Shown here: piece after piece, positions 1-64,000 of the stretch | How the letters are laid out: each line of letters opens with the position of its first letter | How positions within the stretch are numbered: the first letter of the stretch is position 1 | From: Leptospiria bacterium | GTDB taxonomy: Bacteria; Spirochaetota; Leptospiria; Turneriellales; CBDBES01 | Direction of reading: 5' to 3' | Assembly (NCBI GenBank): GCA_965262015.1 | Contig: OZ253494.1 | Span: forward strand, 229,308-293,307 | DNA length: 64,000 nucleotides | The notes under the pieces: model-generated | Databases searched by the model: none | Told to the model about the DNA's origin: nothing | What the model saw: the letters and a program-made list of their open reading frames with translations, nothing else | Translations under genes and position numbers: made by a program

Positions 1-18
1 ATCTAGTATCGCCATGGT

Positions 19-978
19 ATGAATAATAGAATAAAAAAGCTACTTTATTTTTATGATACAATGTTGTTGATTAGGCGTTTTGAAGAACAGGTCGCCAAGG
101 CATATGCTAATCAGAAAATTAAAGGTTTTTGTCATCTATATATAGGTGAGGAAGCTGTAGCAGTTGGTGCAATTGGTAGCATAGAGAAAACAGATTATGT
201 GATCACAACATATCGTGATCATGGTCATGCCATAGCTAAGGGGGTAGATCCCAAGGCTATTATGGCTGAGTTGTTTGGTAAGGAGAGAGGCGTTAGTCAT
301 GGTTTAGGTGGTTCTATGCACCTTTTTGATGTAAATCAAGGTTTCATGGGTGGTCACGGAATTGTGGGTGGTCATATATCTCTGGCTACTGGATTAGGAT
401 TTGGGTGTGATTATAAAAATGAGAAAAATGTTGTTCTGTGTTTTATGGGTGAAGGTGCTGTAAGTATTGGTAGTTTTCATGAAGGTATTAGTTTGGCAGC
501 TTTGTGGAGATTACCTGTTATATTCATTATAGAAAATAATTTTTATTCCATGGGTACACCTTTGCATAAACATTTACACGAGAGAGATATTTCCATTAAG
601 GCTAATGCTTATGGTTTGCCCTCTGCTCAAGTAGATGGTTCCCAAGTAATGAATGTATTCCATTCTGTTAAAGAGGCAGTTATTCGAGCACGAAGTGGTC
701 GTGGTCCCACTATTTTAGAAATAATAACTTACCGGTATAAGGGACATAGTATGTCAGATCCTGCACAGTATCGGACCATCGATGAAGTGAAACATGCCAA
801 AGAAAAAGACCCTATCCAAATGGCTTATGCTGAGCTAATAGAAGCAGGTATTAAAGAAAAGGTTTTAAAAGATATAGATAACCAGAACAAAGAAGATGCC
901 AAAGAAGCTATTGTCTATGCGGATGAATCTGCTTATACTTCTAGTTCAGATATAGATAGATTTATCTTTACATCTTGA
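19..978 (+). CDS. pdhA: pyruvate dehydrogenase E1 component alpha subunit (TPP-dependent)
   Basis: 319-aa ORF with E1-alpha hallmarks: YRDHGH, TPP-binding stretch CFMGEGAVSIGSFHEG...IIENNFYSMGT, and YRYKGHSMSDP loop. Confidence 0.85.
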   Translation: MNNRIKKLLYFYDTMLLIRRFEEQVAKAYANQKIKGFCHLYIGEEAVAVGAIGSIEKTDYVITTYRDHGHAIAKGVDPKAIMAELFGKERGVSHGLGGSMHLFDVNQGFMGGHGIVGGHISLATGLGFGCDYKNEKNVVLCFMGEGAVSIGSFHEGISLAALWRLPVIFIIENNFYSMGTPLHKHLHERDISIKANAYGLPSAQVDGSQVMNVFHSVKEAVIRARSGRGPTILEIITYRYKGHSMSDPAQYRTIDEVKHAKEKDPIQMAYAELIEAGIKEKVLKDIDNQNKEDAKEAIVYADESAYTSSSDIDRFIFTS

Positions 979-1007
979 TAAAATTGAGCGGTCTTCTATA
1001 AAATAAT

Positions 1008-2525
1008 ATGTATGATTGGAAAAAAACATATAAATCTGTATATAATTATTCCAAGGTAGATATCACTGGCTCTGGTGAGCTTTTTGACATCTTGAAAATG
1101 TTTCAAGGAGATCTAAAAGTTATTATTTTGCCTTCATTGGTTTCGCTTAATATTATCAGAAAAACACTACATGCTAAGTCAAGTACCATTGCTATCATAG
1201 GGATTTATGATGATTTAGATCGTATCGATATTCTACTAGATAGGTTAAAAGTTGCACTTGAAACATTTCAAGATTCTATTAATGCTGAAAAATTACATGA
1301 AGTAACTAAAAAAAATATTAGATCTTTTTTTAAATCAGGTAACTTAACAGACGAACAGATCAATTTTTTTAAGTTGATTATAACCTATCAAGAACTATAT
1401 TATCATAATCACCATGTACGTAAAGACTGGTCAGAGCTAGGTAAAATCTTTGAGAAAGTTACTGTGAATCTAAATAATACAACAATATTAAAACTAATCA
1501 TTGTAGATAATATTTATCCACGTATTGATATGGTAGAAGCTGTGGAGATCCTTCTACGACGTATGAAGTATTATTTGTTTATTAAGCAGGAAAAAATTAT
1601 CTATAATCATGCAGTCGCAGAAGGTCAATATTTTATTGATTTGACTTATTCCTTGTCTTCTATTCTGGATGAAAATTTAAATGAGAAATTGCTTAATTTA
1701 CATCAAGAAGTAGATGCTAAAGTGGTTGATGTAAAGGAAGGTAGTCTTTCGATCGAACCTACTATAAAACAGCGAGTGAGTTGTATAAAAAATAATGCCA
1801 TGCTGGATACGAGAGGGAATAAACTCTTTAACCAGAATTTTTTTTATCTATTAAAAATAAAAAATGAAAAATTAGAGATAGAAGAAGCTAAATTAAAACA
1901 ATCTTTATACATGGAGACAGACATTCATCCACATGATATTTCTATACGACGTAATATTACTAGACAGTTTATTGCACGTAAAGTTCACCAAGATAATTGT
2001 AAACTTTATTATACTTTTTTAGATAAATATTTTCATTTTATTAAATCTGATGTAATTATAGGAGGTATTAAAGAATTTTTCACAGGCATTAATGATTATA
2101 TTTTTATCTATCATTTTGGTCCATTTTATTTTTTTAAAGTTGTGCTGGATACAATGAGAAAAGATCAAACAGGATTTATTCACAGATATACCAGCGAAAC
2201 CCAGATAATTAGAGAAATACTTATAGAGACTGTAAAACTTAAACTAGGACAATGGTGGGATGATAATGTTTATATTGATACACAAGATGAGCAAAGAAAT
2301 TCTGCTGAAGCTTATGAACAATTGGTTTCGTATAGTCATCTTTTATGGCAAAACAAACAACAGTCAGTGCTTTTGGGTATCCATCAGAATTCTAAATTAA
2401 CTACGAGCTACTCTAAACGTGATATTAAGCCCCTTACTAACTTTATACAGGATCAATTAGACTATATGCACTATATGAGCTTGGTTAGATTTTTGGGTGT
2501 TGATTTTGTTTTTTCCCGCTCCTAG
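1008..2525 (+). CDS. hypothetical protein (505 aa, no recognisable motif)
   Basis: Long uninterrupted ORF in a compact coding context; K/N/I-rich; no domain recognised by eye. Confidence 0.5.
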   Translation: MYDWKKTYKSVYNYSKVDITGSGELFDILKMFQGDLKVIILPSLVSLNIIRKTLHAKSSTIAIIGIYDDLDRIDILLDRLKVALETFQDSINAEKLHEVTKKNIRSFFKSGNLTDEQINFFKLIITYQELYYHNHHVRKDWSELGKIFEKVTVNLNNTTILKLIIVDNIYPRIDMVEAVEILLRRMKYYLFIKQEKIIYNHAVAEGQYFIDLTYSLSSILDENLNEKLLNLHQEVDAKVVDVKEGSLSIEPTIKQRVSCIKNNAMLDTRGNKLFNQNFFYLLKIKNEKLEIEEAKLKQSLYMETDIHPHDISIRRNITRQFIARKVHQDNCKLYYTFLDKYFHFIKSDVIIGGIKEFFTGINDYIFIYHFGPFYFFKVVLDTMRKDQTGFIHRYTSETQIIREILIETVKLKLGQWWDDNVYIDTQDEQRNSAEAYEQLVSYSHLLWQNKQQSVLLGIHQNSKLTTSYSKRDIKPLTNFIQDQLDYMHYMSLVRFLGVDFVFSRS

Positions 2526-2757
2526 TATGTTCCTTATTCTACCATAGATTTACCTTAAACTTATCAAATAGTTTATAAAAATAGAACCTATCATCTATTT
2601 TAACCTTAATAGATGTAATGAGAATAGATGGGTGAGAAGTGAGCTAACTTTAAAAAATCAAGCACTCGTCGTACTGATGGATAGTCAGCACTAACTTTCT
2701 AACAACTGATCCTGTAATGTATAAAAAAATAGAGACATAACATTTCAAAAAAAAATA

Positions 2758-5244
2758 TTGTCAGCTCGTATGTCTTCGGATAAAAATTCTATTCAATCTA
2801 GAGAACAAGATGTAGGCATAAGTAATCAGCTTAAGACGTCTTACTTGACCTATGCAATGAGTGTTATAGTGGGTAGGGCACTTCCTGATGTGCGTGATGG
2901 TCTTAAACCGGTACATCGTAGAATTTTATATGCGATGTATGATAAATCATGGAGACATGATAAATCCTATGTTAAATCCGCTAAAATCGTAGGTGAAGTA
3001 ATTGGTAATTTTCATCCACATGGTGACACTGCTGTATATGATACACTTGTCCGAATGGCACAGAAATTTTCTCTCAGAGAGGTCTTAATAGATGGGCAAG
3101 GCAACTTTGGTTCTGTGGATGGCGATCCTCCTGCTGCTTATCGTTATACTGAAGCTAGATTAACAGCTATTGCCGAAACCTTATTGCATGATCTAGAAAA
3201 GGATACAGTTAGTTTTACACCTAATTTTGATGATAGTAGACGTGAGCCAACTGTGTTACCGGCAGCCTTTCCTAATCTACTAGTTAATGGTAGTAGTGGG
3301 ATTGCAGTTGGTATGGCGACAAAAATACCTCCACATAACTTATCTGAGGTTATACAGGCGATTGAATACTTGATTGATTATCCAGATGCAAGTGTGGTAG
3401 ATCTAACTAAATTTGTAAAAGCTCCGGATTTTCCTACAGGGGGGATTATTATTGGTAAGGGGGGATTAGAGAAAGCTTATCATACGGGTAGAGGTTCTAT
3501 TATGATCCGTTCTCAAACTCATATGGAAGATATTTCTAAATCTAGAAAATCCATTATTGTGACAGAAATTCCTTATGAAATTAAGAAAAATGATTTAGTC
3601 GCTCGTATCGCTGAATTAGCCAATCAAAAAAAGATAGATGGAATTACAGGTATCCAAGATGAGAGCGATCGAACGGGCATGCGTATTGTGATTACCCTAC
3701 GTAAGGATTGTAATGAACAGATTGTTTTAAACCAGTTATTTCAAAAGACCAGTATGCAAATTAGTTATGGCATTATCTTTTTAGCAATTGTTAATCAAGA
3801 ACCAAAACTATTAAATTTACAAGAATTATTATCACATTATTTATCTCATCGAATTGAAGTTGTAACTAATCGTATCCGGTATGAGCTAAATAAAGCTGAA
3901 AAGAGGTCCCATATTCTAGAAGGTTTAAAGATTGCTTTAGATGCAATTGACTTAGTGATTAAAATCATACGTGCCAGTGCGAATGTTTCTGAAGCTAGAG
4001 CCTCTTTAATCCAAGAGTTTAGATTTTCAGAAGAACAGGCTAATGCTATTCTAGAGATGAGATTGCAAAAGCTGACTTCATTAGAAATCCAAAAAATTAT
4101 AGAAGAATTAGAGCTACTTAGGAAAAAAATTGAAGAGTTTCAAATCTTACTTTCTGATAAAGGTAAACTAATGGAACTTATTAAAACTGAGTTGAAGGAA
4201 GTTAGCGGTACTTTTAGTAATGAAAGAAAAAGTGTTATAGAAGATGCTGAAAAAGAGGATCTTAGCTTTGAAGTCACAGATTTGATTGAGAATCAAGAAG
4301 AGGTGATTACACTAAGTCACGGTGGTTATATTCGTCGAGTAGCTGTAGATACTTTTAAGAGACAAAAAAGAGGCGGGCAAGGTGTCGTTTCGGGTGGAAA
4401 GAGGGAAGATATGCTTCGTCATATCCATTTTTGTCTCTCGCATGACTTTATTATTGTATTTTCTAATAAAGGTAAGGTATTCTATTTAAGAACTTATGAT
4501 ATACCGCAGAGTGGTAAAGACATCAAAGGCAAGCATGTACGTTCCTTATTTAATTTATCTACTGATGAAGCATTAACGACATTGACTTCAACTCCAGAAA
4601 TTAATGCTTCACAAGTGATTGTTTTGTTAACTAAACTAGGTACGATCAAAAAAATGCTGTTACATGAAATTAGGAATGCTAAACGGAGTGGAGTGTTGGC
4701 ATTACAATTCAAAAATAAACAAGATTCATTAATGGGTGCCACTATTTTGCATAAGGCACAAGAGTATGGTGATATTTTTATTGCTTCTGATCATGGGTTA
4801 GGTATTCGTACGAATAGTCATGTGATTCGTTCTCAAGGTAGGGTAGCATCTGGTATCAGTGGCATTACTTTGCCGTCAGATATATTTACAGTTGGTCTTT
4901 CTCATATTAGTAGTGAGGAAGATTTTTTGTTCGTTATCACACAACATGGTTATGCTAAGCGGGTTAATTACAGCGAATTTAATACGAAAAATCGTGGTGG
5001 GAAAGGTATGTGTTATTGTAAAGTAAGTTCCAAGACAGGCAAGGTTGTTGCCATTGCTTCAGTTAAAGAAAATGATGAAGTGATCATTACAACTGTACTT
5101 GGCATGACTTTGAGAACAATAGTTAGTAAGATACCTGTTCTAGGTAGAAATGCTTCAGGCGTGATTGCATTGCGTTTAAAAAATGAGCAGGATCATGTTT
5201 CTGACATTGCTATTTTACCTAGTACATTATCACCTAGCTCATAA
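2758..5244 (+). CDS. gyrA: DNA gyrase subunit A
   Basis: AMSVIVGRALPDVRDGLKPVHRRILYAM, HPHGD, catalytic-Tyr region AAYRYTEARL, C-terminal repeated beta-pinwheel segments. TTG start at 2758; the in-frame ATG at 2770 is an alternative. Confidence 0.95.
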   Translation: MSARMSSDKNSIQSREQDVGISNQLKTSYLTYAMSVIVGRALPDVRDGLKPVHRRILYAMYDKSWRHDKSYVKSAKIVGEVIGNFHPHGDTAVYDTLVRMAQKFSLREVLIDGQGNFGSVDGDPPAAYRYTEARLTAIAETLLHDLEKDTVSFTPNFDDSRREPTVLPAAFPNLLVNGSSGIAVGMATKIPPHNLSEVIQAIEYLIDYPDASVVDLTKFVKAPDFPTGGIIIGKGGLEKAYHTGRGSIMIRSQTHMEDISKSRKSIIVTEIPYEIKKNDLVARIAELANQKKIDGITGIQDESDRTGMRIVITLRKDCNEQIVLNQLFQKTSMQISYGIIFLAIVNQEPKLLNLQELLSHYLSHRIEVVTNRIRYELNKAEKRSHILEGLKIALDAIDLVIKIIRASANVSEARASLIQEFRFSEEQANAILEMRLQKLTSLEIQKIIEELELLRKKIEEFQILLSDKGKLMELIKTELKEVSGTFSNERKSVIEDAEKEDLSFEVTDLIENQEEVITLSHGGYIRRVAVDTFKRQKRGGQGVVSGGKREDMLRHIHFCLSHDFIIVFSNKGKVFYLRTYDIPQSGKDIKGKHVRSLFNLSTDEALTTLTSTPEINASQVIVLLTKLGTIKKMLLHEIRNAKRSGVLALQFKNKQDSLMGATILHKAQEYGDIFIASDHGLGIRTNSHVIRSQGRVASGISGITLPSDIFTVGLSHISSEEDFLFVITQHGYAKRVNYSEFNTKNRGGKGMCYCKVSSKTGKVVAIASVKENDEVIITTVLGMTLRTIVSKIPVLGRNASGVIALRLKNEQDHVSDIAILPSTLSPSS

Positions 5245-5271
5245 TCTTTTGCTAAACCTATGAGTTAGGGG

Positions 5272-6372
5272 TTATGGTGATAAATACTTCATGAGATGGT
5301 TCACTATACTCTGGTTTTCTCTGGGAGTTCCAATGCTAATTCGTAGGTAATTATGGATTAATGCTTCAGGAAAATATCGCACTAAAATTTTATTTTTTTT
5401 AAGTGCCTGGTATATATCCTGGGCATTGTATCTAGGATGTGTTACCAGTAAAAAGTTAGCATGCGATGGTATGACGTCAAAGCCTAAAAGTTGTAAACGT
5501 ACATAGAGTTTGTCTCGTTCTTGAATGATGTTTTTACACTTTTTAGCATAGTAGTTTGTATCCTTTAAGGCTGTTATTCCCAATTGTATAGCAATACTAT
5601 CTTGGTTATACGAATCCTTAAGCTTATAGAGCGTTTGCATAATATTATTGTTCTTAGAAACAGCATAACCAATTCGTGCTCCCGCTAGGCCATGGCTCTT
5701 TGAAAGTGTTCTTGTAATGATAACATTCTTTAAATTTAATATGTTTTTATGTTCTAGGCATGATGTATTCTTATCCGTATGAAATCCCATATAAGCTTCA
5801 TCAATAATCCATAATTTATTAGAATTTTGTATTGTATCTAATAGACAATTCACAGGGATGTATTCTCCTGTGATTGCATTTGGATTGGGCAGAAAAATAA
5901 TTTTAGCATCCGCATTATTGAGATTTTCCAGAGGTACACGAAAGAATATATTATTTTTGTTTTGCATGGGTACAGCAATTCCATTAGCACCCACAGCCTG
6001 TGCTAATATGTCATATAAACTATATGTAATTTCTGGATAAGCAATATTATGATTTTGATCCAAAAAAGCACGGCAAATTAAACATAGTATTTCGTCAGAA
6101 CCATTCGAGATAATGACTTCTTCTGGTTTGAGTTGTAGTTTATTGGCGATATGGGTTCTTAAAGGTTCACCATATGGATGAGGATATCTCCTCAAAGTAT
6201 GGTAGTTCTTGGCAATGTATTTTAAAGTTTTCCGGACCTTTTTAGAGGGTGGAAAAGGAAATTCATTTGTATTGAGTTTTATCCAATCTTTATTATTATA
6301 TTGTTCACCAGGCACATATGCCTGCAGTTTACTGGCAATCGTGTTATCAAAATTAGTATTTGTCATGCCCAT
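5272..6372 (-). CDS. hisC: histidinol-phosphate aminotransferase (class II PLP aminotransferase)
   Basis: NTNEFPFPP, RRYPHPYGEPLR, PLP-lysine context TLSKSHGLAGARIGYAV. Confidence 0.75.
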   Translation of the reverse strand: MGMTNTNFDNTIASKLQAYVPGEQYNNKDWIKLNTNEFPFPPSKKVRKTLKYIAKNYHTLRRYPHPYGEPLRTHIANKLQLKPEEVIISNGSDEILCLICRAFLDQNHNIAYPEITYSLYDILAQAVGANGIAVPMQNKNNIFFRVPLENLNNADAKIIFLPNPNAITGEYIPVNCLLDTIQNSNKLWIIDEAYMGFHTDKNTSCLEHKNILNLKNVIITRTLSKSHGLAGARIGYAVSKNNNIMQTLYKLKDSYNQDSIAIQLGITALKDTNYYAKKCKNIIQERDKLYVRLQLLGFDVIPSHANFLLVTHPRYNAQDIYQALKKNKILVRYFPEALIHNYLRISIGTPRENQSIVNHLMKYLSP

Positions 6373-6812
6373 TTGATTTGATCATGTATTTGGAGTGCCT
6401 GTTCACCAAAAAAAAAAGTATTATCTGTTTCTCTAATAAGATTTGCAAGCTGTCCAGCTGATGTATGATCAAAAAATGACCATGCATTTAATCGACTAAC
6501 TTTAAGATAAGGACTAAGGTTATTATCTAGCACTAAATGACTACATTGTATTTTAATGTGTTCTCCATTTTCCAGCAGAAAAAATCTACCTTCTATAGAG
6601 TGTACGGATAAGATGGGACCATGGACTTTTATATATCCTTTTTCTTTTAAAAGACCAAATTCATTTTCTATGTAAATACCTGTTTGATCTCGGTATAAAC
6701 TTTTTTTAAAAAATGAAAGTACTCTTGTATTAATAATTTCACGTCCATTAGTAAACCATTTCCCGTTTTTTTGGACGGATATATTAGTAAACTCAACCCT
6801 GTATTGATCCAT
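6363..6812 (-). CDS. hypothetical protein (149 aa), possibly DUF1285-like
   Basis: ORF overlaps the hisC start by 10 nt (operon-like). The GKWFTNGREI..VLSFFKKSLYRDQTGIYI pattern resembles DUF1285, unverified. Confidence 0.45.
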   Translation of the reverse strand: MDQYRVEFTNISVQKNGKWFTNGREIINTRVLSFFKKSLYRDQTGIYIENEFGLLKEKGYIKVHGPILSVHSIEGRFFLLENGEHIKIQCSHLVLDNNLSPYLKVSRLNAWSFFDHTSAGQLANLIRETDNTFFFGEQALQIHDQIKWA

Positions 6813-6914
6813 GATGAAGAATAATCTATTCTAAAATAAAGCAAGACATTATGTCACTAAAAAATATGTTCGCTAAAACAAAGAGCGTTAAGAATGCTTG
6901 GTGGTTTGTATTAA

Positions 6915-8846
<1,932 letters not shown>

Positions 8847-8888
8847 TCTTTTAATAAGGCACATGGTGTATATGTTTCTCTTATAATT

Positions 8889-11216
8889 ATGGATTTATAC
8901 CAAAAGCTTATTCACGTGTTAAAGTTCTTACTAGATAATAGGCGTGGTTTGCCTTATGCTCTACTAACCATCACAATCATTTTATCTACTTATCTTCTAT
9001 CTGTTCCATCTTTCCCAGATAAAACTTCATATCGTGAAGGTGATATTGCTAAATCTACTGTGAAAGTTAATAGAGATATTATATATATAGATCATCAGGA
9101 ACTCGCACACCTGAAAGAAGCAACCTATAATAAGCAAAAATTTATATTTGATCGAGACTATCATAAGCTCGTGCAGATAGTTGATCGAATTACTAATGAG
9201 CTTCGTGGTATTGAGGGTTTACCCGTAAATTTACAAGGCGTTTTACAGGCAAAAAAGAAAAGCCAATTTTTACGAAAGGCAAGGACTACTATTCCTCATA
9301 ACGATGTTCTTACACTACTCCAATATAGGAATAAGACTACTTTAAGAAAATGGGCTACAAAGTACGCTACGTTGATATTTGATACATACGGTATTCTAGA
9401 AGAAGATTTGTCAAGCAAGCTATTTATCAAAATGAAGAATGTTGGTGCAGAAGTAGAAACAGTACACTATGGATCAGGTAATTCGCAAAGAAGCCCTTGG
9501 AATATGGATCACGTTATTTCTAGGTCAAAGATGTTCTATTACCCTTATTACGGCAATCTAATGTCTCTCAAAAAGAAGGTAGATACGAAGTTTCCCAATC
9601 GTATTCCCTCAGTTGCTAAGCGTATTATTTCTCGTAGAATTTTACAGTTATATTCCCATAGACCTTTTTTAACTTATAATGTTACGCAAACAGAAAAATT
9701 AAGGAAAGCTGCTGTCAGCAAGATACGGCTTGAAGAAAAAATTATTAAAAAAGGTACTATTCTTTTGCGGGAAGGTGAACCTGTTGATTCGGATACATTG
9801 TATAAAATCCAGCTAGTCAATAAATATCATAACCAATTTAGTTTAAAATATATTCTAGGTACCTTTATTATCCAGAGTATTATTCTTTTAAGTTTATTGT
9901 TTATTCTTTTAAATATTAAAGAAGCCAAACATAAATTTAAAGAAAGTAATAATGCAGTTCTTTTGTTTTCTATTCTTATTGCTTATATGCTATATAGTTT
10001 TTTTCTATCAAGGCTATCATTGGATGAACTAATGTTAGCACTTTTATTACCTTCGGGGATGATTGGGATGTTGGGTAGCGTGGTCTTAGGCAATTACATT
10101 ACCATTATTATGGGATTTTATTTTAGTATTTTCATTTTCTTGATGCACGAACAAAGTCTAATGAGTTTTTTAATTTCTTTTATGTCCATTTTATCTGGTA
10201 TTTATGCGATCACTCTATTAGAAAAACGTACCCAACTTATTTATAGTTCAGCTGTTATTGGTTTGAGTATCAGTGTTATCATAATTGGACTGCGTTTAAC
10301 AGACCAATTATTTATATTACAGGATAACATGTTGTTTGTATTTTTTGCTTTTCTAAATGGTTTTTTTTGTGTAATGTTTTTCTCTAGTATTTTACCCTTA
10401 TATGAAGCTACATTTGACATTACCACAAAATTTCGCCTATTGGAATACCTAGATCATGATAATTTTTTAATACGTAAAGTGGCTATGGAAACGCCAGCCA
10501 CCTATACGCATACCTTGATGGTTATGGCTTTATCTGAAAAAGCTGTTCGTGCAATTAATGGCGATGTATTGTTGACTCGAGTAGGGTGCTTATATCATGA
10601 TATTGGTAAAACTAGTACTCCTATGTTTTTTGCTGAAAATCGTTATTCAGAAGAAGTGAATGAAGCATTTCAAACAATGGGACCTTATCAATCAGCTAAA
10701 ATCGTAATTGACCATGTTACAGATGGTATCCGATTGGCACATGAACATAAATTACCCCAGGCAATTATTAATTTCATACCTGAACACCATGGTACAACAA
10801 CCATACAGTATTTTTATCATCAAGCTCTTGAAGAAGTTGCTCCTAAACGTTCTAGAAAAAAGAAAATACAAGATCCTATAGAAAAAGTTGATAAAAAACT
10901 TTTCCAGTACCCAGGTCCAAAGCCCCAAACACGAGAAACGGCAGTGGTAATGCTTGCTGATTCTATTGAAGCTGCAGCGAGAAGTATTGAATTTCCTTCA
11001 GAAGCAAATTTTATTGTGATGATTGATAAAATTATAGAATATAAATTAATGGAAAAACAATTTGATGAATGTGATTTAACTTTTTCTGATCTGCGACATG
11101 CTAGACAAGCCTTTATTGAAGTACTTTTAACGATTAGTCATACTAGACCTAAATATCCAGATATGGTTAAAATGCAAAAACTAGAAAAAACAATGGCAAA
11201 AAACTTTGAAGTATAA
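8889..11216 (+). CDS. 7TM membrane protein with intracellular HD/HDIG phosphohydrolase domain (PgpH/YqfF-like)
   Basis: Extracellular N-domain, about 7 hydrophobic helices (aa ~320-510), then HD domain with HTLMV...LYHDIGK...EHHG. Confidence 0.8.
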   Translation: MDLYQKLIHVLKFLLDNRRGLPYALLTITIILSTYLLSVPSFPDKTSYREGDIAKSTVKVNRDIIYIDHQELAHLKEATYNKQKFIFDRDYHKLVQIVDRITNELRGIEGLPVNLQGVLQAKKKSQFLRKARTTIPHNDVLTLLQYRNKTTLRKWATKYATLIFDTYGILEEDLSSKLFIKMKNVGAEVETVHYGSGNSQRSPWNMDHVISRSKMFYYPYYGNLMSLKKKVDTKFPNRIPSVAKRIISRRILQLYSHRPFLTYNVTQTEKLRKAAVSKIRLEEKIIKKGTILLREGEPVDSDTLYKIQLVNKYHNQFSLKYILGTFIIQSIILLSLLFILLNIKEAKHKFKESNNAVLLFSILIAYMLYSFFLSRLSLDELMLALLLPSGMIGMLGSVVLGNYITIIMGFYFSIFIFLMHEQSLMSFLISFMSILSGIYAITLLEKRTQLIYSSAVIGLSISVIIIGLRLTDQLFILQDNMLFVFFAFLNGFFCVMFFSSILPLYEATFDITTKFRLLEYLDHDNFLIRKVAMETPATYTHTLMVMALSEKAVRAINGDVLLTRVGCLYHDIGKTSTPMFFAENRYSEEVNEAFQTMGPYQSAKIVIDHVTDGIRLAHEHKLPQAIINFIPEHHGTTTIQYFYHQALEEVAPKRSRKKKIQDPIEKVDKKLFQYPGPKPQTRETAVVMLADSIEAAARSIEFPSEANFIVMIDKIIEYKLMEKQFDECDLTFSDLRHARQAFIEVLLTISHTRPKYPDMVKMQKLEKTMAKNFEV

Positions 11217-11279
11217 AAAGTTATGCTTATAGATAAATAATTGTTTGCATTTTCCTATATCATTTGACATTGGTGCTTT

Positions 11280-11717
11280 ATGGCACTTGTAAAATCATCT
11301 CAAGAAGTTACTAATTCACTTATTGGTGTTAACTCTTTTTTTGCTGGACAGTTCTTTATTAATGGCAGTCTTAAAATTGATGGTAAATTTGAAGGTAAAC
11401 TTTTACGAGCACATCAGATTTATATTGGTTCGACTGGTAAGGTAAAAACAGATATACAAGCTGAATCTGCTATTATTGAAGGAACAGTAATTGGTAATAT
11501 TATTACAACTATTCGTGTGATGCTGTTACCATCCGCTAGAGTGTTTGGTGATATAAAAACTCCAGAGTTAATTATACAAAAAGGTGTTATATTAGAGGGC
11601 CGTTGTCAAATAGCTAGTAATCTATCTCAATCTGCGAAAGGCTTTATTATGAATGAGTATAGTAAAGACAATCTTGATGAACTGACTTTGTTTGGTTCAG
11701 ATGCACGTAATTCTTGA
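11280..11717 (+). CDS. bactofilin-family polymer-forming cytoskeletal protein
   Basis: Beta-helix repeat pattern INGSLKIDGKFEGKL..IYIGSTGKVKTDIQAESAIIEGTVIGNI typical of bactofilin/CcmA. Confidence 0.75.
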   Translation: MALVKSSQEVTNSLIGVNSFFAGQFFINGSLKIDGKFEGKLLRAHQIYIGSTGKVKTDIQAESAIIEGTVIGNIITTIRVMLLPSARVFGDIKTPELIIQKGVILEGRCQIASNLSQSAKGFIMNEYSKDNLDELTLFGSDARNS

Positions 11718-11789
11718 ATATTACTTAATCAAATATTATTCTATTCTAAGCATTTAAGTTTACAGTTGGTGTTGTATACCACATAAATA

Positions 11790-12827
11790 ATGAAACACAA
11801 TCCGTTTATTATAAGTATGGGTGATCCTGCAGGTGTGGGAGTTGCTATTCTATCAAAAATATTAGACAATCCTTCTCTTTATTTAAGTGCTGTTCAGTGT
11901 GATCAATTACAATCTATGATTGTATTTGGTAGTCTAACTTGCTTCCAATTTTACATGAAGAAAGATATCTTTATGGTATATAATCTTTTAAGTGACCATA
12001 CAGTTAATGATATATTTGATATGCTTGCCAAGCATGAATACAATCAACCCTTATTATTTAATATAGATTATGGTGAAATGAGTATGCATAAGGCTTCATG
12101 TACGGGGGCTAGATTTTCTTATCAATGTGTTCAGTATGCTATTGCTTTGTGGAATAAATTGAAAGATGCTTCTTTGATAACTTTACCAGTGTCCAAAGAA
12201 TGGATTTTAAAATCAGGCATAGAATTTAATGGTCATACGTCTTTGTTGTCTAGTACTGATCAACCTGTTATGTGTATGTATCATCCTCAATTATCTGTTA
12301 TTTTAGCAACACAGCATATTCCTTTATCGCATGTTCCTCAAGAAATAAGGAATCTATCTTACGATAATCTGCAAAAAGCAATAAAATTTTTTAGTAGTTT
12401 ATTTGGGATACGTAAACAGATAGGTGTACTTGGTATTAATCCTCATGCAGGTGAAGGAGGACGTATAGGAAATGATGAATTATTTTTAGATGACTATATT
12501 ACATCCTGGGAAATTAAACAACTTGATCCCCACTTCCTTTCGCCAGATTCTGCTTTTTTACCTCATAATAGAAATAAGTATGATGTTATATTGGCTTGGT
12601 ATCATGATCAAGGTTTAATTCCATTTAAAACATTATTTGGTATGGAGGGGCTTAATATTACTCTAAATTTACCAAAATTACGTGTTTCTCCTGATCATGG
12701 CCCAGCATATGCTATCTTAGATAAATATAATGCCGATATTACTAGTGTGCAGAAATCTATTCAATTTGCTATGAACTGGAGTGACAAATGGATAAATCAA
12801 TTTTCTTCCCAAGCATTTGCTGGTTAA
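11790..12827 (+). CDS. pdxA: 4-hydroxythreonine-4-phosphate dehydrogenase
   Basis: GDPAGVG N-terminus, NGHTS, GINPHAGEGG, HDQGLIPFK, SPDHGPAY motifs. Confidence 0.85.
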   Translation: MKHNPFIISMGDPAGVGVAILSKILDNPSLYLSAVQCDQLQSMIVFGSLTCFQFYMKKDIFMVYNLLSDHTVNDIFDMLAKHEYNQPLLFNIDYGEMSMHKASCTGARFSYQCVQYAIALWNKLKDASLITLPVSKEWILKSGIEFNGHTSLLSSTDQPVMCMYHPQLSVILATQHIPLSHVPQEIRNLSYDNLQKAIKFFSSLFGIRKQIGVLGINPHAGEGGRIGNDELFLDDYITSWEIKQLDPHFLSPDSAFLPHNRNKYDVILAWYHDQGLIPFKTLFGMEGLNITLNLPKLRVSPDHGPAYAILDKYNADITSVQKSIQFAMNWSDKWINQFSSQAFAG

Positions 12828-13162
12828 TACTACTCTTTATTATATTACGTAAAAAGCATGTTAGCTTTGTATGGATGTTTATTAGTCTTGTATTTTTTAT
12901 GCTTTACCAGTATATGTGGAGACAAGATATTTATGCCTTTTTTAGGTCTTTAGTGCAACATAAATCTAACTTCTGGATACAATGCTTTCATAGTAGTTTA
13001 CAAATGGGAATTTATTCCTCATTTTGGTTGTGGCCTTTATCTCTTATCATAGTTCTTATTGTAAAAGACAAACGAGAAAAGAGTATGGTGATATCTGCTA
13101 CTATTCTCTTTAATTTGATTTTTTTATTAGGTCTGATTGGCTTCAATTTATATTTACAATAA
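12788..13162 (+). CDS. small hydrophobic membrane protein (hypothetical)
   Basis: 3-4 predicted TM helices. Overlaps the pdxA end, so the real start may be an internal Met. Confidence 0.4.
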   Translation: MDKSIFFPSICWLILLFIILRKKHVSFVWMFISLVFFMLYQYMWRQDIYAFFRSLVQHKSNFWIQCFHSSLQMGIYSSFWLWPLSLIIVLIVKDKREKSMVISATILFNLIFLLGLIGFNLYLQ

Positions 13163-13541
13163 AAGGTTGTATAGCTTTTTCATAGAGAGATTTATCGTAA
13201 TATAAATAATTCTCACCCCATTCATTTGCATTATCTATTGCAAATGAATGGAACAACTCGTTGGTATTAGAGCAACACATACGTAGACCATTTTTTCCAC
13301 CATAAATAAGCCAAGCATGACCATCACCAGAGTCTTCTACACATAAGGCCTTTGCCTGACAGGGTTGGTTATTAACGTCCCAACCCACAAGCACCACCTT
13401 ATAAGGTGGTGCTACCTCATTGGAAGATTCTGGATAATACAATGTATGTTGTATGTGAAGAGGGGTGCTATGACTCATGAAAGTACGTATCTCTTCATCA
13501 TCTACATTTGGATTAGGAGTTATATTGATTTCTACAATCAT
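13143..13541 (-). CDS. hypothetical protein (132 aa)
   Basis: ORF immediately downstream of prpC on the same strand; no motif recognised. Confidence 0.4.
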   Translation of the reverse strand: MIVEINITPNPNVDDEEIRTFMSHSTPLHIQHTLYYPESSNEVAPPYKVVLVGWDVNNQPCQAKALCVEDSGDGHAWLIYGGKNGLRMCCSNTNELFHSFAIDNANEWGENYLYYDKSLYEKAIQPFIVNIN

Positions 13542-13551
13542 AAAAGTTATT

Positions 13552-14682
13552 TTAGACCTTTAGATTCCTTGGTCCTTTATAGATAACTCTTGGTCTGAAT
13601 AAACGATTATTTGCATGTTGCTCAATGTGATGTGAAACCAATCCTGCTATGCGAGAACATAAGAAGATAGGCGTATATAAATCAATAGGTATATCTATCA
13701 GATAGTATAACAAGGCAATAGGGTAATCTGCATTAGGATATAGTTTTTTTTCTGTTTCTACCGTTTTAGCAATGATATTATATATATCATGTAGAGCACT
13801 GCCATGTTCTCGTAAGTGGACTAATTCTGGAAGGTAATCTTTCAAAAGAAAGGCTCTAGGATCATATTTTTTCATATAAACCCTATGTCCAAAACCCATA
13901 ACTTTTTCTTTTTTGGCCAATCGGTCTAGGATATATTTTTCGGCAACTTGTGGGCCACCTAACTCTAAGACTTCTAAAAACATTTTCATTGCTGCTTCAT
14001 TGGCACCACCATGTAGCGGACCCTTAAGAGAAGCGACTGCACTAGCAACAGAACCGTAGATATCGGATAATGTAGATGCAATGACTCTAGTTGTAAAAGT
14101 GGAATTAGGCATTTCATGTTCGATATAAGTTGTTAATATACGGTCTAATATATCAACCTTGGTTGCTTCGGGTGCTTTACCTGTTATCATGTATATAAAA
14201 TTTTCTGTATAGCTGAGACTAGTATCTGGTTTGATGATAGGTAGATTTTGTAAGCTTCTGTATGCATTAACTGCAATAATAGGTGCCTGTGCTAGGATTT
14301 TTAGGGATTTAGCTTGATTGGATGAGATACTAGTGTTCATTAAATCTTCTTCATCTTCATATCCTCCTAATATAGATATACCTGTTCTTAGGGCATCCAT
14401 TACTGACATGCTCTTAGGTAATAGTTGAAATATATCATATATTTCTTCAGGTAAGCTTGATTGTTCCATGAGAGAGTGATTAAATTGTTTATACTCTTCA
14501 GGAGATGGTAGTTTATTGTGTATTAACAAGTACGCTACATCTAGGTATTTTTTCTTTTGTATCAATTCTATTAGGTCATAACCACGAATAATAATTTGTT
14601 CATTTTCTGTATCAAGATAAGATAACTCTGTGATCGATGCAATCACCCCATCTAAACCGGGTTTATAGTCTGCTTCATTCAT
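13552..14682 (-). CDS. prpC: citrate synthase family enzyme, probably 2-methylcitrate synthase
   Basis: Citrate-synthase motifs (GPLHGGANE, GFGHRVY, catalytic His/Asp context). Sits directly downstream of prpB. Confidence 0.75.
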   Translation of the reverse strand: MNEADYKPGLDGVIASITELSYLDTENEQIIIRGYDLIELIQKKKYLDVAYLLIHNKLPSPEEYKQFNHSLMEQSSLPEEIYDIFQLLPKSMSVMDALRTGISILGGYEDEEDLMNTSISSNQAKSLKILAQAPIIAVNAYRSLQNLPIIKPDTSLSYTENFIYMITGKAPEATKVDILDRILTTYIEHEMPNSTFTTRVIASTLSDIYGSVASAVASLKGPLHGGANEAAMKMFLEVLELGGPQVAEKYILDRLAKKEKVMGFGHRVYMKKYDPRAFLLKDYLPELVHLREHGSALHDIYNIIAKTVETEKKLYPNADYPIALLYYLIDIPIDLYTPIFLCSRIAGLVSHHIEQHANNRLFRPRVIYKGPRNLKV

Positions 14683-14712
14683 GAATTTGTTTCTCCTTGT
14701 AATTCAGTTTCC

Positions 14713-15612
14713 CTAAGTTATGTACTTTGCTGAATCTGCAACAGCTGTGTCGAAAATACCATAAGCATTATAATCTAAAAGGTCATAAAGTTCTTTGCGA
14801 GTTTGCATATTGTCTACTAGATTTTCTTGTGTTCCATGTTGCAGTAAAGCATCAAATAGAGTATCTACTGCTTTCATGGCACTTCTTAGGGTACTGACAG
14901 GATAAATAGTAATCTGGTATCCCCAATCATGAAATTGTTTGCTAGTATAATATGGTGTTTTGCCAAACTCAGTCATATTAGCCAATAAAGGAACATTAAT
15001 TTGACTGGAAAAAGTACAAAATTCTTCCTCTGTCTTTAATGCTTCAGGAAAAATAATATCCGCACCAGCTTCCACATAGGCCTGTGCTCGATTTAGAGCT
15101 TCTTCTATGCCAAATAAGGAATGGGCATCCGTCCTAGCAACAATAAGTAGCTCTTTGCGTACCTTAACCGCAGCCTCTATTTTACGGCACATATCTGCTG
15201 TAGATACCAACTTCTTGCCTTCTAAGTGACCACATTTTTTAGGAAGTTCTTGATCTTCTATTTGTATGGCAGCACCACCAGCACTCTCTATTATATGTAC
15301 TGTTTGGGGAATATGAAGTACTTCACCAAAGCCTGTATCAACATCCACTATAATGGGTAAATCACATGTGCGGTATACTTGTTGTATGTAATCTGCTAAT
15401 TGTGTTACGGTAAAATAACCTAGATCTGGTAGACCCAATGAGGCAGAAAAAGCTGCACCAGAAACATATAAAGCCTTAAAACCTTTTTCTCTAGCCAACA
15501 TAGCTACCAGTGGATTAAATACACCAGGTACCTGGAGTGCCTGCTTTGATGCTAATAATTTTTTTAAACGAATTGGTGCGTCATTATTATTCTGTTGAAA
15601 CATCCAAGACAT
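14713..15612 (-). CDS. prpB: methylisocitrate lyase
   Basis: PGVFNPLVA..LYVSGAAFSAS.LGLPDLG, DVDTGFG, IEDQELPKKCGHLEGKKLV (isocitrate-lyase/PEP-mutase signature). Confidence 0.85.
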   Translation of the reverse strand: MSWMFQQNNNDAPIRLKKLLASKQALQVPGVFNPLVAMLAREKGFKALYVSGAAFSASLGLPDLGYFTVTQLADYIQQVYRTCDLPIIVDVDTGFGEVLHIPQTVHIIESAGGAAIQIEDQELPKKCGHLEGKKLVSTADMCRKIEAAVKVRKELLIVARTDAHSLFGIEEALNRAQAYVEAGADIIFPEALKTEEEFCTFSSQINVPLLANMTEFGKTPYYTSKQFHDWGYQITIYPVSTLRSAMKAVDTLFDALLQHGTQENLVDNMQTRKELYDLLDYNAYGIFDTAVADSAKYIT

Positions 15613-15624
15613 AGGTAAACGGCC

Positions 15625-15972
15625 TTATTCTTTGAATGCTTCCAAGGCATCTTCTCTATATTTAAATATTTCAAAAATAGAGTTTAGATGGGTAATCTCT
15701 AGCAAGCTACTAACTTCTGGGCTCGGAGCGGATAAAGCCAATCTACCATGAGATTTTTCAATTTCTTTATGAGCATTAAGTAAAATACCTAGTGCAGACG
15801 AGTTAATAAAATCTACCTTTTCTAGGTTAATAATAATTTTTAATACTGATTTTTCGGACAAGCATTCTTCTAATTTTTCCGCCAGGTCAAACTCTAGCTC
15901 ACTATTAACACGACCCACAATCTCAATTATGGTAACCGAATCATCTTCTTTAACTGTTGTTATTTTAGTCAT
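15625..15972 (-). CDS. STAS-domain anti-sigma-factor antagonist (SpoIIAA-like)
   Basis: 115 aa; pattern LEKVDFINSSALGILL and size are typical of STAS antagonists. Confidence 0.7.
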   Translation of the reverse strand: MTKITTVKEDDSVTIIEIVGRVNSELEFDLAEKLEECLSEKSVLKIIINLEKVDFINSSALGILLNAHKEIEKSHGRLALSAPSPEVSSLLEITHLNSIFEIFKYREDALEAFKE

Positions 15973-16128
15973 TTTCTGTTCCTTGTTTATTTAACATTGC
16001 AAGAGATAATTTCCCAGTGGTTGAATATCTTACTTGAGTGTAAGAAAATATATGTTTTCCAAAAAATCAAGTTTTTTCTTTATTATATTTCTCTAATTGA
16101 CTGAATAGAGTTTTATTTATTTGGTGAA

Positions 16129-19100
16129 GTGCAAATGCCTAAGCGTGAAGATATAACAAGTGTTATGATCATTGGTTCAGGTCCAATTGTAATTGGACAG
16201 GCAGGTGAATTTGATTATTCAGGTACTCAGGCTGTTAAATCTCTCAAAGAAGAAGGATACAGAGTTATATTAGTTAATTCTAATCCTGCTAGTATCATGA
16301 CAGATCAAAATCTGGCAGATAAAATTTATATTGAACCTTTATCTCTACCTTATCTTACTAAAATTATTGAGAAAGAGCGTCCAGATACCATATTACCTAC
16401 GGTTGGAGGGCAAGTCGCTCTTAATTGTGCTCTTGAGTTACATGATGCGGGTATTTTACATAAGTATGCCGTGGAGCTGATTGGTGCTAATGTGGAAACA
16501 ATTCGCAAGGCTGAAGATAGAAAATTATTTAAAGAGGCTATGCATAAAATATCTGTTTCTACGCCTGAGTCAGGCTTTGCCCATAACTGGGAAGAAGCTA
16601 AATTATTATTGGATAAGATACATTTACCAGTAATTCTAAGGCCTTCGTATACCTTGGGGGGCAGTGGTGGTGGTATCTGTTTTTCTCAAGATAAGTTTAA
16701 GAGTATGGTATTATATGCATTAGAGATTAGCCCAACTAACCAGGTATTAATTGAAAAATCTATATTAGGGTGGAAAGAGTTTGAATTAGAATTAATGCGC
16801 GATCAGGTAGATAATGTGGTAATTATTTGTAGCATTGAAAATGTAGACCCAGTTGGTATACATACTGGTGATTCGATTACGGTAGCACCACAGCAAACTT
16901 TGTCTGACATTGAATATCATAACCTACGTGATCTATCCATTAAAATTATGAGAGAAATTGGTGTAGAAACTGGTGGTGCAAATATACAGTTTGCGGTTAA
17001 CCCAGAGAACGGTGATGTTGTTGTTATTGAGATGAATCCTCGGGTAAGTCGTTCATCTGCTTTGGCTAGTAAGGCAACAGGATTCGCTATTGCAAAAATT
17101 GCCGCCAAGTTATCTGTTGGTTACACATTACCAGAGCTAGTTAATGAGATTACCAAGCAAACTCCAGCATGTTTTGAACCCAGCCTAGATTATATTGTAA
17201 CAAAAATGCCTCGATTTAATTTTGATAAATTTCCTCATACTGATCCTACCTTAGGTTCACAAATGCGTTCAGTTGGTGAAGTCATGGCAATAGGGCGTAC
17301 TTTTGCCGAATCCTTCCAAAAGGCTATTCGTTCGTTAGAAATAGATCATGATGGTTGGGGGGCAGATACCTTTATGCATCTGCCTTTGAAAGTGAAAAAT
17401 TATTTACTTTCAGGAGATGACGAACGTGCTATATGGAATGAGTTATTAGGTAAGCCGACCCATGAACGAATATTTGTTCTTCATCAGGCTTTTTTACATG
17501 GTTTGTCTGTGGATGATGTATATCAGATAACAAAAATTGACAGATGGTTTTTAGAGAAATTATACGAACTCATTATACTAGAAAAACAATGGCAAAAAGA
17601 ATTTTATGATACAAAGAAGTTATCCTATTCTTCCATGAAAAAATCCAAAGAACTAGGTTATGCAGATAAACAATTAGCATTGGTATGTTTACATCCAGAG
17701 TATGATAAACTCCTTAATATTCTAGTTCGTATGGAAGCTGGTTCTAAATCGTATATCCAATTATATACAAAGTTTCAAAAAAAAGTATCTAATTTAGCCA
17801 TTAAGATAGCAGGGCAACGAGATACTTATCAATTATTACCTGTGATTAAGAGTGTAGATACCTGTGCAGCAGAGTTTCAAGCAACTACATCTTATTTATA
17901 CACTACGTATGAACAAGAATGTGAATCACATATTACTAGTAACAAAAAAATAATTATTCTGGGGAGTGGTCCAAATCGTATAGGGCAGGGCATAGAGTTT
18001 GATTATTGTTGTTGCCATGCTTCTTTTGCACTAAAATCTATGGGCATTGAGAGTATTATGGTGAACTGTAACCCTGAAACAGTCTCAACAGATTATGACA
18101 CATCTAACAAGCTCTATTTTGAGCCACTACATACAGAACATATTTTAGATATTTACCATAAAGAAAATCGTGATGGAAATGTTCTGGGTGTTATTATTCA
18201 ATTTGGTGGCCAAACACCTTTACGTATAGGAAAAGAGTTAGAAAAACATGGTGTTACCATTCTTGGTACCACCATGAAGACAATACACCAAACAGAAGAT
18301 CGTCATGAGTTTTCTTTGTTAATGAATAAACTTAAGTTAGCTCAACCCATGGGGCAGACAGCTTGGAATCTTACTATGGCACTAAAAGTGGCTAAGCGTA
18401 TAGGTTATCCACTTTTGGCCAGGCCTTCATATGTTCTAGGGGGTAGTGCTATGAGTATCTTATACAGCGATGCAGAGTTGAAAGAATATCTTAGTGGCCT
18501 TACCACTATATCCAAAGATAGGCCTATTCTAATCGATCAATTTATAGAGGATGCGATTGAAATTGATGTAGATGCTGTCTGTGATGGTAAACAAGTTATT
18601 ATTGCAGGGATCATGGAACATATTGAGGAAGCCGGTGTACATTCTGGCGATAGTGCTTGTACTCTCCCAACGGTTAATATTGCAGAGAAGGTTCTAGCAA
18701 TGATACATGATTATACAACTCTAATTGCCTTACAGTTATGTATCAAGGGTTGTCTTAATATCCAGTTTGCCCTTAAAGAAGATAAGATTTATATACTTGA
18801 AGTAAATCCTAGAGCAAGCCGTACAGTGCCCTTCGTTTCTAAAGCTATTCGTCAACCTATTGCCCAAATCGCAACACGTATTATGTTAGGCTATACTTTA
18901 GAGGAGCAAGATGTACAGTTACCCAAAGTTTTGACATTATGTAATATTAAAGAAGCCGTCTTACCATTTGATAAGTTTGTAAATACAGATATAATTTTAG
19001 GTCCTGAGATGCAATCAACAGGAGAAGTTATGGGTATTGGTAAAACATTTGTTGAGGCTTTTATCAAAGCACAAGAATCAGCTGGGCATAATTTACCTAA

Positions 19101-19491
19101 ATCAGGTACCATTTTTATTTCCATAAATGACACTTCTAAGCCACATCTTGTGAGCATGGTAAAGGGTATTGTGCAAAAAAATTATACTATCGTTGCCACC
19201 CTGGGTACCAGTAAATACTTACAGAAGCATGGTATTCCCGTAAACACCATCAATAAGTTGCATGAGGGTCAGCCAAATATTATTGATGCGATACAGAATA
19301 AAGAAATCCATTTTATTTTGAACATACCTACTGATCATGCGACACGAAATGACGCCTTAGAGATTCGCTTATCAGCGATCTCTTATCGGATTCCTTACGC
19401 AACTACCTTGGCGGCAGCACGTTTTGCTTTTTTAGGCATGATGTCTCTAACAGATGAAGTACAAGTATATGACTTGTCTCATGCACCCTAA
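16129..19491 (+). CDS. carB: carbamoyl-phosphate synthase large subunit
   Basis: Duplicated ATP-grasp halves ([19 protein letters not shown] and [19 protein letters not shown]; [17 protein letters not shown] and [15 protein letters not shown]), MGS-like C-terminal domain. ORF opens at GTG 16129; ATG 16135 (MPKRED) is the more likely start. Confidence 0.95.
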
Positions 19492-19510
19492 ATAATAAGG
19501 CACCAGATTA

Positions 19511-19870
19511 TTAGAGACGTTTGCCTATTATAATTTTTAGGCTGATAAATGTAAATCCAGTATATTCATGGATATTTTCTAAAATATGTTTTTGGCTCAT
19601 TTGTAATTGTTGTAGGAATACAGAGTGATCCGAGCTGATATGCAATATATTCTCTCGAATTTTGGTTGGAGTTGTATGTGTAGCCAATGCCTCCCCAACT
19701 ATTTGATTCCATTTAGAAGAAACTGTAAATAGCTTATTTTGTTCTAACCAGTCTTCCTTAACTTTTTGACTTTTCCGACTTAAAGCAATTTGCATGATAT
19801 GTACCAAATCATCTTTATTTATCTTAGTCAGATGATTATTTCTATGTTCTAAAATAGTTTTAATTTTCAT
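19511..19870 (-). CDS. DUF721-family protein (DciA-like)
   Basis: 119 aa; pattern KWNQIVGEALATHTTPTKIRENILHISSDHSVFLQQLQM matches the DUF721 consensus as I recall it. Confidence 0.55.
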   Translation of the reverse strand: MKIKTILEHRNNHLTKINKDDLVHIMQIALSRKSQKVKEDWLEQNKLFTVSSKWNQIVGEALATHTTPTKIRENILHISSDHSVFLQQLQMSQKHILENIHEYTGFTFISLKIIIGKRL

Positions 19871-19886
19871 AAAATAAGTTATAGTT

Positions 19887-20798
19887 CTATTGCGTTAGGT
19901 CAATCATATATTGGTATCTCTTTTCAATTTCACTCTTTGTTAAATCAGTAAGGCCTTTTACAGAAAATTGTTCCACACAACTGCTTGCAACGACTGCTCC
20001 CCATACCAGTGCTTGTTTCATTATGGCTTCTTTTTGATGGTCTTGTGCTTGAATATACATATTATTATACAAGAAAGACATAAAGGCACCAGCAAAACTA
20101 TCTCCTGCACCAGTTGGATCTTGTACTTGTTTCACTGGATATGCCTTTGTTGTAAACATGTCATTAGGGCCAGCAAAACATGCACCTTCACTACCTTGTT
20201 TAATAACAACATAGAGTACGCCTTTTTTACGAAGTTCTGTTATCGCTTCAGATATATTGTTTGTTTGGGTGAGTTGATGTATCTCTGTTTCATTTAAAAA
20301 TAAAAGATCGATTTTATTTAATAGTTGTAAGAGGACCTCAGGCTTGGAATCGATCCAAAAATTCATTGAATCTAAGGCAATAAATTTTTTTTGGGTTGTC
20401 TGCTCAATAATATTAATTTGCAGGGATGGATCAATATTACCAAGAAAAATATATTCTGCTTGTTTTTGTTTATCGTTTAGTGCTGGTTTGAAATGTGCTA
20501 GAGCTCCTAGCTGGGTTTCACGGGTATACGCAGTATTCATGTCTTTTTTGTAATACCCATCCCATCGAAAAGTAGGTTCCTGTGCTATGTGTAGTCCTGT
20601 TATGTCAATGGCATGCTTACGAAAAAGAGTTTTATATTTTTCTGGAAAGTCTTGTCCAATCACACTTATCATACTTACTGGTGCCAGTAATGATGCTGAT
20701 AACGAGGCATAGCTAGCAGAACCTCCTAAAATATCATTATATCTACCGGACGGTGTTTCAATAGTATCCAATCCAATAGAGCCTAGTATAAGTAACAC
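19887..20798 (-). CDS. PfkB-family carbohydrate/nucleoside kinase
   Basis: Ribokinase-fold motifs: N-terminal GSIGLD..GGSA, C-terminal DPTGAGDSFAGAF. GTG start. Confidence 0.8.
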   Translation of the reverse strand: MLLILGSIGLDTIETPSGRYNDILGGSASYASLSASLLAPVSMISVIGQDFPEKYKTLFRKHAIDITGLHIAQEPTFRWDGYYKKDMNTAYTRETQLGALAHFKPALNDKQKQAEYIFLGNIDPSLQINIIEQTTQKKFIALDSMNFWIDSKPEVLLQLLNKIDLLFLNETEIHQLTQTNNISEAITELRKKGVLYVVIKQGSEGACFAGPNDMFTTKAYPVKQVQDPTGAGDSFAGAFMSFLYNNMYIQAQDHQKEAIMKQALVWGAVVASSCVEQFSVKGLTDLTKSEIEKRYQYMIDLTQ

Positions 20799-20903
20799 AA
20801 AGATACCCTAAAATCTTATGATACGCAGTCAACTATTCGTTGGTGAATAATACATTCTAAACCGTTACTGGGTATCTTCTATTTTAAAGTGTGAAAATCA
20901 GCT

Positions 20904-21000
20904 TCACTCTTTAAATACTTCATTGAATGTTAAATAGCCTAATACTTTTCTTGGCCTTGAGTTTATTTTATGTATAATCTTATCAAGATATTTTAGTGTA
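20904..21000 (-). pseudogene. C-terminal remnant of an IS30-family transposase
   Basis: The tail ..LDKIIHKINSRPRKVLGYLTFNEVFKE matches the conserved IS30 C-terminus (LNxRPRKxLGxxTPxEVF). No DDE core is present, and the rest of the 61-aa ORF overlaps the flaB terminator. Confidence 0.5.
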
Positions 21001-21042
21001 ATATATCTAAAATCTGTTCCATAGGAAAAGAGTGCTATATAA

Positions 21043-21072
21043 TAAAAAAACCTCATGAGACATCCCATGAGG
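21043..21072 (-). terminator. rho-independent terminator of the downstream flaB copy
   Basis: 7-bp stem cctcatg/catgagg (21051-57 / 21066-72), 8-nt loop, followed on the minus strand by U7 (A-run 21044-50), 25 nt after the flaB stop. Confidence 0.6.
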
Positions 21073-21096
21073 TCCAAGAAAAAACACAAAATAATA

Positions 21097-21960
21097 TTAT
21101 TCTATTAGCTTCAATACTTGCCTTACGCCCACCTGAGCATGTGCCAGCATCGCCGTGCTACTCTGTAATAATATTTGCTTTCTTGTAAGTTGCATTAACT
21201 CCTCTGCTATATCTGCGTCTCGGATACGACTTTCTGCAATAGACATAGTGGCATAGTTATCTGCCAAAGATTTGGCAGTTAACTCTAGACGGTTATAATA
21301 ACCTCCTAAATCCGCTCTTTGTTTATTCAGCTTATCCAACGCAAAATCAACACGACCAATCATCTCATTGGCATCTCCTACGGTTGCTATATTTGTTTTA
21401 CGGCCTGTCTCATTCAAACCAAGAGATTTGGTATTCAAAGTAGCAATATAAGCCCGCACTCTTTGGTTCTGGTTTGGGCCTACATGAAAAAACATAGAAG
21501 CTTTACCAGAATTTTTAGCATAATCTCCCGTCAAAATTTTTCGGCGGTTAAATTCTGCTGAAGTAGATATGCGATCTACCTCATCCATCAATTGAGATAC
21601 TTCTAACTGAATTTGCTCTCTATCTTGATTAGAGTAGATTCCGTTTGCGGCTTGAACAGATAGTTCTCGTATTCGTTGCAAAATATGATTTACCTGGTCC
21701 ATCCCGCTCTCAGCTACTTGAATAAAAGAAAGCCCATTTAAGGCATTCCTTTCTGCTTGTTTTAGTCCTTTGATTTGTGTTCGCATTTTTTCAGAGACAG
21801 CTAAATTTGTAGCATCATCACCGGCTTTATTTATCCGCATGCCACTAGAGATTCTCTCTATTGATTTATTCATCCCTGCCAAAGAACTATTGATTTGCCT
21901 AATGGCAAATAAGCCTGCAGAGTTATGGTTAATTCGCATCTTCTTCCTCCCTTTGTGCAA
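21097..21960 (-). CDS. flaB: flagellar filament core protein, FlaB-type flagellin
   Basis: [47 protein letters not shown]-domain and conserved C-domain (RADLGGYYNRLE...ESRIRDADIAEE..LTRKQIL). Likely real start is Met8 at 21939. Confidence 0.9.
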   Translation of the reverse strand: MHKGRKKMRINHNSAGLFAIRQINSSLAGMNKSIERISSGMRINKAGDDATNLAVSEKMRTQIKGLKQAERNALNGLSFIQVAESGMDQVNHILQRIRELSVQAANGIYSNQDREQIQLEVSQLMDEVDRISTSAEFNRRKILTGDYAKNSGKASMFFHVGPNQNQRVRAYIATLNTKSLGLNETGRKTNIATVGDANEMIGRVDFALDKLNKQRADLGGYYNRLELTAKSLADNYATMSIAESRIRDADIAEELMQLTRKQILLQSSTAMLAHAQVGVRQVLKLIE

Positions 21961-22126
21961 AATCTCTAAAGTTTTTTTCCTCCAGAGTTTGTGGGATTCT
22001 TATTATTTTAGAATAAGGTAAAAATCACACAAACTCCGAAGGAAGGCACAATTAAAGAGGGAAGAGCATTTTTTATAGGTACTAAATAAAATATTTAGTA
22101 AAAGATATCTTCTTAAATCACGGGAA

Positions 22127-22960
22127 CTAGTTACCTAGTAGGCGGAGTACATTTCTACCACTGAGATTTGCCTGAGATAGCATGGCAATGGAAGCAGATT
22201 CAAGAAGTTGATTTCTTGTTAATGCTAGCATTTCTTCTGCCATGTCTGTGTCTCTGATTTGGCTTTCTGCAGATTGGAAGTTTTCATAAGCTTGAAATAA
22301 GCTTTTAGCCGTCAGTTCCATCCGATTAGCGTAAGCACCAATATTTGCTCGTTGCTTAGCTAATTTATCCAAGGCATTGTCAACCAAGCCAATCGCTTCA
22401 TTGGCTCTACCAACACTAGTTAATGTGATAGCATCCATATTTAAAGCTTTTGCTGTCATTGTTGCCAGATAAACCCTTTCTCGTTGGTGCATGTTAGGTC
22501 CAACATGAAACCACATAGAAGCGGTTCGTGAATCCCTAGCAAAATCACCTAAGAAAATCTTAAATCGGTTAAACTCAGCTTGAGAAGACAGTCTGTCGAT
22601 TTCACTAACTAATTGTGAAACTTCTAGCTGTATCAACACTCTATCAGATTCATGATAAATACCATTAGCAGATTGAACTGCTAATGTTCTTACTCTCTGT
22701 AAAATATTTGATACCTGGCTCAAAAAGCCATCAGCCGTCTGCATAAAGCTTAGGCCGTCCTCTGTATTCTGTTCTGCTCTACGTAAACCCATGATCTGTG
22801 TACGCATCTTTTCTGATAACGCTAGACCAGAGGCATCATCTCCAGCTCGATTTATCCTCTCTCCAGAAGATAGTCGTTCTATAGATTTACGAGTTTCCCA
22901 GCTTGTAAATTTCAATACTCTATGAGTATTGATTGCACTCATATTGTGATTAATAATCAT
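22127..22960 (-). CDS. flaB: flagellar filament core protein, FlaB-type flagellin (paralogue)
   Basis: [59 protein letters not shown]; C-terminal [24 protein letters not shown]. Confidence 0.92.
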
Positions 22961-23533
22961 TGTATACTCCCTTCAACTTCTAAGTTGTACAGGCCCTTCC
23001 GTAAGAGATAAACCACCAGAATACAGTGGCATAACTCTTCCGGAAGTAGCTGAGGACGTATACAAAGAACCTTAACTTAACGGTTCTTGTAAGAATAATA
23101 ATCCGATATCTTTAAATCCAAAGATCATCGTACCCTCTGGTATTTTACTACACCCTGGTATACTGATTCTAAAATTAGATACAGCATATTTACAAAGTGA
23201 ACATAAATCACAACGTAAAATAACAACAAAGGTATAGTGTCTAATTGTCGGATTGCAGGAACTATGAAGTTGAATTTATAATATGATTTTTTCAATAGGT
23301 CGTATGAATATATGATGTAAGTGAGAAAACCTTTGTATAAGCAAAGCAATTGAACTTACAAGCAGATATAAACACGATACAGTAAAGTTCAATTCACACT
23401 TTAAAATAAGTGCTTATACCATAGATAAACTTAACTTTCCAATTTTTTATAAAAAAGTATTGATTTTGTAAGTGTATAAAATATACCTTTCCCATGGACA
23501 GAAAATAGATACTTTTACCAGTTACTCTATGGC

Positions 23534-24565
23534 TTGCTAATAACTATTTGTTTTTTTACATATTGTAATGATCCAGTGGCTGGTAGCAACCCAGGAGACG
23601 ATAACAATCCAGATAATATAATAGAAGATGATGAAGATGATACAACAGAAGAAGTAGTTAATATATGTAAAGACCATCCAGCAGAAAAGGATGTCTCATT
23701 AATCTTAGAATGTTCAGATGGTACAGATGGGTGCAAGAAGGGCTCAAGCAAAATAGCGACAATAAGCAATACGATAAAAACTGCTAACTTACCCGTTTAT
23801 ACAGTATGTAGAAAAGAAGCCAAAGACACCTCTTTGGACGTTATTTTGAGATGGACTGTATCAGGAGATCATGGTAGCACTAGTGAGCTAATAACATATA
23901 AAAAAATACCAAGGATTGTGCCCTATATTAATCGTTATAAATCTAACTTGATACCATCAGGACGTCAAGGCTATTGTGAGTATAATAGCCTCCCTGCTGG
24001 AATATCAGCTGATTTTTTTTCCTTTAAGTTCATAGACGCAAACAAGGAAGCTATAGAAAATACAGAGATGACGTCAAGTGGGATGACGGTAAATGAAATA
24101 AAGGTTACTATTCCAGCAGGTAGTCAAGGCACGATATTCCAGTTAGATCCGCATAGATGTCCAGACGCTACAAGCCCCGTTGCTGATAGAGGAGACAGAG
24201 TAATAAGTATGGAGAAGAATAAGAATACGGTGAATATTGGTATCATAAATATAAATGAAGAGAGCTTGCCTCTTGCCATTGAATATCCCCATGATAAAAC
24301 AACAGATATACAAACTCTTAAGAATGCAATGCCATTATTGATAGATAGTGTAGGGATAGAGAGTGCTCTCAGAATTATATTTGAGAAATATTTTCTTTAT
24401 GATTGTCCTGGGGGGATGGTATCAGGAGGAGCATGTACTACTTCTCCTACAGGATCAAAAAAGCTTTATGATGCATCATCAACAGATGCTGATGTTATAT
24501 CAGCTTATAACAGTGCCTTAAAAGAGGCTGATAAAAAGGCTGGTGAATTTGGTAGTGATGAATAA
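23534..24565 (+). CDS. putative secreted protein or lipoprotein (hypothetical)
   Basis: TTG start; short hydrophobic N-terminus ending in a Cys (ICFFTYC|ND), then a D/E-rich stretch (NIIEDDEDDTTEE); no homology recognised. Confidence 0.5.
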   Translation: MLITICFFTYCNDPVAGSNPGDDNNPDNIIEDDEDDTTEEVVNICKDHPAEKDVSLILECSDGTDGCKKGSSKIATISNTIKTANLPVYTVCRKEAKDTSLDVILRWTVSGDHGSTSELITYKKIPRIVPYINRYKSNLIPSGRQGYCEYNSLPAGISADFFSFKFIDANKEAIENTEMTSSGMTVNEIKVTIPAGSQGTIFQLDPHRCPDATSPVADRGDRVISMEKNKNTVNIGIININEESLPLAIEYPHDKTTDIQTLKNAMPLLIDSVGIESALRIIFEKYFLYDCPGGMVSGGACTTSPTGSKKLYDASSTDADVISAYNSALKEADKKAGEFGSDE

Positions 24566-24660
24566 TAAGAAAGAAAGAGTATAATTAATTTCTATTAAGA
24601 ATATTTATATAAAACACACAAGGCTAAAAGTCAACATCCTATACAGGCAGAATAGACTTA

Positions 24661-24688
24661 GTTAGCCGTTAGCCGTTAGCCGTTATTC
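24661..24688. repeat. heptanucleotide tandem repeat (GTTAGCC x3 plus a degenerate fourth unit)
   Basis: gttagcc gttagcc gttagcc gttattc, read directly from the sequence. Confidence 0.8.
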
Positions 24689-24735
24689 TTAGGTCTTACT
24701 ACTACAGTAAAGCTTTAATTCGCACACTGATTACA

Positions 24736-24909
24736 TTAGATTTTTGGATACTGAAGAATAAATATCTTGCATAATACAATCCTTACATACTGGATTTTGT
24801 GATTTGCAAAATTTTCTTCCTAAAAATATTAAATATAAAGGTAGGTCTTTCTAATATTTTTGTGGCAAGAAAGACATTAGATATTTTTTTATTGTTTCAG
24901 GGCTTGTCT
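24736..24909 (-). pseudogene. displaced 3'-terminal fragment of endonuclease III gene (nth); left direct repeat of the island
   Basis: ~174 bp aligning at roughly 90% identity to 42925-43103 (3' end of the intact nth). Encodes ..LMSFLPQKY*KDLPLYLIFLGRKFCKSQNPVCKDCIMQDI.. with TGG>TAG nonsense and no upstream nth body. Confidence 0.85.
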
Positions 24910-24938
24910 CATTTGTTCTTCCTATGAATATTTACTTA

Positions 24939-24971
24939 TTTAAAGAATAAGCAACAAGCTTATTCTTTAAA
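24939..24971. repeat. perfect 14-bp-stem inverted repeat at the inner edge of the left island junction
   Basis: tttaaagaataagc-aacaa-gcttattctttaaa; begins 30 bp inside the end of the nth homology. Confidence 0.7.
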
Positions 24972-25101
24972 CTAATTTTTCACTTCAAAATAGAACTTAC
25001 AAAAACTCAAAACACAGAGCTAATTAAAAGAAACAAAAAACTTATATTCAAGTTGATTAAAGGTTTATAAAATTAACAAGGGGTAATAGAAATAACTTAT
25101 C

Positions 25102-26967
25102 GTGAGTACTAAATTTTTTACTAATCAAAACAAAAACACCTTATTCAACAAACTCAAAGGTGTTTTTGACAATAATGAAAGTATCAATAACTTTGATGTT
25201 CTGGTAGATTATTTTCGCTTGTCGGGTTATTTTAAATTACGTCCATTTTTAGAGAATATTAACCATATTCGTATTCTGGTGGGTGTTGATGTTGATAGAA
25301 TCGCCCAAAAAATGCAGGCTGATGGCTTATCTCTATTTAAAGGTGATGATAAAAAAACGATTGAAGATTGGCAGGAAAAATTTATTGGTGATGTTAAAAA
25401 AGCCCGCTATGACGAGCAAACTGAGCAGGGCATCAAGCAATTTATTAAGGATGTACAAACAGGGAAAGTGCAAATCAAAGCACATCCAAGCCAGAACATT
25501 CACGCCAAAATATATATATTTCGCCCAGATGATTTTAACCCATATAAGTATGGTAGTGTGATTACTGGCTCATCAAACTTAACCGATGCAGGTATGAGAA
25601 CAAACACCAATCCTAATTATGAATTTAATGTGTTGTTAAATGACTATGAGGATATCCAATTTGCCACCAACGAGTTTGAAAAATTATGGCGGGAAGGTGT
25701 AGAGATATTACCTGAGGCAGCTGAGGTTAGCCTCAAAAAAACCTATTTAGCTGATAACATCACGCCCTATGAACTGTACTTAAAATGCCTGATTGAATAT
25801 TTTGGCACGGAGATTGAATTTGACCCTAACTCTATTAAAGATTTGCCCAGTGGCTTCATGCGTCTGTCCTATCAAATGGATGCCGTGAATGAAGGCTGGC
25901 AAATGCTAAACAAACATAATGGGTTTTTTCTTGCCGATGTGGTGGGTTTAGGTAAAACGATTATTGCCATTTTGATCGCACGCCAGTTTTATCGCTATAA
26001 CGGCTATCCTGATCATCGTTCTAAAATTTTATTGGTTATTCCGCCTGCACTCGAAAAAAACTGGGTCGATACTTTAGAACATTTCGACATTAAAGATGCC
26101 TTTGAGATTATTACCAATGGCAGTTTGCATAAAATCAAAGACCCTAAAAAGTACGACATGGTGATTGTTGATGAGGCACATAAGTTTCGCAACGATACCG
26201 CAGAAGCTTATACCCAGTTACAACTTATTTGCAAAACAAAAACTGTTGATGGCAAGGCTAAAAAAGTGATGTTGATTTCAGCCACACCACTAAATAATCA
26301 CCCTGGTGATTTATACAACCAAATTTTATTATTTCAGGACGGTAATAACTCCACCCTTGATTTTCCACTGGCTAGTTTTTTTACCAAAGCAAAAAAAGAA
26401 TATACAGACATCTCGAACCTACCCGATAAACATCAAGCTGGACAGAAAGCAGCAGAACTATATGAAGAAATTCGTGAAAAAGTGATTACCCCACTTATGG
26501 TGCGCCGAACCCGCACTGATTTATTAGAAAATGATCGCTATAAAAAAGATTTAACCAAACGGGGCATTGTATTCCCCAAAACAACCGCATCCCAACCAGT
26601 CTACGTCAAATTAGAAACACAACTGGAACAATTATACGATAGCACGATTAAAAAAATTAATAACAAAAAACAAGATGCTTCAGGATTATTACATGCTCGT
26701 TATCAAGTGTTGCATTATCTAAAGCCTGAATTCAAACAACAATACAAAAGAGCAGACCTGATTTCTAAGCAGTTAGTTGCTATTATGAAAACACTGTTAC
26801 TTAAAAGAATGGATAGCAGTTTTTATGCATTTAAGCAAACTCTAGATCGTTTTATAACATCCTCAAAAGTTATAATAAAAATGATTGAAGATAATAAAAT
26901 TATCATTGGATCAAACTTAGTTTACTACGTCATCCCCCCCCCCCCAAATGAGATAATAATTTTATGA
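25102..26967 (+). CDS. PLD-family nuclease domain fused to SNF2-family helicase N-lobe; 3'-truncated, likely non-functional
   Basis: HKD motif (NIHAKIYIF...GSSNLT), SNF2 motifs I (VVGLGKT), II (VIVDEAHKFRN), III (LISATPLNN). No helicase C-lobe (motifs IV-VI). ORF ends 20 nt after a C12 tract. GTG start. Confidence 0.8.
   Translation: MSTKFFTNQNKNTLFNKLKGVFDNNESINNFDVLVDYFRLSGYFKLRPFLENINHIRILVGVDVDRIAQKMQADGLSLFKGDDKKTIEDWQEKFIGDVKKARYDEQTEQGIKQFIKDVQTGKVQIKAHPSQNIHAKIYIFRPDDFNPYKYGSVITGSSNLTDAGMRTNTNPNYEFNVLLNDYEDIQFATNEFEKLWREGVEILPEAAEVSLKKTYLADNITPYELYLKCLIEYFGTEIEFDPNSIKDLPSGFMRLSYQMDAVNEGWQMLNKHNGFFLADVVGLGKTIIAILIARQFYRYNGYPDHRSKILLVIPPALEKNWVDTLEHFDIKDAFEIITNGSLHKIKDPKKYDMVIVDEAHKFRNDTAEAYTQLQLICKTKTVDGKAKKVMLISATPLNNHPGDLYNQILLFQDGNNSTLDFPLASFFTKAKKEYTDISNLPDKHQAGQKAAELYEEIREKVITPLMVRRTRTDLLENDRYKKDLTKRGIVFPKTTASQPVYVKLETQLEQLYDSTIKKINNKKQDASGLLHARYQVLHYLKPEFKQQYKRADLISKQLVAIMKTLLLKRMDSSFYAFKQTLDRFITSSKVIIKMIEDNKIIIGSNLVYYVIPPPPNEIIIL
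26934..26945. repeat. C12 homopolymer
   Basis: 12 consecutive C in an AT-rich genome, at the truncation point of the SNF2 ORF. Confidence 0.95.
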
Positions 26968-26996
26968 AGCTAGACGAAAACAACATAGAACAATCA

Positions 26997-27057
26997 TTTG
27001 TTATCACAGTTGGGGGAGTGGTGAACAGGGGTACAGTGTTAAAATAGATTATTATGA
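26997..27057 (+). repeat. ~60-bp direct repeat, copy 1 (gene-tail/leader unit ending in the ATG of the 2TM gene)
   Basis: tttgttatcacagttgggggagtggtgaacaggggtacagtgttaaaatagattattATGA. Reads as ..FVITVGGVVNRGTVLK* followed 8 nt later by ATG. Confidence 0.85.
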
Positions 27058-27611
27058 CAAGAACTCGTCGAAAAATTATTATTATTTTGTCCAGTATTAC
27101 GTTGTTGGTGGGGGTGGTTTGGGTAATTGATAAACCTAGCTATGGATCAATTACGTTTTGTCTTTCCTCTGCTGTGGTTTTATTTAGTTTTTGGTGGCCA
27201 CTACCAAGAAAAAAATATACTCAAAAGTGTCTTAAAGATATTATTTCTTTTAATTATAGTAATGATGACGGCAGGCACTCTATTGGTAATGATAATCTTT
27301 TATTTGAGACGGCGTGGTCTAAAGCAAGTGATACTTCAATTCATATATATAATGATCCACCATCCATAGACGGGATAGCTGTTGTAAGAAATAAACCAAA
27401 TATTTCAGATATTAGAGATGCCAGTACTTTTGACTTTTCTTCTCGTACAAGAACGCCAGAAGAGGGAGATATAGTTATTTTAAAAAATAAATATGGTAAC
27501 TATGCTGTCTTAAAAATAACGGATATTAAAGATAGTTCTAGATCTGATGAAGTCGATGAGGTTACTTTTGAGTATGTTATTAACCCAGATGGATATAGCG
27601 ATTTTAAATAA
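27054..27611 (+). CDS. small 2TM membrane protein with soluble C-terminal domain (hypothetical)
   Basis: Two hydrophobic helices (IIIILSSITLLVGVVWVI; ITFCLSSAVVLFSFWWPL), then a ~120-aa domain ending GDIVILKNKYGNYAVLKITDIKD..VTFEYVINPDG; no family recognised. Confidence 0.55.
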   Translation: MTRTRRKIIIILSSITLLVGVVWVIDKPSYGSITFCLSSAVVLFSFWWPLPRKKYTQKCLKDIISFNYSNDDGRHSIGNDNLLFETAWSKASDTSIHIYNDPPSIDGIAVVRNKPNISDIRDASTFDFSSRTRTPEEGDIVILKNKYGNYAVLKITDIKDSSRSDEVDEVTFEYVINPDGYSDFK

Positions 27612-27650
27612 AGATGACTAAGGTCATCAAGTCAAAATTCTACGTGATAC

Positions 27651-27711
27651 TTTGTTGTCACAGTTGGGGAGTGGTGGAATAGGAGTACAGCGTTAAAATA
27701 GATTATTATGA
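27651..27711 (+). repeat. ~60-bp direct repeat, copy 2 (ending in the ATG of the PHP-ATPase gene)
   Basis: tttgttgtcacagttggggagtggtggaataggagtacagcgttaaaatagattattATGA. Reads as FVVTVGEWWNRSTALK*; relative to copy 1 two compensating 1-nt indels keep the frame. Confidence 0.85.
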
Positions 27712-30470
27712 AAAAAGAAACAAATAAACGAGGATCGGAATGGCGTAAATGGGATTTACATGTACATACTCCTGAATCGCATGGATATAGAGGAGATTGG
27801 GAAGAATTTAAAACACAATTACAAGATGCTGATTGTGCTGTTATTGGTGTGAATGATTATTTTTCTATTGCTGGATATAAAAAATTAAAAGAAGAAATAG
27901 AAAATAGCACTTTAGATATTGGGGATAAAGTTATTTTGCCAGTTGTCGAAATGAGGATGACTGATTCATTGCAGAAAAATACAACCACAAACAGTGCAAT
28001 TCATTTTAATTTTCATATCATTTTTAACGATATATTGAATGTTGAGGATATTGAAAGTTTCATAAAATCTTTAGAGTATGGAGATAGTAGCATTGGATCT
28101 GACTATTATGATAAAATAAAATTACAAGATACAAAGGTCTCATTTAAAGACACATTAAAAAAATTACAATCTGATAAAAAGTTTCAAAATAACTTTTTAA
28201 TTTGGCTCCCTTACGATGAATATGGAGGAATTAGTGAAATCAATCCTAATTCAGATAGTCGGATAAAAGGAGATTTTACAAAAAAGTCTCATATTCTTGG
28301 CTCATCAAATCAAAAACAAATAGATTTTTTTCTTTGGAAATCTGAATTGGAGGTAGATGGCACTCCAAAATTTAATCAAGAACAATTTAAAAAATGGCTT
28401 GAACATAAAAAAGCTTGTATTAAAGGGAGTGATTCCCATTGTCACAAATACCCAATTGGAAAGTTACGGGACAAGAATTCAAAACCAATTGAAAAATTTT
28501 GTTGGATAAAAGCAAATCCTACTTTTGAAGGGTTAAAACAAATTGTTTATGATCCAGAAGATAGAGTGAAAATTCAAGAATTAAAACCAGAAGAAAAAGA
28601 AGATTATCAAGTAATTGATAAGGTAAAATTTATAGACAATTCTTTTCCCCCTGATGAGATTTTAATAAGTCAAAATTTGACAACAATTATTGGTGGAAAA
28701 TCTACTGGTAAATCAATTCTACTAAGAAACATAGCACAAACGATTGATTTTACTGAAGTTTCAAACAGATTAAAAGAAGTTGGATTGCTAGAATATAAAA
28801 AAGAAGTTTCTAATTTTAATGTTATTTGGAAAGACAAACAAGAAAATGAAAGAAATGAAAGAAATGAAGATAATGGAGTAAACAAGAAAATCATTTATAT
28901 TCCACAATCATATTTGAATAGACTTGTTGATAAAAAAGAAGATAAGACTTCAATTGATGACATCATTAAAAATGTTCTTGAACAGGAAAAGGGTGTGAAA
29001 ACTGTATTTTCTCGCTTACAAGAGCAGAATAGGGATATAGAAAGAGATATTACACAAAGTATTGCAAATATTTTTTATAAAGAAAATGACATAAAAAAAT
29101 TAAGTAAAAGTATTAAAGAAATTGGAGATAAAAAAGGTATCGAATTAGAGATAAAAAAATTAGAGCAAGAAGTTTCCGGACTTGAGAAAAAGACAGGAAT
29201 GAGTGACAATGAAATAAAAAAATATAATAATCTTTTAGAAAAAATTGAAGATTTAAAAAATAATCAAGAAAAAGTAGAAAAGGATATGCAATCTCTTAAA
29301 GTTTTAAAATCTCAAAAAAACTTTGATGTATTTGCAGAAAATCAAAATATACTAGATTCTCTTGATTCGGATATTCAAAAAACCTTAAAAGATAGTTTAC
29401 ATACAGTTATAGAAGAAGCTGAAACAAAATGGAGAGAGCAAATAGAAGTTGAATATAAAAAATTAAAAAAACAAAAAACAGATAATCAAGATGAATTAAA
29501 AAAACAGTATAAATCCTTTAATCCTCTTTTAGAAAAATCTGAAAAATCAGAATCTTTCAAGGAAAAAATAGAAAAATTAAAAGAAGAAGATAAAAAACTG
29601 AAAGCTATAATTCGCCAAGAAGAGGAACATAGAACACTAAAAGATGAGTATATTGCCTTAATAGAAAACATTGCTAAAGATCACTCAAAGTTTTTTGATA
29701 ATTTTTTCAATGCAAAAACAGAAATTTTGAAACAAAGAAGTATTACAGAAGATCAGGATTTAGAATTTAGGATAGAGGTTGTATTTGAAAAGAAATCTTT
29801 TCAAGAGGAATGTATAAATAAAATGTGTGATCAAAGAAAATTAAATCAGTTTCAAGACGTTTCTTTGCAAGATTATAAATATAATAAAGCTGATTTTAAA
29901 AACGATATAGAAAAAATTATTAAAGGTATTTTAAGTGAAAAAGTAACCCTTGTAAACTCGTATTCAAAAAAAGAAGCAATTACGAGATTAGTCAAAAGTT
30001 GGTTTGTTTTTGATTACATAATTAAACAAAATGGAGACGAAATTTCTGAAATGTCTCCAGGAAAAAAATCTTTTGTTTTATTAAAACTTTTGATTGAGCT
30101 TGATACTAGTAAATGCCCAATTTTATTAGATCAGCCAGAAGATGATTTAGACAATCGTTCAATTTATTATGATTTAGTAAAATTTATAAAGACGAAGAAA
30201 AAAGAAAGGCAAATTATTATTGCAACCCATAACCCAAATTTAGTTGCTGGGGCTGACTCAGAATGTATAATCGTTGCAAATCAAGAAGGCAATAAAGCAA
30301 AAAATAAAACTTATAAATTTGAATACGTTCAAGGTGCTTTAGAAAATACTTTTTTAAATAAAGACTCTAAATGTGTTCTAGAACAGAGAGGAATTCAAGA
30401 ACATGTTTGTGATATTCTTGAAGGTGGTAAGACTGCTTTTGAAACAAGAAAGAAAAAATATAACATTTAG
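27708..30470 (+). CDS. PHP-domain phosphoesterase fused to SMC/ABC-type coiled-coil ATPase (Ppl/TrlF-like defence ATPase)
   Basis: N-terminal PHP motifs (WRKWDLHVHTPES, VIGVNDYF, VVEMR, KGSDSHC), Walker A IIGGKSTGKS, ~250-aa K/E-rich coiled coil, Walker B/D-loop PILLDQPEDDLDN, H-loop IIATHNPNL. Confidence 0.8.
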   Translation: MKKETNKRGSEWRKWDLHVHTPESHGYRGDWEEFKTQLQDADCAVIGVNDYFSIAGYKKLKEEIENSTLDIGDKVILPVVEMRMTDSLQKNTTTNSAIHFNFHIIFNDILNVEDIESFIKSLEYGDSSIGSDYYDKIKLQDTKVSFKDTLKKLQSDKKFQNNFLIWLPYDEYGGISEINPNSDSRIKGDFTKKSHILGSSNQKQIDFFLWKSELEVDGTPKFNQEQFKKWLEHKKACIKGSDSHCHKYPIGKLRDKNSKPIEKFCWIKANPTFEGLKQIVYDPEDRVKIQELKPEEKEDYQVIDKVKFIDNSFPPDEILISQNLTTIIGGKSTGKSILLRNIAQTIDFTEVSNRLKEVGLLEYKKEVSNFNVIWKDKQENERNERNEDNGVNKKIIYIPQSYLNRLVDKKEDKTSIDDIIKNVLEQEKGVKTVFSRLQEQNRDIERDITQSIANIFYKENDIKKLSKSIKEIGDKKGIELEIKKLEQEVSGLEKKTGMSDNEIKKYNNLLEKIEDLKNNQEKVEKDMQSLKVLKSQKNFDVFAENQNILDSLDSDIQKTLKDSLHTVIEEAETKWREQIEVEYKKLKKQKTDNQDELKKQYKSFNPLLEKSEKSESFKEKIEKLKEEDKKLKAIIRQEEEHRTLKDEYIALIENIAKDHSKFFDNFFNAKTEILKQRSITEDQDLEFRIEVVFEKKSFQEECINKMCDQRKLNQFQDVSLQDYKYNKADFKNDIEKIIKGILSEKVTLVNSYSKKEAITRLVKSWFVFDYIIKQNGDEISEMSPGKKSFVLLKLLIELDTSKCPILLDQPEDDLDNRSIYYDLVKFIKTKKKERQIIIATHNPNLVAGADSECIIVANQEGNKAKNKTYKFEYVQGALENTFLNKDSKCVLEQRGIQEHVCDILEGGKTAFETRKKKYNI

Positions 30471-30538
30471 GAAGAAAAAAATCAAGGTAATTCTCAAAAT
30501 GATACAATAACCGTTCATGCTATAATTTTTTATATAAT

Positions 30539-30737
30539 ATGAGCACAATTGAACTAATAGAAAACGAAAAAAGAGATATTTTAAAATGTATTGAAGCAGG
30601 GAAACCGTTGCCAGACAGATACCGTTTTTTGTTATTTGAAGACAAAAAAGAAGTTGAACTTGTTTGGAATGGTAAAACGCAGGAAGTAAACAAAATAATT
30701 TTACCTTTTCAAACAATTGAAGTAGTAGATGAACCAA
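30539..30737 (+). pseudogene. 5' fragment (about 66 codons) of a type III-like adenine DNA methyltransferase
   Basis: LLFEDKKEVELVWNGKTQEVNKIILPFQTIEVVDEPRA is the conserved N-terminus of Mod-type methylases as I recall it. The catalytic body is absent, and the fragment joins the type IIG tail copy at ~30738. Confidence 0.6.
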
Positions 30738-31245
30738 GGGCGGTATAAAATAAAATATGAAATGGCAGATGAATATATTGTTGGCGGGTTTAGGATCGAC
30801 ACAATTCAGTCAAATCAGGATAATAACTTTCTTATTTCTCAAGAAGTTACTGGAACCAATGATGTGAGAAGATTGCATTTTGCGGTGAAAGACAATAACA
30901 ATGAGCGGGTATTGTGGGGAGATTCAGTGAATAAGACTCTGCTTAAAAATCAAGGCGAAAACCACTATTTGCTGGCTCTGCTAAACGCTAAATTTATGGA
31001 TTGGTATTTCCGAATCACTTCATCCAACAATCATGTTCAAGGCTATGAAATAGAACAACTCCCCATCCCTAAAATATCAAAACCAGAACAACAGCCGTTT
31101 ATAGATTTAGTGGATAAAATTCTCACCACCAAACAACAGGGGCAAGACACCAGCACACTAGAAGCCCAAATAGATAAGATGGTTTATGAGCTTTATGACC
31201 TTACTGAGGATGAGATAAAAATTGTTGAGGGTGAGAAATGAGTAA
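30738..31245 (+). pseudogene. duplicated 3' ~0.5 kb of the type IIG R-M gene (TaqI-like C-terminal specificity region)
   Basis: 508-bp direct repeat of 37084-37591 (170 aa, roughly 90% identical to the C-terminus of the 1217-aa enzyme), including the overlapping ATGA junction to the next gene. Confidence 0.85.
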
Positions 31246-33586
31246 CGACGAAGCAAAAAACTTTCTTCGTAAAGGCAATGCTCATCTTGCAGAAAAGAAA
31301 TTTGACCAGGCTATTAAAGACTATAGTCAAGCCATTAAATTAAACCCTGAATATACTTCAGCTTATTACAATCGTGGCGGGGCTTACATTAGTAAAGGTG
31401 AGTATGACCGTGCTATTGAGAACTATAGTCAAGTCATTGCATTAGACCCTAAAAGTACTTCAGCTTATTACGCTCGTGGCGGGATTTACATTAATAAAGG
31501 TGAGCATGACCGTGCTATTAAAGATTATAGTCAAGTCATTGCATTGGACCCTAAAAGTACTGATGCTTATTACGCTCGTGGTGGGGCTTATAGCAGGAAA
31601 GGTGAGTATGACTGTGCTATCGAGGACTATAGTCAAGTCATTGCCTTGGACTCTAAAAATACTTCAGCTTTTTTCAATCGTGGTTTGGCTTATAGTAGTA
31701 AAGGTGAGTATGACCGTGCTATTGAGGACTATAGTCAAGTCATTGCATTAGACCCTAAAAATACTTCAGCTTATTACGCTCGTGGTTTGGCTTATAGTAG
31801 TAAAGGTGAACATGACCGTGCTATCGAGGACTATAATCAAGTCATTGCCTTGGACCCTGAATATATTTCAGCTTTTTTCAATCGTGGCGGGGCTTATAGC
31901 AGTAAAGGTGAGTATGACTGTGCTATCGAGGACTATAGTCAAGCCATTGCATTGGACCCTAAAATGGCTGATGCTTATTATGCTCGTGGCGATGTTTACA
32001 TTAGTAAAGGTGAGTATGACCGTGCTATTGAGGACTACAGTCAAGTCATTGCATTGGACCCTAAAAATACTAATGTTTTTTTCAATCGTAGCGGGGTTTA
32101 TAGCAGGGAAGGTGAACATGACCGTGCTATCGAGGACTATAATCAAGTCATTGCATTAGACCCCAAAAATACTTCAGCTTATTACGCTCGTGGCGGGGTT
32201 TACCTTAATAAAGGTGAGTATGACTGTGCTATTGAGGATTACAGTCAAGTCATTGCCTTGGACCCTAAAAGTACTAATGCTTTTTTCAATCGTGGCGGGG
32301 TTTATAGCAGGAAAGGTGAGTATGACCGTGCTATTAAAGACTATAGTCAAGTCATTGCCTTGGACCCTAAAAATACTGATGCTTTTTTCAATCGTGGCAA
32401 GGTTTATAGTAGTAAAGGTGAACATGACCGTGCTATTGAGGGCTACAGTCAAGTCATTGCCTTGGACCCTAAAAATACTGATGCTTTTTTCAATCGTGGC
32501 AAGGTTTACAGTAGTAAAGGTGAACATGACCGTGCTATTGAAGACTATAATCAAGTCATTGCATTAGACCCTAAAAATACTTCAGATTATTACGCTCGTG
32601 GTGGGGCTTATAGCAGGAAAGGTGAGTATGACCGTGCTATCGAGGATTACAGTCAAGTCATTGCATTAGACTCTAAAAATACTTCAGCTTATTACGCTCG
32701 TGGCGGGGTTTACCTTAATAAAGGTGAGTATGACTGTGCTATCGAGGACTATAGTCAAGTCATTGCATTAGACTCTAAAAATACTGATGCTTATTACGCT
32801 CGTGGTTTGGCTTATAGTAGTAAAGGTGAACATGGCCACGCTATTGAGGATTACAATCAAGTTATTGCATTGGACCCTAAAAATACTGATGCTTTTTTCA
32901 ATCGTGGCGGGGTTTATAGTAATAAAGGTGAACATAACCGTGCTATTGAAGACTATAGTCAAGTCATTAAACTAAATCCTGAATATATTTCAGCTTATTA
33001 CAATCGTGGTTTGGCTTATCGAATTATAGGCAAAGAACAAGAGGCTATAAAAGATTTTAAAGAGGTAAATCAATTAGACCCGACTGTTATTCCAAAGGAG
33101 CAAGTTAAGAAAACAGATGAGAAAGTTACAGAAGTTGAAGAAACAGTTAAGAAAACAGATGAGAAGGTTACAGAAGTTCAAAATTTTCAGAGCATTTTCA
33201 AAGAGTTAAGAGACGAGTACAAAAAAGGAGAGGGTAGGTGGTTTTGGGCAAGTGTTTTGATTATCATTGGTGTTTTCATTGGTTTATGGTACTCAATATT
33301 ATGTCTTAAAGCAGACTATAAAAATTTGTATCCTCTTTATGTTTTCTCATCAATTATTACATTTATTATTATCCGCCAATACACCAACGCTAAACAGCTA
33401 CGAATTGAAGCCAGCAACCGGTTAGCGATGGCAAAGATGTTTGAAAAAATACAACAAACTAAAGACAATCCACATTATCAAGATTTCATACGCAAAATAA
33501 TTGACAGCATTGCCTATTCAATGCATAAAAATCAACAAGAATCGATAACACCAATTGATGAGATACTAAAACACTTTAAAAAATAA
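31238..33586 (+). CDS. TPR-repeat protein (18 repeats) with C-terminal 2TM domain
   Basis: 18 consecutive 34-aa TPR units (consensus AYYARGGAYSSKGEYDRAIEDYSQVIALDPKNTS), a duplicated VKKTDEKVTEV segment, then two TM helices (WFWASVLIIIGVFIGLWYSIL; LYVFSSIITFIIIRQY) and a ~90-aa helical tail. Confidence 0.85.
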   Translation: MSNDEAKNFLRKGNAHLAEKKFDQAIKDYSQAIKLNPEYTSAYYNRGGAYISKGEYDRAIENYSQVIALDPKSTSAYYARGGIYINKGEHDRAIKDYSQVIALDPKSTDAYYARGGAYSRKGEYDCAIEDYSQVIALDSKNTSAFFNRGLAYSSKGEYDRAIEDYSQVIALDPKNTSAYYARGLAYSSKGEHDRAIEDYNQVIALDPEYISAFFNRGGAYSSKGEYDCAIEDYSQAIALDPKMADAYYARGDVYISKGEYDRAIEDYSQVIALDPKNTNVFFNRSGVYSREGEHDRAIEDYNQVIALDPKNTSAYYARGGVYLNKGEYDCAIEDYSQVIALDPKSTNAFFNRGGVYSRKGEYDRAIKDYSQVIALDPKNTDAFFNRGKVYSSKGEHDRAIEGYSQVIALDPKNTDAFFNRGKVYSSKGEHDRAIEDYNQVIALDPKNTSDYYARGGAYSRKGEYDRAIEDYSQVIALDSKNTSAYYARGGVYLNKGEYDCAIEDYSQVIALDSKNTDAYYARGLAYSSKGEHGHAIEDYNQVIALDPKNTDAFFNRGGVYSNKGEHNRAIEDYSQVIKLNPEYISAYYNRGLAYRIIGKEQEAIKDFKEVNQLDPTVIPKEQVKKTDEKVTEVEETVKKTDEKVTEVQNFQSIFKELRDEYKKGEGRWFWASVLIIIGVFIGLWYSILCLKADYKNLYPLYVFSSIITFIIIRQYTNAKQLRIEASNRLAMAKMFEKIQQTKDNPHYQDFIRKIIDSIAYSMHKNQQESITPIDEILKHFKK
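31250..33085 (+). repeat. 102-bp coding tandem array (TPR units) with high nucleotide identity between units
   Basis: Recurring strings such as gaccgtgctattgaggactatagtcaagtcattgcattagaccctaaaaatact at 102-bp periodicity. This produces stop-free alternative frames on both strands. Confidence 0.85.
33104..33180 (+). repeat. 42-bp direct tandem duplication inside the TPR gene
   Basis: gttaagaaaacagatgagaa(a/g)gttacagaagtt occurs twice, 42 bp apart. Confidence 0.8.
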
Positions 33587-33634
33587 ACCAATGATCTGGA
33601 AGTAAATGTTGATCTGATTAAAATATTACAAAAT

Positions 33635-33661
33635 TTATAAACGTTTTGCTAACGTTTATAA
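33635..33661 (+). terminator. AT-rich hairpin downstream of the TPR gene (weak terminator candidate)
   Basis: 11-bp stem ttataaacgtt/aacgtttataa with 5-nt loop, 49 nt after the stop; no clean U-tract. Confidence 0.35.
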
Positions 33662-33675
33662 GAAAAGTGTGTTTC

Positions 33676-33782
33676 GTATAAATAAAACAGCGGTCAAGCA
33701 TATTGAAACCCAAATCGACCAGATGGTTTATAAACTTTATGACCTAACCGATGATGAGATAAAAGTTATTGAGGAGGGATAA
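33676..33782 (+). pseudogene. orphan R-M gene 3' tail remnant (copy B)
   Basis: Encodes ..AVKHIETQIDQMVYKLYDLTDDEIKVIEEG*. Near-identical in its 5' part to the remnant at 41028-41141. Confidence 0.75.
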
Positions 33783-33933
33783 TAGCAGAACTTGTAATTG
33801 TGATATCAAAAAATATGACGTTAATAGCCACATAGAAGACAATCCCAACAAGCAACAAAAATCTATAAATAAAAATCTAAAAATTATTATTTCACAATCT
33901 TATGTATAAATCATTAATAAATAGAACTAAATA

Positions 33934-36900
33934 ATGAGCCTATTACTATTAAAACAAACCTACAATCGAGATAATTACCTTGATTTTCTAGCGGACAAAT
34001 TTAAGTTTTCCAAGAATCTTGCCCCTATCAGCATAGAAAATAATGATGTTAAATTTTTTCAACGACTAGGCACAATCACCACCCATGATGATAAAGAACT
34101 TCCCGTCTTTGAAATTTATATCAAACCCAACACCCAATTAAGCAGAAATCGTGTGCAATTACGTAATTTAGTTGCTAAGCAAATCCAAACAGAAGACGGT
34201 GCCTTGGCGGTTTATATTGATGCGGATAACCAGCAATGGCGGTTTAGTTTTATTGCCATTGAATATAGCTTTTCCGCTGAAGGTATTAAAAAAGAGCAAA
34301 CAGCCAGCAAACGCTTTACTTACCTATTTGGCGAGAACACCAAAACCAGAACCGCAGAAGAAAGATTTAAAAAACTTAACAACCAATCCACCCTGCAAGA
34401 CCTAAAAGAAGATTTTGCCGTTGAAGCATTGAATAAAGAATTTTACGATAAACTTTATAGATGGTATGAAAAGGCACACAATCAAGTTACTTTCCCAAAT
34501 GATGAAAAAATGGAAAATCACATCCAAACCAGCCTGATTCGCCTTCTCACTCGCCTGCTATTCATATGGTTTATTAAAGAGAAAAAACTCATTAATCCTG
34601 ATTTATTTAACCAAGAGAAATTACAAAATCTGATTGATTACAACCAACCCAGCAGTTTTTATAAAGCGATATTACAAAACCTATTTTTTGCTACGCTCAA
34701 TGTTGAAATTAATAAACGTGATTTTAGAGATGAAGAAGATACTCAAGGTGCAAATAAAGACTACGGCAATCAATACCGTTATCGTTATCACGCTTTAGTA
34801 AAAAATAAGGGAAAATGGAAATCGTCCTTTACTGAAACACCTTTTTTAAATGGTGGTTTATTTGAAAGTTTGGATAAAAAATTAAATGAATTTGTATTAG
34901 ATGAAAATAATAATACTAAAAAAAATAGCTACGGTGATCAAATAATCAACCAAGAACATAAGAAACTTATTGATGATTGGAATGCAAATACTCGCCCAGA
35001 AAAAGCCATGATACGGATGGAGGGATTTTCCGAACACAAAAAGAACCCATTAAAAATTAGCAATCAGCTTTTTTTCAACAACGATGAAAATGATTTAGGC
35101 TTGATTGATTTATTTAATCAATACCAATTTACCGTCGAAGAAAGCACCTCTCTAGACATAGAAGTTGCCCTTGACCCCGAACTATTGGGCAAGGTGTTTG
35201 AAAACCTGCTTGCCAGTTCTAATCCAGAAACAGGACAACAGGCTCGCAAAGCCACTGGCAGTTTTTACACCCCACGAGAAATTGTTAATTACATGGTGGA
35301 TGAAAGCCTGAAAGCGTATTTTTATCAGCACACAGATCTAACAGACAAGCAGATCAATACCCTGTTTGATGAATCTGAATTCACCAAGCAAAAAAACACT
35401 TTGAGTAAGCAACAAACGATAACCCTGATCCACGCCATAGATAAGCTAAAAATTCTTGACCCAGCGGTGGGCAGTGGTGCTTATCCGATGGGGGTTTTAC
35501 AACGGCTGGTGCTAATTTTAGAAAAAGTGGATACAGAAAACACCCACTTCAAACAACAGCAAATCGACAAGGCACAACAAATCCCCGATGAAGCCAGTCG
35601 TACTAGTGCCATAGCGGCGATAGAGCAGGTTTTTTCACAACAAAACCAGCATAACGCTTATGGCAAGAAATTAATGCTAATCGAAAACTGCATTTATGGC
35701 GTGGACATCCAACCCATCGCCATTCAAATATGCAAACTACGCTTTTTTATCAGCTTAACCGTTGAGCAAACCCCCAACCAGGACAAAGCCGATAATTACA
35801 CCATCAAAGCCCTGCCTAATTTAGAAACCAAATTTATTGTTGCCAATAGCCTGTTGCCTTTGGGCGAGATGCCCACATATATGTTTAAGGGGAAAATAGA
35901 AGAACTACAACAACAATTAGCTAAAATACGGCATAAGCATTTTAGTGCCAAGACCTTAAAAACTAAACACGAATACCGCAACAAAGATAAGCAATTAAGA
36001 CAAGAGTTATCTCAATTACTGCGGGAAGATTATCAACAGAATTGCGTCTGGGCAGAGGCAATGAAAATTGTCGATACAAAGACAAATAAATTGATAAAAA
36101 ATAAAAAACATTACCAGAATAAAATAGATGGAGAAAAACAAAGAACGTTTTCATCGGATAATACAAACCGTGCTAGTGATAAAGAGCAACAGAATTGGCA
36201 AGATAAAATTATAGACTTAGAAGAAAATATTGCGTCAGAAAAAAAGATAATGCTACTCATATCCCACCATGATGAATCTCTAAAAAAGAAAAATATATGG
36301 GGAAAAGCTGAAACCACGGCAAAAGAAAACGCTGAAAAATTTTATGCCAGAGTGAGAAAAATCGCCAACTGGGATTTATATAATCAAAATGCTGTAGCTG
36401 ATTGGTTTCATCTTGAATGGCAATTTGGTGTTAAAAACGGCTTCGATATTGTTATTGGTAATCCACCTTATGCCCAAGTAAAAAGAAATGTCTATGCCAA
36501 AACTAACTTTCCTTATTCACAAGGAATAGACAAGGGCAAACAAAATCTTTACAAATTATTTGTAGAATTGTCCCATAATCTTTGCAAAAATAACGGCGTT
36601 GCCACAATGATTGTGCAAAGTAGTCTAATGGGCGACTTATCCTCTGCTGGAACACGGCAATTATTATTAGATAAAACACAACTCAAGCACATTATCGAGT
36701 TTCCAAAAATGGCAACATCAAGAGAAAGACAGGTATTTAACTCAGTTACACAAGGCACCTGTATTTATCAATTTATTAAACAATCCGTTGATAATTGCAC
36801 TATTGATATATCCATCAACAATGACAGTGAAAGTATTAAAAAACTAATTTTTTCACCCATTGAAAAGGCAACAATACATACACTTTATCCAAAATTTTTA

Positions 36901-37587
36901 TATTTCCCAAAAATTGCAACAGGCAACACCACTATTTTGCAAAAAATAGCTAATAACCCTTCAATCAAACCGCTTTCAGCCTTTATTCAATCAATGCAAC
37001 AGGGCGATATAAATTTAACCGCCCATTCATCTCAATTTTCCAATGAATTAACCTCTGTTAAACTGATGCGTGGTAGACATGTTGGGCAGTATACAATCAA
37101 ATATGAAATGGTAGATGAATATATTGTTGCAGGGTTTAAGACTGATAAAATCCAGCAAAATCAGGATAATAACTTTCTTATTTCTCAGCAAGTTACTGGG
37201 ACCAATGATGCCAGGAGATTGCATTTTGCGGTGAAAGATAATAACAATGAGCGGCTACTGTGGGGAAATTCAGTGAATAAAACTCTACTTAAAAACCAAA
37301 GTGAAAACCACTATTTTATGGCTCTGCTAAACGCTAAATTTATGGATTGGTATTTTCGAATCACTTCATCCAATAATCATGTTCAAGGCTATGAAATAGA
37401 ACAACTCCCCATCCCTAAAATATCAAAACCAGAACAACAGCCATTTATAGATTTAGTGGATAAAATTCTCACCGCCAAACAACATGGGCAAGACACCAGC
37501 ACACTAGAAACCGAAATAGATAAGATGGTTTACAAACTTTATGACCTCACTGAGGAGGAGATAAAAATTATTGAGGGTGAGAAATGA
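33934..37587 (+). CDS. type IIG restriction enzyme / gamma-class N6-adenine DNA methyltransferase fusion (Eco57I/PglX-like) with TaqI-like C-terminal specificity domain
   Basis: 1217 aa. Motifs GSFYTPREIVNYMV, SAM-binding ILDPAVGSGAY, catalytic IVIGNPPYAQV, C-terminal ..QVTGTND..GYEIEQLPIP..IDKMVYKLYDLTEEEIKIIEGEK. The N-terminal ~400 aa plausibly forms the nuclease/translocation part, but no catalytic motif was verified. Confidence 0.8.
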   Translation: MSLLLLKQTYNRDNYLDFLADKFKFSKNLAPISIENNDVKFFQRLGTITTHDDKELPVFEIYIKPNTQLSRNRVQLRNLVAKQIQTEDGALAVYIDADNQQWRFSFIAIEYSFSAEGIKKEQTASKRFTYLFGENTKTRTAEERFKKLNNQSTLQDLKEDFAVEALNKEFYDKLYRWYEKAHNQVTFPNDEKMENHIQTSLIRLLTRLLFIWFIKEKKLINPDLFNQEKLQNLIDYNQPSSFYKAILQNLFFATLNVEINKRDFRDEEDTQGANKDYGNQYRYRYHALVKNKGKWKSSFTETPFLNGGLFESLDKKLNEFVLDENNNTKKNSYGDQIINQEHKKLIDDWNANTRPEKAMIRMEGFSEHKKNPLKISNQLFFNNDENDLGLIDLFNQYQFTVEESTSLDIEVALDPELLGKVFENLLASSNPETGQQARKATGSFYTPREIVNYMVDESLKAYFYQHTDLTDKQINTLFDESEFTKQKNTLSKQQTITLIHAIDKLKILDPAVGSGAYPMGVLQRLVLILEKVDTENTHFKQQQIDKAQQIPDEASRTSAIAAIEQVFSQQNQHNAYGKKLMLIENCIYGVDIQPIAIQICKLRFFISLTVEQTPNQDKADNYTIKALPNLETKFIVANSLLPLGEMPTYMFKGKIEELQQQLAKIRHKHFSAKTLKTKHEYRNKDKQLRQELSQLLREDYQQNCVWAEAMKIVDTKTNKLIKNKKHYQNKIDGEKQRTFSSDNTNRASDKEQQNWQDKIIDLEENIASEKKIMLLISHHDESLKKKNIWGKAETTAKENAEKFYARVRKIANWDLYNQNAVADWFHLEWQFGVKNGFDIVIGNPPYAQVKRNVYAKTNFPYSQGIDKGKQNLYKLFVELSHNLCKNNGVATMIVQSSLMGDLSSAGTRQLLLDKTQLKHIIEFPKMATSRERQVFNSVTQGTCIYQFIKQSVDNCTIDISINNDSESIKKLIFSPIEKATIHTLYPKFLYFPKIATGNTTILQKIANNPSIKPLSAFIQSMQQGDINLTAHSSQFSNELTSVKLMRGRHVGQYTIKYEMVDEYIVAGFKTDKIQQNQDNNFLISQQVTGTNDARRLHFAVKDNNNERLLWGNSVNKTLLKNQSENHYFMALLNAKFMDWYFRITSSNNHVQGYEIEQLPIPKISKPEQQPFIDLVDKILTAKQHGQDTSTLETEIDKMVYKLYDLTEEEIKIIEGEK

Positions 37588-38036
37588 GTAAGCCCATTTA
37601 CACCATTATTGGTGGGGTCAATGGTTTGGGTAAAACGACTTTTGCACTCGATTATCTGGTGAACAATGTTGCTTGCAAGTATTTTATCAACGCCGACTTA
37701 ATTGCTGTTGGCTTGTCGCCCCTAGATTCAACTCAGCAATCAATAACCGCCAGTCGCCTGTTTTTACAACAAATTAAACAAGCCGTTATGCGTAAGAAAA
37801 ATTTTGCCTTTGAAACTACTTTATCGGGTAGAAGTTACTTGAAGCTCATTCGTCAATTACAGGCAGATGATTGGTTTGTTGAGCTGATTTATCTCTACTT
37901 GCCGAGCGTGCAATTATCTATTGAGCGAGTTGCAGAAAGAGTTAAGCATGGCGGGCATGATATTGCACTAACATCTATGGATAGAACTAGTTGCAACTAC
38001 GATTTGAGCCAACCGATGAGGCGTGCAAACTCGTAA
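37584..38036 (+). CDS. zeta-toxin-like P-loop kinase/ATPase (COG4185-type), C-terminus replaced by repeat sequence
   Basis: Walker A IIGGVNGLGKTTF. The start overlaps the R-M stop (ATGA). The last 21 aa (TSMDRTSCNYDLSQPMRRANS) come from the 93-bp repeat, so the native C-terminus is missing. Confidence 0.65.
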   Translation: MSKPIYTIIGGVNGLGKTTFALDYLVNNVACKYFINADLIAVGLSPLDSTQQSITASRLFLQQIKQAVMRKKNFAFETTLSGRSYLKLIRQLQADDWFVELIYLYLPSVQLSIERVAERVKHGGHDIALTSMDRTSCNYDLSQPMRRANS

Positions 38037-38061
38037 GATGAAATAAAAATCATTGAGGAGG
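37969..38061 (+). repeat. 93-bp perfect direct repeat, copy 1 (divergent R-M tail scar)
   Basis: 100% identical to 42261-42353; contains ..YDLSQPMRRANS* followed by DEIKIIEE. Confidence 0.9.
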
Positions 38062-38080
38062 CCGTAATGATAAAAAAATA

Positions 38081-38186
38081 AAACAACTTTTAGAAATAAA
38101 AAAACTGGAAACTATCTACCAGCAAAAAATAACTTATTTGGATGAGCTAAAAAAGAGCATACTACAAAAGCATTTAACGGAGAATT
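38081..38186 (+). pseudogene. C-terminal remnant of a type I R-M specificity subunit (hsdS)
   Basis: KQLLEIKKLETIYQQKITYLDELKKSILQKHL resembles the conserved C-terminal helix of HsdS (..LDELKKSLLQKAF..). No TRD is present. Confidence 0.5.
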
Positions 38187-40385
38187 ATGATAAAAAAAAT
38201 AAACATTAGTAACGTAGCGAGTTATAAAACTATAACTTCACTAGAAACTGATAAAAAGGTTAATCTAGTCTATGGGCTAAATGGCACGGGGAAAAGCATA
38301 TTTTCTAATTTTTTATATGATAGAAATGATAATAAATACTCAGGTTGTTCTATTGAAGGCATAACAGATGAAGAAAATATATCGGTTTATAATAAAAAAT
38401 TTATCGATGAGTTTTTCTATGTGCCTGATAATTTAGAAGGAATTTTTACGCTATCAAAGGAAAATAAAGAAGCAGAGCAGAAAATATTAGAAACGAAAAA
38501 AAAGAGAGATAAGTTAAATGAAAATAAAGAAGCTAAAGATAGTGAAATTAAGACAATAAACACAAGCATCGCTGAAAAGGAATCAACTTCTGAAAATAAA
38601 ACATGGGAAATTAAAATTAATTATTCTGGCGGGGATAGAGTGTTAGATTTTTGTTTAGATGGTTTGAAAAAAGAACAAAAGAAACTTTTTAACTATATTT
38701 TATCTATTCAGAAACCAACCACAGAACCCAGTAAAACAATAAAAGAACTTGAAAAAGATGTTCAATCTTTGCTCGGTAAGGATGCACAAAAATATTCCCC
38801 ATTGTCAATTATTCAATTTTTTCAACATACAATAGAAACAGACGCTATTTTTCAAAAGGAAATTATTGGTAATGAGAATAGCACTTTTGCAGATTTAATC
38901 AAAAAATTGAAAAATTCTGATTGGGTAAAAGAAGGGTTGGAATATTTGCCAAGTAAAATTGATAAAAATGGCAATCCTTGCCCTTTTTGCCAAAGCAATA
39001 CAATTACAAACACCGTTGCTTCGGATATAAAAAGCTACTTTGATGAATCTTATAAAAAAGATCAAGATACTCTAAGACAATTATTATCAGACTATGAGAC
39101 TGCTATAAAATCAATTATATCTATTGAAATATACAAAACAAATCCGTTTGTTCTAGAGCAGGTAACTGAGATTGAAAACAAATACAATCAAGTTATTGAA
39201 GTTTTGAAATCTAACAAGAGTAAAATAGAGAAAAAAATTGAAAACCCTAGTCAAAGATTTTCCATTGAGAACTCAACAAAAGAGATTGAAACTTTTAATC
39301 AATTTATTAGAGGTATCAATAAAACAATTGATGAATACAATAAAAAATTAGACAATAAACAAAACGAATTAGAGAATATAAAAAAAATATTTTGGGATAT
39401 TATGCGTTGGGATTATGACCAAATAATTTCATCGTATATCAAAGAGGAGCGTTCTTTTAAGGAAAAAAAATATTTGTTAGAAGAAGATGTAAGAATACTT
39501 AACGATGAGATTAAAAATCAAAATAATATCATTACACAAGAACAAAAAAAAACAACAAATATAGAAGATGCCATTGATAAGATAAATGGACGTTTAATAG
39601 ATTTAGGCATTGATAGTTTTATTATAAAAAAAGATGTAGATAAGAAGAATTTTTACAAAATAGTAAGAGGCAATTCAGCAGATAAATTAGAAACAAAAAT
39701 ATTCGAGACTCTAAGCGAGGGAGAAAAAATGATTATCACTTTTCTATACTTTGTTGAGTTATGCAAAGACAAAAAAATAAACTCTACGGAAACAGGGCGA
39801 AAAGAGATAATAGTAATTGATGACCCCATTTCTAGTTTATCGCATATCTACATATTTAATATTGGGCAGTTGATAAAAACAGAATTCCTAAATTCAAAGA
39901 ATTATAAACAAGTATTTTTACTAACACATAATTTATATTTTTTCTATGAGTTAACTGATATAAATCATGAACGTAGAGAGGCTAATCAAAAATTATTTCG
40001 ATTAGTTAAAAACTCTGATGGTAGTCATTTTGATGAAATGAGATATGAGGAAATTCAAAACGATTATCACGCTTATTGGCAGATTATAAAAAATGACGGG
40101 CAACCGCCTGCACTAATTGCAAACTGTATGAGAAATATTATTGAATACTTTTTTAATTTTATTGAAAAAGTGGATTTGAACGATGTTTTTCAAAAATCGG
40201 AATTGAAAGACAATAATAAATGTCAGGCTCTTTACAGATATATAAACAGAGAATCTCATTCTTCTGGTCAGAATATTTTTGATTCTAAAGAGTTCGATTA
40301 CAATTACTTCAAAGAGGCTTTTAGTTTGGTGTTTAAGAAAAATGGCTATGAAAAGCATTATAATAAAATGATAAAGATAAAATAG
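38187..40385 (+). CDS. RloC-like anticodon nuclease (AAA_13-type ATPase with coiled-coil zinc hook and PrrC-like C-terminal nuclease motif)
   Basis: Walker A VYGLNGTGKS, long coiled coil containing CPFCQ (CxxC hook), Walker B IIVIDDPISSLS, C-terminal R-x3-E...H pattern (CMRNIIEYFF...YINRESHS). Confidence 0.75.
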   Translation: MIKKINISNVASYKTITSLETDKKVNLVYGLNGTGKSIFSNFLYDRNDNKYSGCSIEGITDEENISVYNKKFIDEFFYVPDNLEGIFTLSKENKEAEQKILETKKKRDKLNENKEAKDSEIKTINTSIAEKESTSENKTWEIKINYSGGDRVLDFCLDGLKKEQKKLFNYILSIQKPTTEPSKTIKELEKDVQSLLGKDAQKYSPLSIIQFFQHTIETDAIFQKEIIGNENSTFADLIKKLKNSDWVKEGLEYLPSKIDKNGNPCPFCQSNTITNTVASDIKSYFDESYKKDQDTLRQLLSDYETAIKSIISIEIYKTNPFVLEQVTEIENKYNQVIEVLKSNKSKIEKKIENPSQRFSIENSTKEIETFNQFIRGINKTIDEYNKKLDNKQNELENIKKIFWDIMRWDYDQIISSYIKEERSFKEKKYLLEEDVRILNDEIKNQNNIITQEQKKTTNIEDAIDKINGRLIDLGIDSFIIKKDVDKKNFYKIVRGNSADKLETKIFETLSEGEKMIITFLYFVELCKDKKINSTETGRKEIIVIDDPISSLSHIYIFNIGQLIKTEFLNSKNYKQVFLLTHNLYFFYELTDINHERREANQKLFRLVKNSDGSHFDEMRYEEIQNDYHAYWQIIKNDGQPPALIANCMRNIIEYFFNFIEKVDLNDVFQKSELKDNNKCQALYRYINRESHSSGQNIFDSKEFDYNYFKEAFSLVFKKNGYEKHYNKMIKIK

Positions 40386-40482
40386 CCAAAGGAAAAACTC
40401 ATTGACATCTTGATAAAGAAAGATACAAGCCAAAAAATCAAAGTTTACTTATATCTTTGAGCAAAAAAACATAAAAAATAGC

Positions 40483-41027
40483 ATGATGAATGAAACCCAA
40501 ACCAGAGCAGAATTGATTGAGCCCAAGCTCAAAGCTAGCGGTTGGGGTGTTGTTGCTGGTGCCAAGATTTTGCGTGAGCATAAGATTACCGATGGTAGGA
40601 TACAGGTGGGCGGTAGTAGAGGCAAGGTATTAAAAGCCGATTATGTGCTAGTGTATAAGGGTATCAAACTAACAGTAGTGGAGGCGAAGAGGGCGAGCTT
40701 GGCAGTGAGCGAGGGTGTGCAGCAAGCAAAAAACTATGCCAAAAGATTAAATGCAGTGATTGCCTACGCTACCAACGGTAGTGAGATTTATAGTATCTGT
40801 ATGCAAATAGGCACAGAGGCTCTAGTGGAGGATTTTCTAAGCCCAGATAAAATGTGGAGCAAGGCATATCCTAAGGATATATCAAGTAAACAAGCCGAGT
40901 ATTGGCAAGACAAATTTACATGAGTACCTTTTGAGAATAAAAGCGACACCTTGCAACTGTGATACTATCAGGAGATTGCTATTAGAAATACTCTACAAGC
41001 TATAGTGCAAAGTAAAAAGCGTATTTT
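40483..41027 (+). pseudogene. 5' fragment of type I restriction enzyme R subunit (hsdR) with two in-frame TGA stops
   Basis: HSDR_N-type N-terminus (NETQTRAELIEPKLKASGWGV..KADYVLVY..VVEAKR). The frame continues past TGA 40921 and TGA 40960 into L*YYQEIAIRNTLQAIVQSKKRIL (helicase motif Q region) and then ends in tail remnant E. Confidence 0.8.
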
Positions 41028-41141
41028 GTATAAATAAATAAAACAGCGGTCAAGCATATTGAAATCCAAATAGATAAGATGGTTTATCAGCTTTACCGCC
41101 TCACGGCTGATGAAATAAAAATCATTGAGGGTGTAAAATAA
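41028..41141 (+). pseudogene. orphan R-M gene 3' tail remnant (copy E)
   Basis: ..AVKHIEIQIDKMVYQLYRLTADEIKIIEGVK*; shares gtataaataaa..aaacagcggtcaagcatattgaaa with copy B. Confidence 0.75.
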
Positions 41142-41236
41142 TTTTTGTTAGATTTGGACTTGACAGATTATAATCAAGCATAACCGTACAATCTTTAGCA
41201 CTAGGATTAGTTATCTACAATGGAGGAGAAACTTAA

Positions 41237-41707
41237 ATGAAATTGAGTGAATGGCTGGGAAAGCGGGGTATGACATCTCTCAAAATTAAAACCTCATTCT
41301 TGGAAATGGAGTTCAAGCCATCTGAACCAGATAAAAAAGCCGCTTGGGACATGTACATAGAGTTGCTTACTCGAATTACAACACAAGTGCTTGGTGATTA
41401 CGATGGAGACGAACAAACAGCATTAACCAGTATTTATTCTATATTCCCTACCACGCAATCTATAATTAAGGATAATGGCAGGGAGTGTATAGAGTTTACA
41501 AAACTTGCAATAGTTGTGTTGAACCAAATAGTGAGGCCATTTACAGCAAAATGGCACAAGATCTCCATTGAAACAGGTTTTAATGACTCTGATGTATGCA
41601 AGCAATTTAGGAATGAACTCCAAGACCTTCAAAAAGTATTAAATACCTACACAGTTATGTTAGCTGATATGGCTGGTGTTGAAGACCTGACCAATCTCGA
41701 GGAATAA
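41237..41707 (+). CDS. hypothetical all-helical protein (156 aa), partner of the TIR-like gene
   Basis: ORF ends 3 nt before the TIR gene start. No family recognised. Contains an R-x6-H string (RPFTAKWH) that could be HEPN-like; this is speculative. Confidence 0.55.
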   Translation: MKLSEWLGKRGMTSLKIKTSFLEMEFKPSEPDKKAAWDMYIELLTRITTQVLGDYDGDEQTALTSIYSIFPTTQSIIKDNGRECIEFTKLAIVVLNQIVRPFTAKWHKISIETGFNDSDVCKQFRNELQDLQKVLNTYTVMLADMAGVEDLTNLEE

Positions 41708-41710
41708 AAT

Positions 41711-42328
41711 ATGAAAAAAATCAGACACAAAGTATTCATAAGTTATCATCATGCTAATGACCAAAAATACAAGGAATATCTTTTACGGCTTAATGAACAT
41801 GGCGATATATTTATAGATGCTTCGGTAGATACTGGTGACGTAAACGAAGAATTATCTGATCAAGGTATACGTCGACTTATACGAGATGATTACTTGCGAG
41901 ACTCAACAGTAACCATTGTTCTTGTTGGAACTGAAACAAAGAATAGAAAACATGTTGATTGGGAAATATACTCAAGCATGTTTGATGGGACTGTAAACAA
42001 AAAATCCGGTGTGCTTGTTATTCAATTACCTACTACGAACTGCACAGAATGTATAGCTGCGCATGGAGATCATGAGAAAGCCATCATCTACCCCAATAGT
42101 AATTGGGTCAATATTGATACCAAAGCTGAATATGAGTCAAAGTATCCATATATGCCTGATAGAATAATTGATAATTTATTACAATCTGGAGCCAAGATTT
42201 CCATAACTAATTGGGATAAAGTCATTGATAATGTTAAAAATTTATGTTTTTTGATTGATGTAACATCTATGGATAGAACTAGTTGCAACTACGATTTGAG
42301 CCAACCGATGAGGCGTGCAAACTCGTAA
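41711..42328 (+). CDS. TIR-like domain protein, ThsB/DUF1863 type (C-terminal 21 aa derived from the 93-bp repeat)
   Basis: KVFISYHHANDQKY..DASVDTGD..SDQGIRRLIRDDYLRDSTVTIVLVGTETKNRKHVDWEIYSS parallels ThsB-type TIR (FxSxHxxD, xVxxVLIGxxTxxRxWVxxEI with the putative catalytic Glu). Confidence 0.75.
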   Translation: MKKIRHKVFISYHHANDQKYKEYLLRLNEHGDIFIDASVDTGDVNEELSDQGIRRLIRDDYLRDSTVTIVLVGTETKNRKHVDWEIYSSMFDGTVNKKSGVLVIQLPTTNCTECIAAHGDHEKAIIYPNSNWVNIDTKAEYESKYPYMPDRIIDNLLQSGAKISITNWDKVIDNVKNLCFLIDVTSMDRTSCNYDLSQPMRRANS

Positions 42329-42353
42329 GATGAAATAAAAATCATTGAGGAGG
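42261..42353 (+). repeat. 93-bp perfect direct repeat, copy 2
   Basis: Identical to 37969-38061; supplies the stop of the TIR ORF and ends 4 nt before the next ATG. Confidence 0.9.
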
Positions 42354-42357
42354 AATA

Positions 42358-42705
42358 ATGACAGAACTTGTAATTCTAGGTGTAGCAGAAATAGCTATCT
42401 TTGCACCGGTAATATTCTTGATTTATAAATACTTTGACAAGAAAAATAGAGAACAACAGCAAAGGGAATTTAAGTATTTTTATCAACTGGTAAAGGACTT
42501 AGTTGAACCAGAGAAGGGTCAAGACATGTATCTTGATCGACAAACAGCGATTATATTTGAATTAAGAAATTTCAAAAGATACCATGAATATTCACTCAGG
42601 ATGTTGAAAGGATTTCTCAAGGATGAACAACGATGGAAAAAAGATAGATATATCGAAGAAATTAAACTTACAATAAGTTTTATTGAAAAAAAAATCAGCG
42701 GATAA
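42358..42705 (+). CDS. small single-pass membrane protein (hypothetical, 115 aa)
   Basis: N-terminal TM helix LVILGVAEIAIFAPVIFLIY, then a charged helical domain. A degraded copy of its first ~20 nt also follows tail copy B at 33783. Confidence 0.5.
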   Translation: MTELVILGVAEIAIFAPVIFLIYKYFDKKNREQQQREFKYFYQLVKDLVEPEKGQDMYLDRQTAIIFELRNFKRYHEYSLRMLKGFLKDEQRWKKDRYIEEIKLTISFIEKKISG

Positions 42706-42727
42706 AAAAAATGATTAATCATCTAAT

Positions 42728-42924
42728 CTCACGAAATAAAAATCATTGAGAATATAAAATGAAACAAGCCGTTTGCACCATTATTGCTAAAATGGTGGAG
42801 GTAGAACAATTTTAGCACATGCTTATTAGGCGAAGAATATTGATTGCAAATGTTTTGTTAATGTCAATTTGATCGCTACTAGCTTGTTGCCTCTTAATCC
42901 AAATCAGCAAAAATAACTGCCAGT
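42728..42924 (+). pseudogene. R-M tail remnant (copy G) plus degraded 5' fragment of a second zeta-like P-loop gene
   Basis: ctcacgaaataaaaatcattgag..ATGA, then MKQAVCTII.. and FVNVNLIATSLLPLNPNQQ.. in shifted frames, paralleling MSKPIYTII..FINADLIAVGLSPLDSTQQ of the 37584 gene. Abuts the nth stop codon. Confidence 0.6.
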
Positions 42925-43581
42925 TTAGACTATATTTTGGGATGCTGAAGGACAAATATCTTGCATGATACAATCCTTACATACTGGATTTTGTGATTTA
43001 CAAAATTTTCTTCCTAAAAATATTAAGTATAAAGGTAGGTCTTTCCAATATTTTTTTGGCAAGAAAGACATGAGATCTTTTTCAATTGTTTCGGGGCTTG
43101 TCTTAGAGGTAAGGCCTAGACGTTGTGTTATACGACGAACATGTGTATCCACTACAATTCCTGGTGTTTTATTAAAAGCAACTGCCATTATAACATTGGC
43201 TGTTTTTCTACCAATTCCTGGTAGTTGAGTTAAAATACTAAAATCATCTGGTATTTTACCATTATATTCTTTAACTAGTATATTAGCTAATTTTTTTAAA
43301 TTGCGTGCTTTATTTTTGTAAAAACCAGTGGAATAGACAATTTCTTCCAGTCTAGAAAGGGTAATTTTGTCTAAAGTAAACATATCAGGACATTCAGTAA
43401 AAAGTAGTTTTGTCACTATATTTACACGGATATCTGTACATTGTGCAGATAAGATCACTGCCATAGATAATTGTTCTACACTATTGTGCTCTAGAGGGGG
43501 CTCTGCTTTACCAAAATAATTGTCTAGTCTGTTAAAGACGATGCCTAAGTAGGGTTCTTTACGATAATTCCTAGCAGTCAT
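42925..43581 (-). CDS. nth: endonuclease III (DNA glycosylase/AP lyase)
   Basis: HhH-GPD motif LPGIGRKTANVIM, VDTHV, C-terminal 4Fe-4S cluster CKSQNPVCKDCIMQDIC. Confidence 0.9.
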   Translation of the reverse strand: MTARNYRKEPYLGIVFNRLDNYFGKAEPPLEHNSVEQLSMAVILSAQCTDIRVNIVTKLLFTECPDMFTLDKITLSRLEEIVYSTGFYKNKARNLKKLANILVKEYNGKIPDDFSILTQLPGIGRKTANVIMAVAFNKTPGIVVDTHVRRITQRLGLTSKTSPETIEKDLMSFLPKKYWKDLPLYLIFLGRKFCKSQNPVCKDCIMQDICPSASQNIV

Positions 43582-43590
43582 AAGTCATCA

Positions 43591-44985
43591 TCAACAATGT
43601 ATCTTGGGTTGCAAAATAATATCTTTTTGACCATAGATTGATAAAGGGATGTAAAGAATATTCTGTGATAAAATAGCATCCAGTAAAAGGTATAAGTTGT
43701 GTTTTTGTCTAGTAGATATCTTTTTTTCATTTAAAAGCTTTTTTACAGATTTATGTCCAAAATTAAGAGAAATTTTATAGTTTTTTGTGATATGCGAAGC
43801 AAGGAATACACTGGGTTGAAGTGAATAGTGAGCAGATTGGTATTGTGTCTTATAGTGTAAGCATGCAGTTTTTGTTTTTTTCTGAATTTTACCCAGTGTA
43901 AAACGGCCTCGTCTAAAAGTAAGGTATAAGCCATTCCAATATTCTAATTCCATGCAAAATGGTGGATGAATAAAATATTTTTTGGATAAAAGTATGCGTA
44001 TTGTTTGGGAAAATCCAGGAAAACCAATATAGCGTAGACATGACATTTTTACTTCTGTCTGTTCAATTGGCTGTAACTGCTTAAAAGTTTCGTAGGGTAT
44101 ACGCACCTCTTGTTCTTCTACTATAAAAATCATATGATGTTTACACCATATATTTGCTTTTTTGTGTTGTAGTAATAACATGTTATTAGCTGTTTTACGT
44201 AAGCCTTGGTAATTTAAAATGGGATATTCGATACGTATCTTATTTCTTAGTATACGACAATCTGTATTAGTTGGGTCATCCCAATATGGTATGTGGTTAT
44301 TTTGTAATAAATCACGTACTTCTTGTCTAAACATGTTGGATAGAGGACGTATGAGGTAATACGTAAAATGATCACTAATGCAAGCGTGGGGCATAAGATG
44401 TGGAAGACTAGAACCTCGATTAATACGCATGATCAAAGTTTCGTACCAGTCAGATAACGTATGGCCTAAGATAATCACACCAGCTGTTTGTTTTCGTAAT
44501 ATAGCAAGAAGTTTTCTACGTATTACAGCACCTGTATATTCAAATGACCAGCCCATTTTTTTAGCTATACCTGGTACATCTTTTTCAATTATCACCCAAT
44601 GTATTGTTAAGCCATGAACTTTACTCAATTGCTTTTTAAAGTAATCAAAAACCCTGGCACGATCTGCCAACATGCTATGCGACATTTGATGATGAATATA
44701 TACAATGGTTAATACACGTTTCTTGCGACAAGAATCTGATGATACATGAATATTCTCCACATCACATTGGTAGTGTAAATGTAGATGAATCAAAAAACAT
44801 AACGAGAGAACAGAGTCGGCACCACCAGAAAAACCCAATAGCCACTCAGGTGATTGATAAAGGCAACTAAGCACCTCGTGGTTATGTAGACTAAGTTTAT
44901 TTAAGAGAGAATCCCAGCTTATACTTTGAAAGAACATCATCAATATCCTGGGTAAAGAGTGCTCGCAAGGCAGCTTCTGTATCAT
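43591..44985 (-). CDS. tilS: tRNA(Ile)-lysidine synthase
   Basis: PP-loop LGFSGGADSV; length and position downstream of pth fit. The N-terminus overlaps pth, so the true start is probably an internal Met (about 44940). Confidence 0.75.
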   Translation of the reverse strand: MIQKLPCEHSLPRILMMFFQSISWDSLLNKLSLHNHEVLSCLYQSPEWLLGFSGGADSVLSLCFLIHLHLHYQCDVENIHVSSDSCRKKRVLTIVYIHHQMSHSMLADRARVFDYFKKQLSKVHGLTIHWVIIEKDVPGIAKKMGWSFEYTGAVIRRKLLAILRKQTAGVIILGHTLSDWYETLIMRINRGSSLPHLMPHACISDHFTYYLIRPLSNMFRQEVRDLLQNNHIPYWDDPTNTDCRILRNKIRIEYPILNYQGLRKTANNMLLLQHKKANIWCKHHMIFIVEEQEVRIPYETFKQLQPIEQTEVKMSCLRYIGFPGFSQTIRILLSKKYFIHPPFCMELEYWNGLYLTFRRGRFTLGKIQKKTKTACLHYKTQYQSAHYSLQPSVFLASHITKNYKISLNFGHKSVKKLLNEKKISTRQKHNLYLLLDAILSQNILYIPLSIYGQKDIILQPKIHC

Positions 44986-45505
44986 TAATAGTTTCCAGCA
45001 CTGCCATATTCTCCTGTACAGTAAAATCAGCCTGAAGATGTTTTTGTCGTTGTTCTTCAGCTAACTCTTGTTCTTTAAATCCAATACCAATACGTATTCT
45101 AACAAACTGGGTTGATTTAAGCGCCACTTGAATGGATTGTATTCCTAGATGTTCTGATTCTATAGGGCCTCGGGTAAGATATACTTCACCAAAAGGCAGA
45201 GTATAGTCATCATGAATGATAATAATCTCTTTGACAGAAATTTTGAGAAATGAGGCAATGTAGAGAACAGCCTCCCCACTGAGTTCAGCAAAAGTTTGTG
45301 GTTTTAGTAAAACAATTTCCTGATCTTCAAACACACCCCTACCCAAGAGTGACTTTTTTTTCTTGGCTTTTATACGAATATTCATGTTATTCGCAAAAAC
45401 ATCAATAGCTCGAAAACCAATATTACGCCTGTTATTAATATATTTGTCACCGGGATTGCCCAGACCAATTACCAACTTTAGGGGTATCAGACTACGTTTA
45501 GGCAT
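44897..45505 (-). CDS. pth: peptidyl-tRNA hydrolase
   Basis: LVIGLGNPGDKYINNRRNIGF, conserved order prs-rplY-pth. Confidence 0.9.
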   Translation of the reverse strand: MPKRSLIPLKLVIGLGNPGDKYINNRRNIGFRAIDVFANNMNIRIKAKKKKSLLGRGVFEDQEIVLLKPQTFAELSGEAVLYIASFLKISVKEIIIIHDDYTLPFGEVYLTRGPIESEHLGIQSIQVALKSTQFVRIRIGIGFKEQELAEEQRQKHLQADFTVQENMAVLETINDTEAALRALFTQDIDDVLSKYKLGFSLK

Positions 45506-45517
45506 GTAATATTTCTC

Positions 45518-46132
45518 CTAACTGCCGTCTTGTAGTTCATCTTCATTTTCCACTGAGACTGCTTCACTTTCTAATTTAGCCGAAACAGAGATGTGGCATA
45601 CGGTAACGTCGTTATTCAGGAATAGTTTCGTGTCTGAGGGAAGAATGATATCTCTTATGTGTATAGCATCACCAATATTCAGTGAAGAAATATCTACCTC
45701 GATGTATGCAACAAGATCTTTAGGTAGCATTTCAACTTCTAGTTCAGATAGAAATGTTTCCAATACACCCCCTTCTTTAACTCCAGGTGGTTTGCCTATC
45801 AATTTTAAAGAAATATGTGTCCTTACTTTTTCACCGAAAGTTACTTTATAGAAATCAATATGGATGATCTCACTTGTAATAGGGTGTACCTCATAATCCT
45901 TAATAAAAGCAGTTTCCTGAGTCTTACCTAAATCAAGTGATATTAATGTAGATTCCGAAATCCCTTGAGAAAATAAGTGAAGCATATCTTTCTTTGCTAC
46001 TTCAATGTGTTGAGTTTTCCCATGGCTATATAAAACAGCAGGAATAAAACCTAACTTTAAAAGATTTTTTGCACGAATATCTTTACTGCGTTTCCTCGTT
46101 TGTAGTGTAATGTTATTTTGTGTTGTTTGCAT
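45518..46132 (-). CDS. rplY: 50S ribosomal protein L25 (Ctc form)
   Basis: R..GFIPAVLY..G....I pattern, ~200-aa two-domain length, acidic tail, located between prs and pth. Confidence 0.85.
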   Translation of the reverse strand: MQTTQNNITLQTRKRSKDIRAKNLLKLGFIPAVLYSHGKTQHIEVAKKDMLHLFSQGISESTLISLDLGKTQETAFIKDYEVHPITSEIIHIDFYKVTFGEKVRTHISLKLIGKPPGVKEGGVLETFLSELEVEMLPKDLVAYIEVDISSLNIGDAIHIRDIILPSDTKLFLNNDVTVCHISVSAKLESEAVSVENEDELQDGS

Positions 46133-46149
46133 CTATAAACCTCCTTCTA

Positions 46150-47091
46150 TTAAACAAACAAAGAGCTAACAGATTCTTCATTATGAATCCTCAGGATAGC
46201 CTCGCCAATCAAAGAGGCAACCGATATCTGTCTGATTTTATTAATCAGTTTTCCCCCTGGTAGTTGAATACTGTCTGTTATAATGACTTCTTCTATGTTG
46301 GCTTGCTCAATGCGTTTCTGAGCGTTGCCTGATAAAACACCATGTGTACTAAGCACTCGTACAGATAATGCACCAGCATCTGTAAGAGCCTGTCCAGCTT
46401 TACATACTGTACCAGCTGTATCAATAATATCATCTACAATAATACAGTGTTTATTAGATACATCCCCAACAATATTCATGACTTCAGATTGATTTTTTGA
46501 ATGTCTCCTCTTATCTACAATGGCAATCTCAGAGTCTAAATGTTTAGCAAAAAAGCGTGCTCTTTCTGTACCACCTGTATCAGGTGACACAATTACTATG
46601 GGTTTGAGACTAAGAGTACGTACATATTTAATAAACATAGGGGCAGCAAATAAATGATCTACTGGGATATCAAAAAAACCTTGTATGGGATCAGCATGCA
46701 GATCCATACATAAAATACGATCAGCACCTGTTATTTCAATAATATTAGCTACTACCTTGGCGGATATTGGCACACGAGGTTCGGACTTTCTCTCCTGTCG
46801 GGAATAGCCATAATAGGGCATAACGACAGTAATACGTCTAGCAGATGCCCGACGAAAAGCATCAATTAAAAGCAGTAGCTCTACAATAAAATTATTCACT
46901 GGACGAGATGTAGACTGCACAATAAAGATATCCATTCCTCTTACGTTATCCAGTATTTTTACAAGGGTTTCTCCATCAGAGAAACAAGAGATTTCTATTT
47001 TTCCCATTTCAAAACCAATCGCATCAACTATCTTTTCGCATAGAGGAATATTTGAATTCCCACTAAAGATTTTTAGAGTATCATTTATCAT
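46150..47091 (-). CDS. prs: ribose-phosphate pyrophosphokinase
   Basis: IFSGNSN..L, YYGYSRQERK, PRPP-binding loop CIIVDDIIDTAGT. Confidence 0.95.
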   Translation of the reverse strand: MINDTLKIFSGNSNIPLCEKIVDAIGFEMGKIEISCFSDGETLVKILDNVRGMDIFIVQSTSRPVNNFIVELLLLIDAFRRASARRITVVMPYYGYSRQERKSEPRVPISAKVVANIIEITGADRILCMDLHADPIQGFFDIPVDHLFAAPMFIKYVRTLSLKPIVIVSPDTGGTERARFFAKHLDSEIAIVDKRRHSKNQSEVMNIVGDVSNKHCIIVDDIIDTAGTVCKAGQALTDAGALSVRVLSTHGVLSGNAQKRIEQANIEEVIITDSIQLPGGKLINKIRQISVASLIGEAILRIHNEESVSSLFV

Positions 47092-47093
47092 AT

Positions 47094-47888
47094 TTAGCGA
47101 GATAATGTACCTATGCTGGTCAAATCATCCAGAGGGTAGGTGGACACTTGTTCAAGATGCTCCTGTGAATTAATACCAACAAATTGTTTAGGAAACTTGC
47201 ATAGAAAAGTGATTACATTTAGATTTTTTTTGATAAAGGCTTGTATCACATCTGTTAAGTAGATCTCATTTTGTGCATTCTGGGGGTTTAAATTCTTTAA
47301 AGTTTTCCATAGATATTCTTGTTCACAAAGTAAAGCACCCGTATTCACTTCTTTAATGCTTCTTTCTTCCTTGGTCTTTATATCTTTTTCTTCAACAATA
47401 TAGGACACATTCATTTTATCTCGTCGTACAATTCTACCATAACCCGTGGGATTGTCCATTTGAGTGGTGAAAATTAATGCACTAGGTCGTTCATTATGGA
47501 AAAGCATAATCCCATCAGTTAATGTTGTCTCTTGTATATTAGGAACGTCACCCATTAAAATTAAGATATGAGATAGATTGCTAAAGAGAGTTTCTTGTGC
47601 ACATAAAACTGCGTGTCCAGTTCCTTTTTGTTCTTCTTGAACAGCAAACCGGATGTTCATAATAGGATTTTTAAGACACCAAGCTTCAACGGCAATATGT
47701 ACAAGTTCTTTTTGATGGCCTACAACAACAACAACGTGATAGATTCCTATATTCAGCAGACGCTCTAGTATATGTAATATTAGAGGTTTACCATGTAAAA
47801 GAGAAAGGACTTTCGGAGACTTGCTCTGCATTCTGCTACCCTTACCTGCGGCAAGAATACATACTTGTATATCATTATAAGTAGGCAT
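47094..47888 (-). CDS. sugar-1-phosphate nucleotidyltransferase resembling the GlmU N-terminal (uridyltransferase) domain only
   Basis: ILAAGKGSRMQSKSPKVL, YGR, EVNTG. Only 264 aa with no left-handed beta-helix hexapeptide domain. Occupies the glmU position upstream of prs. Confidence 0.7.
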   Translation of the reverse strand: MPTYNDIQVCILAAGKGSRMQSKSPKVLSLLHGKPLILHILERLLNIGIYHVVVVVGHQKELVHIAVEAWCLKNPIMNIRFAVQEEQKGTGHAVLCAQETLFSNLSHILILMGDVPNIQETTLTDGIMLFHNERPSALIFTTQMDNPTGYGRIVRRDKMNVSYIVEEKDIKTKEERSIKEVNTGALLCEQEYLWKTLKNLNPQNAQNEIYLTDVIQAFIKKNLNVITFLCKFPKQFVGINSQEHLEQVSTYPLDDLTSIGTLSR

Positions 47889-47904
47889 TTGTCTCTACTA
47901 ACTA

Positions 47905-49107
47905 TCAGAAAGGTGATATAAGTGCTGGGCCGGCAGGGTTCGAACCTGCGCATGGCGGGATCAAAACCCGCTGCCTTACCGCTTGGCTACGGCCCAAGGT
48001 GTGAAAAGGGATATATGATGCGTGATATGATTGATGAGATATAACTGTTGATATGTGTTTTATTTGTTTAGTAGAGTTTTTTTTACTAGACAAGGCATAA
48101 AATGTCGAACCTGAACCTGACATAGAATATAAAACCGGTGATTTTTTCTTGATGTGTTCAGAGACACTTTGTGCTAGAGTATGCATAGAATATCCGATAA
48201 AATTGGCTTGCTCTTTCTGGAGTAGGGTACATGCATCAAACAAGTCATTCTGTAAATAGCATAAATCAGTAGGAATCTTTTGTTCAGAGAACACGCTCGT
48301 TAGGTGAGCTATATTCAAAAATATCAGCTCCTTCCCACCACTCGGCATTGCCAATGGATCAACAGTATCCAATAACAACTTCACCCGACTACCGTAGCGA
48401 TCATTGTTACGCTTTTCATTTTGTAAAGGACTATTTAGTTGAGCATAAACATTCTTGGTAGAGAAACCAAAGTTAGGTATTCCTAAGATACCATACATTC
48501 TGGGTAACGCAATGAAGCGGTGTATTTCACCTGTTCCTATAATGAGGGCAGGTTGATTCTGTAAAAAAAAAGGGATGTCGCTACCTAATTCAATGACATC
48601 TTTTTGTAATCTTGTTAACCATGTACACTCACTTACGTTAGAGTAGGGGAGAACTTTTCTAACTAAAAATCTAAGAAAGGTTGCTGAGTTAGAACTAGCT
48701 CCTCCCAGGCCTGACGGCGAAGGTATATTTTTTTGGACATGTATTTGTATACCGTTTAAATGATGTACCACCTTCTTAGGTTGTGTTAGCCACTGTACTT
48801 GCTGTTTAGCAAAAACCCATTTGATAAACCAGTTATAAGTCCTGGATAATATATTATTTTCTATATTTTCTGGTTTAAAACAATCTATTACATCCTGAGT
48901 CAGTTTGGGGGACAAATGAGATGATGTATCAGCTATTCGTATATCAAGATCTTTTTTAGATTTTTTAAAGTGTAGGGTATCATGCAAATTAATAGGGACA
49001 AAAATACTGTAAATACAATGGTATCCATTTTTATACTGGTATAGCACTTTAATGCCTAAATTGATTTTAGCATAACTTCTAATTTTTGTACCCAGATTAA
49101 ATCGCAT
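47905..49107 (-). CDS. ispE: 4-diphosphocytidyl-2-C-methyl-D-erythritol kinase; the 3' end as drawn runs through the tRNA-Gln gene
   Basis: GHMP-kinase motif NIPSPSGLGGASSNSATFL, N-terminal AKINLGIKV. The last ~28 codons (..RSQAVRQRVLIPPCAGSNPAGPALISPF) are the translation of the tRNA gene. Confidence 0.75.
   Translation of the reverse strand: MRFNLGTKIRSYAKINLGIKVLYQYKNGYHCIYSIFVPINLHDTLHFKKSKKDLDIRIADTSSHLSPKLTQDVIDCFKPENIENNILSRTYNWFIKWVFAKQQVQWLTQPKKVVHHLNGIQIHVQKNIPSPSGLGGASSNSATFLRFLVRKVLPYSNVSECTWLTRLQKDVIELGSDIPFFLQNQPALIIGTGEIHRFIALPRMYGILGIPNFGFSTKNVYAQLNSPLQNEKRNNDRYGSRVKLLLDTVDPLAMPSGGKELIFLNIAHLTSVFSEQKIPTDLCYLQNDLFDACTLLQKEQANFIGYSMHTLAQSVSEHIKKKSPVLYSMSGSGSTFYALSSKKNSTKQIKHISTVISHQSYHASYIPFHTLGRSQAVRQRVLIPPCAGSNPAGPALISPF
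47925..47996 (-). tRNA. tRNA-Gln (anticodon UUG)
   Basis: Manual cloverleaf on the minus strand: acceptor TGGGCCG/CGGCCCA, D-arm GCC-AAGCGGTAA-GGC, anticodon stem GCGGG/CCCGC with loop TTTTGAT, 5-nt variable loop, T-arm GCAGG-TTCGAAC-CCTGC, discriminator G; CCA not encoded. Confidence 0.85.
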
Positions 49108-49594
49108 GTTTATTTTAGCTGGTTTATATCGTCCCAGTTAGTCTTACAAAATAACAATCATGGCCTGTATCAAGAATATAAAAAATAACACATAGAAAAA
49201 ACAAGCTCTGTTTAACTTAGAAAGAGTAATTGTAACCATCAGTGTTTATTTCTTGAGTTAAGAATTACGTATATTATGTGTTATACCCATTTACTCTAGA
49301 TTTTATTTTTACTTTATATCATATGGTAGACTTGGGCATATTGATTTCTTGTGTTATTTTTCAATATGTCATATTATTTTCTAAATATAACTCTATCTGT
49401 ATCCATTTTTCATAGTATATTTTCATTGGTCGTTCTCTTTACTTTTAATCTTTTTAAGAAAAATGGCTTATAAATACTTAAACTGTCCATCTCTATGATT
49501 AACCCTGCGAGGGTATTTATAATACAAGAAATTTATTATTTGACGTTTCAGGTTGGTATAATGGAAGCTCATCTCAGCGAAAAAAATATTTTAA

Positions 49595-50110
49595 ATGAGG
49601 TTCCATATGAAAATGATTGTAACTCTATTCTGCTCCGGTTTGCTTATGCTTACAAGTGTGTTTGCACGCCCTGTTGTGGAAGGTAAGTATGATTCTCCAG
49701 TTGGTCTGTGGGTCACTATTAACACGGAAACTCAACAAGAGAAATCCGTTATTAGAATTAAAGAAAAGAAGGGTGTACTATATGGAAGTATTCTTAAGTT
49801 ATTGAGAAGAGATCCAAAGGCAATTTGTAAAAAATGTAAGGGAGACAAATTGAATAAACCCATGATTGGTATGAATGTGTTATGGGGTCTTACTTATGAT
49901 GCAGATGAGAATGAATGGTCAGGGGGCAAGGTTTTGCATCCTCCTAGCGGTAAAATTTATAGAGCTTTTATTGCTCTCAAGGATAATGGTAAGCGTTTAA
50001 AAGTGCGTGGATATATTGGTTTTGCATTATTGGGGCGTACACAGTATTGGTATAGAATTAAGTCTCCTAATGATGTTAAAGTAGTGTGGAAACCTGTTTC
50101 AAAGAAATAG
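49595..50110 (+). CDS. DUF2147-family secreted protein
   Basis: Signal peptide (MKMIVTLFCSGLLMLTSVFA), G.W.T....E.S.I.I, C..C.G......IGM..L, GG.V..P..GK.Y, V.GYIG...LGRTQ.W.R pattern. Confidence 0.65.
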   Translation: MRFHMKMIVTLFCSGLLMLTSVFARPVVEGKYDSPVGLWVTINTETQQEKSVIRIKEKKGVLYGSILKLLRRDPKAICKKCKGDKLNKPMIGMNVLWGLTYDADENEWSGGKVLHPPSGKIYRAFIALKDNGKRLKVRGYIGFALLGRTQYWYRIKSPNDVKVVWKPVSKK

Positions 50111-50293
50111 GTTTCGTTGATCTATTTAGTAATTTTTTAGTTGATAAGCTATATGCTAAAAATTTACTGAACAAAAGATACGATAACAGATTTTCTGTTA
50201 TCGCTGAATGCGGTTAATGTTTTAGTTTAGGTAAAGAGGAAATATTTTAAGCAATAATTTGCTTGGACTATTGGCTATTTGAAGGAGGAATAG

Positions 50294-51499
50294 ATGGCTA
50301 AGGAAAAATTTGATAGAAGTAAAACGCATGTGAATGTTGGTACAATTGGACATGTGGATCACGGAAAGACTACTTTGACGGCAGCTATCACTACGGTGTT
50401 GACCGCTAAGTTTGGTGGAACAAATAAAGTAATTAGCTATGAAGAAATTGATAACGCTCCTGAGGAAAGGGAGAGAGGTATTACAATTGCTACATCACAT
50501 CAAGAATACGAAACAGAGAAGCGACATTACGCTCATGTAGACTGTCCAGGACATGCCGACTATATTAAGAACATGATTACTGGTGCTGCACAGATGGATG
50601 CAGCCATATTGGTGGTGTCGGCAGTGGATGGTGCCATGCCCCAGACTAGAGAGCATATACTCTTGGCTAGACAAGTAGGCGTTCCTCATATTGTTGTTTT
50701 TCTTAATAAGGTTGATATGATACCCGAAGCTGAAAGAGAAGAAATGTTGCTTCTTGTTGAGGAAGATCTCAAGGATCAGTTGAAAAAGTATGAATACCCT
50801 GCTGATACGGTACCTTTCATTGCGGGTTCCGCTTTAAAAGCAGTAGAAGGTGATGCGGGAGAATTTGGAGAGGAAGCTATTCTAAAATTAGCATCTTCCC
50901 TTGATGGCTATATACCTGATCCTAAACGTGATATTGATCGGGATTTCCTGATGCCTGTTGAAGATGTTTTCACAATTACGGGGCGAGGCACAGTAGCCAC
51001 AGGTCGTATAGAAAGAGGTAAAGTATCTATCAACGAAGAAATTGAAATTATTGGTTTAAAAGATACTATAAAAACAACCATCACCGGTATAGAGATGTTT
51101 AGAAAACTACTAGACTTTGGTCAAGCTGGTGATAATGTCGGTATTCTCCTAAGAGGTATCAAAAGAGAAGATATTGAGAGGGGGCAAGTAATTGCAAAAG
51201 TTTCTAGTATTAAGCCACATCAAAAATTTGAAGCAGAGATTTTAATTCTTACTAAAGAAGAGGGTGGGCGCCATACACCATTTTTCTCTAATTATAGGCC
51301 TCAGTTTTACTTTAGAACAACTGATGTAACAGGTAGTATTGAATTACCTAAAGGTGTTGAGATGGTTAACCCAGGGGACAATGTAACAATTAGTGCAGAA
51401 TTAATTTACCCTATCGCCATGGAAGAGGGATTACGATTTGCTATTCGTGAAGGTGGGCGTACTATCGGTAAGGGTGTAGTGAGTAAGGTCTTTACATAG
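50294..51499 (+). CDS. tuf: elongation factor Tu
   Basis: [22 protein letters not shown]; full-length 401 aa. Confidence 0.97.
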
Positions 51500-51547
51500 A
51501 ATGTTCATGGTAACTTTGAGTGTGTAGTGTAGTAGTGGTATTCTAAG

Positions 51548-51850
51548 ATGCAGAAAATTCGAGTTAAACTCAAGTCCTTTGATCATAAATTGTTAGATCA
51601 GTCTGCTCAGGATATTATTGGTGCTGTTCATAGGACAAAATCTAAGATAGCTGGTCCAGTGCCATTACCAATTAAAATTGAGAAATTTACTGTACTCAAG
51701 TCTACTTTTGTACACAAAGATGCTCGTGAACAATTTGAGATGAGAACGCATAGTCGTCTGATTGATATTTTAAATCCTACCAACAGCACAATTGATGCTT
51801 TAATGAAGTTACAGTTACCAGCTGGAGTATCTGTGGATATAAAATCATAA
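51548..51850 (+). CDS. rpsJ: 30S ribosomal protein S10
   Basis: [23 protein letters not shown]...[23 protein letters not shown]. Confidence 0.95.
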
Positions 51851-51863
51851 CAGGTTTAAATTA

Positions 51864-52487
51864 ATGAAAGCGTTATTAGGTATTAAATTAGGTATGTTTC
51901 AAGTATGGGATGACATGCATCATGTTTTGCCTGTTACTGCTATTGAAGCTAAACCTTGTGTAGTTGCTCAAGTAAAAACACAAGAAAAAGATGGCTATGC
52001 TGCGGTTCAGATCGCTTCGCAAGAGTGTACGGAAAAATCATTAACCAAGGCCGAGATTGGCCATCAACAGAAAAGTCATAATATGACTAGTAAGTATTAT
52101 AAAGAACTTATAGAAATTCGTGATAGTAAAATCTCTCATGAAGTTGGTGAAATAATTGACTGTTCCATATTTACACCTGGAGAATTGATAAATGTCAGGG
52201 GTATTGGTGTAGGGAAGGGTTTCCAAGGTGTTATGAAGAGATATAATTTCAAGGGGGGGCGTGCTTCACACGGTTCGCATTTTCATCGTGGACCTGGCTC
52301 GATTGGTGCCTGTGCCTACCCAGGTGAAGTTGATAAAGCTAAGAAGATGCCAGGACGAATGGGCGGTAAATACGTCAATGTAAGTAACCTTAAGGTATTC
52401 GATATTATGACAGATGAAAATATCATGTTAGTCAAAGGATCTGTGCCAGGTAAAAAAGGTTCGTTACTATATATCTACCAGAAATAG
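51864..52487 (+). CDS. rplC: 50S ribosomal protein L3
   Basis: GIKLGM.Q.W......PVT, GKGFQGVMKR..F.GG.ASHG; operon position. Confidence 0.93.
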   Translation: MKALLGIKLGMFQVWDDMHHVLPVTAIEAKPCVVAQVKTQEKDGYAAVQIASQECTEKSLTKAEIGHQQKSHNMTSKYYKELIEIRDSKISHEVGEIIDCSIFTPGELINVRGIGVGKGFQGVMKRYNFKGGRASHGSHFHRGPGSIGACAYPGEVDKAKKMPGRMGGKYVNVSNLKVFDIMTDENIMLVKGSVPGKKGSLLYIYQK

Positions 52488-52510
52488 TATATGCGACGAA
52501 TAACTATATC

Positions 52511-53203
52511 ATGAAAGTTGATTATTACACATTAGAAACAAAAGAGCTACAGAAGAAAGGAGTTCCTTCTGTATTTTGCCTAGAAAATATCAATCATCAC
52601 CTCATATGGGAGGCGATTACAGCTGAGAATGCTAACTTAAGGCAGGGTACACATAAGACTAAGAGCCGGGCTGAAGTTCGAGGTGGTGGACGTAAACCAT
52701 GGAAACAAAAAGGAACAGGTAATGCTAGAGCTGGTTCTACACGTTCACCTGTATGGGTTGGTGGTGGTACTGCTTTTGGTCCAGTAGTGCGTAGTTATAA
52801 ATATCATTTTAGTAGAAAAAAGAAGAGAGTGGCCTACAAGAACATTATTGCTTATAAATTGAGCTCGGGGAAAGTGATGTTATTAGATAGGTTTGATCTC
52901 CCTAAAGTGTCTACCTCATCAGGCTTCCAACTTTTGAGTGAGATTTTATATAATGCTCCTTTTAAGGATGAGTATTTCTCTTCCCCAAAGGTAAAAAAAT
53001 ATAGTAATGATCATCGTGCTAACATAACAGTAGTAGTAGAGAAAAATAATATTATCTTGAAGCAATCTTTAAAAAATATTCCTTGGGTTACTTTAATACA
53101 GTCTGATAGGTTATCAGCTAGGAAGATATTTTATAATCATGGTTTATTCTTTACAGAGAATGCTTTTGAACATGTTGCTTCGTTATTAGGTAAGCCAGTA
53201 TGA
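52511..53203 (+). CDS. rplD: 50S ribosomal protein L4
   Basis: RGGGRKPWKQKGTGNARAGSTRSPVWVGGGTAFGP. Confidence 0.93.
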   Translation: MKVDYYTLETKELQKKGVPSVFCLENINHHLIWEAITAENANLRQGTHKTKSRAEVRGGGRKPWKQKGTGNARAGSTRSPVWVGGGTAFGPVVRSYKYHFSRKKKRVAYKNIIAYKLSSGKVMLLDRFDLPKVSTSSGFQLLSEILYNAPFKDEYFSSPKVKKYSNDHRANITVVVEKNNIILKQSLKNIPWVTLIQSDRLSARKIFYNHGLFFTENAFEHVASLLGKPV

Positions 53204-53484
53204 ATGTGTCTGATTTTATTATCAAGCCTGTCATTAGTGAAAAGTCCGAAACATTACGTGAGCGTAATGTTTATATCTTTGAGATACATAAAAATGTTAA
53301 TAAAAAAATGGTAAAAGAAGCCATTCAATCTATTTATGGTTTGTGGCCGTCTAAAGTTAATGTCCTTGTACAGAGAGGTAAAAGAAAGAAAAATAGATAT
53401 GGTTATGGATATACAAAGACTAAAAAGAAGGCTTACGTTTATTTGAATTCTAAGGAGAAAATTGATATTTTTAAAAATGTCTAA
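53200..53484 (+). CDS. rplW: 50S ribosomal protein L23
   Basis: I.KPVISEKS pattern, size and operon position. Confidence 0.9.
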   Translation: MNVSDFIIKPVISEKSETLRERNVYIFEIHKNVNKKMVKEAIQSIYGLWPSKVNVLVQRGKRKKNRYGYGYTKTKKKAYVYLNSKEKIDIFKNV

Positions 53485-53496
53485 ATTATTGTTATT

Positions 53497-54327
53497 ATGG
53501 CTTTAAAAAGATTTAAACCAACTACTCCTTCACAACGCTTTAAGACAGTCTTTAAATCAGATGATATTGCGGGGGATATCTCTCCTCATAAACCTCTTTT
53601 GGTGGGTTTACGTAAAAAAGCAGGAAGAAATAATCAAGGAAAAATCACTATGCGTAGACGTGGCGGTGGCCATAAACGTAGATATCGTATTATTGATTTT
53701 GTTCGTAATAAATATGATATTACTGCAAAGGTAGAAAGCATAGAATATGATCCTAACCGTAACGCTAATATCGCTTTATTATGCTATGTTGATGGTGAAA
53801 GAAGATACATTATCGCTCCACATGGATTAGAGATTGGTCAAACACTAGTTTCATCTACCAAGGTGGATATTAACGTAGGTAATGCTTCTCCGGTTGGTAA
53901 TATCCCTATTGGTACTAATGTACATAATATTGAACTTAGACGTGGTAAAGGAGGACAAATGGCACGCTCTGCTGGCACATTTGCCACCATTACTAGTCAT
54001 GATAAAGGATATACTCTGCTAAAATTACCTTCGGGTGAGTCTCGTAGAATTAAAAGTGAATGCTATGCTGTTATTGGTGTGGTTGGTAACGCACAGTATA
54101 ATCTTATTACAATTGGTAAAGCAGGTCGTAGTGCATGGATGGGTAAGAGACCAAAGGTTAGAGGTGTAGCTATGAATCCTATTGATCACCCCCATGGTGG
54201 TGGCGAAGGTAAAACCTCTGGTGGTAGACACCCTGTTACACCATGGGGAAAAATTACGAAAGGTAAAAAAACTAGGAAATTACACAAGCGTAGTAATAGC
54301 TTGATTATTTCATCGAGGAAAAAATAG
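53497..54327 (+). CDS. rplB: 50S ribosomal protein L2
   Basis: FKPTTPSQR, RRGGGHKRRYR.IDF, MNPIDHPHGGGEGKTSGGRHPVTPWG. Confidence 0.97.
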   Translation: MALKRFKPTTPSQRFKTVFKSDDIAGDISPHKPLLVGLRKKAGRNNQGKITMRRRGGGHKRRYRIIDFVRNKYDITAKVESIEYDPNRNANIALLCYVDGERRYIIAPHGLEIGQTLVSSTKVDINVGNASPVGNIPIGTNVHNIELRRGKGGQMARSAGTFATITSHDKGYTLLKLPSGESRRIKSECYAVIGVVGNAQYNLITIGKAGRSAWMGKRPKVRGVAMNPIDHPHGGGEGKTSGGRHPVTPWGKITKGKKTRKLHKRSNSLIISSRKK

Positions 54328-54606
54328 ATGCCACGTTCATTAAAAAAAGGTCCTTATATTGATGCACATTTATTTAAAAAAGTTGAAAAAGTGCGTGCTA
54401 CAGGAGATAAAAAACCTATTAAGGTGTGGTCTAGACGCTCTACTATTTTCCCTGAGATGATAGGCATTACATTTTTAGTTCACAATGGTAATAAATTTAT
54501 ACCAGTCTATGTGACTGAAGAAATTATTGGCCATAAATTGGGTGAGTTTGCTCCTACCCGTACTTACAGAGGACATACGTCACTAGATAAAAAGATAAAA
54601 AGATAA
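54328..54606 (+). CDS. rpsS: 30S ribosomal protein S19
   Basis: [19 protein letters not shown]...[14 protein letters not shown]. Confidence 0.95.
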
Positions 54607-54608
54607 AC

Positions 54609-54944
54609 ATGGAAGCTATTTGTAAAACTAATTATATTCGCATATCTCATAGAAAAATGAGCTTAGTGGTTAATGAAGTGCGAGGGTACGATGCCACGGA
54701 GGCATTAGATGCTTTAAAACATATGAAGAAAAAAGGAGCGAAAATGGTATATAAGGCAGTACAGTCTGCAGTTGCAAATGCTAGGGTGCTTAACCCTTCA
54801 GTGGAGATAGGGAGTCTTTTTATTAAAAAGGTTGTTGTGAATCAAGGAGCTACTTGGAAACGATTCAGGCCTAGAGCCAGGGGTAGAGTAGGTAAGATCT
54901 TAAGAAGAACAAGTAATATAATAGTTGTTCTGTCGGACGAATAG
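54609..54944 (+). CDS. rplV: 50S ribosomal protein L22
   Basis: Size, ISHRKMSLVVNEVRG, KRF.PRARGR...I.RRTS.I.VVL. Confidence 0.93.
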   Translation: MEAICKTNYIRISHRKMSLVVNEVRGYDATEALDALKHMKKKGAKMVYKAVQSAVANARVLNPSVEIGSLFIKKVVVNQGATWKRFRPRARGRVGKILRRTSNIIVVLSDE

Positions 54945-54949
54945 TTATT

Positions 54950-55678
54950 ATGGGTCAAAAAGTTAGTCCAATATCTCTACGCTTGAATATAACCCGCACA
55001 TGGGATTCTATTTGGTATGCTTCTAAGCAAGATTATACAGATATTTTGCATCAAGACTTTGCTATTCGTAGGACTGTGAAGGAAACACATCGACGTAGTT
55101 CTATTACAAAAATAGGAATTGAGCGTTTTGCAGAGAAAGTACATATTAAATTATATTGTGTGAAGCCTGGTGTTGTCATTGGTCAAAAAGGTAAGAACAT
55201 AGAGATGTTAAAGTCTCGCTTGAGTCGTATTGTAAATAAGTCAATTGAAGTAAAAGTGGTTGAAGTATCTCATCCAGATTTGTCAGCTCAGTCTTTAGCT
55301 GATACTGTTGCGTCCCAGCTAGAAGAACGTGTATCATTTCGTAGGGCAATGAAGCATGCTATCCATACCACAGTACGTGGCGGTGTGCAGGGTGTTAAAA
55401 TTATTGTCTCAGGTAGACTGAATGGTGCTGATATGGCAAGAAGTCAGAAATATTCAGAGGGACGTGTACCTCTTCATACTTTACGTGCTATGATTGATTA
55501 TGCTTTTGCTGAAGCTGATACAACTTATGGTAAAATTGGTATCAAAATATGGGTATATGGTGGTGATTATTTAGGTAACGAAAAGAATCAACAAACTAAC
55601 AAAAATAATATGTCATCAAATTCTAAATCATATTTGAATATGCAAAAGCCAAATCATGAAAGGTTTTCAAGACGTTAA
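54950..55678 (+). CDS. rpsC: 30S ribosomal protein S3
   Basis: MGQKVSPISLRL, KH domain GVVIGQKGKNIE, GRLNGADMAR.......GRVPLHTLRA.IDY. Confidence 0.95.
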   Translation: MGQKVSPISLRLNITRTWDSIWYASKQDYTDILHQDFAIRRTVKETHRRSSITKIGIERFAEKVHIKLYCVKPGVVIGQKGKNIEMLKSRLSRIVNKSIEVKVVEVSHPDLSAQSLADTVASQLEERVSFRRAMKHAIHTTVRGGVQGVKIIVSGRLNGADMARSQKYSEGRVPLHTLRAMIDYAFAEADTTYGKIGIKIWVYGGDYLGNEKNQQTNKNNMSSNSKSYLNMQKPNHERFSRR

Positions 55679-55684
55679 ATTAGT

Positions 55685-56098
55685 ATGTTAGCTCCTAAAA
55701 AAGTTAAATGGCGTAAGCCAAGTAGAGGTAGACTTAAAGGTAAGTCTAAAGGTGGTAATGAACTACATCTAGGCGAAGTTGGTTTAAAAGCCATAACGTC
55801 AGCTAAATTAAATTCTAGACAAATTGAGGCCGCTCGTGTGGTAATGATACGCCACGTAAAGAGGGGTGCGAAGGTATGGATTCGTATTTTTCCAGATAAG
55901 CCTGTTACAAAAAAACCTGCTGAAACGCGTATGGGTAAAGGTAAAGGTGGAGTAGATCATTATGTAGCTGTCGTAAAAGCGGGTAAGATTATGTTTGAGA
56001 TGAGTGGTCTGGGACATGAAATCATGGAAGAAGCGCTTAAAAAAGCTTCTTCAAAGTTACCTCTACAGTGTATTGTAGTAAAGAAATCTAGCTTATAA
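55685..56098 (+). CDS. rplP: 50S ribosomal protein L16
   Basis: MLAPKKVKWRK..RGR.KG, IEAARV...R..KRG.KVWIRIFPD.PVTKKPAETRMGKGKG. Confidence 0.95.
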   Translation: MLAPKKVKWRKPSRGRLKGKSKGGNELHLGEVGLKAITSAKLNSRQIEAARVVMIRHVKRGAKVWIRIFPDKPVTKKPAETRMGKGKGGVDHYVAVVKAGKIMFEMSGLGHEIMEEALKKASSKLPLQCIVVKKSSL

Positions 56099-56135
56099 TT
56101 GTTTGGTTGTATCTTCAATTGCAGGGGGCAAAGGT

Positions 56136-57434
56136 CTACCCAACACTACCTGCTACTTGCATTTTTTCAAATAGTATTCCCTTGGGTCCTAGGTAAGAGC
56201 CTCTCTGTATTGTTTCTCTGCTAAAGTGTGCATTTATAAAATTTTTTCTGCTTGTTCCAGAGATGGCTCCGCCTTTAATTCGTGTTTTGTTTTTATTTTT
56301 ATAAAGATAAGCTAATCTAATTTCACCCGAGAAAGCACCTGTAATATTATTGGGATTAAATGAAGAAAATTTAAATATCTCTAATACTTCTTCACCGTTA
56401 TCAAGGAAGTCTTGATAAGAACGGCTACCAGGCTGAATGCATATATTCCCCATAGAAGACGTATGCTTTTTATCCAATAATTGAGAAAGTTTACCATCAA
56501 TACAATAATTTTTTAATTTACTATTTTGTATTAGTTCTACTTTCTTAGTTGGAAATCCATATTGATCAAATAATTGTGATGCCCCCCCGCCTTTTATAAA
56601 AGGATCACTAGCAAGATTAAAATTTGTAGGTATCTCTTCAGAATATTCATAAATACTTGCTTCTTTGTGAAGGCTAGCATATTTATAATACAAAGCATTA
56701 CCATCCGTTTGTGCTACAAAATAATCGAATAGATTATCTAATGCTTCGTCTGTGAATACGACATGCATTATCTTAGTTGGCGGTAATGAGGATATTTTAT
56801 GTAATGATAGATGTTGTGCCTCTCTTATGATTAAATCTACTATGTCATAGTGTTGAATAAATCTACGTGTGTCATAATGATTAATCTCTTCTTGTTTGTC
56901 TGGAGACAATAAGACAAAATCTACACTAATTTGGGTTGAAGGGATAGATATTTTTAAATTATTTGCATTCACCAACGTAGTATAGTAATTTTTTAGGGAA
57001 ATTTCATATGATGCTAAAGAACAATTCATCATAGATTGTTTTGTTAGAGAGTTGAGTTGATTGGCTAACTCCAACAAAGATTCTTGAACAGAATTTTTTA
57101 TAGATGGATCACAAATAGGATTAGTGTCTATTATAAGTTCCCAAGGAGGGGAAAAATTATAAATAGGATTATTTACTAGAGTTGAGTATGCAATGTGTTC
57201 TTGAATAATAGAGCGCCAATCAAGAGTAGTATCAAACTTCGCTATACTCTCACCAAGCAAGTTTTTTTGAGGTTTATTTGTATGGACAGAAACAAGGTAT
57301 CTGCCGGAGTAGCTACAACATCTTGTTTCAATTTGCTGGTCAATGGCATGTATTTCGTTAATCTGTTCTTGAATATATATTATCTGCCAAGATCGCAACA
57401 ACTGTTTTTTTAAGTACTGAATAATATTATACAC
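56136..57434 (-). CDS. TldD/PmbA-family metalloprotease-like protein
   Basis: C-terminal pattern GGGASQLFDQYGFPTKK..LI.N..L, GNI.IQPG, ITG.FSGE, GG.ISG typical of PmbA/TldD; divergent N-terminus. Confidence 0.6.
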   Translation of the reverse strand: MYNIIQYLKKQLLRSWQIIYIQEQINEIHAIDQQIETRCCSYSGRYLVSVHTNKPQKNLLGESIAKFDTTLDWRSIIQEHIAYSTLVNNPIYNFSPPWELIIDTNPICDPSIKNSVQESLLELANQLNSLTKQSMMNCSLASYEISLKNYYTTLVNANNLKISIPSTQISVDFVLLSPDKQEEINHYDTRRFIQHYDIVDLIIREAQHLSLHKISSLPPTKIMHVVFTDEALDNLFDYFVAQTDGNALYYKYASLHKEASIYEYSEEIPTNFNLASDPFIKGGGASQLFDQYGFPTKKVELIQNSKLKNYCIDGKLSQLLDKKHTSSMGNICIQPGSRSYQDFLDNGEEVLEIFKFSSFNPNNITGAFSGEIRLAYLYKNKNKTRIKGGAISGTSRKNFINAHFSRETIQRGSYLGPKGILFEKMQVAGSVG

Positions 57435-57484
57435 GTGTACTCATCCTGATTATATATAGAATAAAGTTGGCATAGGATATCTTA

Positions 57485-58693
57485 TTATTTTTTATACTGA
57501 TTTAGAATTAATTCTGCTATATAGTTTGGATTTGCTTCCATAAAGTCATCAGGTACGTTTTGTCCATTTGTCAAAAAAGAGAGTGGTTGTTTTACTTCTT
57601 TAAACAAGTTAATAAGATGGCCAAGTTGATTGGTCTCATCTAGTTTGGTCAATAATATGTAGTCAAAATGAAAAATTGAAAAACTTTCTACAATGTCTAA
57701 CATGTCACTAAACTTAGAAGAAGCTGATAGGGCTAAGTGCTTTTCTATGTATGGTATGGAAGAGTTATTTTCTTCCGTGAGTAGAAGTTGATTTTTCTTT
57801 AATAATTTATTATCTTTATGACTTATTCCTGCTGTATCCAGCAGAATATAGTCAGACTTACTGGCTTTTATAGTGTCTGTAAGTTGCTTATTATTGGAAC
57901 AAACAGAAAATTCAGCATCTAGTATTCTCGCATAAATCTTTAGTTGTTCTGTTGCTGCAATACGATAATTATCTAAAGAAATTAAAGTAAGTGTCTTTTT
58001 TTGCTGTAATTTAAGATGAGATGCTAACTTTGCTAAACTTGTTGTCTTGCCAATACCAGTTGGCCCAATAAAAGCAATTATTCTTTGTGAATTAAACTCT
58101 TTTACACAGTTAATAGAAGAGACAAGATGTTTCAATGTATATTGGTACAGAGTTTCTGTGTTGTGCCACTTATTTTGTGGTAGCGAGGTTTGAATTTTAT
58201 GAATAATTGTCTGTGCTATCTGTTGATCCATATCTTGACTGATTAAGTAATCATTAAGATTCTGGAACTCTTCAGGTACCTTGGGTGGAGTATGTTGATT
58301 ATAGGCTAACTGTGATACAAACTCTTTGATAAACCGGACATCATTCTTAAGAACATGCATCTGATTTTCATCAGTAATGGAAGTTTGATTAGATTTTTCA
58401 AGGTGTTTGTTTAGGTCCTTTAGAAACGTTTTATTATTCACTTGACTTTTTGTATCTGTGACTATATCTTTTTGTGATAATTGTGGCATATTTATTTTGG
58501 TCTGCTTATCAGGTTGTTTTTTTTCTTGAATGGCTGCTTCAATTAAAAAATATTTTTTACCCATTAACTTAGAGAAAAACGAACTAGACTTAACTTCTTT
58601 TTCACTAAAAATAATAGCATCTGTACCATATAATTTTCTTAACTTACTTAAAGTATCAGCATGTTTTTGTCCAGTAATTTTAACATATTTCAT
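57485..58693 (-). CDS. flhF: flagellar biosynthesis GTPase FlhF
   Basis: SRP-type GTPase motifs IAFIGPTGIGKTTSLAKLA, LLDTAG, TKLDET; located downstream of flhA. Confidence 0.88.
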   Translation of the reverse strand: MKYVKITGQKHADTLSKLRKLYGTDAIIFSEKEVKSSSFFSKLMGKKYFLIEAAIQEKKQPDKQTKINMPQLSQKDIVTDTKSQVNNKTFLKDLNKHLEKSNQTSITDENQMHVLKNDVRFIKEFVSQLAYNQHTPPKVPEEFQNLNDYLISQDMDQQIAQTIIHKIQTSLPQNKWHNTETLYQYTLKHLVSSINCVKEFNSQRIIAFIGPTGIGKTTSLAKLASHLKLQQKKTLTLISLDNYRIAATEQLKIYARILDAEFSVCSNNKQLTDTIKASKSDYILLDTAGISHKDNKLLKKNQLLLTEENNSSIPYIEKHLALSASSKFSDMLDIVESFSIFHFDYILLTKLDETNQLGHLINLFKEVKQPLSFLTNGQNVPDDFMEANPNYIAELILNQYKK

Positions 58694-60771
58694 TAGGTAT
58701 TTACCTCTTCTAATGCGGGTAGTGATACATAGTCTTTAGATTGAATTTGTATATCATTAGGTATTTCTTCATAAGCAAGTACAACAAAATCTCTTAAAGG
58801 TAACTCTCTTTCTAGAATATGTAATATTCCAAAACGAATAACAGCAGTACAAATAAATATTGGTATACGGTTATATTCTTTTTGGTATTTATTATAAGTC
58901 TCAAATAGAGCATTTTTAATATTTGTTTGCATATTAGGATGTAATGCAAAAATTTTACCTTCTTTTTCATCGATATGCATGGTTTTACGCATTTCATTTT
59001 CTATGGCAGGATCAATTTGTATAGCTTCAATGGTATTATTCACAACATATTTTTTGATAATTTGCAGTCTTATACGCTGTCGAACAAATTCTGTCAGTAT
59101 AGCAGAATCAGTAACTTTTTCAGCATAATCAGCAATGGTCTCTAAAATGAGTACTAAGTTACGGACAGAAATCTGTTCTTTAAGTAAATTATGAAGTACC
59201 TGTTGAATGGTTTTAAGGCTAGTATTCTTGTTAATTTCCTCAATTAAAAAAGGATTTTTTTCTTTGATCTTATCTATTAACATTTTAACTTCTTCTCTGC
59301 CCATGATTTGTGGGGCATAATTTTTTAATGTTTCACTAAGATGTGTAATAATAATGTCATAGGAATCAACCACTAAATATCCACGATTTTCAGCTTCTAT
59401 TTTATTTTCTGGTTGAATTAAAATAGCATCTACTCGAAAAGTAGGATCTGTATATTTTTCCCCATCAATAGGATCTTGTATGGGACTGCCTTTTTCCATA
59501 GCAATTAACTTGTCGGGATATACACTGGCTGTTTCCACTTCTATCCCGCCAATTAAAATAGAATACGCATTACCTTCTAATTCCATGTTATCATTAATGC
59601 GAATGGGTGGTATTATCATTCCTAATTCTTTTGCAAACTTTTGTCTAAGTAAGGTGATCTTTTCTAATAAATTACCGCTTTGTGAATCATCCACTAGAGT
59701 AATCAAATTATAACCAACTTCTAATTTAATGGGATCAATTCCAATATCATCTAAAAATCTTTCTGTTTTGGCTACTGTTTTTTGTTGTTCTTCCATTTCA
59801 GCTTGTTCTATAAATTGTTTATTAGCATTTTTTTGTATTACATAAGCTATTAGACCACAAAAGCTAGCAAGAAACCATAGGGGTAACTTGGGGAATCCAG
59901 GGACAATAGATGCCATAGCCAAGGTACCTGCCACAATCCACAAGATAGTAGGATTGTGGAATAGCTGTTCAGATATATCTGTTCCAATATCCGTAGTGGA
60001 GCTAGCACGGGTTACTACCATGCCCGTGGCTGTAGTGATAAGAAGAGACGGTAATTGAGCTACTAAACCATCGCCAATGGTAAGTAATGTGTAGACTTTA
60101 AGAGTATCTATAAAACCTTCATTCTTTGTAAATACACCAATAATTAATCCACCAATAATATTAATGACTGTGATAATGAGGCCTACACGGACATCTCCTT
60201 GTACAAATTTTGTTGCACCATCCATTTGTCCATAAAAGTCTACTTCTTTACGCAATTTATTTCTGCGTTCTCTTGCATCTTCCTCAGTTATAATTCCTGC
60301 AGAAAGATCTGAATCAATGGACATTTGTTTACCAGGCAGAGCATCTAATGTAAATCGTGCCGCTACCTCACTAATACGAGTGGCACCTTTGGTAATAACC
60401 ATCATTTGTACTAGAATTAAAATTAGAAAAATAATCAATCCAATAATGTAGTTGCCACTTACCACAAACTCTCCAAAGGATCTAATCATTTTACTATCAA
60501 AATTACTACCCTCCAATAGAATTAATCTAGTAGAGCTTACATTTAATGCTAGACGATATACAGTTGTGAGCAACAGCAAGGAGGGGAAAACCATAAAATC
60601 ACTACTTTCTTGGCTGTACATAGCTGTAAGTAGTATAATAAGACCCAACATCATATTAATACCAATAAGAAGATCTAGCAAGAACGTAGGTATGGGGATA
60701 ATGAGCATGACAATAACAGAGATTACTGCCAATGCCAGCATAATATCAGTTTGTTCATACCATTTTTTCAT
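58693..60771 (-). CDS. flhA: flagellar type III export apparatus protein FlhA
   Basis: 692 aa; N-terminal 8-TM region, FHIPEP motifs (RFTLDALPGKQMSIDSDL, GAxKFVQGD), cytoplasmic C-domain. Confidence 0.95.
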   Translation of the reverse strand: MKKWYEQTDIMLALAVISVIVMLIIPIPTFLLDLLIGINMMLGLIILLTAMYSQESSDFMVFPSLLLLTTVYRLALNVSSTRLILLEGSNFDSKMIRSFGEFVVSGNYIIGLIIFLILILVQMMVITKGATRISEVAARFTLDALPGKQMSIDSDLSAGIITEEDARERRNKLRKEVDFYGQMDGATKFVQGDVRVGLIITVINIIGGLIIGVFTKNEGFIDTLKVYTLLTIGDGLVAQLPSLLITTATGMVVTRASSTTDIGTDISEQLFHNPTILWIVAGTLAMASIVPGFPKLPLWFLASFCGLIAYVIQKNANKQFIEQAEMEEQQKTVAKTERFLDDIGIDPIKLEVGYNLITLVDDSQSGNLLEKITLLRQKFAKELGMIIPPIRINDNMELEGNAYSILIGGIEVETASVYPDKLIAMEKGSPIQDPIDGEKYTDPTFRVDAILIQPENKIEAENRGYLVVDSYDIIITHLSETLKNYAPQIMGREEVKMLIDKIKEKNPFLIEEINKNTSLKTIQQVLHNLLKEQISVRNLVLILETIADYAEKVTDSAILTEFVRQRIRLQIIKKYVVNNTIEAIQIDPAIENEMRKTMHIDEKEGKIFALHPNMQTNIKNALFETYNKYQKEYNRIPIFICTAVIRFGILHILERELPLRDFVVLAYEEIPNDIQIQSKDYVSLPALEEVNT

Positions 60772-60789
60772 ATAGTTAACACGACCTTA

Positions 60790-62043
60790 TTATGTTTGCT
60801 GTCCAAGTTTTTCTCTAATACTTTCTATACTTAAGAAAAGATCTACCAAGATACGGTAAAATTCTTCAGGGACTATTTCATTTTCTTCTACATTACTATA
60901 TAGCTCTCGGGCTAATGGTTTATTTTCTATAATAGGAATATCATATCGGTTAGCTAAATTACGTAGTATAAACGCTAAATGATCTGTTCCCTTAGCTAAT
61001 AGTCTTGGTGCATCTTCTTTCTCTGGATTATATCGTAAAGCCACAGCAAAATGTGTGGGATTTGTAATCACAACATCTGCATGTTGCACTTGTTGCAGTA
61101 TATGTCTTTTACTATATTCGTATAGTTTTGTTTTTTGTCTTTGTTTGACAAGAGGATCACCCTCTGTTTCTTTCATTTCTTCTTTAATCTCTTGCTTAGT
61201 CATTTTAATACTTTCAATAAATTCACGTTTTTGAAAAAAATAATCTGGTATAGATAGAATAAATAATATGGATAAAAGTATAAGGCTCAATTTGATAGCA
61301 CTATATCCTATCATTTTTAAGCTTTCTGTTGCATTCATTGCTGTACTTTTTAGAATACTAGTAAAATCGTTATGAATGATAAAATAGCTCATACAACCTA
61401 ATAAGGTTACTTTTACTAAAGTTTTAAATAAATTAAAAGCAATTTGTTTAGAGAAAAACACCTTACGCATCATGCCAGATAGAGAAAATTGGATACGTTT
61501 AAAATCAATTTGTAATGGTTTTAATGAGAATAATATACCAACTTGACTAACATTCCCCACGATGGCCATAATAGTTACTACTATTAAAACAGGGGCTACC
61601 ATCCATCCCAGATTAGTAGCTGTACTCATTAATAAGTTTAATAAGGTTGCAGGAGAATATGCTCCCATGGAATGATATTGGCCTAATTGAATCGTCATAA
61701 AATGATATATACGTTTTAGTACCCAATTTGCTGTGAAGAATATAACTAACAAACCCCCCATAGCCACTAGTATATTAGGTATCTCTGGTGTTTTGGCAAC
61801 CCTGCCTTTTTCACGCTCTTTTTGTTTTCTACGTGCGGTAGGTTCTTCTGTACGCCCCTCACTTTCAGAAGAGGCAAAAAGAAGGCCAGATAAAGTGGTC
61901 GTAGATACAGTTAACCAATCAAATATAGGCAACCACTGATATTGTTTATCAATACATAGGTAATTTTGATTCTCCACCCTACATTCTTTTAAGAAAGATC
62001 TGATATGGTAAAATAGATATGACAAATAACAAAGTAATAGCAT
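60790..62043 (-). CDS. flhB: flagellar type III export switch protein FlhB (N-terminal extent uncertain)
   Basis: GRTEEPTARRKQKEREKGRVAKTPE, 4 TM helices, autocleavage motif NPTH (VITNPTHFAVAL). About the first 60 codons of the ORF look non-FlhB, so the true start may be a downstream non-ATG codon. Confidence 0.9.
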   Translation of the reverse strand: MLLLCYLSYLFYHIRSFLKECRVENQNYLCIDKQYQWLPIFDWLTVSTTTLSGLLFASSESEGRTEEPTARRKQKEREKGRVAKTPEIPNILVAMGGLLVIFFTANWVLKRIYHFMTIQLGQYHSMGAYSPATLLNLLMSTATNLGWMVAPVLIVVTIMAIVGNVSQVGILFSLKPLQIDFKRIQFSLSGMMRKVFFSKQIAFNLFKTLVKVTLLGCMSYFIIHNDFTSILKSTAMNATESLKMIGYSAIKLSLILLSILFILSIPDYFFQKREFIESIKMTKQEIKEEMKETEGDPLVKQRQKTKLYEYSKRHILQQVQHADVVITNPTHFAVALRYNPEKEDAPRLLAKGTDHLAFILRNLANRYDIPIIENKPLARELYSNVEENEIVPEEFYRILVDLFLSIESIREKLGQQT

Positions 62044-62102
62044 GATGATGTGACATAATCAAATTAAAATTATATATTGACAAGCCTTTTACATCGTAGG
62101 GT

Positions 62103-63662
62103 ATGATTAGGTATGGTTACCTTCGAAATAACTGCGAAAATACGAATATGACAACACGTAAATCTCATGTAGCTTTATTACATTCTTCACTCAAAACATC
62201 TTTTAAGAGTGATACTCCGTTGGATATTGTTGTCGTTAAATTTGTGTTTGCTTTAGAAACAGCAAAAGGCAAAATTAAGAAAACCACCAAATCTCCTATC
62301 TATGTACAGGGTTATCCATATTTTACTGCAAAGCCTAAAGAAATATTACATACGGTAAATGCTATTTATGTTGGGCTAGGCACTAAGAGTTCTCTAACGG
62401 TGTCCTCGTTATCTGAGACCATAGTTTTTACCTGTCAGAAAATAACTAGTCTTTCTAAGGTACAATTTGATCTTACTCCCTTATGCGTAGGGGAGATTTC
62501 CCTAAAAGACCTTGCAAATATATTTGCTAGTGCCTTACATATTGCTTTATATCCCGTTGACTTCTTAAAAAGTGAACCTTCTAAAGAATTTATTTTGTTG
62601 AAGGAAGTTGTCTTTTTGGTGGATACATCATTTCTTGAGCAGTATAAATCTTATTTTATTTGGTATAGTACACTGTCTCGACATGTTAATGGTATGAGGC
62701 AACTACAATCTTTGCCAAGCAATTATTATACTCCCGTGATGGCTGTTGAAAGGGCTAGATTGTTAGCTAAGCAGCATCACCTAAAGGTCCAAGTTTTTAC
62801 TGAATCTGACTTACGCAAGATGGGTGCTGGTGGTGTTCTAGCTGTTTCTCAAGGTTCTGATAATGAAGGACGTATGATTGTCTTAGAGTATAAACCTAAA
62901 ACACGAAAAAAATTATCCACCTTGGCTCTGGTTGGCAAAGGAGTTACATTTGATACAGGGGGTATATCCATCAAACCAAGCTTGAATATGCACGAGATGA
63001 AATATGACATGTCGGGTTCTGCCTCTGTTATGCATGCTATATCTGCTATTGCTGAATTAAATTTAGATGTTCATGCCGTTGGTATTGTTGGAATGGTTGA
63101 GAATATGCCAGGGGGTTCTGCTCTTAAACCTGGTGATGTGTATCAGTCTTTGAAAGGTTTGACTATCGAAGTACAAAACACAGATGCTGAAGGTCGTTTG
63201 GTACTGGGCGATTTATTATATTATGCTGAAAAACAATATAAGCCAGATCTCATTATAGATATAGCTACACTTACAGGGGCTTGTGTAGTGGCACTTGGCC
63301 CTTTCTATGCAGGTTTATTTGCACGCAATCAGGCTTTGCATAATTTTATGATGGAAGCATCCCAAGATTGTCTTGAGCCAATATGGCCAATGCCTCTTTC
63401 GGATGATTACAAAGAGTTATTAAAATCTAATATCGCTGACTATAATAATATTGGTGGTAGAGGAGGAGGTGCCTCCAGTGCGGCTGCTTTTCTCTCTCTC
63501 TTTACTGAGAAGGAAACTAATTGGGTACATCTTGATATCGCAGGTATTGGGTATACCTCTACTCCATTTCAGTTGTATCCTAGTATAGCAACTGGATTTG
63601 GTGTCAAGCTTTTGACACAAGTAGCTTATCAAATGGCTACATCCAAAAAAAAGTTATTCTAG
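62103..63662 (+). CDS. pepA: leucyl aminopeptidase (M17 family)
   Basis: VGKGVTFDTGGISIKP, MKYDMSG, NTDAEGRLVLGD, ATLTGA. Confidence 0.9.
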   Translation: MIRYGYLRNNCENTNMTTRKSHVALLHSSLKTSFKSDTPLDIVVVKFVFALETAKGKIKKTTKSPIYVQGYPYFTAKPKEILHTVNAIYVGLGTKSSLTVSSLSETIVFTCQKITSLSKVQFDLTPLCVGEISLKDLANIFASALHIALYPVDFLKSEPSKEFILLKEVVFLVDTSFLEQYKSYFIWYSTLSRHVNGMRQLQSLPSNYYTPVMAVERARLLAKQHHLKVQVFTESDLRKMGAGGVLAVSQGSDNEGRMIVLEYKPKTRKKLSTLALVGKGVTFDTGGISIKPSLNMHEMKYDMSGSASVMHAISAIAELNLDVHAVGIVGMVENMPGGSALKPGDVYQSLKGLTIEVQNTDAEGRLVLGDLLYYAEKQYKPDLIIDIATLTGACVVALGPFYAGLFARNQALHNFMMEASQDCLEPIWPMPLSDDYKELLKSNIADYNNIGGRGGGASSAAAFLSLFTEKETNWVHLDIAGIGYTSTPFQLYPSIATGFGVKLLTQVAYQMATSKKKLF

Positions 63663-63705
63663 TTTAGTTGTTGATCTTTCTGAGTAAAATGTCTGAATTC
63701 AGCAT

Positions 63706-64000
63706 ATGATGTTTAGTCAATTTTATGTTCGCCCCCTGCGTAATAAACCTGTTCGTCGTATTGCCTTTATTGGTGGCACGGGTATTTATAATATAGATAG
63801 CCTCTCCATAGAAAAAGAAGTTTACTTTAAAACACCATGGGGCTTTCCTTCAGGTAAAATTGTATTAGGTACATATGATAATGGTACCAATCAGATTCCT
63901 CTCGCATTCTTACCTAGGCATGGTATTGGCCATACTTTCCCACCACATCGTATACCTCAAAGAGCCAATATGGCTGCCCTGAAGATGTTAAATGTAGATC
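63706..64000 (+). CDS. mtnP: S-methyl-5'-thioadenosine phosphorylase / PNP-family enzyme, 5' partial (runs off the window)
   Basis: My own translation: MMFSQFYVRPLRNKPVRRIAFIGGTGIYN...TPWGFPSGKIVLG...FLPRHGIGHTFPPHRIPQRANMAALK; matches the MTAP N-terminus. Not in the supplied ORF track because no stop falls within the window. Confidence 0.7.
   Translation, partial: MMFSQFYVRPLRNKPVRRIAFIGGTGIYNIDSLSIEKEVYFKTPWGFPSGKIVLGTYDNGTNQIPLAFLPRHGIGHTFPPHRIPQRANMAALKMLNVD

Follow-up and report, generated by a model that had tools for sequence, protein, structure and literature searches.

In the 64-kb window (the whole stretch of DNA that was analysed, 64,000 nucleotides) the last part of nth, the endonuclease III gene, is present twice, and the DNA between the two copies is foreign and consists of defence-type genes and wrecks only. 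The best reading is an insertion into the 3' end of nth which brought a replacement end with it: the repeat starts exactly at the stop codons, the left copy has no gene body, and a foreign island stands between housekeeping flanks. Since the same geometry is already known from e14 of E. coli, it is not a new kind of arrangement. We favour, albeit tentatively, the explanation that this is an integrative defence island like e14 in icd, old and no longer mobile, and a route which needs no recombinase is almost as likely as a lost integrase.

The two copies of the nth end, together with the gene itself, were located as follows:

24731-24909, minus strand: displaced nth 3' end, a pseudogene fragment of 59 codons and a stop (left repeat copy)
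42925-43103, minus strand: last 59 codons and stop, the functional 3' end of nth (right repeat copy)
42925-43581, minus strand: intact nth, endonuclease III of 218 aa (Pfam HhH-GPD and HHH domains)

They form a gap-free direct repeat of 179 nt in the same orientation, with 162 of the 179 positions identical (90.5%; blastn E about 1e-62 to 1e-66), 18,194 nt apart from start to start and with 18,015 bp in between. Homology starts at the stop codon in both copies, at 24731 on the left and at 42925 on the right, and unrelated sequence flanks them on all four sides; the stretch beside the left copy (24566-24730) has no match elsewhere in the island. A direct repeat of about 175 bp and about 90% identity had been noticed in the preliminary description of this DNA, which placed the right copy correctly and let the left one begin at 24736, 5 nt short of its true start.

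All four Fe-S cysteines are in place in intact Nth, as are its catalytic Lys and Asp motifs, with GRKTAN and VDTH among the motifs recognised. The gene begins 9 nt past tilS, where the prs-L25-pth-tilS operon ends, and its composition is host-like (z = 0). The left copy, read in the same frame, shows 78% amino acid identity to Nth in tblastn and contains W179*, C210Y, P211S, E167K and D169Y, where C210Y means the loss of an Fe-S cysteine ligand. With tblastn the nth homology was not seen to continue past about 24925, and no further fragment of the gene was detected in the 64-kb window, so the left copy is without a gene body; the earlier view of it as a displaced, bodiless nth end with a TGG>TAG change (W179*) was confirmed.

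The codon differences between the copies comprise 6 synonymous and 10 non-synonymous ones, and at least 5 of the 10 amino acid differences are left-copy changes at invariant or near-invariant Nth positions, which fits a displaced end freed from selection. Because of this ratio and of these positions, much of the approximately 10% divergence is to be put down to decay after displacement. A foreign allele, which had been suggested on the ground of the divergence itself, need not be invoked, and that argument is a weak one.

The closest precedent is the cryptic prophage e14 of E. coli K-12, which, like phage 21, is integrated at the icd 3' end (PMC13626634 and PMC6379469, both citing Hill et al. 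1989). Measured likewise, e14 has a 216-nt repeat of 87% identity (12 differences in 165 coding nt) around 15.2 kb. Both loci have an insert in the 15-18 kb range with the terminal portion of a housekeeping gene repeated directly on either side of it; the copy on the side of the gene body keeps the gene intact and the displaced copy (icdC in e14) stands at the far end. Furthermore e14 has defence cargo too (lit and mcrA). There are differences too. Besides the target gene and the phylum, e14 retains intE, xisE and phage remnants, whereas no recombinase or phage gene is present in the nth island; the reading frame of icdC has stayed open, its codon changes being 9 synonymous and 2 conservative ones, in contrast to the 6 synonymous and 10 non-synonymous changes of the nth fragment, the stop and the lost cysteine included (9:2 versus 6:10, Fisher P = 0.047); and the e14 homology extends 51 nt past the stop codon, whereas the nth repeat ends there.

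A mis-join of the assembly at the repeat, linking nth ends from different strains or genomes of the sample, should also be considered at this point, since the source, a contig of 1.92 Mb, is evidently a metagenome-type assembly and the 9.5% divergence of the copies lies within the range of strain or species variants. Nevertheless the left copy, given its stop and its missing Fe-S ligand, is a pseudogene and not a strain allele, the unique flanks of both copies run into long housekeeping regions of matching composition, and the repeats are much too diverged for assembly collapse; an artefact is thus highly improbable.

The flanks had been described as core DNA and the content between the copies as accessory, and both statements hold. 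Housekeeping genes occupy at least 15 kb on each side: two flaB genes, pfkB and carB on the left, and nth-tilS-pth-L25-prs, EF-Tu and ribosomal proteins on the right. In the composition check that had been proposed, the tetranucleotide distance of the island to the flanks was 0.30, against 0.167 +/- 0.018 for flank windows (P = 2e-6). With regard to Xer-dependent integrative elements (IMEX), whose target is the chromosomal dif site close to the replication terminus, cumulative GC skew was seen to climb monotonically from one end of the window to the other, without a switch of the kind seen at a terminus. The island itself contains the following features:

24939-24971, plus strand: perfect hairpin with a stem of 14 bp and a T-run behind it (-15 kcal/mol; z = -6.1 relative to shuffles)
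25102-26967, plus strand: PLD(HKD)-SNF2 helicase anti-phage pseudogene (Pfam PLDc_2, SNF2-rel_dom, ResIII)
27054-27611, plus strand: ORF185, a small predicted membrane protein
27708-30470, plus strand: full-length TrlF-family AAA-like ATPase with a PHP-like N-terminus, Ppl-related (NCBIfam NF045780, PADLOC Ppl)
30729-31241, plus strand: C-terminal remnant of a second type IIG R-M / methyltransferase gene (Pfam TaqI_C)
31238-33586, plus strand: TPR protein, 17 repeats of 102 nt (34 aa) in tandem, membrane segment at the C-terminus (composition z = 6.2)
33663-33799, plus strand: R-M gene 3'-end remnant and mutated start of an ORF115-like gene
33934-37587, plus strand: intact-looking type IIG R-M enzyme of the Eco57I family, 1217 aa (Pfam Eco57I, N6_Mtase, TaqI_C)
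37584-38036, plus strand: zeta-toxin / AAA_33-like kinase gene, its C-terminus from the 93-nt shared segment
37969-38061, plus strand: copy 1 of the 93-nt segment, 100% identical to copy 2 (42261-42353)
38090-41028, plus strand: wrecked type I R-M operon in which a PrrC/RloC-like ATPase gene is embedded, in the three parts that follow
38090-38176, plus strand: HsdS C-terminal remnant
38187-40385, plus strand: intact AAA_13 / PDC-S06 gene (Pfam AAA_13 E = 2e-113; PADLOC PDC-S06 823 bits)
40483 to about 41028, plus strand: HsdR N-terminal fragment (Pfam HSDR_N)
41015-41139, plus strand: further R-M gene 3'-end remnant including linker copy 5
41237-42328, plus strand: ORF156, then a ThsB-like TIR protein (Pfam ThsB_TIR E = 4e-22; PADLOC ThsB / PDC-M50B)
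42358-42705, plus strand: ORF115
42730-42924, plus strand: linker copy 7 together with the start of a second zeta-like gene in degraded form (70% identity to 37558-37754)

The island is a defence island, several distinct anti-phage systems or components being clustered in it: the type IIG R-M enzyme (PADLOC REase_MTase_IIG E = 1e-54), the TrlF/Ppl-like ATPase, the PDC-S06 AAA_13 protein, the ThsB-like TIR protein, the HKD-SNF2 gene and the remnants of type I R-M. The ATPase matches NF045780 over its full length (positions 1-944 of 944, 536 bits against a cut-off of 350). The PLD-SNF2 gene is cut to about 57-65% of the family length (positions 27-539 of 948 in the PADLOC HKD+Snf2 profile, 1-616 of 1087 in PHROG 26785) and scores far under the cut-off of NCBIfam phospholipD_antiphage. 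A Thoeris system was considered for the TIR protein and rejected: the ThsA effector (SIR2 or TM plus SLOG/Macro) is missing, no ThsA-type domain being found in any island gene with Pfam and PADLOC. No family matches were obtained for ORF185 and ORF115 in Pfam, PADLOC, NCBIfam or PHROG. The hairpin lies 30 nt inside the left island edge and is the sole long-stem terminator-like site of the island.

The type I module resembles known type I R-M operons with a PrrC/RloC-type AAA_13 gene, the AAA_13 gene standing at the end of the hsdS remnant and followed by hsdR. The same gene order is found in an unrelated genome (L171) where hsdM, hsdS, AAA_13 and hsdR are all intact, with 78-86% DNA identity (85.7% over 2294 nt, the AAA_13 module, and 77.6% over 389 nt). 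In the island hsdM is absent and only the HsdS C-terminal remnant and the HsdR N-terminal fragment are left, so that type I restriction-modification by this module is impossible. Core proteins of the window are 40-65% identical to their nearest relatives at the protein level (Prs 61-64%), and L171 is the source of none of the nearest Nth or TilS relatives. Judged from this DNA comparison, horizontal transfer of one island module is shown.

Rather than a single element, the island is a mosaic: direct repeats bracket at least four blocks, nested or in series, and all repeats of the window fall within the island. A 508-nt repeat of 91% identity (30738-31245 and 37084-37591) brackets 5.8 kb; the 93-nt segment, identical in its two copies, brackets 4.2 kb; a 64-nt repeat of 89% (26997-27060 and 27651-27714) brackets the 0.6-kb ORF185 block; and linker copies surround the type I fragment. 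The 64-nt repeat holds a 5' leader and ATG which are also used by the TrlF-family gene after ORF185. The 93-nt segment supplies two unrelated genes with an identical 21 aa, stop and linker: in the TIR protein the family alignment ends at residue 176 of 205 (PHROG 13658, residues 5-176) and the last 21 aa, from copy 2, replace its own C-terminus. The linker is a 21-nt motif, made of the coding end (C-terminus) of an R-M gene and an RBS, and its 7 copies are found at seven module junctions. The start of the TPR gene overlaps the stop of the R-M remnant before it, and the zeta-like kinase gene is translationally coupled to the type IIG R-M gene. Altogether R-M C-termini are duplicated about five times, and zeta gene starts and the 93-nt segment twice each; the remnant at 33663-33799 matches both 41015-41130 (81%) and 42329-42375 (87%). 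An integron-type cassette array was rejected, as there is no integrase and the 21-nt motif is an R-M coding end with an RBS and lacks the folded structure of an attC; folding of the 93-nt segment does not stand out from that of shuffled sequences (z = -1.7). Composition is likewise heterogeneous, with module GC from 0.27 to 0.43 and deviations up to z = 12.6 in the TrlF-family gene (GC 0.27; z = 7.9 in the type IIG R-M gene), which points to many separate acquisitions, and the right-hand 2.5 kb is host-like.

These features allow a local origin of the repeat to be considered. The defence region might already have been present between the lipoprotein gene and nth, and a 179-bp fragment might have been copied to its far edge by segmental duplication or a gene-conversion-like event, in the same turnover that scattered the R-M and zeta fragments, nth never having been inserted into. 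The locus demonstrably makes duplicated fragments (R-M C-termini, zeta starts, the 93-nt segment), the host-like right-hand part would agree with it, and in one relative (L085 versus L086) the region just downstream of nth is strain-variable with no duplication of the nth end. We consider this origin unlikely: the fragment stands at the outermost edge of the foreign DNA, is oriented as nth and runs from the exact stop codon, its neighbour at 24566-24730 is unmatched in the island, and such exact attL/attR-like geometry is unexpected from random duplication.

The observation that no integrase or recombinase is present was extended. No recombinase, integrase or excisionase was found among the island genes with Pfam, PHROG and NCBIfam or within 15 kb on either side; six-frame translation of the intergenic DNA (34 fragments) showed no recombinase remnant, the best Pfam E being 0.019; and phage, replication or conjugation genes or their remnants were found neither in the island nor within these 15 kb. 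Comparative searches gave best nth relatives of 50% (GTDB genomes), 55% (JGI metagenomes) and 65-72% (protein collection), none of which shares synteny at the nth locus, so no empty or second occupied site was found in any collection searched. No displaced nth end was seen among 167 nth loci of other taxa with up to 10 kb of flank each, and no report of nth as an attachment site was found in the literature searched.

The earlier proposal of an integrative element carrying a replacement end therefore stands in its geometry, which is that of e14 in icd, while the recombinase is missing and the idea of a single element does not hold for a mosaic. According to the e14-type model, foreign DNA would have entered via a single reciprocal crossover within the last 179 bp of nth, carrying its own nth 3' end up to the stop codon, so that nth would have been left intact with the right copy as its end. 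We infer that the left copy is the original end of the host gene, moved 18 kb away beside the convergent lipoprotein gene and decaying there, that an integrase once existed, and that the events followed in this order. The agent would most likely be an element-encoded site-specific recombinase, since deleted, and the right-hand limit of the deletion would be the nth stop codon, the boundary where the start of the second zeta-like gene, with a frameshift and a stop, is precisely cut. Repeated rebuilding would have followed, in which recombination at conserved short sequences of gene ends, mainly at the 21-nt linker, brought in defence modules, duplicated them or cut them down. Clustered anti-phage systems and wrecks, a lost recombinase and many internal rearrangements are also features of defence islands and of 'grounded' prophages or integrative islands (concept in PMC6379469); the turnover junctions of the nth island are unusually regular by comparison, with the 21-nt motif at seven boundaries and duplicated gene ends bracketing several blocks.

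A serious though somewhat less probable competitor is a recombinase-independent insertion, in which DNA of a sister strain with the island abutting the nth stop was integrated by host recombination and the left copy is again the host's end. Either a fragment with the nth end could have circularised and entered by one RecA-mediated crossover, or homology-facilitated illegitimate recombination could have been anchored in nth, with 24909|24910 as the illegitimate join. The 508-nt, 93-nt and 64-nt repeats cannot be integrase attachment sites; with at least three other blocks bracketed in such a way, general recombination at the locus can yield the same signature, and the process behind the internal blocks could also have built the nth repeat without an integrase. 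Four further blocks share the architecture, with duplicated gene ends or starts as brackets, and the same process would have made them. The heterogeneous composition, the purely defence gene content with zero mobility genes and the failure to find a recombinase or its remnant anywhere searched also agree with it. On the other hand, a donor about 90-95% identical in nth is needed and none is known, and in homology-facilitated illegitimate recombination, as is established, the anchor is less often duplicated than deleted by the join. Additionally, the end of homology exactly at the stop codon, which the e14-type model predicts directly, requires here an extra assumption about the structure of the donor.

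More speculatively, and with little probability in our view, the locus may record the recombinase-independent building of a defence island, in which blocks dock by single-crossover or homology-facilitated recombination at gene ends. The docking sites would be the nth 3' end on the outside and, inside, the portable 21-nt linker of R-M C-terminus and RBS, which could also couple each incoming gene translationally to the preceding one, and every event would leave a duplicated gene end. If this were true, the nth duplication would be the outermost case of a general cassette docking and not the scar of an integrase.

The 3' end of the endonuclease III gene (nth) is duplicated in the window, as the preliminary description had claimed. 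An ungapped alignment of 179 nt relates positions 24731-24909 to 42925-43103, with 90.5% identity (17 differences) and in direct orientation, and in both copies the repeat starts with a TAA stop codon (minus strand); the left edge, earlier placed at 24736, was roughly right although 5 nt short. The repeat is real and far above chance. On the right, the repeat forms the end of an intact nth gene (42925-43581) for a protein of 218 aa; Pfam recognizes its HhH-GPD and HHH domains, and its sequence shows the GRKTAN and VDTH motifs together with all four Fe-S cysteines. Read in this frame, the left copy gives ..TSPETIKKYLMSFLPQKY*KDLPLYLIFLGRKFCKSQNPVCKDCIMQDIYSSVSKNLM*, and it has no gene body, as had been stated: in a tblastn search with Nth the homology extended no further to the right than about 24925, and the window had no other fragment of nth. 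The heptamer GTTAGCC stands about three times in tandem (24661-24684) in the spacer that separates the displaced nth end from the adjoining lipoprotein gene.

The 3' end of nth is found in direct orientation at both edges of foreign DNA, with the intact gene on one side and the body-less copy beside an unrelated core gene on the other, and the homology runs from the stop codon. Such a geometry is characteristic of one reciprocal crossover in which nth recombines with incoming DNA that carries an nth 3'-end segment. Insertion into the 3' end of nth together with a replacement end is the best reading of the locus and is partly supported; it is probable that the left copy is the original end of the host gene and the island an insertion, whether or not a recombinase took part. 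Mis-assembly comes to mind since the source is a metagenome-type assembly, but the left copy has become a pseudogene and each flank is unique, and we regard it as very improbable.

The flanks consist of housekeeping genes for at least 15 kb on each side, with carB, citrate synthase, pfkB and two flaB genes on the left, and nth-tilS-pth-L25-prs, tRNA-Gln, EF-Tu and ribosomal proteins on the right. The nth gene starts 9 nt after tilS (43582-43590) and closes the prs-L25-pth-tilS operon. Three relatives have kept this operon with tilS as its last gene, each with its own neighbour; in this group synteny breaks at the operon's end. A tRNA or other RNA gene was considered as the true attachment site and rejected, the sole RNA gene being the tRNA-Gln 5 kb away.

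The 18,015-bp interval has 12 sizeable open reading frames, every one of them on the plus strand and either a defence-type gene or the wreck of one, which agrees with the accessory character (R-M, ATPases, TIR, pseudogenes) earlier attributed to the DNA between the copies.

Genes and gene remnants of the island
25102-26967, plus strand: PLD(HKD)-SNF2 helicase, cut to about 57-65% of the family length
27054-27611, plus strand: small membrane ORF (ORF185)
27708-30470, plus strand: full-length TrlF-family ATPase, related to the Ppl anti-phage protein
30729-31241, plus strand: C-terminal remnant of an R-M gene
31238-33586, plus strand: TPR protein with 17 TPR repeats and a membrane segment
33934-37587, plus strand: Eco57I-family type IIG R-M enzyme
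37584-38036, plus strand: truncated zeta-like kinase
38187-40385, plus strand: AAA_13 / PDC-S06 ATPase, with an HsdS C-terminal remnant before it and an HsdR N-terminal fragment after it
41237-42328, plus strand: ORF156, then a ThsB-like TIR protein
42358-42705, plus strand: ORF115
42730-42924, plus strand: degraded zeta-like gene start, ending exactly at the nth stop codon

The TPR gene starts on the stop codon of the R-M gene remnant and is built of 17 tandem 102-nt repeats at 76-87% identity, followed by a C-terminal membrane segment. Directly upstream of the same remnant there is an open frame of 81 codons (30503-30745), presumably resembling the N-terminus of a DNA methyltransferase; this assignment found no support in Pfam, NCBIfam, PHROGs or PDB sequences. 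If it is correct, the fragment and the R-M remnant would together represent an internally deleted methyltransferase gene. A perfect hairpin with a 14-bp stem and a T-run (24939-24971, plus strand; fold z = -6.1) sits 30 nt inside the left edge of the island, upstream of its first gene; speculatively, it could have served as terminator of the plus-strand gene array if the element was once circular.

The k-mer and GC comparison proposed in the preliminary description showed that the island is compositionally foreign and heterogeneous. For 3-kb windows, the tetranucleotide distance from the profile of the flanks was 0.30 in the island vs 0.167 +/- 0.018 outside (Mann-Whitney P = 2e-6). The length-matched trinucleotide z-scores of the modules were 12.6 for TrlF, 8.8 for AAA_13, 7.9 for R-M, 6.2 for TPR and around 4 for PLD-SNF2, zeta and the hsdR fragment, while the small right-hand ORFs of the island, nth and tilS had the same composition as the flanks. 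The GC content of the modules ranged from 0.27 to 0.43, and this spread of compositions suggests several sources.

For one module a related locus could be identified. It is L171, a complete type I R-M operon in which an AAA_13 gene is embedded, on a 2.13-Mb circular contig of an unrelated metagenomic genome; it matches window positions 38090-41028 with its positions 9906-12171 and 15117-15502: the DNA identity is 85.7% over 2294 nt for 38093-40372, and 77.6% for the hsdR fragment. The core proteins of the window reach only 40% (TilS), 61-64% (Prs) and 65% (Nth) identity with the nearest relatives known, and the L171 contig contributes none of the nearest relatives of Nth or TilS. In view of this difference the HsdS'-AAA_13-HsdR' module looks like a horizontal and fairly recent acquisition. 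In L171 four additional cargo genes (M78 peptidase, DUF4411/PIN, Fic and a small ORF) stand between AAA_13 and hsdR, and type I R-M operons of this kind appear to carry variable cargo. The 18-kb island had no megablast match among plasmid and phage records, and in viral contigs neither relatives of the AAA_13 and R-M genes nor the two short island sequences described below (a 21-nt linker and a 93-nt segment) were found.

All repeats of the 64-kb window fall inside the island.

Repeats and repeated gene ends
508-nt repeat, 91% identity, C-terminus of R-M genes: brackets 5.8 kb
37969-38061 and 42261-42353, 93-nt segment, 100% identical: brackets 4.2 kb
26997-27060 and 27651-27714, 64-nt direct repeat, 89% identity, 5' leader and start codon: brackets ORF185
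Second zeta-like gene start, 70% identity: abuts nth
33663-33799 and 41015-41139: further 3'-end remnants of R-M genes

The 93-nt segment supplies two unrelated genes, the zeta-like kinase and the ThsB-like TIR gene, with the same C-terminus of 21 aa (TSMDRTSCNYDLSQPMRRANS), stop codon and linker. No significant fold was found for it, and the perfect identity of its copies contrasts with the age of the remaining island. ORF185, which directly precedes the TrlF-family gene, looks like an insertion that duplicated the leader.

The linker, GAKGARATAAAARTYRTTGAG, is a 21-nt sequence which encodes the ..EEIKIIEG.. C-terminus of TaqI_C-type R-M genes, followed by the ribosome binding site and ATG of the next gene.

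Linker copies, all on the plus strand
31209-31229
33753-33773
37555-37575
38037-38057
41109-41129
42329-42349
42730-42750

All seven occurrences, against a chance expectation of 0.02, lie inside the island at module boundaries, and three of them are identical 22-mers. The type I fragment shared with L171 starts about 15-30 nt from one linker copy, and it ends where an R-M-end remnant with another copy starts. On these sequence features the locus has evidently been rebuilt many times by recombination at short conserved gene-end sequences. This R-M-end linker is the most original detail of the locus.

The mosaic bears on how the nth end came to be duplicated. The locus demonstrably duplicates gene fragments, and a local segmental duplication with nothing inserted into nth could be imagined; it would leave the exact edge position and the orientation of the repeat unexplained, and we consider it unlikely. 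An insertion might also have proceeded independently of any recombinase, either by a RecA-mediated single crossover of a circular fragment or by homology-facilitated illegitimate recombination with DNA of a sister strain. The island has no mobility genes, and several other direct-repeat-flanked blocks in it cannot be attachment sites, which speaks for this route; it requires a close donor, however, and none is known. We regard it as possible, though somewhat less likely than the integrase route described next.

The third route, insertion by a site-specific integrase that was later lost, has a strong precedent. The textbook case of gene-3'-end duplication by insertion is e14 or phage 21 in icd (PMC13626634, PMC6379469). 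Measured in the same way, e14 in E. coli K-12 is a 15.2-kb insert flanked by a 216-nt repeat of 87% identity (165 coding nt with 12 differences), very close in size and identity to the 179 nt and 90.5% found here, and it encodes intE and xisE besides the defence genes lit and mcrA. An integrase of this type would have inserted the foreign DNA at the 3' end of nth, and homology ending at the stop codon is what it predicts. Unlike e14, the island has no recombinase inside or nearby: integrase, excisionase, transposase, phage and conjugation genes are all lacking, and no recombinase remnant was detected there or within 15 kb on either side, the best Pfam hit of 34 six-frame fragments covering all intergenic DNA having E = 0.019. 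The absence of a recombinase noted earlier is borne out, also for degraded remnants. By analogy with e14 a lost integrase might have acted here, but the enzyme is conjectural and we favour it only tentatively. From the earlier proposal of an integrative element bringing a replacement nth end, the insertion stands as the best reading, while a single element is too simple for the mosaic observed.

The displaced copy is far more decayed than icdC. The differing codons of the two nth copies comprise 6 synonymous and 10 non-synonymous changes, compared with 9 and 2 for icd/icdC (Fisher P = 0.047), and E167K, D169Y, W179*, C210Y and P211S of the left copy affect invariant or nearly invariant positions among 119 Nth homologs. 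This excess and the positions affected indicate that much of the 9.5% divergence is decay following displacement. The copies do differ, as previously described, but the difference of roughly 10%, which had suggested a foreign allele, does not require a strongly divergent one. The insertion is old, in keeping with the many pseudogenes and the loss of mobility genes. A grouping of the 17 differences as arms around a conserved core was marginal by scan statistic (P 0.04-0.14) and was not used; a synonymous-only centre as proof of divergence between functional alleles was dropped after the homolog alignment, where the repeat centre was not especially constrained and the left-copy arms carried changes at invariant sites. 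We infer that a crossover between the copies to the right of about 24759 would bring C210Y into nth, and one further right the stop codon too. If nth is needed, the displaced end may be so decayed that the island is now effectively locked in.

Nth scans of GTDB genomes and JGI metagenome contigs found nothing nearer than 50-55%, exact-protein look-ups gave no record for Nth or the lipoprotein, and the best identity of Nth in a collection of 5.8 billion proteins was 65-72%. The nth loci of five relatives and the three tilS loci share no nth synteny with the window and are uninformative on an empty site. Two contigs of one metagenome sample (L085, L086; positions 10001-10886 onward) encode identical Nth proteins (63% to that of the window) and are 99.3% identical until 88 bp past the nth stop, where unrelated, highly repetitive DNA follows. 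They have no nth-end duplication and show no more than strain-to-strain variation of the DNA downstream of nth in that lineage as well. No displaced nth end was found at 167 nth loci of other taxa within the available flank of at most 10 kb, a weak negative since an 18-kb insert would place it beyond this distance.

In the searchable literature no report of nth as an attachment site was found. The locus is best described, with partial support, as an arrangement of the e14-in-icd type combined with an immobilised defence island, in a target gene previously unreported in that literature. Current concepts are unchanged by it; the linker, found at seven module boundaries, offers a small clue to the exchange of defence genes within islands. 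The locus shows how an island of the e14 type appears long after the loss of mobility. If our reading is right, nth can be added to the few protein-coding genes the 3' end of which is a docking point for foreign DNA carrying a replacement end, and this case comes from a poorly sampled spirochaete lineage (order Leptospirales).

Follow-up and report, generated by a model that had tools for sequence, protein, structure and literature searches.

How a short segment of one restriction-modification gene came to recur beside unrelated defence genes is the question raised by a stretch of Leptospiria bacterium DNA (GCA_965262015.1, contig OZ253494.1, positions 229,308 to 293,307 of the forward strand; this whole stretch of 64,000 nucleotides is referred to here as the window, and positions are those within it). 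An earlier note had observed that the last 75-110 bases of a type IIG restriction-modification gene occur at seven places, with every distinct payload directly behind a copy, and had suggested that the conserved tail acts as a homologous-recombination anchor through which downstream defence cassettes are swapped or stacked, leaving scars. The seven sites are confirmed. A 22-nt tail core, GATGARATAAAARTYATTGAGG, searched with up to 3 mismatches, matches at 31209, 33753, 37555, 38037, 41109, 42329 and 42730, all on the + strand and with no hits elsewhere in the 64 kb, whereas shuffled sequences give 0.01 expected occurrences. Numbering the copies c1 to c7 in this order, comparison of the window with itself by blastn showed that c1, c2, c3 and c5 match pairwise at 79-86% over 70-116 nt (E 1e-12 to 4e-24), while 37969-38061 (c4) equals 42261-42353 (c6) at 100% over 93 nt. 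The peptide reading and the ATGA or TAATG stop/start overlaps described in the note are likewise correct. However, in c4 and c6 only the last ~25 nt are clearly tail, the first ~68 nt showing only a weak resemblance (..NYDLS..) and containing a stop, and c7 is a stub of ~30 nt. The statement that every payload sits directly behind a tail also requires qualification, as the gene for the RloC-like protein lies behind an hsdS 3' remnant and the gene for a 156-aa protein starts 95 nt after c5. Furthermore, not all copies derive from the intact gene's own tail, c2 being 93-94% identical to tails of type IIG genes in other genomes but only 86% identical to c3.

The copies lie in a defence island of ~18 kb. 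Its left border is an orphan copy of the 3' end of nth (24731-24909, - strand), identified by tblastn with nth residues 155-218 at 78%, which forms a direct repeat of 42925-43103 (90.5% over 179 nt), the 3' 179 nt of the intact nth gene (endonuclease III, 42925-43581, - strand; Pfam HhH-GPD) on the right. All other features described here are on the + strand. A truncated HKD(PLD)-SNF2 helicase gene (25102-26967; Pfam PLDc_2 and SNF2-rel_dom, PADLOC 'HKD+Snf2' C3a139) encodes 621 aa against ~1100 aa in relatives, and shows 75-80% nucleotide identity to the first 1.8 kb of the 1087-1113-aa genes that lie upstream of the type IIG gene in the related loci L001 and L004-L009 (L numbers denote loci with homologous type IIG genes in other genomes), the helicase being the usual partner of this type IIG family. 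The first tail copy, c1 (31156-31241), ends a 0.5-kb 3' fragment of a second type IIG allele (30738-31241), which contains a TaqI_C hit, scores E 1.9e-20 with a model of the tail, and matches 37084-37591 at 91.3% over 508 nt (30738-31245). Its ATGA overlaps the start of a TPR gene (31238-33586; 782 aa, seventeen 102-nt repeats, Pfam TPR), and homologous TPR genes directly follow the tail in L002, L005, L006, L009, L013 and L018, TPR being the commonest cargo in this position in relatives.

Behind the TPR gene, a conserved hairpin with an 11-bp stem (33635-33661) precedes the orphan tail c2 (33663-33782; tail model E 1.1e-21), in which the sequence upstream of the tail proper is a degenerate 3' end of a type IIG gene with an in-frame stop ('..FRINKTAVKHIETQID..'). 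The same hairpin-plus-orphan module lies behind cargo in L002, L005, L006, L007, L010 and L017. It is followed by a dead gene start (33783-33800), in which ATG has become ATA, of a gene of the 42358-type, 33753-33799 matching 42329-42375 at 87%, and by a remnant of the 3' end of the HKD-SNF2 helicase gene (33805-33933), which matches the ends of the helicase genes in L004 (9882-), L007 (9887-) and L009 (9374-9471) and was carried in together with the intact type IIG gene. The latter (33934-37587) encodes a type IIG-like methylase/specificity protein of 1217 aa with Pfam Eco57I, N6_Mtase and TaqI_C domains, a PADLOC REase_MTase_IIG match at 1e-54, and an invariant NPPY motif. Its own tail is c3 (37502-37587), and its ATGA overlaps a zeta-toxin-like/AAA_33 kinase gene (37584-37961; Pfam Zeta_toxin), which is truncated after ~128 of 192 codons and 87% identical in nucleotide sequence to the first 395 nt of the full-length 192-aa genes in L001, L002, L005 and L006.

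Copy c4 (37962-38061), a 100-nt repeat detected at 97%, has the tail core as its last 25 nt and is followed by a 3' remnant of a type I hsdS gene (38062-38186), 38093-38209 being 81.5% identical to the end of the Methylase_S gene at L004 548-1840. This remnant overlaps the start of a gene for an RloC/PrrC-like AAA_13 ATPase (38187-40385; Pfam AAA_13 2e-113, PADLOC PDC-S06 7e-248), beyond which lies an N-terminal fragment of a type I hsdR gene (40483-41014; Pfam HSDR_N), frameshifted and cut off before the helicase motifs. The orphan tail c5 (41015-41141; tail model E 9e-19), reading '..INKTAVKHIEIQIDKMVYQLYRLTADEIKIIEGVK' before its stop, is of the same degenerate lineage as c2, which it matches at 81% over 116 nt, and is 82-84% identical to orphans in L002, L005 and L006. 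The cargo pair behind it (41237-42253) encodes the 156-aa protein, for which no family was found, and a ThsB-like TIR protein (Pfam ThsB_TIR 4e-22, PADLOC ThsB and PDC-M50B), whose ORF runs on into c6 (42254-42353). The TAATG of c6 overlaps a 115-aa membrane-type cargo gene (42358-42705) without a Pfam or NCBIfam hit, a homologue of which sits behind a tail in L007 (22465-22809) and L011. The stub c7 (42730-42762), matching the core with 3 mismatches, overlaps through its ATGA the 5' remnant of a second zeta-like gene (42759-42924), which is cut off at the island border, was detected by tblastn with zeta residues 13-52, and is 72% identical to the zeta starts in L005 and L002. This block is colinear with L007 22436-22974, and 37558-37754 matches 42733-42924 at 70%, covering the tail end and the start of the zeta-like gene. 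The array in the window, which holds two stacked arrays, is old and largely decayed, most of it being a graveyard of truncated genes.

The repeat is the 3'-terminal ~75-160 nt of genes of one type IIG-like family (Eco57I methylase plus TaqI_C specificity domain) and encodes a C-terminal motif (..EIDxMVYxLYDLTxxEIKIIE..) that is conserved across the family and was found in 108 of 120 homologues. It lies just after the hypervariable specificity domain, providing a short island of nucleotide homology shared by many alleles, paralogues and genomes. Outside the window, the tail model found 53 tails in 17 related loci, mostly sponge-symbiont genomes of several phyla, of which 36 are orphans, all of them on the strand of the type IIG gene and downstream of it. 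Most are followed within about 7 nt by the start codon of a different cargo gene, including TPR, zeta-like kinase, Fic, C5-methylase module, OLD-type ATPase, reverse transcriptase and TIR genes, and the position 3' of the tail is hypervariable in relatives, although the close loci come largely from a few sponge metagenome projects, and some shared blocks may reflect recent common descent of one island rather than many independent events. In 24 distant metagenomic loci, 7 orphans were found in 6 loci, all downstream on the same strand, with none upstream and none antisense. Arrays of tail, cargo and tail occur in many genomes and end in an orphan tail next to housekeeping genes. Every stray fragment of the gene in all these loci maps to residues 1051 or later of 1217, mostly 1157 or later, with no N-terminal or middle fragments.

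Comparisons of empty and occupied sites place breakpoints inside the tail. L001 has the gene, its tail and a C5 methylase, whereas L002 has the gene, its tail, a TPR gene, the hairpin, an orphan tail and the C5 methylase, with flanks 95-96% identical and the right breakpoint 24 nt before the YxLY codons. L011 and L012, which encode an identical type IIG protein and share 99.75% identity over 11.9 kb, provide a population-level variant, differing by a cassette flanked by a duplicated small-ORF end plus tail. A recent and clean case is provided by L090, one of the distant loci, in which a 78-nt direct repeat, 97.4% identical and coextensive with the tail, surrounds a 0.66-kb toxin-antitoxin-like insert of PIN plus small ORF, though here the cargo starts 91 nt after the stop. 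The two halves of the tail are, moreover, linked to different neighbours. The 3' halves go with the following cargo (EIKIIEETK and stop before TPR, EIGIIE before the C5 methylase, ..GATTCGACATGA before zeta), and the orphan 5' halves with the preceding cargo (the hairpin type after TPR in the window, L002, L005 and L006; the small-ORF type after zeta). Tails within one genome are homogenised independently of their flanks, as seen in the identity of c4 and c6 and in the L007 tails at 21154 and 22412, which share the same 3' half in front of different cargo.

Taken together, these data support the interpretation put forward in the note, with the correction that the tails derive from several different type IIG alleles and travel with the cassettes, and are not scars of the one intact gene. 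The conserved tail most likely serves as portable homology for the recombinational insertion and exchange of cassettes, which suggests that bacteria can stack defence genes behind one anchor gene without a dedicated integrase. We propose that a cassette moves as a unit consisting of the 3' part of a tail, the cargo, and the 5' part of the next tail, and that recombination between its tail sequence and the tail of a resident type IIG gene inserts it and leaves a tail on each side. The route could be single-crossover insertion of a circle popped out of another array, or a double crossover of a tail-flanked fragment, sometimes with the left crossover further up in the conserved methylase region, so that the specificity domain is swapped as well. 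Repeated rounds would stack cassettes into a polar array, while recombination between tails would also delete, swap and homogenise them. Several paralogues per genome are common, so partners for exchange exist. The ribosome-binding site of the cargo lies inside the tail (..ATTGAGG..) and its start codon overlaps the tail's stop; translational coupling of cargo to the tail is inferred. We hold this explanation with moderate confidence. Homologous recombination of the general, RecA-type kind is the best-fitting mechanism but is inferred from the anatomy and not demonstrated, no recombination event having been observed directly and no circular or tail-flanked free intermediate having been seen. 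In addition, 75-110 nt at 80-90% identity is a poor substrate for RecA-type recombination, so rates could be very low unless the donors are close relatives, and the 5' limits of orphans vary from 30 to 508 nt, so some junctions must be illegitimate or later trimmed.

A possible though less favoured alternative, not exclusive of the above, is displacement with one-sided homology, as proposed for orphan rhs/cdiA modules. Here, incoming DNA carrying the conserved methylase region, a new specificity domain, a tail and new cargo would cross over in the conserved body of the resident gene and join illegitimately at its far end, just upstream of the resident tail, pushing the old tail and old cargo downstream, where the old tail would persist because it carries the ribosome-binding site of the old cargo. 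In line with this, the specificity region is replaced together with the first cassette in L001 compared with L002, L002 with L006, and L002 with L005, identity of 95-97% stopping at about 2.2 kb into the gene. The variable 5' limits of orphans include long remnants (508 nt in the window, 411 nt in L010), cargo is truncated at its 3' end directly against the next tail in the zeta genes of the window and L002, and the tail end contains the GAGG motif in front of the cargo start. However, random illegitimate joins should leave remnants of all lengths within the ~1.2-kb variable region, whereas most orphans start close to the beginning of the conserved 3' segment, 25-60 codons from the end. The occurrence of the same orphan 5' part in front of different cargo in different genomes would need later crossovers inside the orphan tail, and the L090 repeat is coextensive with the tail at both ends.

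A dedicated site-specific or otherwise enzymatic insertion system recognising the tail, in the manner of integron attC x attI recombination, appears unlikely, whether the enzyme were a recombinase encoded elsewhere or the restriction/helicase system's own cutting produced a long target duplication. The architecture does resemble an integron array, with one anchor gene, co-oriented and apparently promoterless cassettes, and a ~75-130-nt repeat between them; a perfect 11-bp-stem hairpin lies 41-45 nt upstream of many orphan tails in six genomes; and insertion with long target duplication and without mobility genes has been described for restriction-modification units (PMC2853133), the island in the window being itself flanked by the 179-nt duplication of the nth 3' end. 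In contrast, no integrase or resolvase was found among the ORFs scanned, although not every ORF of every locus was scanned and a recombinase acting in trans from elsewhere in the genome cannot be excluded. The tail shows no significant fold on either strand (z 0.1 to -2.0) and thus lacks an attC-like structure, the repeat is ordinary coding sequence of the anchor gene, the limits of similarity coincide with those of protein-level conservation rather than with a fixed crossover point, and the hairpin is absent from many orphans. Least likely is the absence of any special process, the tails being the last surviving bits of several independently acquired type IIG pseudogenes in a decaying island and their position coincidental. 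The decay of the island and the presence of at least four paralogues in the source genome would fit this reading, but it is contradicted by the restriction of stray fragments to 3' ends, with none from the other ~95% of the gene, by the strict polarity of strand and side in every close locus with orphans and in 6 distant loci, by the abutment of cargo start codons on the tails, and by the near-identical recent repeats and the presence/absence variants with ends in the tail.

No published description of this arrangement was found in the incomplete literature that could be searched, although several known systems resemble it in part. In the orphan toxin/immunity cassette arrays downstream of rhs, cdiA and mafB genes, such as the Salmonella rhs-CT orphan (PMC3967940), one full-length main gene is likewise followed by a polar, co-oriented array of modules, each preceded by a short fragment of the main gene's conserved sequence that looks like a displaced piece of a full-length gene, and the shared homology allows recombination that exchanges modules, which are also exchanged between strains. 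In those loci, however, the homology is the region before a variable C-terminal domain and recombination re-fuses a new toxin domain onto the main protein, whereas here it is the extreme 3' end after the variable domain, the cargo consists of separate genes of many unrelated families, the main protein is not changed by downstream swaps, and the homology is shorter (75-160 nt against 522 nt in the Salmonella case). Restriction-modification units inserted with long target duplication (Furuta et al. 2010, PMC2853133) are flanked by direct repeats longer than 30 bp that are single-copy at the empty site, without a transposase or integrase, but there the inserted unit is the restriction-modification system itself and the targets are arbitrary loci, while here the target is always the 3' end of the restriction-modification gene, the inserts are other defence or toxin-antitoxin genes, and the events recur to build arrays. 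Integron arrays share a platform gene followed by co-oriented cassettes apparently lacking their own promoter, separated by a repeated ~60-140-nt element, and cassettes that are shared between genomes, yet here no IntI integrase was found among the ORFs scanned, there is no attI, and the repeat is coding sequence without an attC-like folded structure and with variable 5' limits. In defence islands and hotspots bounded by conserved genes, and among accessory defence genes embedded in type I R-M loci such as prrC in ecoprrI (PMC12707154), defence genes of many kinds turn over at a fixed position next to or inside a restriction-modification locus, and the window itself holds rloC behind an hsdS remnant; known hotspots are bounded by kilobase-scale conserved core genes or mobile-element att sites, whereas here the recurring boundary is a 75-160-nt piece of one gene, duplicated at every junction. 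Finally, in the specificity-domain shuffling of type I hsdS and type IIG genes (domain movement, shufflons), short conserved segments flanking variable recognition domains act as recombination sites, and the specificity region of the present family is also swapped, but shufflons use inverted repeats and a dedicated recombinase to rearrange parts of the same gene, whereas here all repeats are direct, no recombinase was found in the loci as far as they were scanned, and what is exchanged is downstream genes.

The 22-nt core GATGARATAAAARTYATTGAGG, allowing up to 3 mismatches, occurs seven times in the 64-kb window (W), at 31209, 33753, 37555, 38037, 41109, 42329 and 42730, all on the + strand and with no other hits, against 0.01 expected from dinucleotide-preserving shuffles. 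A nucleotide search of the window against itself shows that 30738-31245 matches 37084-37591 at 91.3% over 508 nt, that the tail copies c1 (31.2 kb), c2 (33.7 kb), c3 (37.5 kb) and c5 (41.1 kb) match pairwise at 79-86% over 70-116 nt (E 1e-12 to 4e-24), and that c4 (37969-38061) equals c6 (42261-42353) at 100% over 93 nt. The copy c7 is part of a 197-nt repeat with 37558-37754, comprising the tail end plus the start of a zeta-like gene, and 33753-33799 matches 42329-42375 at 87%, this being the tail end plus the start of the 115-aa gene, which is dead in the first copy. The observation is thus confirmed, and the translations and the ATGA/TAATG overlaps are as given in the earlier note, although its claim that every distinct payload sits directly behind a copy of the tail needs qualification, since rloC follows an hsdS remnant and the 156-aa gene starts 95 nt after c5. 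In addition, c4 and c6 are clearly tail only in their last ~25 nt and c7 is a 30-nt stub, and the copies are not all derived from the intact gene, c2 being 93-94% identical to tails of type IIG genes in other genomes but only 86% identical to c3. The possibility that c4/c6 is a separate mobile mini-element was considered, but it is unique to the window and its identity stops exactly at the tail end, which seems to fit conversion between two orphan tails better. The residues KKRIL before c5, which might have been taken for the hsdR motif-I region, are encoded by bases shared with c2 and with the orphans of other genomes, so the junction lies at about 41015.

The intact 1217-aa gene (33934-37587) has Eco57I (2.5e-26), N6_Mtase (5e-10) and TaqI_C (residues 1043-1160) Pfam domains and matches PADLOC type IIG models (REase_MTase_IIG, 1.3e-54), the GNPPY motif of the gamma-class N6-adenine methyltransferase domain (842-846) being invariant in 40 homologues. 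Of its 120 best homologues, 108 end in the same motif, (E)xxI(D/N)xxVYxLYxL(T/S)xxE(I/V)xI(I/V)E, and the tail is therefore the conserved C-terminus of the whole family. It lies directly after the recognition domain, which is hypervariable between close homologues, most homologues aligning over only ~58% of the query. In relatives the gene is preceded by a ~1100-aa HKD(PLD)-SNF2 helicase gene, sometimes with VapBC or a methylase/GHKL-ATPase module in between. In the window, in contrast, that helicase (25102-26967) is truncated to 621 aa and separated from the intact type IIG gene by 7 kb, while a 130-nt remnant of another helicase 3' end (33805-33933) sits directly upstream of the intact gene, and the system may work only as a methylase here, if at all. 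A mirror-image duplication of the 5' 'head' of the gene around the cassettes that sit between the helicase and the type IIG gene was also sought, but a self-search with the first 300 nt found nothing.

The region 24.7-43.1 kb is a defence island flanked by a 179-nt direct repeat of the 3' end of nth (24731-24909 and 42925-43103, 90.5% identical), the right copy completing the intact gene and the left copy being an orphan. No integrase is visible, and this is the same signature as the tails, the duplicated 3' end of a gene around an insert, one level up. From left to right the island holds the truncated helicase, a 185-aa ORF of unknown family (27054-27611), a TrlF-family/Ppl-like ATPase and a 69-aa fragment (30539-30748; ..KPLPDRYRFLLFEDKKEVELVWNGKTQEV..) that has no Pfam or NCBIfam hit and abuts the next element, a 0.5-kb 3' fragment of a second type IIG allele with tail c1. 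The 185-aa ORF is itself bracketed by a 64-nt direct repeat (26997-27060 and 27651-27714, 89% identical) and may represent another small insertion with a flanking duplication. There follow the TPR gene, a hairpin and orphan c2, the dead start of a 115-aa-type gene, the helicase 3' remnant, the intact type IIG gene with c3, a zeta-like gene cut after ~128 of 192 codons, c4, an hsdS 3' remnant, an RloC-like ATPase, an hsdR N-terminal fragment, orphan c5, a 156-aa gene and a ThsB-like TIR gene, c6, the 115-aa gene, c7, and a zeta-like start cut off at nth. The TPR gene contains seventeen tandem 102-nt (34-codon) repeats at 64-87% identity (31303-33132), and its homologues in other loci range from 360 to 1059 aa, so repeat number is highly variable. 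The island is a stack of at least two arrays, much of it dead, and is an eroded example of the arrangement. A scan of 30.4-43 kb for promoter and terminator consensus sequences gave counts equal to those of shuffled sequence and is uninformative in this AT-rich DNA. Just outside the island lie two tandem flagellin genes (21097-21960 and 22127-22960, 287 and 277 aa) on the - strand, ~65% identical at the DNA level.

A scan of one genome per species found ten loci with relatives at 61-71% identity, all from MAGs, most of them named as sponge symbionts: Candidatus Spongiihabitans, Poriferihabitaceae, Pseudohongiella, Rubritalea, a Leptospiria bacterium, Nitrospina and Ekhidna. Nine more loci came from look-ups of individual homologues. 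A 78-nt DNA model of the tail, which finds 7 tails in the window, detects 6 tails each in the related loci numbered L006 and L019, 5 each in L007 and L011, 4 each in L005, L010, L012 and L017, 3 each in L002 and L004, 2 each in L001 and L009, and 1 each in L003, L008, L013, L014 and L018. Besides the genes' own tails this makes 36 orphans in 17 loci, every one on the gene's strand and at or after its 3' end, with none in the 10 kb upstream. In most cases the next ORF starts ~7 nt after the model ends, overlapping the tail's stop, and nearly all cargo lies on the anchor gene's strand. The genes between tails are diverse and include TPR proteins, the commonest first cargo, a zeta-like kinase with a 63-73-aa small ORF, a C5 methylase with a GHKL ATPase and a DUF4145 protein, Fic, DUF488, a reverse transcriptase, AAA_15/AAA_21 ATPases, Mrr-nSTAND3, DUF5131, DUF4917, a DprA-like SLOG protein and the 115-aa membrane-type protein. 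Arrays stop where housekeeping genes begin and often end with an orphan tail that has no cargo behind it. The N-terminal 2.2 kb of the type IIG gene, and whole cassettes, are 95-97% identical between MAGs assigned to different taxa (L001-L010, L017-L019), and alleles 61-71% identical at the protein level occur in Gammaproteobacteria, Verrucomicrobiota (Rubritalea), Bacteroidota (Ekhidna), Nitrospina and Leptospiria MAGs, which points to cross-phylum transfer within sponge microbiomes. Several genomes carry 2-4 paralogues.

A perfect 11-bp-stem hairpin (TTATAAACGTTTTGMTAACGTTTATAA; arms TTATAAACGTT-N5-AACGTTTATAA) lies 41-45 nt upstream of many orphan tails, at 33635-33661 in the window, 14498 in L002, 15065 and 17595 in L005, and 14738 in L006, and in tandem pairs at 17568/17609 and 22272/22313 in L007 and at 16655/16696 in L010. 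It follows different cargo (TPR, Fic) and its right arm aligns with the '..QPFI..' codons of the type IIG 3' end; it could be a terminator, a protein-binding site or a relic. The 63-73-aa small ORF (..AQQIAEALNRSVAAALEKKRRLGQYAVVWDGEKVVRILP..), which has no family hit, ends right at the 5' edge of many orphan tails (L001 ~18273-18470, L002, L006, L011 17085-17306, L012 15018-15218, and L019 15300-15520, 18707-18898 and 19206-19397). It usually follows the zeta-like gene, as an antitoxin might, although in L019 it also stands alone or behind other cargo, three times. In several loci (L003 13400-, L004 15330-, L006 14880- and 20425-; proteins catalogued here as P0023, P0024, P0026 and P0042) a REP-like palindromic element (..GTCATTCCTGCGAAGGCAGGAATCC.., read as ..NNATPDLVIPAKAGIQ) is inserted exactly at the end of the tail, replacing the last codons and extending the type IIG protein.

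A first scan of metagenomes with the single protein found nothing, whereas an alignment-based scan returned 80 loci at 31-61% identity from many environments. When a protein model of the tail was scored against their six-frame translations, 6 of the 24 loci with a full-length gene and at least 1 kb of downstream sequence had orphan tails, 7 in all, every one downstream on the same strand and none upstream or antisense. The inserts there are a PIN plus small-ORF pair, a Y1 (IS200-like) transposase, a Hypoth_Ymh protein, an AAA_15 ATPase and a Schlafen/AlbA_2 protein, and in each locus the orphan resembles that locus's own tail variant. One of these distant loci, L090, is a clean recent case in which a 78-nt direct repeat, 97.4% identical and coextensive with the tail, surrounds a 0.66-kb insert. 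Viral contigs gave no exact match to the tail pattern and only 4 distant relatives, so there is no evidence that phages are the vehicle.

Comparison of the loci suggests that the tail is where recombination happens. L001 and L002 share 95.3% identity over the first 2.3 kb of the gene, their recognition regions are unrelated, and identity is then 95.7% from 24 nt before the YxLY codons of the tail through 5 kb of shared cargo; in L002 that tail is the orphan behind an extra TPR cassette. L011 and L012 encode the identical type IIG protein and are 99.75% identical over 11.9 kb, yet come from different samples and differ by an extra cassette (a 188-aa gene plus an insertion sequence) flanked by a duplicated small-ORF end plus tail, identity falling stepwise downstream from 99.75% to 95.8% and then 86.7%. 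Across genomes, the 3' part of a tail goes with the cargo that follows it and the 5' part of an orphan with the cargo that precedes it, the TPR-hairpin-orphan module being followed by a C5 methylase in L002, a 278-aa gene in L005, a REP-like element in L006 and the dead 115-aa-type start in W. Tails inside one genome are homogenised irrespective of their flanks, as c4 equals c6 in W and the L007 tails at 21154 and 22412 share a 3' half. Finally, a translated search with two full-length proteins against all close loci finds no stray fragment other than 3' ends, all mapping to residues 1051 or later of 1217 and mostly to 1157 or later.

The most likely mechanism, which remains inferred, is that the conserved tail is portable homology, and the proposal in the earlier note that it acts as a homologous-recombination anchor through which downstream defence cassettes are swapped or stacked is supported in substance, the recurrence of the signature across phyla and in distant relatives making the finding stronger than the window alone could show. 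In this model, which we consider more likely than not, a cassette consists of the 3' part of a tail, the cargo and the 5' part of the next tail, and recombination with the tail of a resident family member inserts it and duplicates the tail. The intermediate could be a circle excised from another array by tail-tail recombination or a tail-flanked linear fragment, and the left crossover sometimes lies in the conserved methylase region, so that the recognition domain is exchanged too. Repetition builds polar arrays, while tail-tail recombination also deletes and converts cassettes. The GAGG in ..ATTGAGG.. and the overlapping stop/start suggest that cargo is translated by coupling to the tail reading frame, which may help preserve the tail's 3' end. 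As a general account, a displacement model with one illegitimate end, as proposed for orphan rhs/cdiA modules, appears less likely, though it probably accounts for some junctions, namely the truncated zeta genes and the long 411-508-nt remnants. Orphan 5' limits vary from 30 to 508 nt, which argues against one fixed crossover site, but most begin near the start of the conserved 3' segment, and this fits homology-limited duplication better than random illegitimate joining. Pairwise similarity limits around 49 tails peak at -30..-20 and +40..+65, but these simply coincide with the conserved peptide and do not separate homologous from site-specific recombination. A dedicated enzyme is doubtful, as no integrase or resolvase was found among the ORFs scanned, only DDE transposases of insertion sequences, although not every ORF was scanned and a recombinase acting in trans cannot be excluded. 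Random decay of pseudogenes is made very unlikely by the restriction of stray fragments to 3' ends.

A more far-reaching but tentative possibility is that the conserved 3' tail of this type IIG/HKD-SNF2 family is a general, integrase-free gene-capture platform, an 'integron by homology'. A shared pool of small defence and toxin-antitoxin cassettes, each carrying a piece of the tail as an address label, would then circulate between unrelated bacteria (Gammaproteobacteria, Verrucomicrobiota, Bacteroidota, Nitrospinota and Leptospirae MAGs in sponges) and dock behind any resident family member, each cassette being expressed by translational coupling to the tail. The recurrent hairpin and the 63-73-aa small ORF in front of many orphan tails would be functional parts of the cassette ends. 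Known routes by which defence islands are assembled and renewed rely on mobile elements, integrons, or recombination in large conserved flanking genes, whereas here a stretch of only 75-160 nt, the conserved end of a restriction-modification gene, marks the junctions of a polar array of defence cassettes in genomes from several phyla and in distant metagenomic relatives. If the tail really is the docking homology, it gives a simple rule for finding new defence genes, namely whatever lies between two tails, offers a mechanism for cross-phylum sharing of defence genes in dense communities such as sponge microbiomes, and links diversification of restriction specificity through swapping of the recognition domain with acquisition of accessory defences in the same recombination events.

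No description of tail-flanked cassettes behind type IIG genes was found in the literature searched, which included a 2025 review of restriction-modification biology but was incomplete, and the closest analogues are two. In orphan rhs-CT/cdiA-CT arrays a main gene is followed by displaced modules that carry a fragment of conserved sequence (PMC3967940), an arrangement matched here by the 36 orphan 3' fragments downstream of the gene in 17 loci and the 6 in the window. The modules of those arrays, however, encode a C-terminal toxin domain of the main protein plus its immunity protein, whereas the cargo here consists of free-standing genes of unrelated families, including TPR, zeta-like, Fic, C5 methylase, AAA_15, reverse transcriptase and TIR. 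The other analogue is 'insertion with long target duplication' together with allelic recognition-domain replacement in type IIG genes (PMC2853133), in which direct repeats longer than 30 bp flank an insert without a mobility gene and are single-copy at the empty site, as seen for L001 (empty) versus L002 (occupied), for L011 versus L012 and for the L090 repeat. There the inserted unit contains restriction and modification genes, while here the inserts are TPR, PIN/toxin-antitoxin, zeta, Fic, ATPases and others, with only one cassette type containing a C5 methylase. Relative to these two systems, the homology is the extreme 3' end of the anchor gene, the modules are free-standing genes of many families, and the same short target is used again and again. 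Phase-variable specificity shufflons employ inverted repeats and an adjacent site-specific recombinase, whereas all tail copies are direct repeats and no recombinase was found among the ORFs scanned. In layout the arrays resemble an integron, with co-oriented cassettes separated by a repeated element, but they fail its defining features, as no IntI-like integrase was found among the window and locus ORFs scanned and the tails, folded as DNA on both strands, show no significant attC-like single-strand fold (z 0.1 to -2.0), the only structure being the separate 11-bp hairpin upstream of some orphans.

Follow-up and report, generated by a model that had tools for sequence, protein, structure and literature searches.

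Related systems

The two-TM effector modules of the SLATT/DUF4231 type are reportedly parts of nucleotide-signalling conflict systems. The protein described here, TPR-2TM, resembles them in having a small TM hairpin with a cytoplasmic helical extension, variable sensor or signalling parts and a place in defence neighbourhoods. By analogy, it is plausible that its C-terminal module works like these effectors. The loose likeness to SLATT/DUF4231 that was noted in the initial annotation is, however, not borne out by sequence. Membership requires an HMM score at or above the gathering score for PF18181-PF18186, PF18160 or DUF4231 (PF14015), and the module has no match to them even at E≤1. Among 27 relatives, one touches SLATT_4 (E 0.003) and another, P0026, touches SLATT_5 (16.7 bits, the cut-off being 29.5). 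Both matches cover the TM hairpin alone, stay below cut-off and are no better than chance matches to other membrane families. DUF4231 matches neither the module nor its relatives, and no SLATT_4 or DUF4231 members were found in 301 Spirochaetota genomes or the control genomes. Cyclase (SMODS), SLOG and TIR partners are absent from the scanned neighbours, which are R-M genes, PDC candidates or housekeeping genes instead; the ThsB-TIR gene of the analysed DNA lies 8 kb from TPR-2TM, in another cassette. Unlike SLATT/DUF4231, TPR-2TM has a signature of its own, RQYTNAK...NRLAMAKMFE.

Other systems share single features with TPR-2TM. In Avs and the bacterial NLR-like STAND NTPases, a TPR array can be the variable recognition part of a defence-island protein, and the array described here scores 44.7 bits with Pfam TPR-S. 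TPR-2TM differs from them in lacking an NTPase, in its membrane-hairpin effector and in its far more uniform TPR units. No P-loop NTPase (NACHT/NB-ARC) is among the Pfam and NCBIfam matches shown, and residues 6-617 are all TPR, which places the protein outside the STAND class. RexB of lambda RexAB, AbiZ and holin-like proteins offer a parallel in the proposed role of a small helical membrane protein that would collapse the membrane on infection, but they have no sequence or fold relation to TPR-2TM, in which sensor and effector would be fused in one chain. A phage origin or holin identity was considered and rejected: the protein has 782 aa, and a search of 2.9 million viral contigs in IMG/VR found no relative, so that the gene is not phage-borne. 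One of 22 relatives matches the holin phrog_6918 (E 5e-4).

The hsdS-prrC/rloC-hsdR arrangements, in which an R-M operon contains and co-expresses an accessory defence gene, are matched exactly at one locus (L003), where TPR-2TM lies between hsdS and hsdR of a Type I operon. The junction described here is different: a conserved segment from the 3′ end of the R-M gene itself recurs before each cassette. Like the eukaryotic-like TPR proteins of sponge symbionts, TPR-2TM has arrays of variable length and occurs in sponge and mussel symbionts; unlike them, it is predicted to be cytoplasmic, has no secretion signal, is tied to R-M tails and carries a conserved membrane module. LapB/YciM scaffolds also hold a cytoplasmic TPR array at the inner membrane, but LapB has an N-terminal single-pass anchor and a rubredoxin domain and is a core gene, and the NCBIfam LapB model gives 172 bits against a cut-off of 430. 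Other NCBIfam equivalogs (MamA, Ycf3, SycD/LcrH, PilW and YbgF) pass their cut-offs only by summing six to eight TPR stretches, whereas membership would require one full-length match in a protein of about 120-235 aa; these matches are repeat artefacts. Literature searches gave no description of an architecture that joins a TPR array to a membrane hairpin.

The TPR array

The window analysed here is a 64,000-nt stretch from a Leptospiria bacterium (GCA_965262015.1, contig OZ253494.1, positions 229,308-293,307, forward strand). The TPR-2TM gene occupies 31238..33586 (+) and is single-copy in the source genome. As in the initial annotation, it encodes 782 aa without an internal stop, and residues 6-617 (31253..33088, +) form 18 consecutive 34-aa TPR units, which are recognized by Pfam TPR_1 (18 stretches, 524 bits, E 2e-163) and TPR_2 (18 stretches, 434 bits). 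With TPR_1 and TPR_2 above their gathering scores, the protein belongs to the TPR repeat proteins of the Pfam clan TPR. The reported 102-bp periodicity is likewise evident (TRF, 16.7 copies, score 1986).

The units were described initially as nearly identical at the nucleotide level, and a recent expansion was deduced from this. Both statements are too strong. The internal units 2-17 are 74-93% identical to each other, with a mean of about 83% at the nucleotide level (TRF matches, 81%), and their synonymous difference is considerable (pS = 0.28). Since most variable codon positions have two alternative codons, the array appears to combine a few older types of unit in a mosaic and not to be the product of a very recent amplification. 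A three-unit (306-bp) super-period, guessed by eye, has no support in the unit identity matrix. The first and last units are conserved among homologues, while the 16 internal units are lineage-specific; such very similar internal units would be odd for a specific sensor. Variation is focused on helix A (positions 2, 4-6, 9, 10, 12 and 13), helix B being almost invariant, and at the conserved structural positions dN/dS is 0.12 with a pS of 0.33.

The number of units, whose variability had been proposed as a check, ranges from 4 to 18 among homologues in 34-aa steps, the window protein being the longest, and it is also polymorphic among variants from Bathymodiolus symbionts. Such length variation, together with the changes in helix A, would suit a sensor.

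The linker and the membrane module

A charged linker of 31 aa (residues 618-648; 33089..33181, +) follows the array. The duplication of VKKTDEKVTEV recognized earlier is present at residues 623-633 and 637-647. In the DNA the linker has a 21-bp period, and its length among homologues is 17, 24 or 31 aa, in heptad steps. AlphaFold2 models it, with low confidence, as one continuous helix that enters TM1.

The conserved C-terminal module, delimited by alignments and the structure model, comprises residues 649-782 (134 aa; 33182..33583, +). It consists of an amphipathic helix, TM1, a short loop, TM2, a juxtamembrane helix and two more helices. The two hydrophobic helices and the helical tail of the initial annotation are confirmed: TM1 (residues 670-690; 33245..33307, +) is strongly hydrophobic, with Kyte-Doolittle values of 2.3-2.6, and the helical tail is present; TM2 (residues 696-712; 33323..33373, +) is weaker, with values of 1.76 over 17 aa and 1.3 over 19 aa. 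Over 19 aa, TM2 exceeds the threshold of 1.6 in only 6 of 22 homologues. There are five positive charges before TM1, two in the loop and six after TM2. Based on these flanking charges and the absence of a signal peptide, both ends of the protein are predicted to be cytoplasmic.

The family signature, IIRQYTNAKQLRIEASNRLAMAKMFEK (residues 711-737; 33368..33448, +), is located at the cytoplasmic end of TM2, and its consensus, IRQYTNAKxLRIEAxNRLAMAKMFE, follows the second hydrophobic helix directly. In alignment A4, R65, Q66, Y67, T68, N69, A70, K71, R80 and A82 are invariant, and in the wider alignment A2, R65, Y67, N79, R80 and K85 are nearly so; the window protein keeps every one of these residues. 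It thus has the features proposed to define a new family (TPR-2TM, or the 'RQYTNAK module'), namely a W before TM1, two hydrophobic helices, and R-Q-Y-T-N-A-K...N-R...K after TM2.

The module matches no family in Pfam, NCBIfam, PADLOC or the PDB. Scans of it and of 22-27 relatives against Pfam, NCBIfam, PADLOC and PHROGs gave no consistent family, and neither a single-sequence nor a profile search of the PDB found anything below E 0.03. PADLOC-DB 2.0 has no family for the module, and the whole protein matches solely TPR-containing models there, via the repeats. The two AlphaFold2 models are of low confidence (pLDDT 65 and 64), so that only their secondary structure is usable; Foldseek gave no PDB match for them, and in BFVD nothing below E 4. 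The lack of homology, in these searches, to any validated defence protein or effector weighs against an assignment to defence, as do the moderate hydrophobicity of TM2 and the low confidence of both models.

Distribution of the family

The family that the C-terminal module defines is rare and unnamed. Only 42 clusters among 1.84 billion (1.84e9) representatives contain the module, and it is C-terminal in all of them. Its N-terminal partners are mostly TPR arrays; the search for other fusions, suggested at the outset, found pentapeptide repeats (P0042) and an unknown helical domain (P0002). A metagenome search of 241 million records returned 16 loci only.

Close homologues, whose C-terminal modules are 49-82% identical, come from symbiont MAGs of at least seven phyla, with identities of 62-82% in Pseudomonadota, Bacteroidota, Spirochaetota, Fibrobacterota, Verrucomicrobiota and Nitrospinota. 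Just two of 81 related genomes carry the gene. The tree conflicts with taxonomy, joining Fibrobacterota with Verrucomicrobiota (support 100/99) and Pseudohongiella with Nitrospinales (99/99). All named sources are symbionts of sponges, mussels or clams, or MAGs co-resident with them; this restriction to marine-invertebrate symbionts and associates could suggest a host-related role.

A distant subfamily (33-44% identity) is found in chemosynthetic symbionts amid housekeeping genes. Its context is lysA-X-yhbY-lpxB, syntenic in two Bathymodiolus symbionts; it adjoins a pseudouridine synthase in Ruthturnera (L021), and TilS (L028) or TyrRS (L029) in Gammaproteobacteria MAGs. Homologues mostly outside defence contexts were to count against a defence role, and in this respect the family is divided, the distant subfamily having housekeeping neighbours and the close one being located on R-M tails. 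Broken family copies occur at L015, L027, L028 and L031.

The R-M tail junction

The TPR-2TM gene is bracketed by R-M tails, as was proposed initially, since tail copies at 31134..31240 (copy A, ending in MVYELYDLTEDEIKIVEGEK and a stop) and 33678..33784 (copy B, an orphan tail that ends in MVYKLYDLTDDEIKVIEEG and two stops and closes the cassette), both on the forward strand, flank it. Further copies are at 37480-37586 and 41034-41140. Copy A is the end of a 170-aa remnant ORF (30729..31241, +), which represents about the last 170 codons of a Type IIG-like R-M gene, matches the end of the TaqI_C specificity domain (E 2e-6) and is 87-89% identical to 37084-37587. Upstream of it is a 69-aa ORF (30539..30748, +), a putative methylase-like N-terminal remnant joined to an R-M tail copy. 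A promoter-like site (ATGATA-16-TATAAT with TG; 30499..30526, +) precedes the remnant ORFs, but it is weak evidence because such sites are as numerous as expected from shuffled sequence.

The start of the TPR gene overlaps the stop of the remnant ORF. Copy A supplies the ATGA of this overlap as well as a Shine-Dalgarno-like motif, GAGG. This overlap had been pointed out before, and its junction, GAGGGTGAGAAATGAGTAA, indeed matches that at 37584 between an intact R-M gene and a zeta-like gene. The R-M gene encodes a 1217-aa Type IIG-like protein with Eco57I methylase and TaqI_C domains (33934..37587, +) and is homologous to the gene found ahead of TPR-2TM in other genomes. The zeta-like P-loop gene (37584..38036, +) has its 3′ end replaced by a 93-100-nt repeat. 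Since the tail supplies a ribosome-binding motif and the ATGA overlap, a cassette becomes translationally coupled to any ORF that ends in it.

The surrounding island is decaying. Deletion has removed the R-M body ahead of the TPR gene, the truncated partner gene, PLD-SNF2, encodes just 621 of about 1100 aa, and R-M tail remnants persist along with a piece of hsdR and the ends of zeta and ThsB genes cut short by repeats. With the R-M body missing and the partner shortened, expression of the gene at this locus is only presumed, which weakens the case for a defence function here. Three further R-M paralogues are present in the source genome at about 972-990 kb.

The same junction (...EIKIIExxK-stop, GAGG, ATGA) is conserved in 15 other loci (17 gene copies) from at least seven phyla, and the window junction aligns with them, which places its gene in the mobile subfamily. 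Seven of the 15 tails are the end of an intact Type IIG-like gene with a 4-bp overlap (L004, L005, L007, L008, L014, L017 and L019), and an intact R-M gene is directly upstream of TPR-2TM in 11 loci. R-M and PLD-SNF2 genes travel together with it. Elsewhere the slot holds the PADLOC candidates PDC-S21, PDC-M30A/B, PDC-S31 and PDC-M19A/B and a C5-MTase/REase pair, in agreement with the initial view of a defence-cassette slot, and L050 and L051 are defence islands. The close subfamily is a horizontally mobile cassette whose docking point is the conserved 3′ tail of the Type IIG-like R-M gene.

Possible function

Since the cassette moves between unrelated symbionts on the end of an R-M gene, TPR-2TM is a plausible phage-defence gene. 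The reading that we favour, with a probability of about 0.4 and from context only, is that of a mobile, R-M-coupled membrane sensor-effector. It would be a stand-alone accessory defence gene, whose product is anchored in the inner membrane and built from the TPR array, a heptad-repeat stalk, the membrane hairpin and the highly conserved basic juxtamembrane helix. The variable concave face of the TPR superhelix may bind a phage-derived or infection-induced ligand; binding would alter the packing of the stalks, and hairpins and juxtamembrane helices would then come together as a lesion or pore in the membrane, halting the infected cell (abortive infection). Of these steps, pore formation has the weakest support. 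The housekeeping contexts of the distant subfamily do not agree with a role in defence.

A broader version, which we regard as doubtful, regards the R-M tail as a site on which promoterless defence cassettes of any kind can dock, and TPR-2TM as the commonest of them and a new single-protein abortive-infection family. The tail would offer recombination homology, a built-in ribosome-binding site and the ATGA re-initiation signal, giving an integron-like cassette array without an integrase that is common to phyla inside sponge and mussel holobionts. Ligand capture by the length-variable superhelix would drive the coiled-coil stalk and hairpin into a pore.

The protein might instead serve host interaction or general symbiont physiology, as a membrane-anchored 'eukaryotic-like repeat protein', a TPR scaffold that is mere cargo in an R-M island. 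TPR proteins are enriched in sponge symbionts, the named sources are all invertebrate symbionts or co-resident MAGs, the family is confined to 16 loci in the metagenome records, and the distant subfamily has syntenic or core neighbourhoods in Bathymodiolus symbionts and at L021, L028 and L029. Direct host contact is nevertheless unlikely because there is no signal peptide and the charge distribution places the array in the cytoplasm. The presence of the gene in so few related genomes, its retention of the tail junction in 17 copies, the intact R-M gene upstream in 11 loci and the defence candidates that share its slot also argue against such a role, which we consider rather unlikely.

The coupling to R-M genes could also mean that TPR-2TM is an accessory subunit, a membrane tether or enzyme regulator whose array binds either the PLD-SNF2 partner or the R-M enzyme itself, perhaps at the acidic, conserved tail of its C-terminus; restriction would then be tethered at the membrane site of foreign DNA entry. 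Binding of C-terminal peptides is a classic property of TPR domains, ATGA coupling to the R-M gene is seen in seven loci from several phyla, both putative partners co-travel with the gene, and the tail peptide persists upstream even after loss of the R-M body. However, R-M genes of this family persist without an intact TPR-2TM (L027, L031 and the three paralogues of the window genome), and TPR-2TM occurs in the Type I operon and without R-M genes nearby (L002, L021 and L029). Since other cassettes share the ATGA coupling (L009, L012, L031 and the zeta-like gene), and recombination history and the ribosome-binding site inside the tail explain its retention more simply, this role is unlikely. 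That the window copy is an inert or decaying passenger, an over-expanded and functionless repeat gene in a degenerating island, is quite improbable. The truncated and fragmentary neighbours, the deleted R-M body and the four broken family copies would fit decay, but a repetitive ORF of 2349 bp has acquired no stop or frameshift, dN/dS is low at structural TPR positions despite substantial synonymous divergence, and the C-terminal module retains every family-invariant residue.

Implications

If TPR-2TM acts in defence, it would represent a new family of very simple layout, with a repeat sensor joined straight to a membrane effector and no intervening enzyme, and the natural series of 4-18 repeats would be ready for studying how length tunes recognition. 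If its role lies in host association instead, it would mark a trait common to symbionts and carried along with defence islands. The tail junction illustrates how further defence genes can land on, and be expressed from, an R-M gene, and it documents cross-phylum gene flow between co-resident symbionts.

Architecture of the TPR-2TM protein

The TPR-2TM gene (31238-33586, plus strand) has an intact ORF of 782 aa. Residues 6-617 form 18 consecutive 34-aa TPR units, as the initial annotation had described; the Pfam models TPR_1 and TPR_2 both recognise 18 stretches, and Tandem Repeats Finder (TRF) reports the expected 102-bp period (16.7 copies, 81% matches). The units had also been called nearly identical, but the nucleotide identity of internal units 2-17 is only 74-93% (mean ~83%), with a synonymous difference of 0.28 per site between units. 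Since most variable codon positions have just two alternative codons, the array looks like a mosaic built from a small set of older unit types, not a fresh amplification. Amino-acid variation is found at helix A positions 2, 4-6, 9, 10, 12 and 13, and at positions 17, 19, 25 and 34, while helix B is nearly invariant. At conserved positions dN/dS is 0.12; the value of 1.9 at the twelve variable positions is inflated because these were chosen after their variation was known.

Comparison of unit number, proposed earlier as a check and run here among homologues, gives a range of 4 to 18 (4, 5, 6, 7, 8, 9, 11, 12, 15 and 18). The first and last units are kept across homologues and the internal units are lineage-specific. 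In the window protein, internal units share 74% identity with one another but only 51% with their counterparts in other homologues, which are 64% identical among themselves; this argues that the array was built or homogenised within its own lineage. Variants from Bathymodiolus symbionts that share one N-terminus also differ in length, by ~34-aa steps.

The array is followed by a charged 31-aa linker (33089-33181), in which VKKTDEKVTEV does occur twice, as noted initially. The linker in homologues is 17, 24 or 31 aa long, in exact heptad steps, and TRF finds a matching 21-bp period in this region. These features fit a coiled-coil stalk, and the 7-aa steps keep the TPR array and TM1 in heptad register. 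The C-terminal module (134 residues, 649-782) contains an amphipathic helix, a strongly hydrophobic helix (670-690, KD 2.3-2.6) and, beyond a short loop, a second helix of moderate hydrophobicity (696-712, KD 1.76 over 17 aa), in agreement with the two TM helices first annotated. IIRQYTNAKQLRIEASNRLAMAKMFEK lies directly after the second hydrophobic helix. There are five Lys and Arg residues before TM1, two in the loop and six after TM2, and the protein has no N-terminal signal peptide; both ends are probably cytoplasmic, with the hairpin in the inner membrane. Two AlphaFold2 models of low confidence (pLDDT 65 and 64) agree on the secondary structure: linker, amphipathic helix and TM1 form a single continuous helix, and a second helix spanning TM2 and the conserved motif is followed by two short helices.

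A rare and mobile family

The C-terminal module has no match in Pfam, NCBIfam, PADLOC or the PDB, and Foldseek found none for its models. When 1.84 billion representative proteins were searched exhaustively with HMMER, the module turned up in 42 clusters, in all of them at the C-terminus. It is joined to TPR arrays in most clusters, to pentapeptide repeats (confirmed) in the family protein P0042 and to an uncharacterised helical domain in P0002; short forms have a coiled coil alone before it. In the family alignment, W20 and F55 are invariant and S24, R65, Y67, N79, R80 and K85 nearly so. HMM searches do not support the suggested likeness to SLATT/DUF4231: the window protein has no match, and of 27 relatives just two give any, one to SLATT_5 (16.7 bits, below the cut-off of 29.5, and confined to the hairpin) and the other to SLATT_4, on par with chance matches to TMEM70, tetraspanin and similar families. 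SLATT-bearing systems share the sensor plus membrane effector design, and TPR-sensor NTPases a similar general design, but membership tests place the window protein in neither. We would class it as a new family of an already known kind; no account of the architecture came up in the literature searches.

The NCBIfam "equivalog" models for MamA, Ycf3, SycD/LcrH, PilW and YbgF pass their curated cut-offs on the window protein because 6-8 TPR stretches are summed. These identities are rejected, as the cut-offs are exceeded solely through summation, and automatic annotation could give the gene a wrong name.

The window's genome has a single copy, and only one other of 81 related genomes is a carrier, a Leptospiria MAG of the same family (G001, locus L009). 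Modules 62-82% identical occur in MAGs of Ca. Spongiihabitans/Poriferihabitaceae, Polaribacter, Fibrobacteria, Rubritalea, Nitrospinales, Nitrospina and Pseudohongiella, and of Cycloclasticus and Methylococcales sponge symbionts. The family moves across phyla: the tree conflicts with taxonomy in grouping Fibrobacterota with Verrucomicrobiota (100/99) and Pseudohongiella with Nitrospinales (99/99). One metagenome sample yields three different variants. The family is absent from the 2.9 million IMG/VR viral contigs searched, and 241 million metagenome records gave only 16 loci, all of the distant type. Zeta-like P-loop genes recur 2-4 kb downstream of TPR-2TM in L004, L005 and L007, which come from other phyla; over residues 1-134 they match the window's gene at 86-90% identity. 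Larger sections of the island thus move jointly.

The R-M tail junction

ORFs were mapped in all fetched loci and compared with the window's proteins. In L004, L005, L007, L008, L014, L017 and L019, TPR-2TM starts in a 4-bp overlap with the stop codon of an intact Type IIG-like R-M gene, whose product shows 46-71% identity to the 1217-aa protein of the window (33934-37587); a PLD-SNF2 gene (70-79% identical) is frequently upstream. Another gene intervenes in L001/L011, L006, L009 and L012, and a mere short tail remnant precedes TPR-2TM in L010, L016 and the window. The shared junction, which precedes 17 copies of the gene at 15 loci, encodes ...MVYxLYxLTxDEIKIIExxK* and ends in ATTATTGAGGnnnnAAAATGA; a GAGG ribosome-binding motif and an overlapping stop/start are thus built into the tail. 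As first noted, the zeta-like gene at 37584 starts on the identical junction. The idea of a defence-cassette slot is likewise borne out, since elsewhere the slot holds the PADLOC candidates PDC-S21 (DUF4917), PDC-M30A/B, PDC-S31 and PDC-M19A/B, or a C5-methylase/REase pair. A distant homologue sits between hsdS and hsdR in L003, and L050 has a non-TPR variant in an island of similar kind.

Some loci have distinctive arrangements. An arrangement that looks like a specificity-domain inversion switch precedes a short variant in L051 (2532-7869): an R-M gene, a TaqI_C specificity-domain fragment inverted onto the opposite strand, and a tyrosine recombinase. L016 (3278-4585, 8795-10408) and L019 (5740-7155, 9098-10411) both carry TPR-2TM twice within a single island, with a separate tail before each copy. 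In L009, a 414-aa TPR-only protein (7631-8875) is encoded immediately upstream of TPR-2TM.

State of the window's island

The window's island is decaying. The cassette has lost the R-M body that preceded it, the PLD-SNF2 gene (25102-26967) is truncated (621 aa; its homologues in L004, L006 and L014 have 1087-1114 aa), and the sole visible promoter for TPR-2TM is a weak consensus match (30499-30526). A second PLD-SNF2 copy elsewhere in the genome (C1:983781-985574) is 91% identical over 598 aa. The truncated gene is followed by a 185-aa ORF and a TrlF-family ATPase gene, each directly preceded by a 64-nt leader repeat (26997-27060, 27651-27714; 83-89% identical) ending ATTATTATGA. A 93-100-nt repeat (37962-38061, 42254-42353; identical over 93 nt) gives the zeta-like and ThsB-TIR ORFs the same last 21 codons, ..TSMDRTSCNYDLSQPMRRANS*, and a 22-nt piece of it recurs at 41109-41130. 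Direct repeats of 179 bp (24731-24909, 42925-43103; 91% identical) flank the entire ~18-kb defence island. Outside the window, C1:971845-989543 has three Type IIG-like paralogues whose identity is 73-85% in the first ~700 residues but falls to ~40-59% in the following methylase and specificity regions, with four more tail copies, the PLD-SNF2 copy and no TPR-2TM.

Possible function

The architecture, the existence of a new family that moves across phyla, the junction with the R-M tail and the placement in a defence slot are established. Against a role in defence, a subfamily 33-44% identical is placed among housekeeping genes: the order lysA, distant homologue, yhbY, lpxB is syntenic in the symbionts of Bathymodiolus septemdierum and B. 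azoricus, and distant homologues adjoin a pseudouridine synthase in L021 (Ca. Ruthturnera), and TilS (L028) and TyrRS (L029) in Gammaproteobacteria MAGs. A part in symbiont physiology, or as a host-related scaffold, is the second most probable reading, though not a likely one.

The 4-bp overlap with intact R-M genes would suit a protein that tethers the R-M enzyme to the membrane or regulates it, a role which we consider rather unlikely; R-M genes of this family also occur without the intact cassette, of which L027 and L031 keep only remnants, and without any TPR-2TM in the three further paralogues near the second PLD-SNF2 copy (~972-990 kb) of the window's genome. Broken copies might also be seen with an inert passenger; given the invariant module residues this is the least probable reading. 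Searches of the module in Pfam, NCBIfam, PADLOC, the PDB and Foldseek lend no support to an effector activity. Our preferred, tentative reading, at a probability of about 0.42, is that TPR-2TM is an accessory, R-M-coupled defence protein, in which the cytoplasmic TPR array, as a putative sensor, would detect infection, and the stalk and hairpin, as a putative effector, would damage the membrane.
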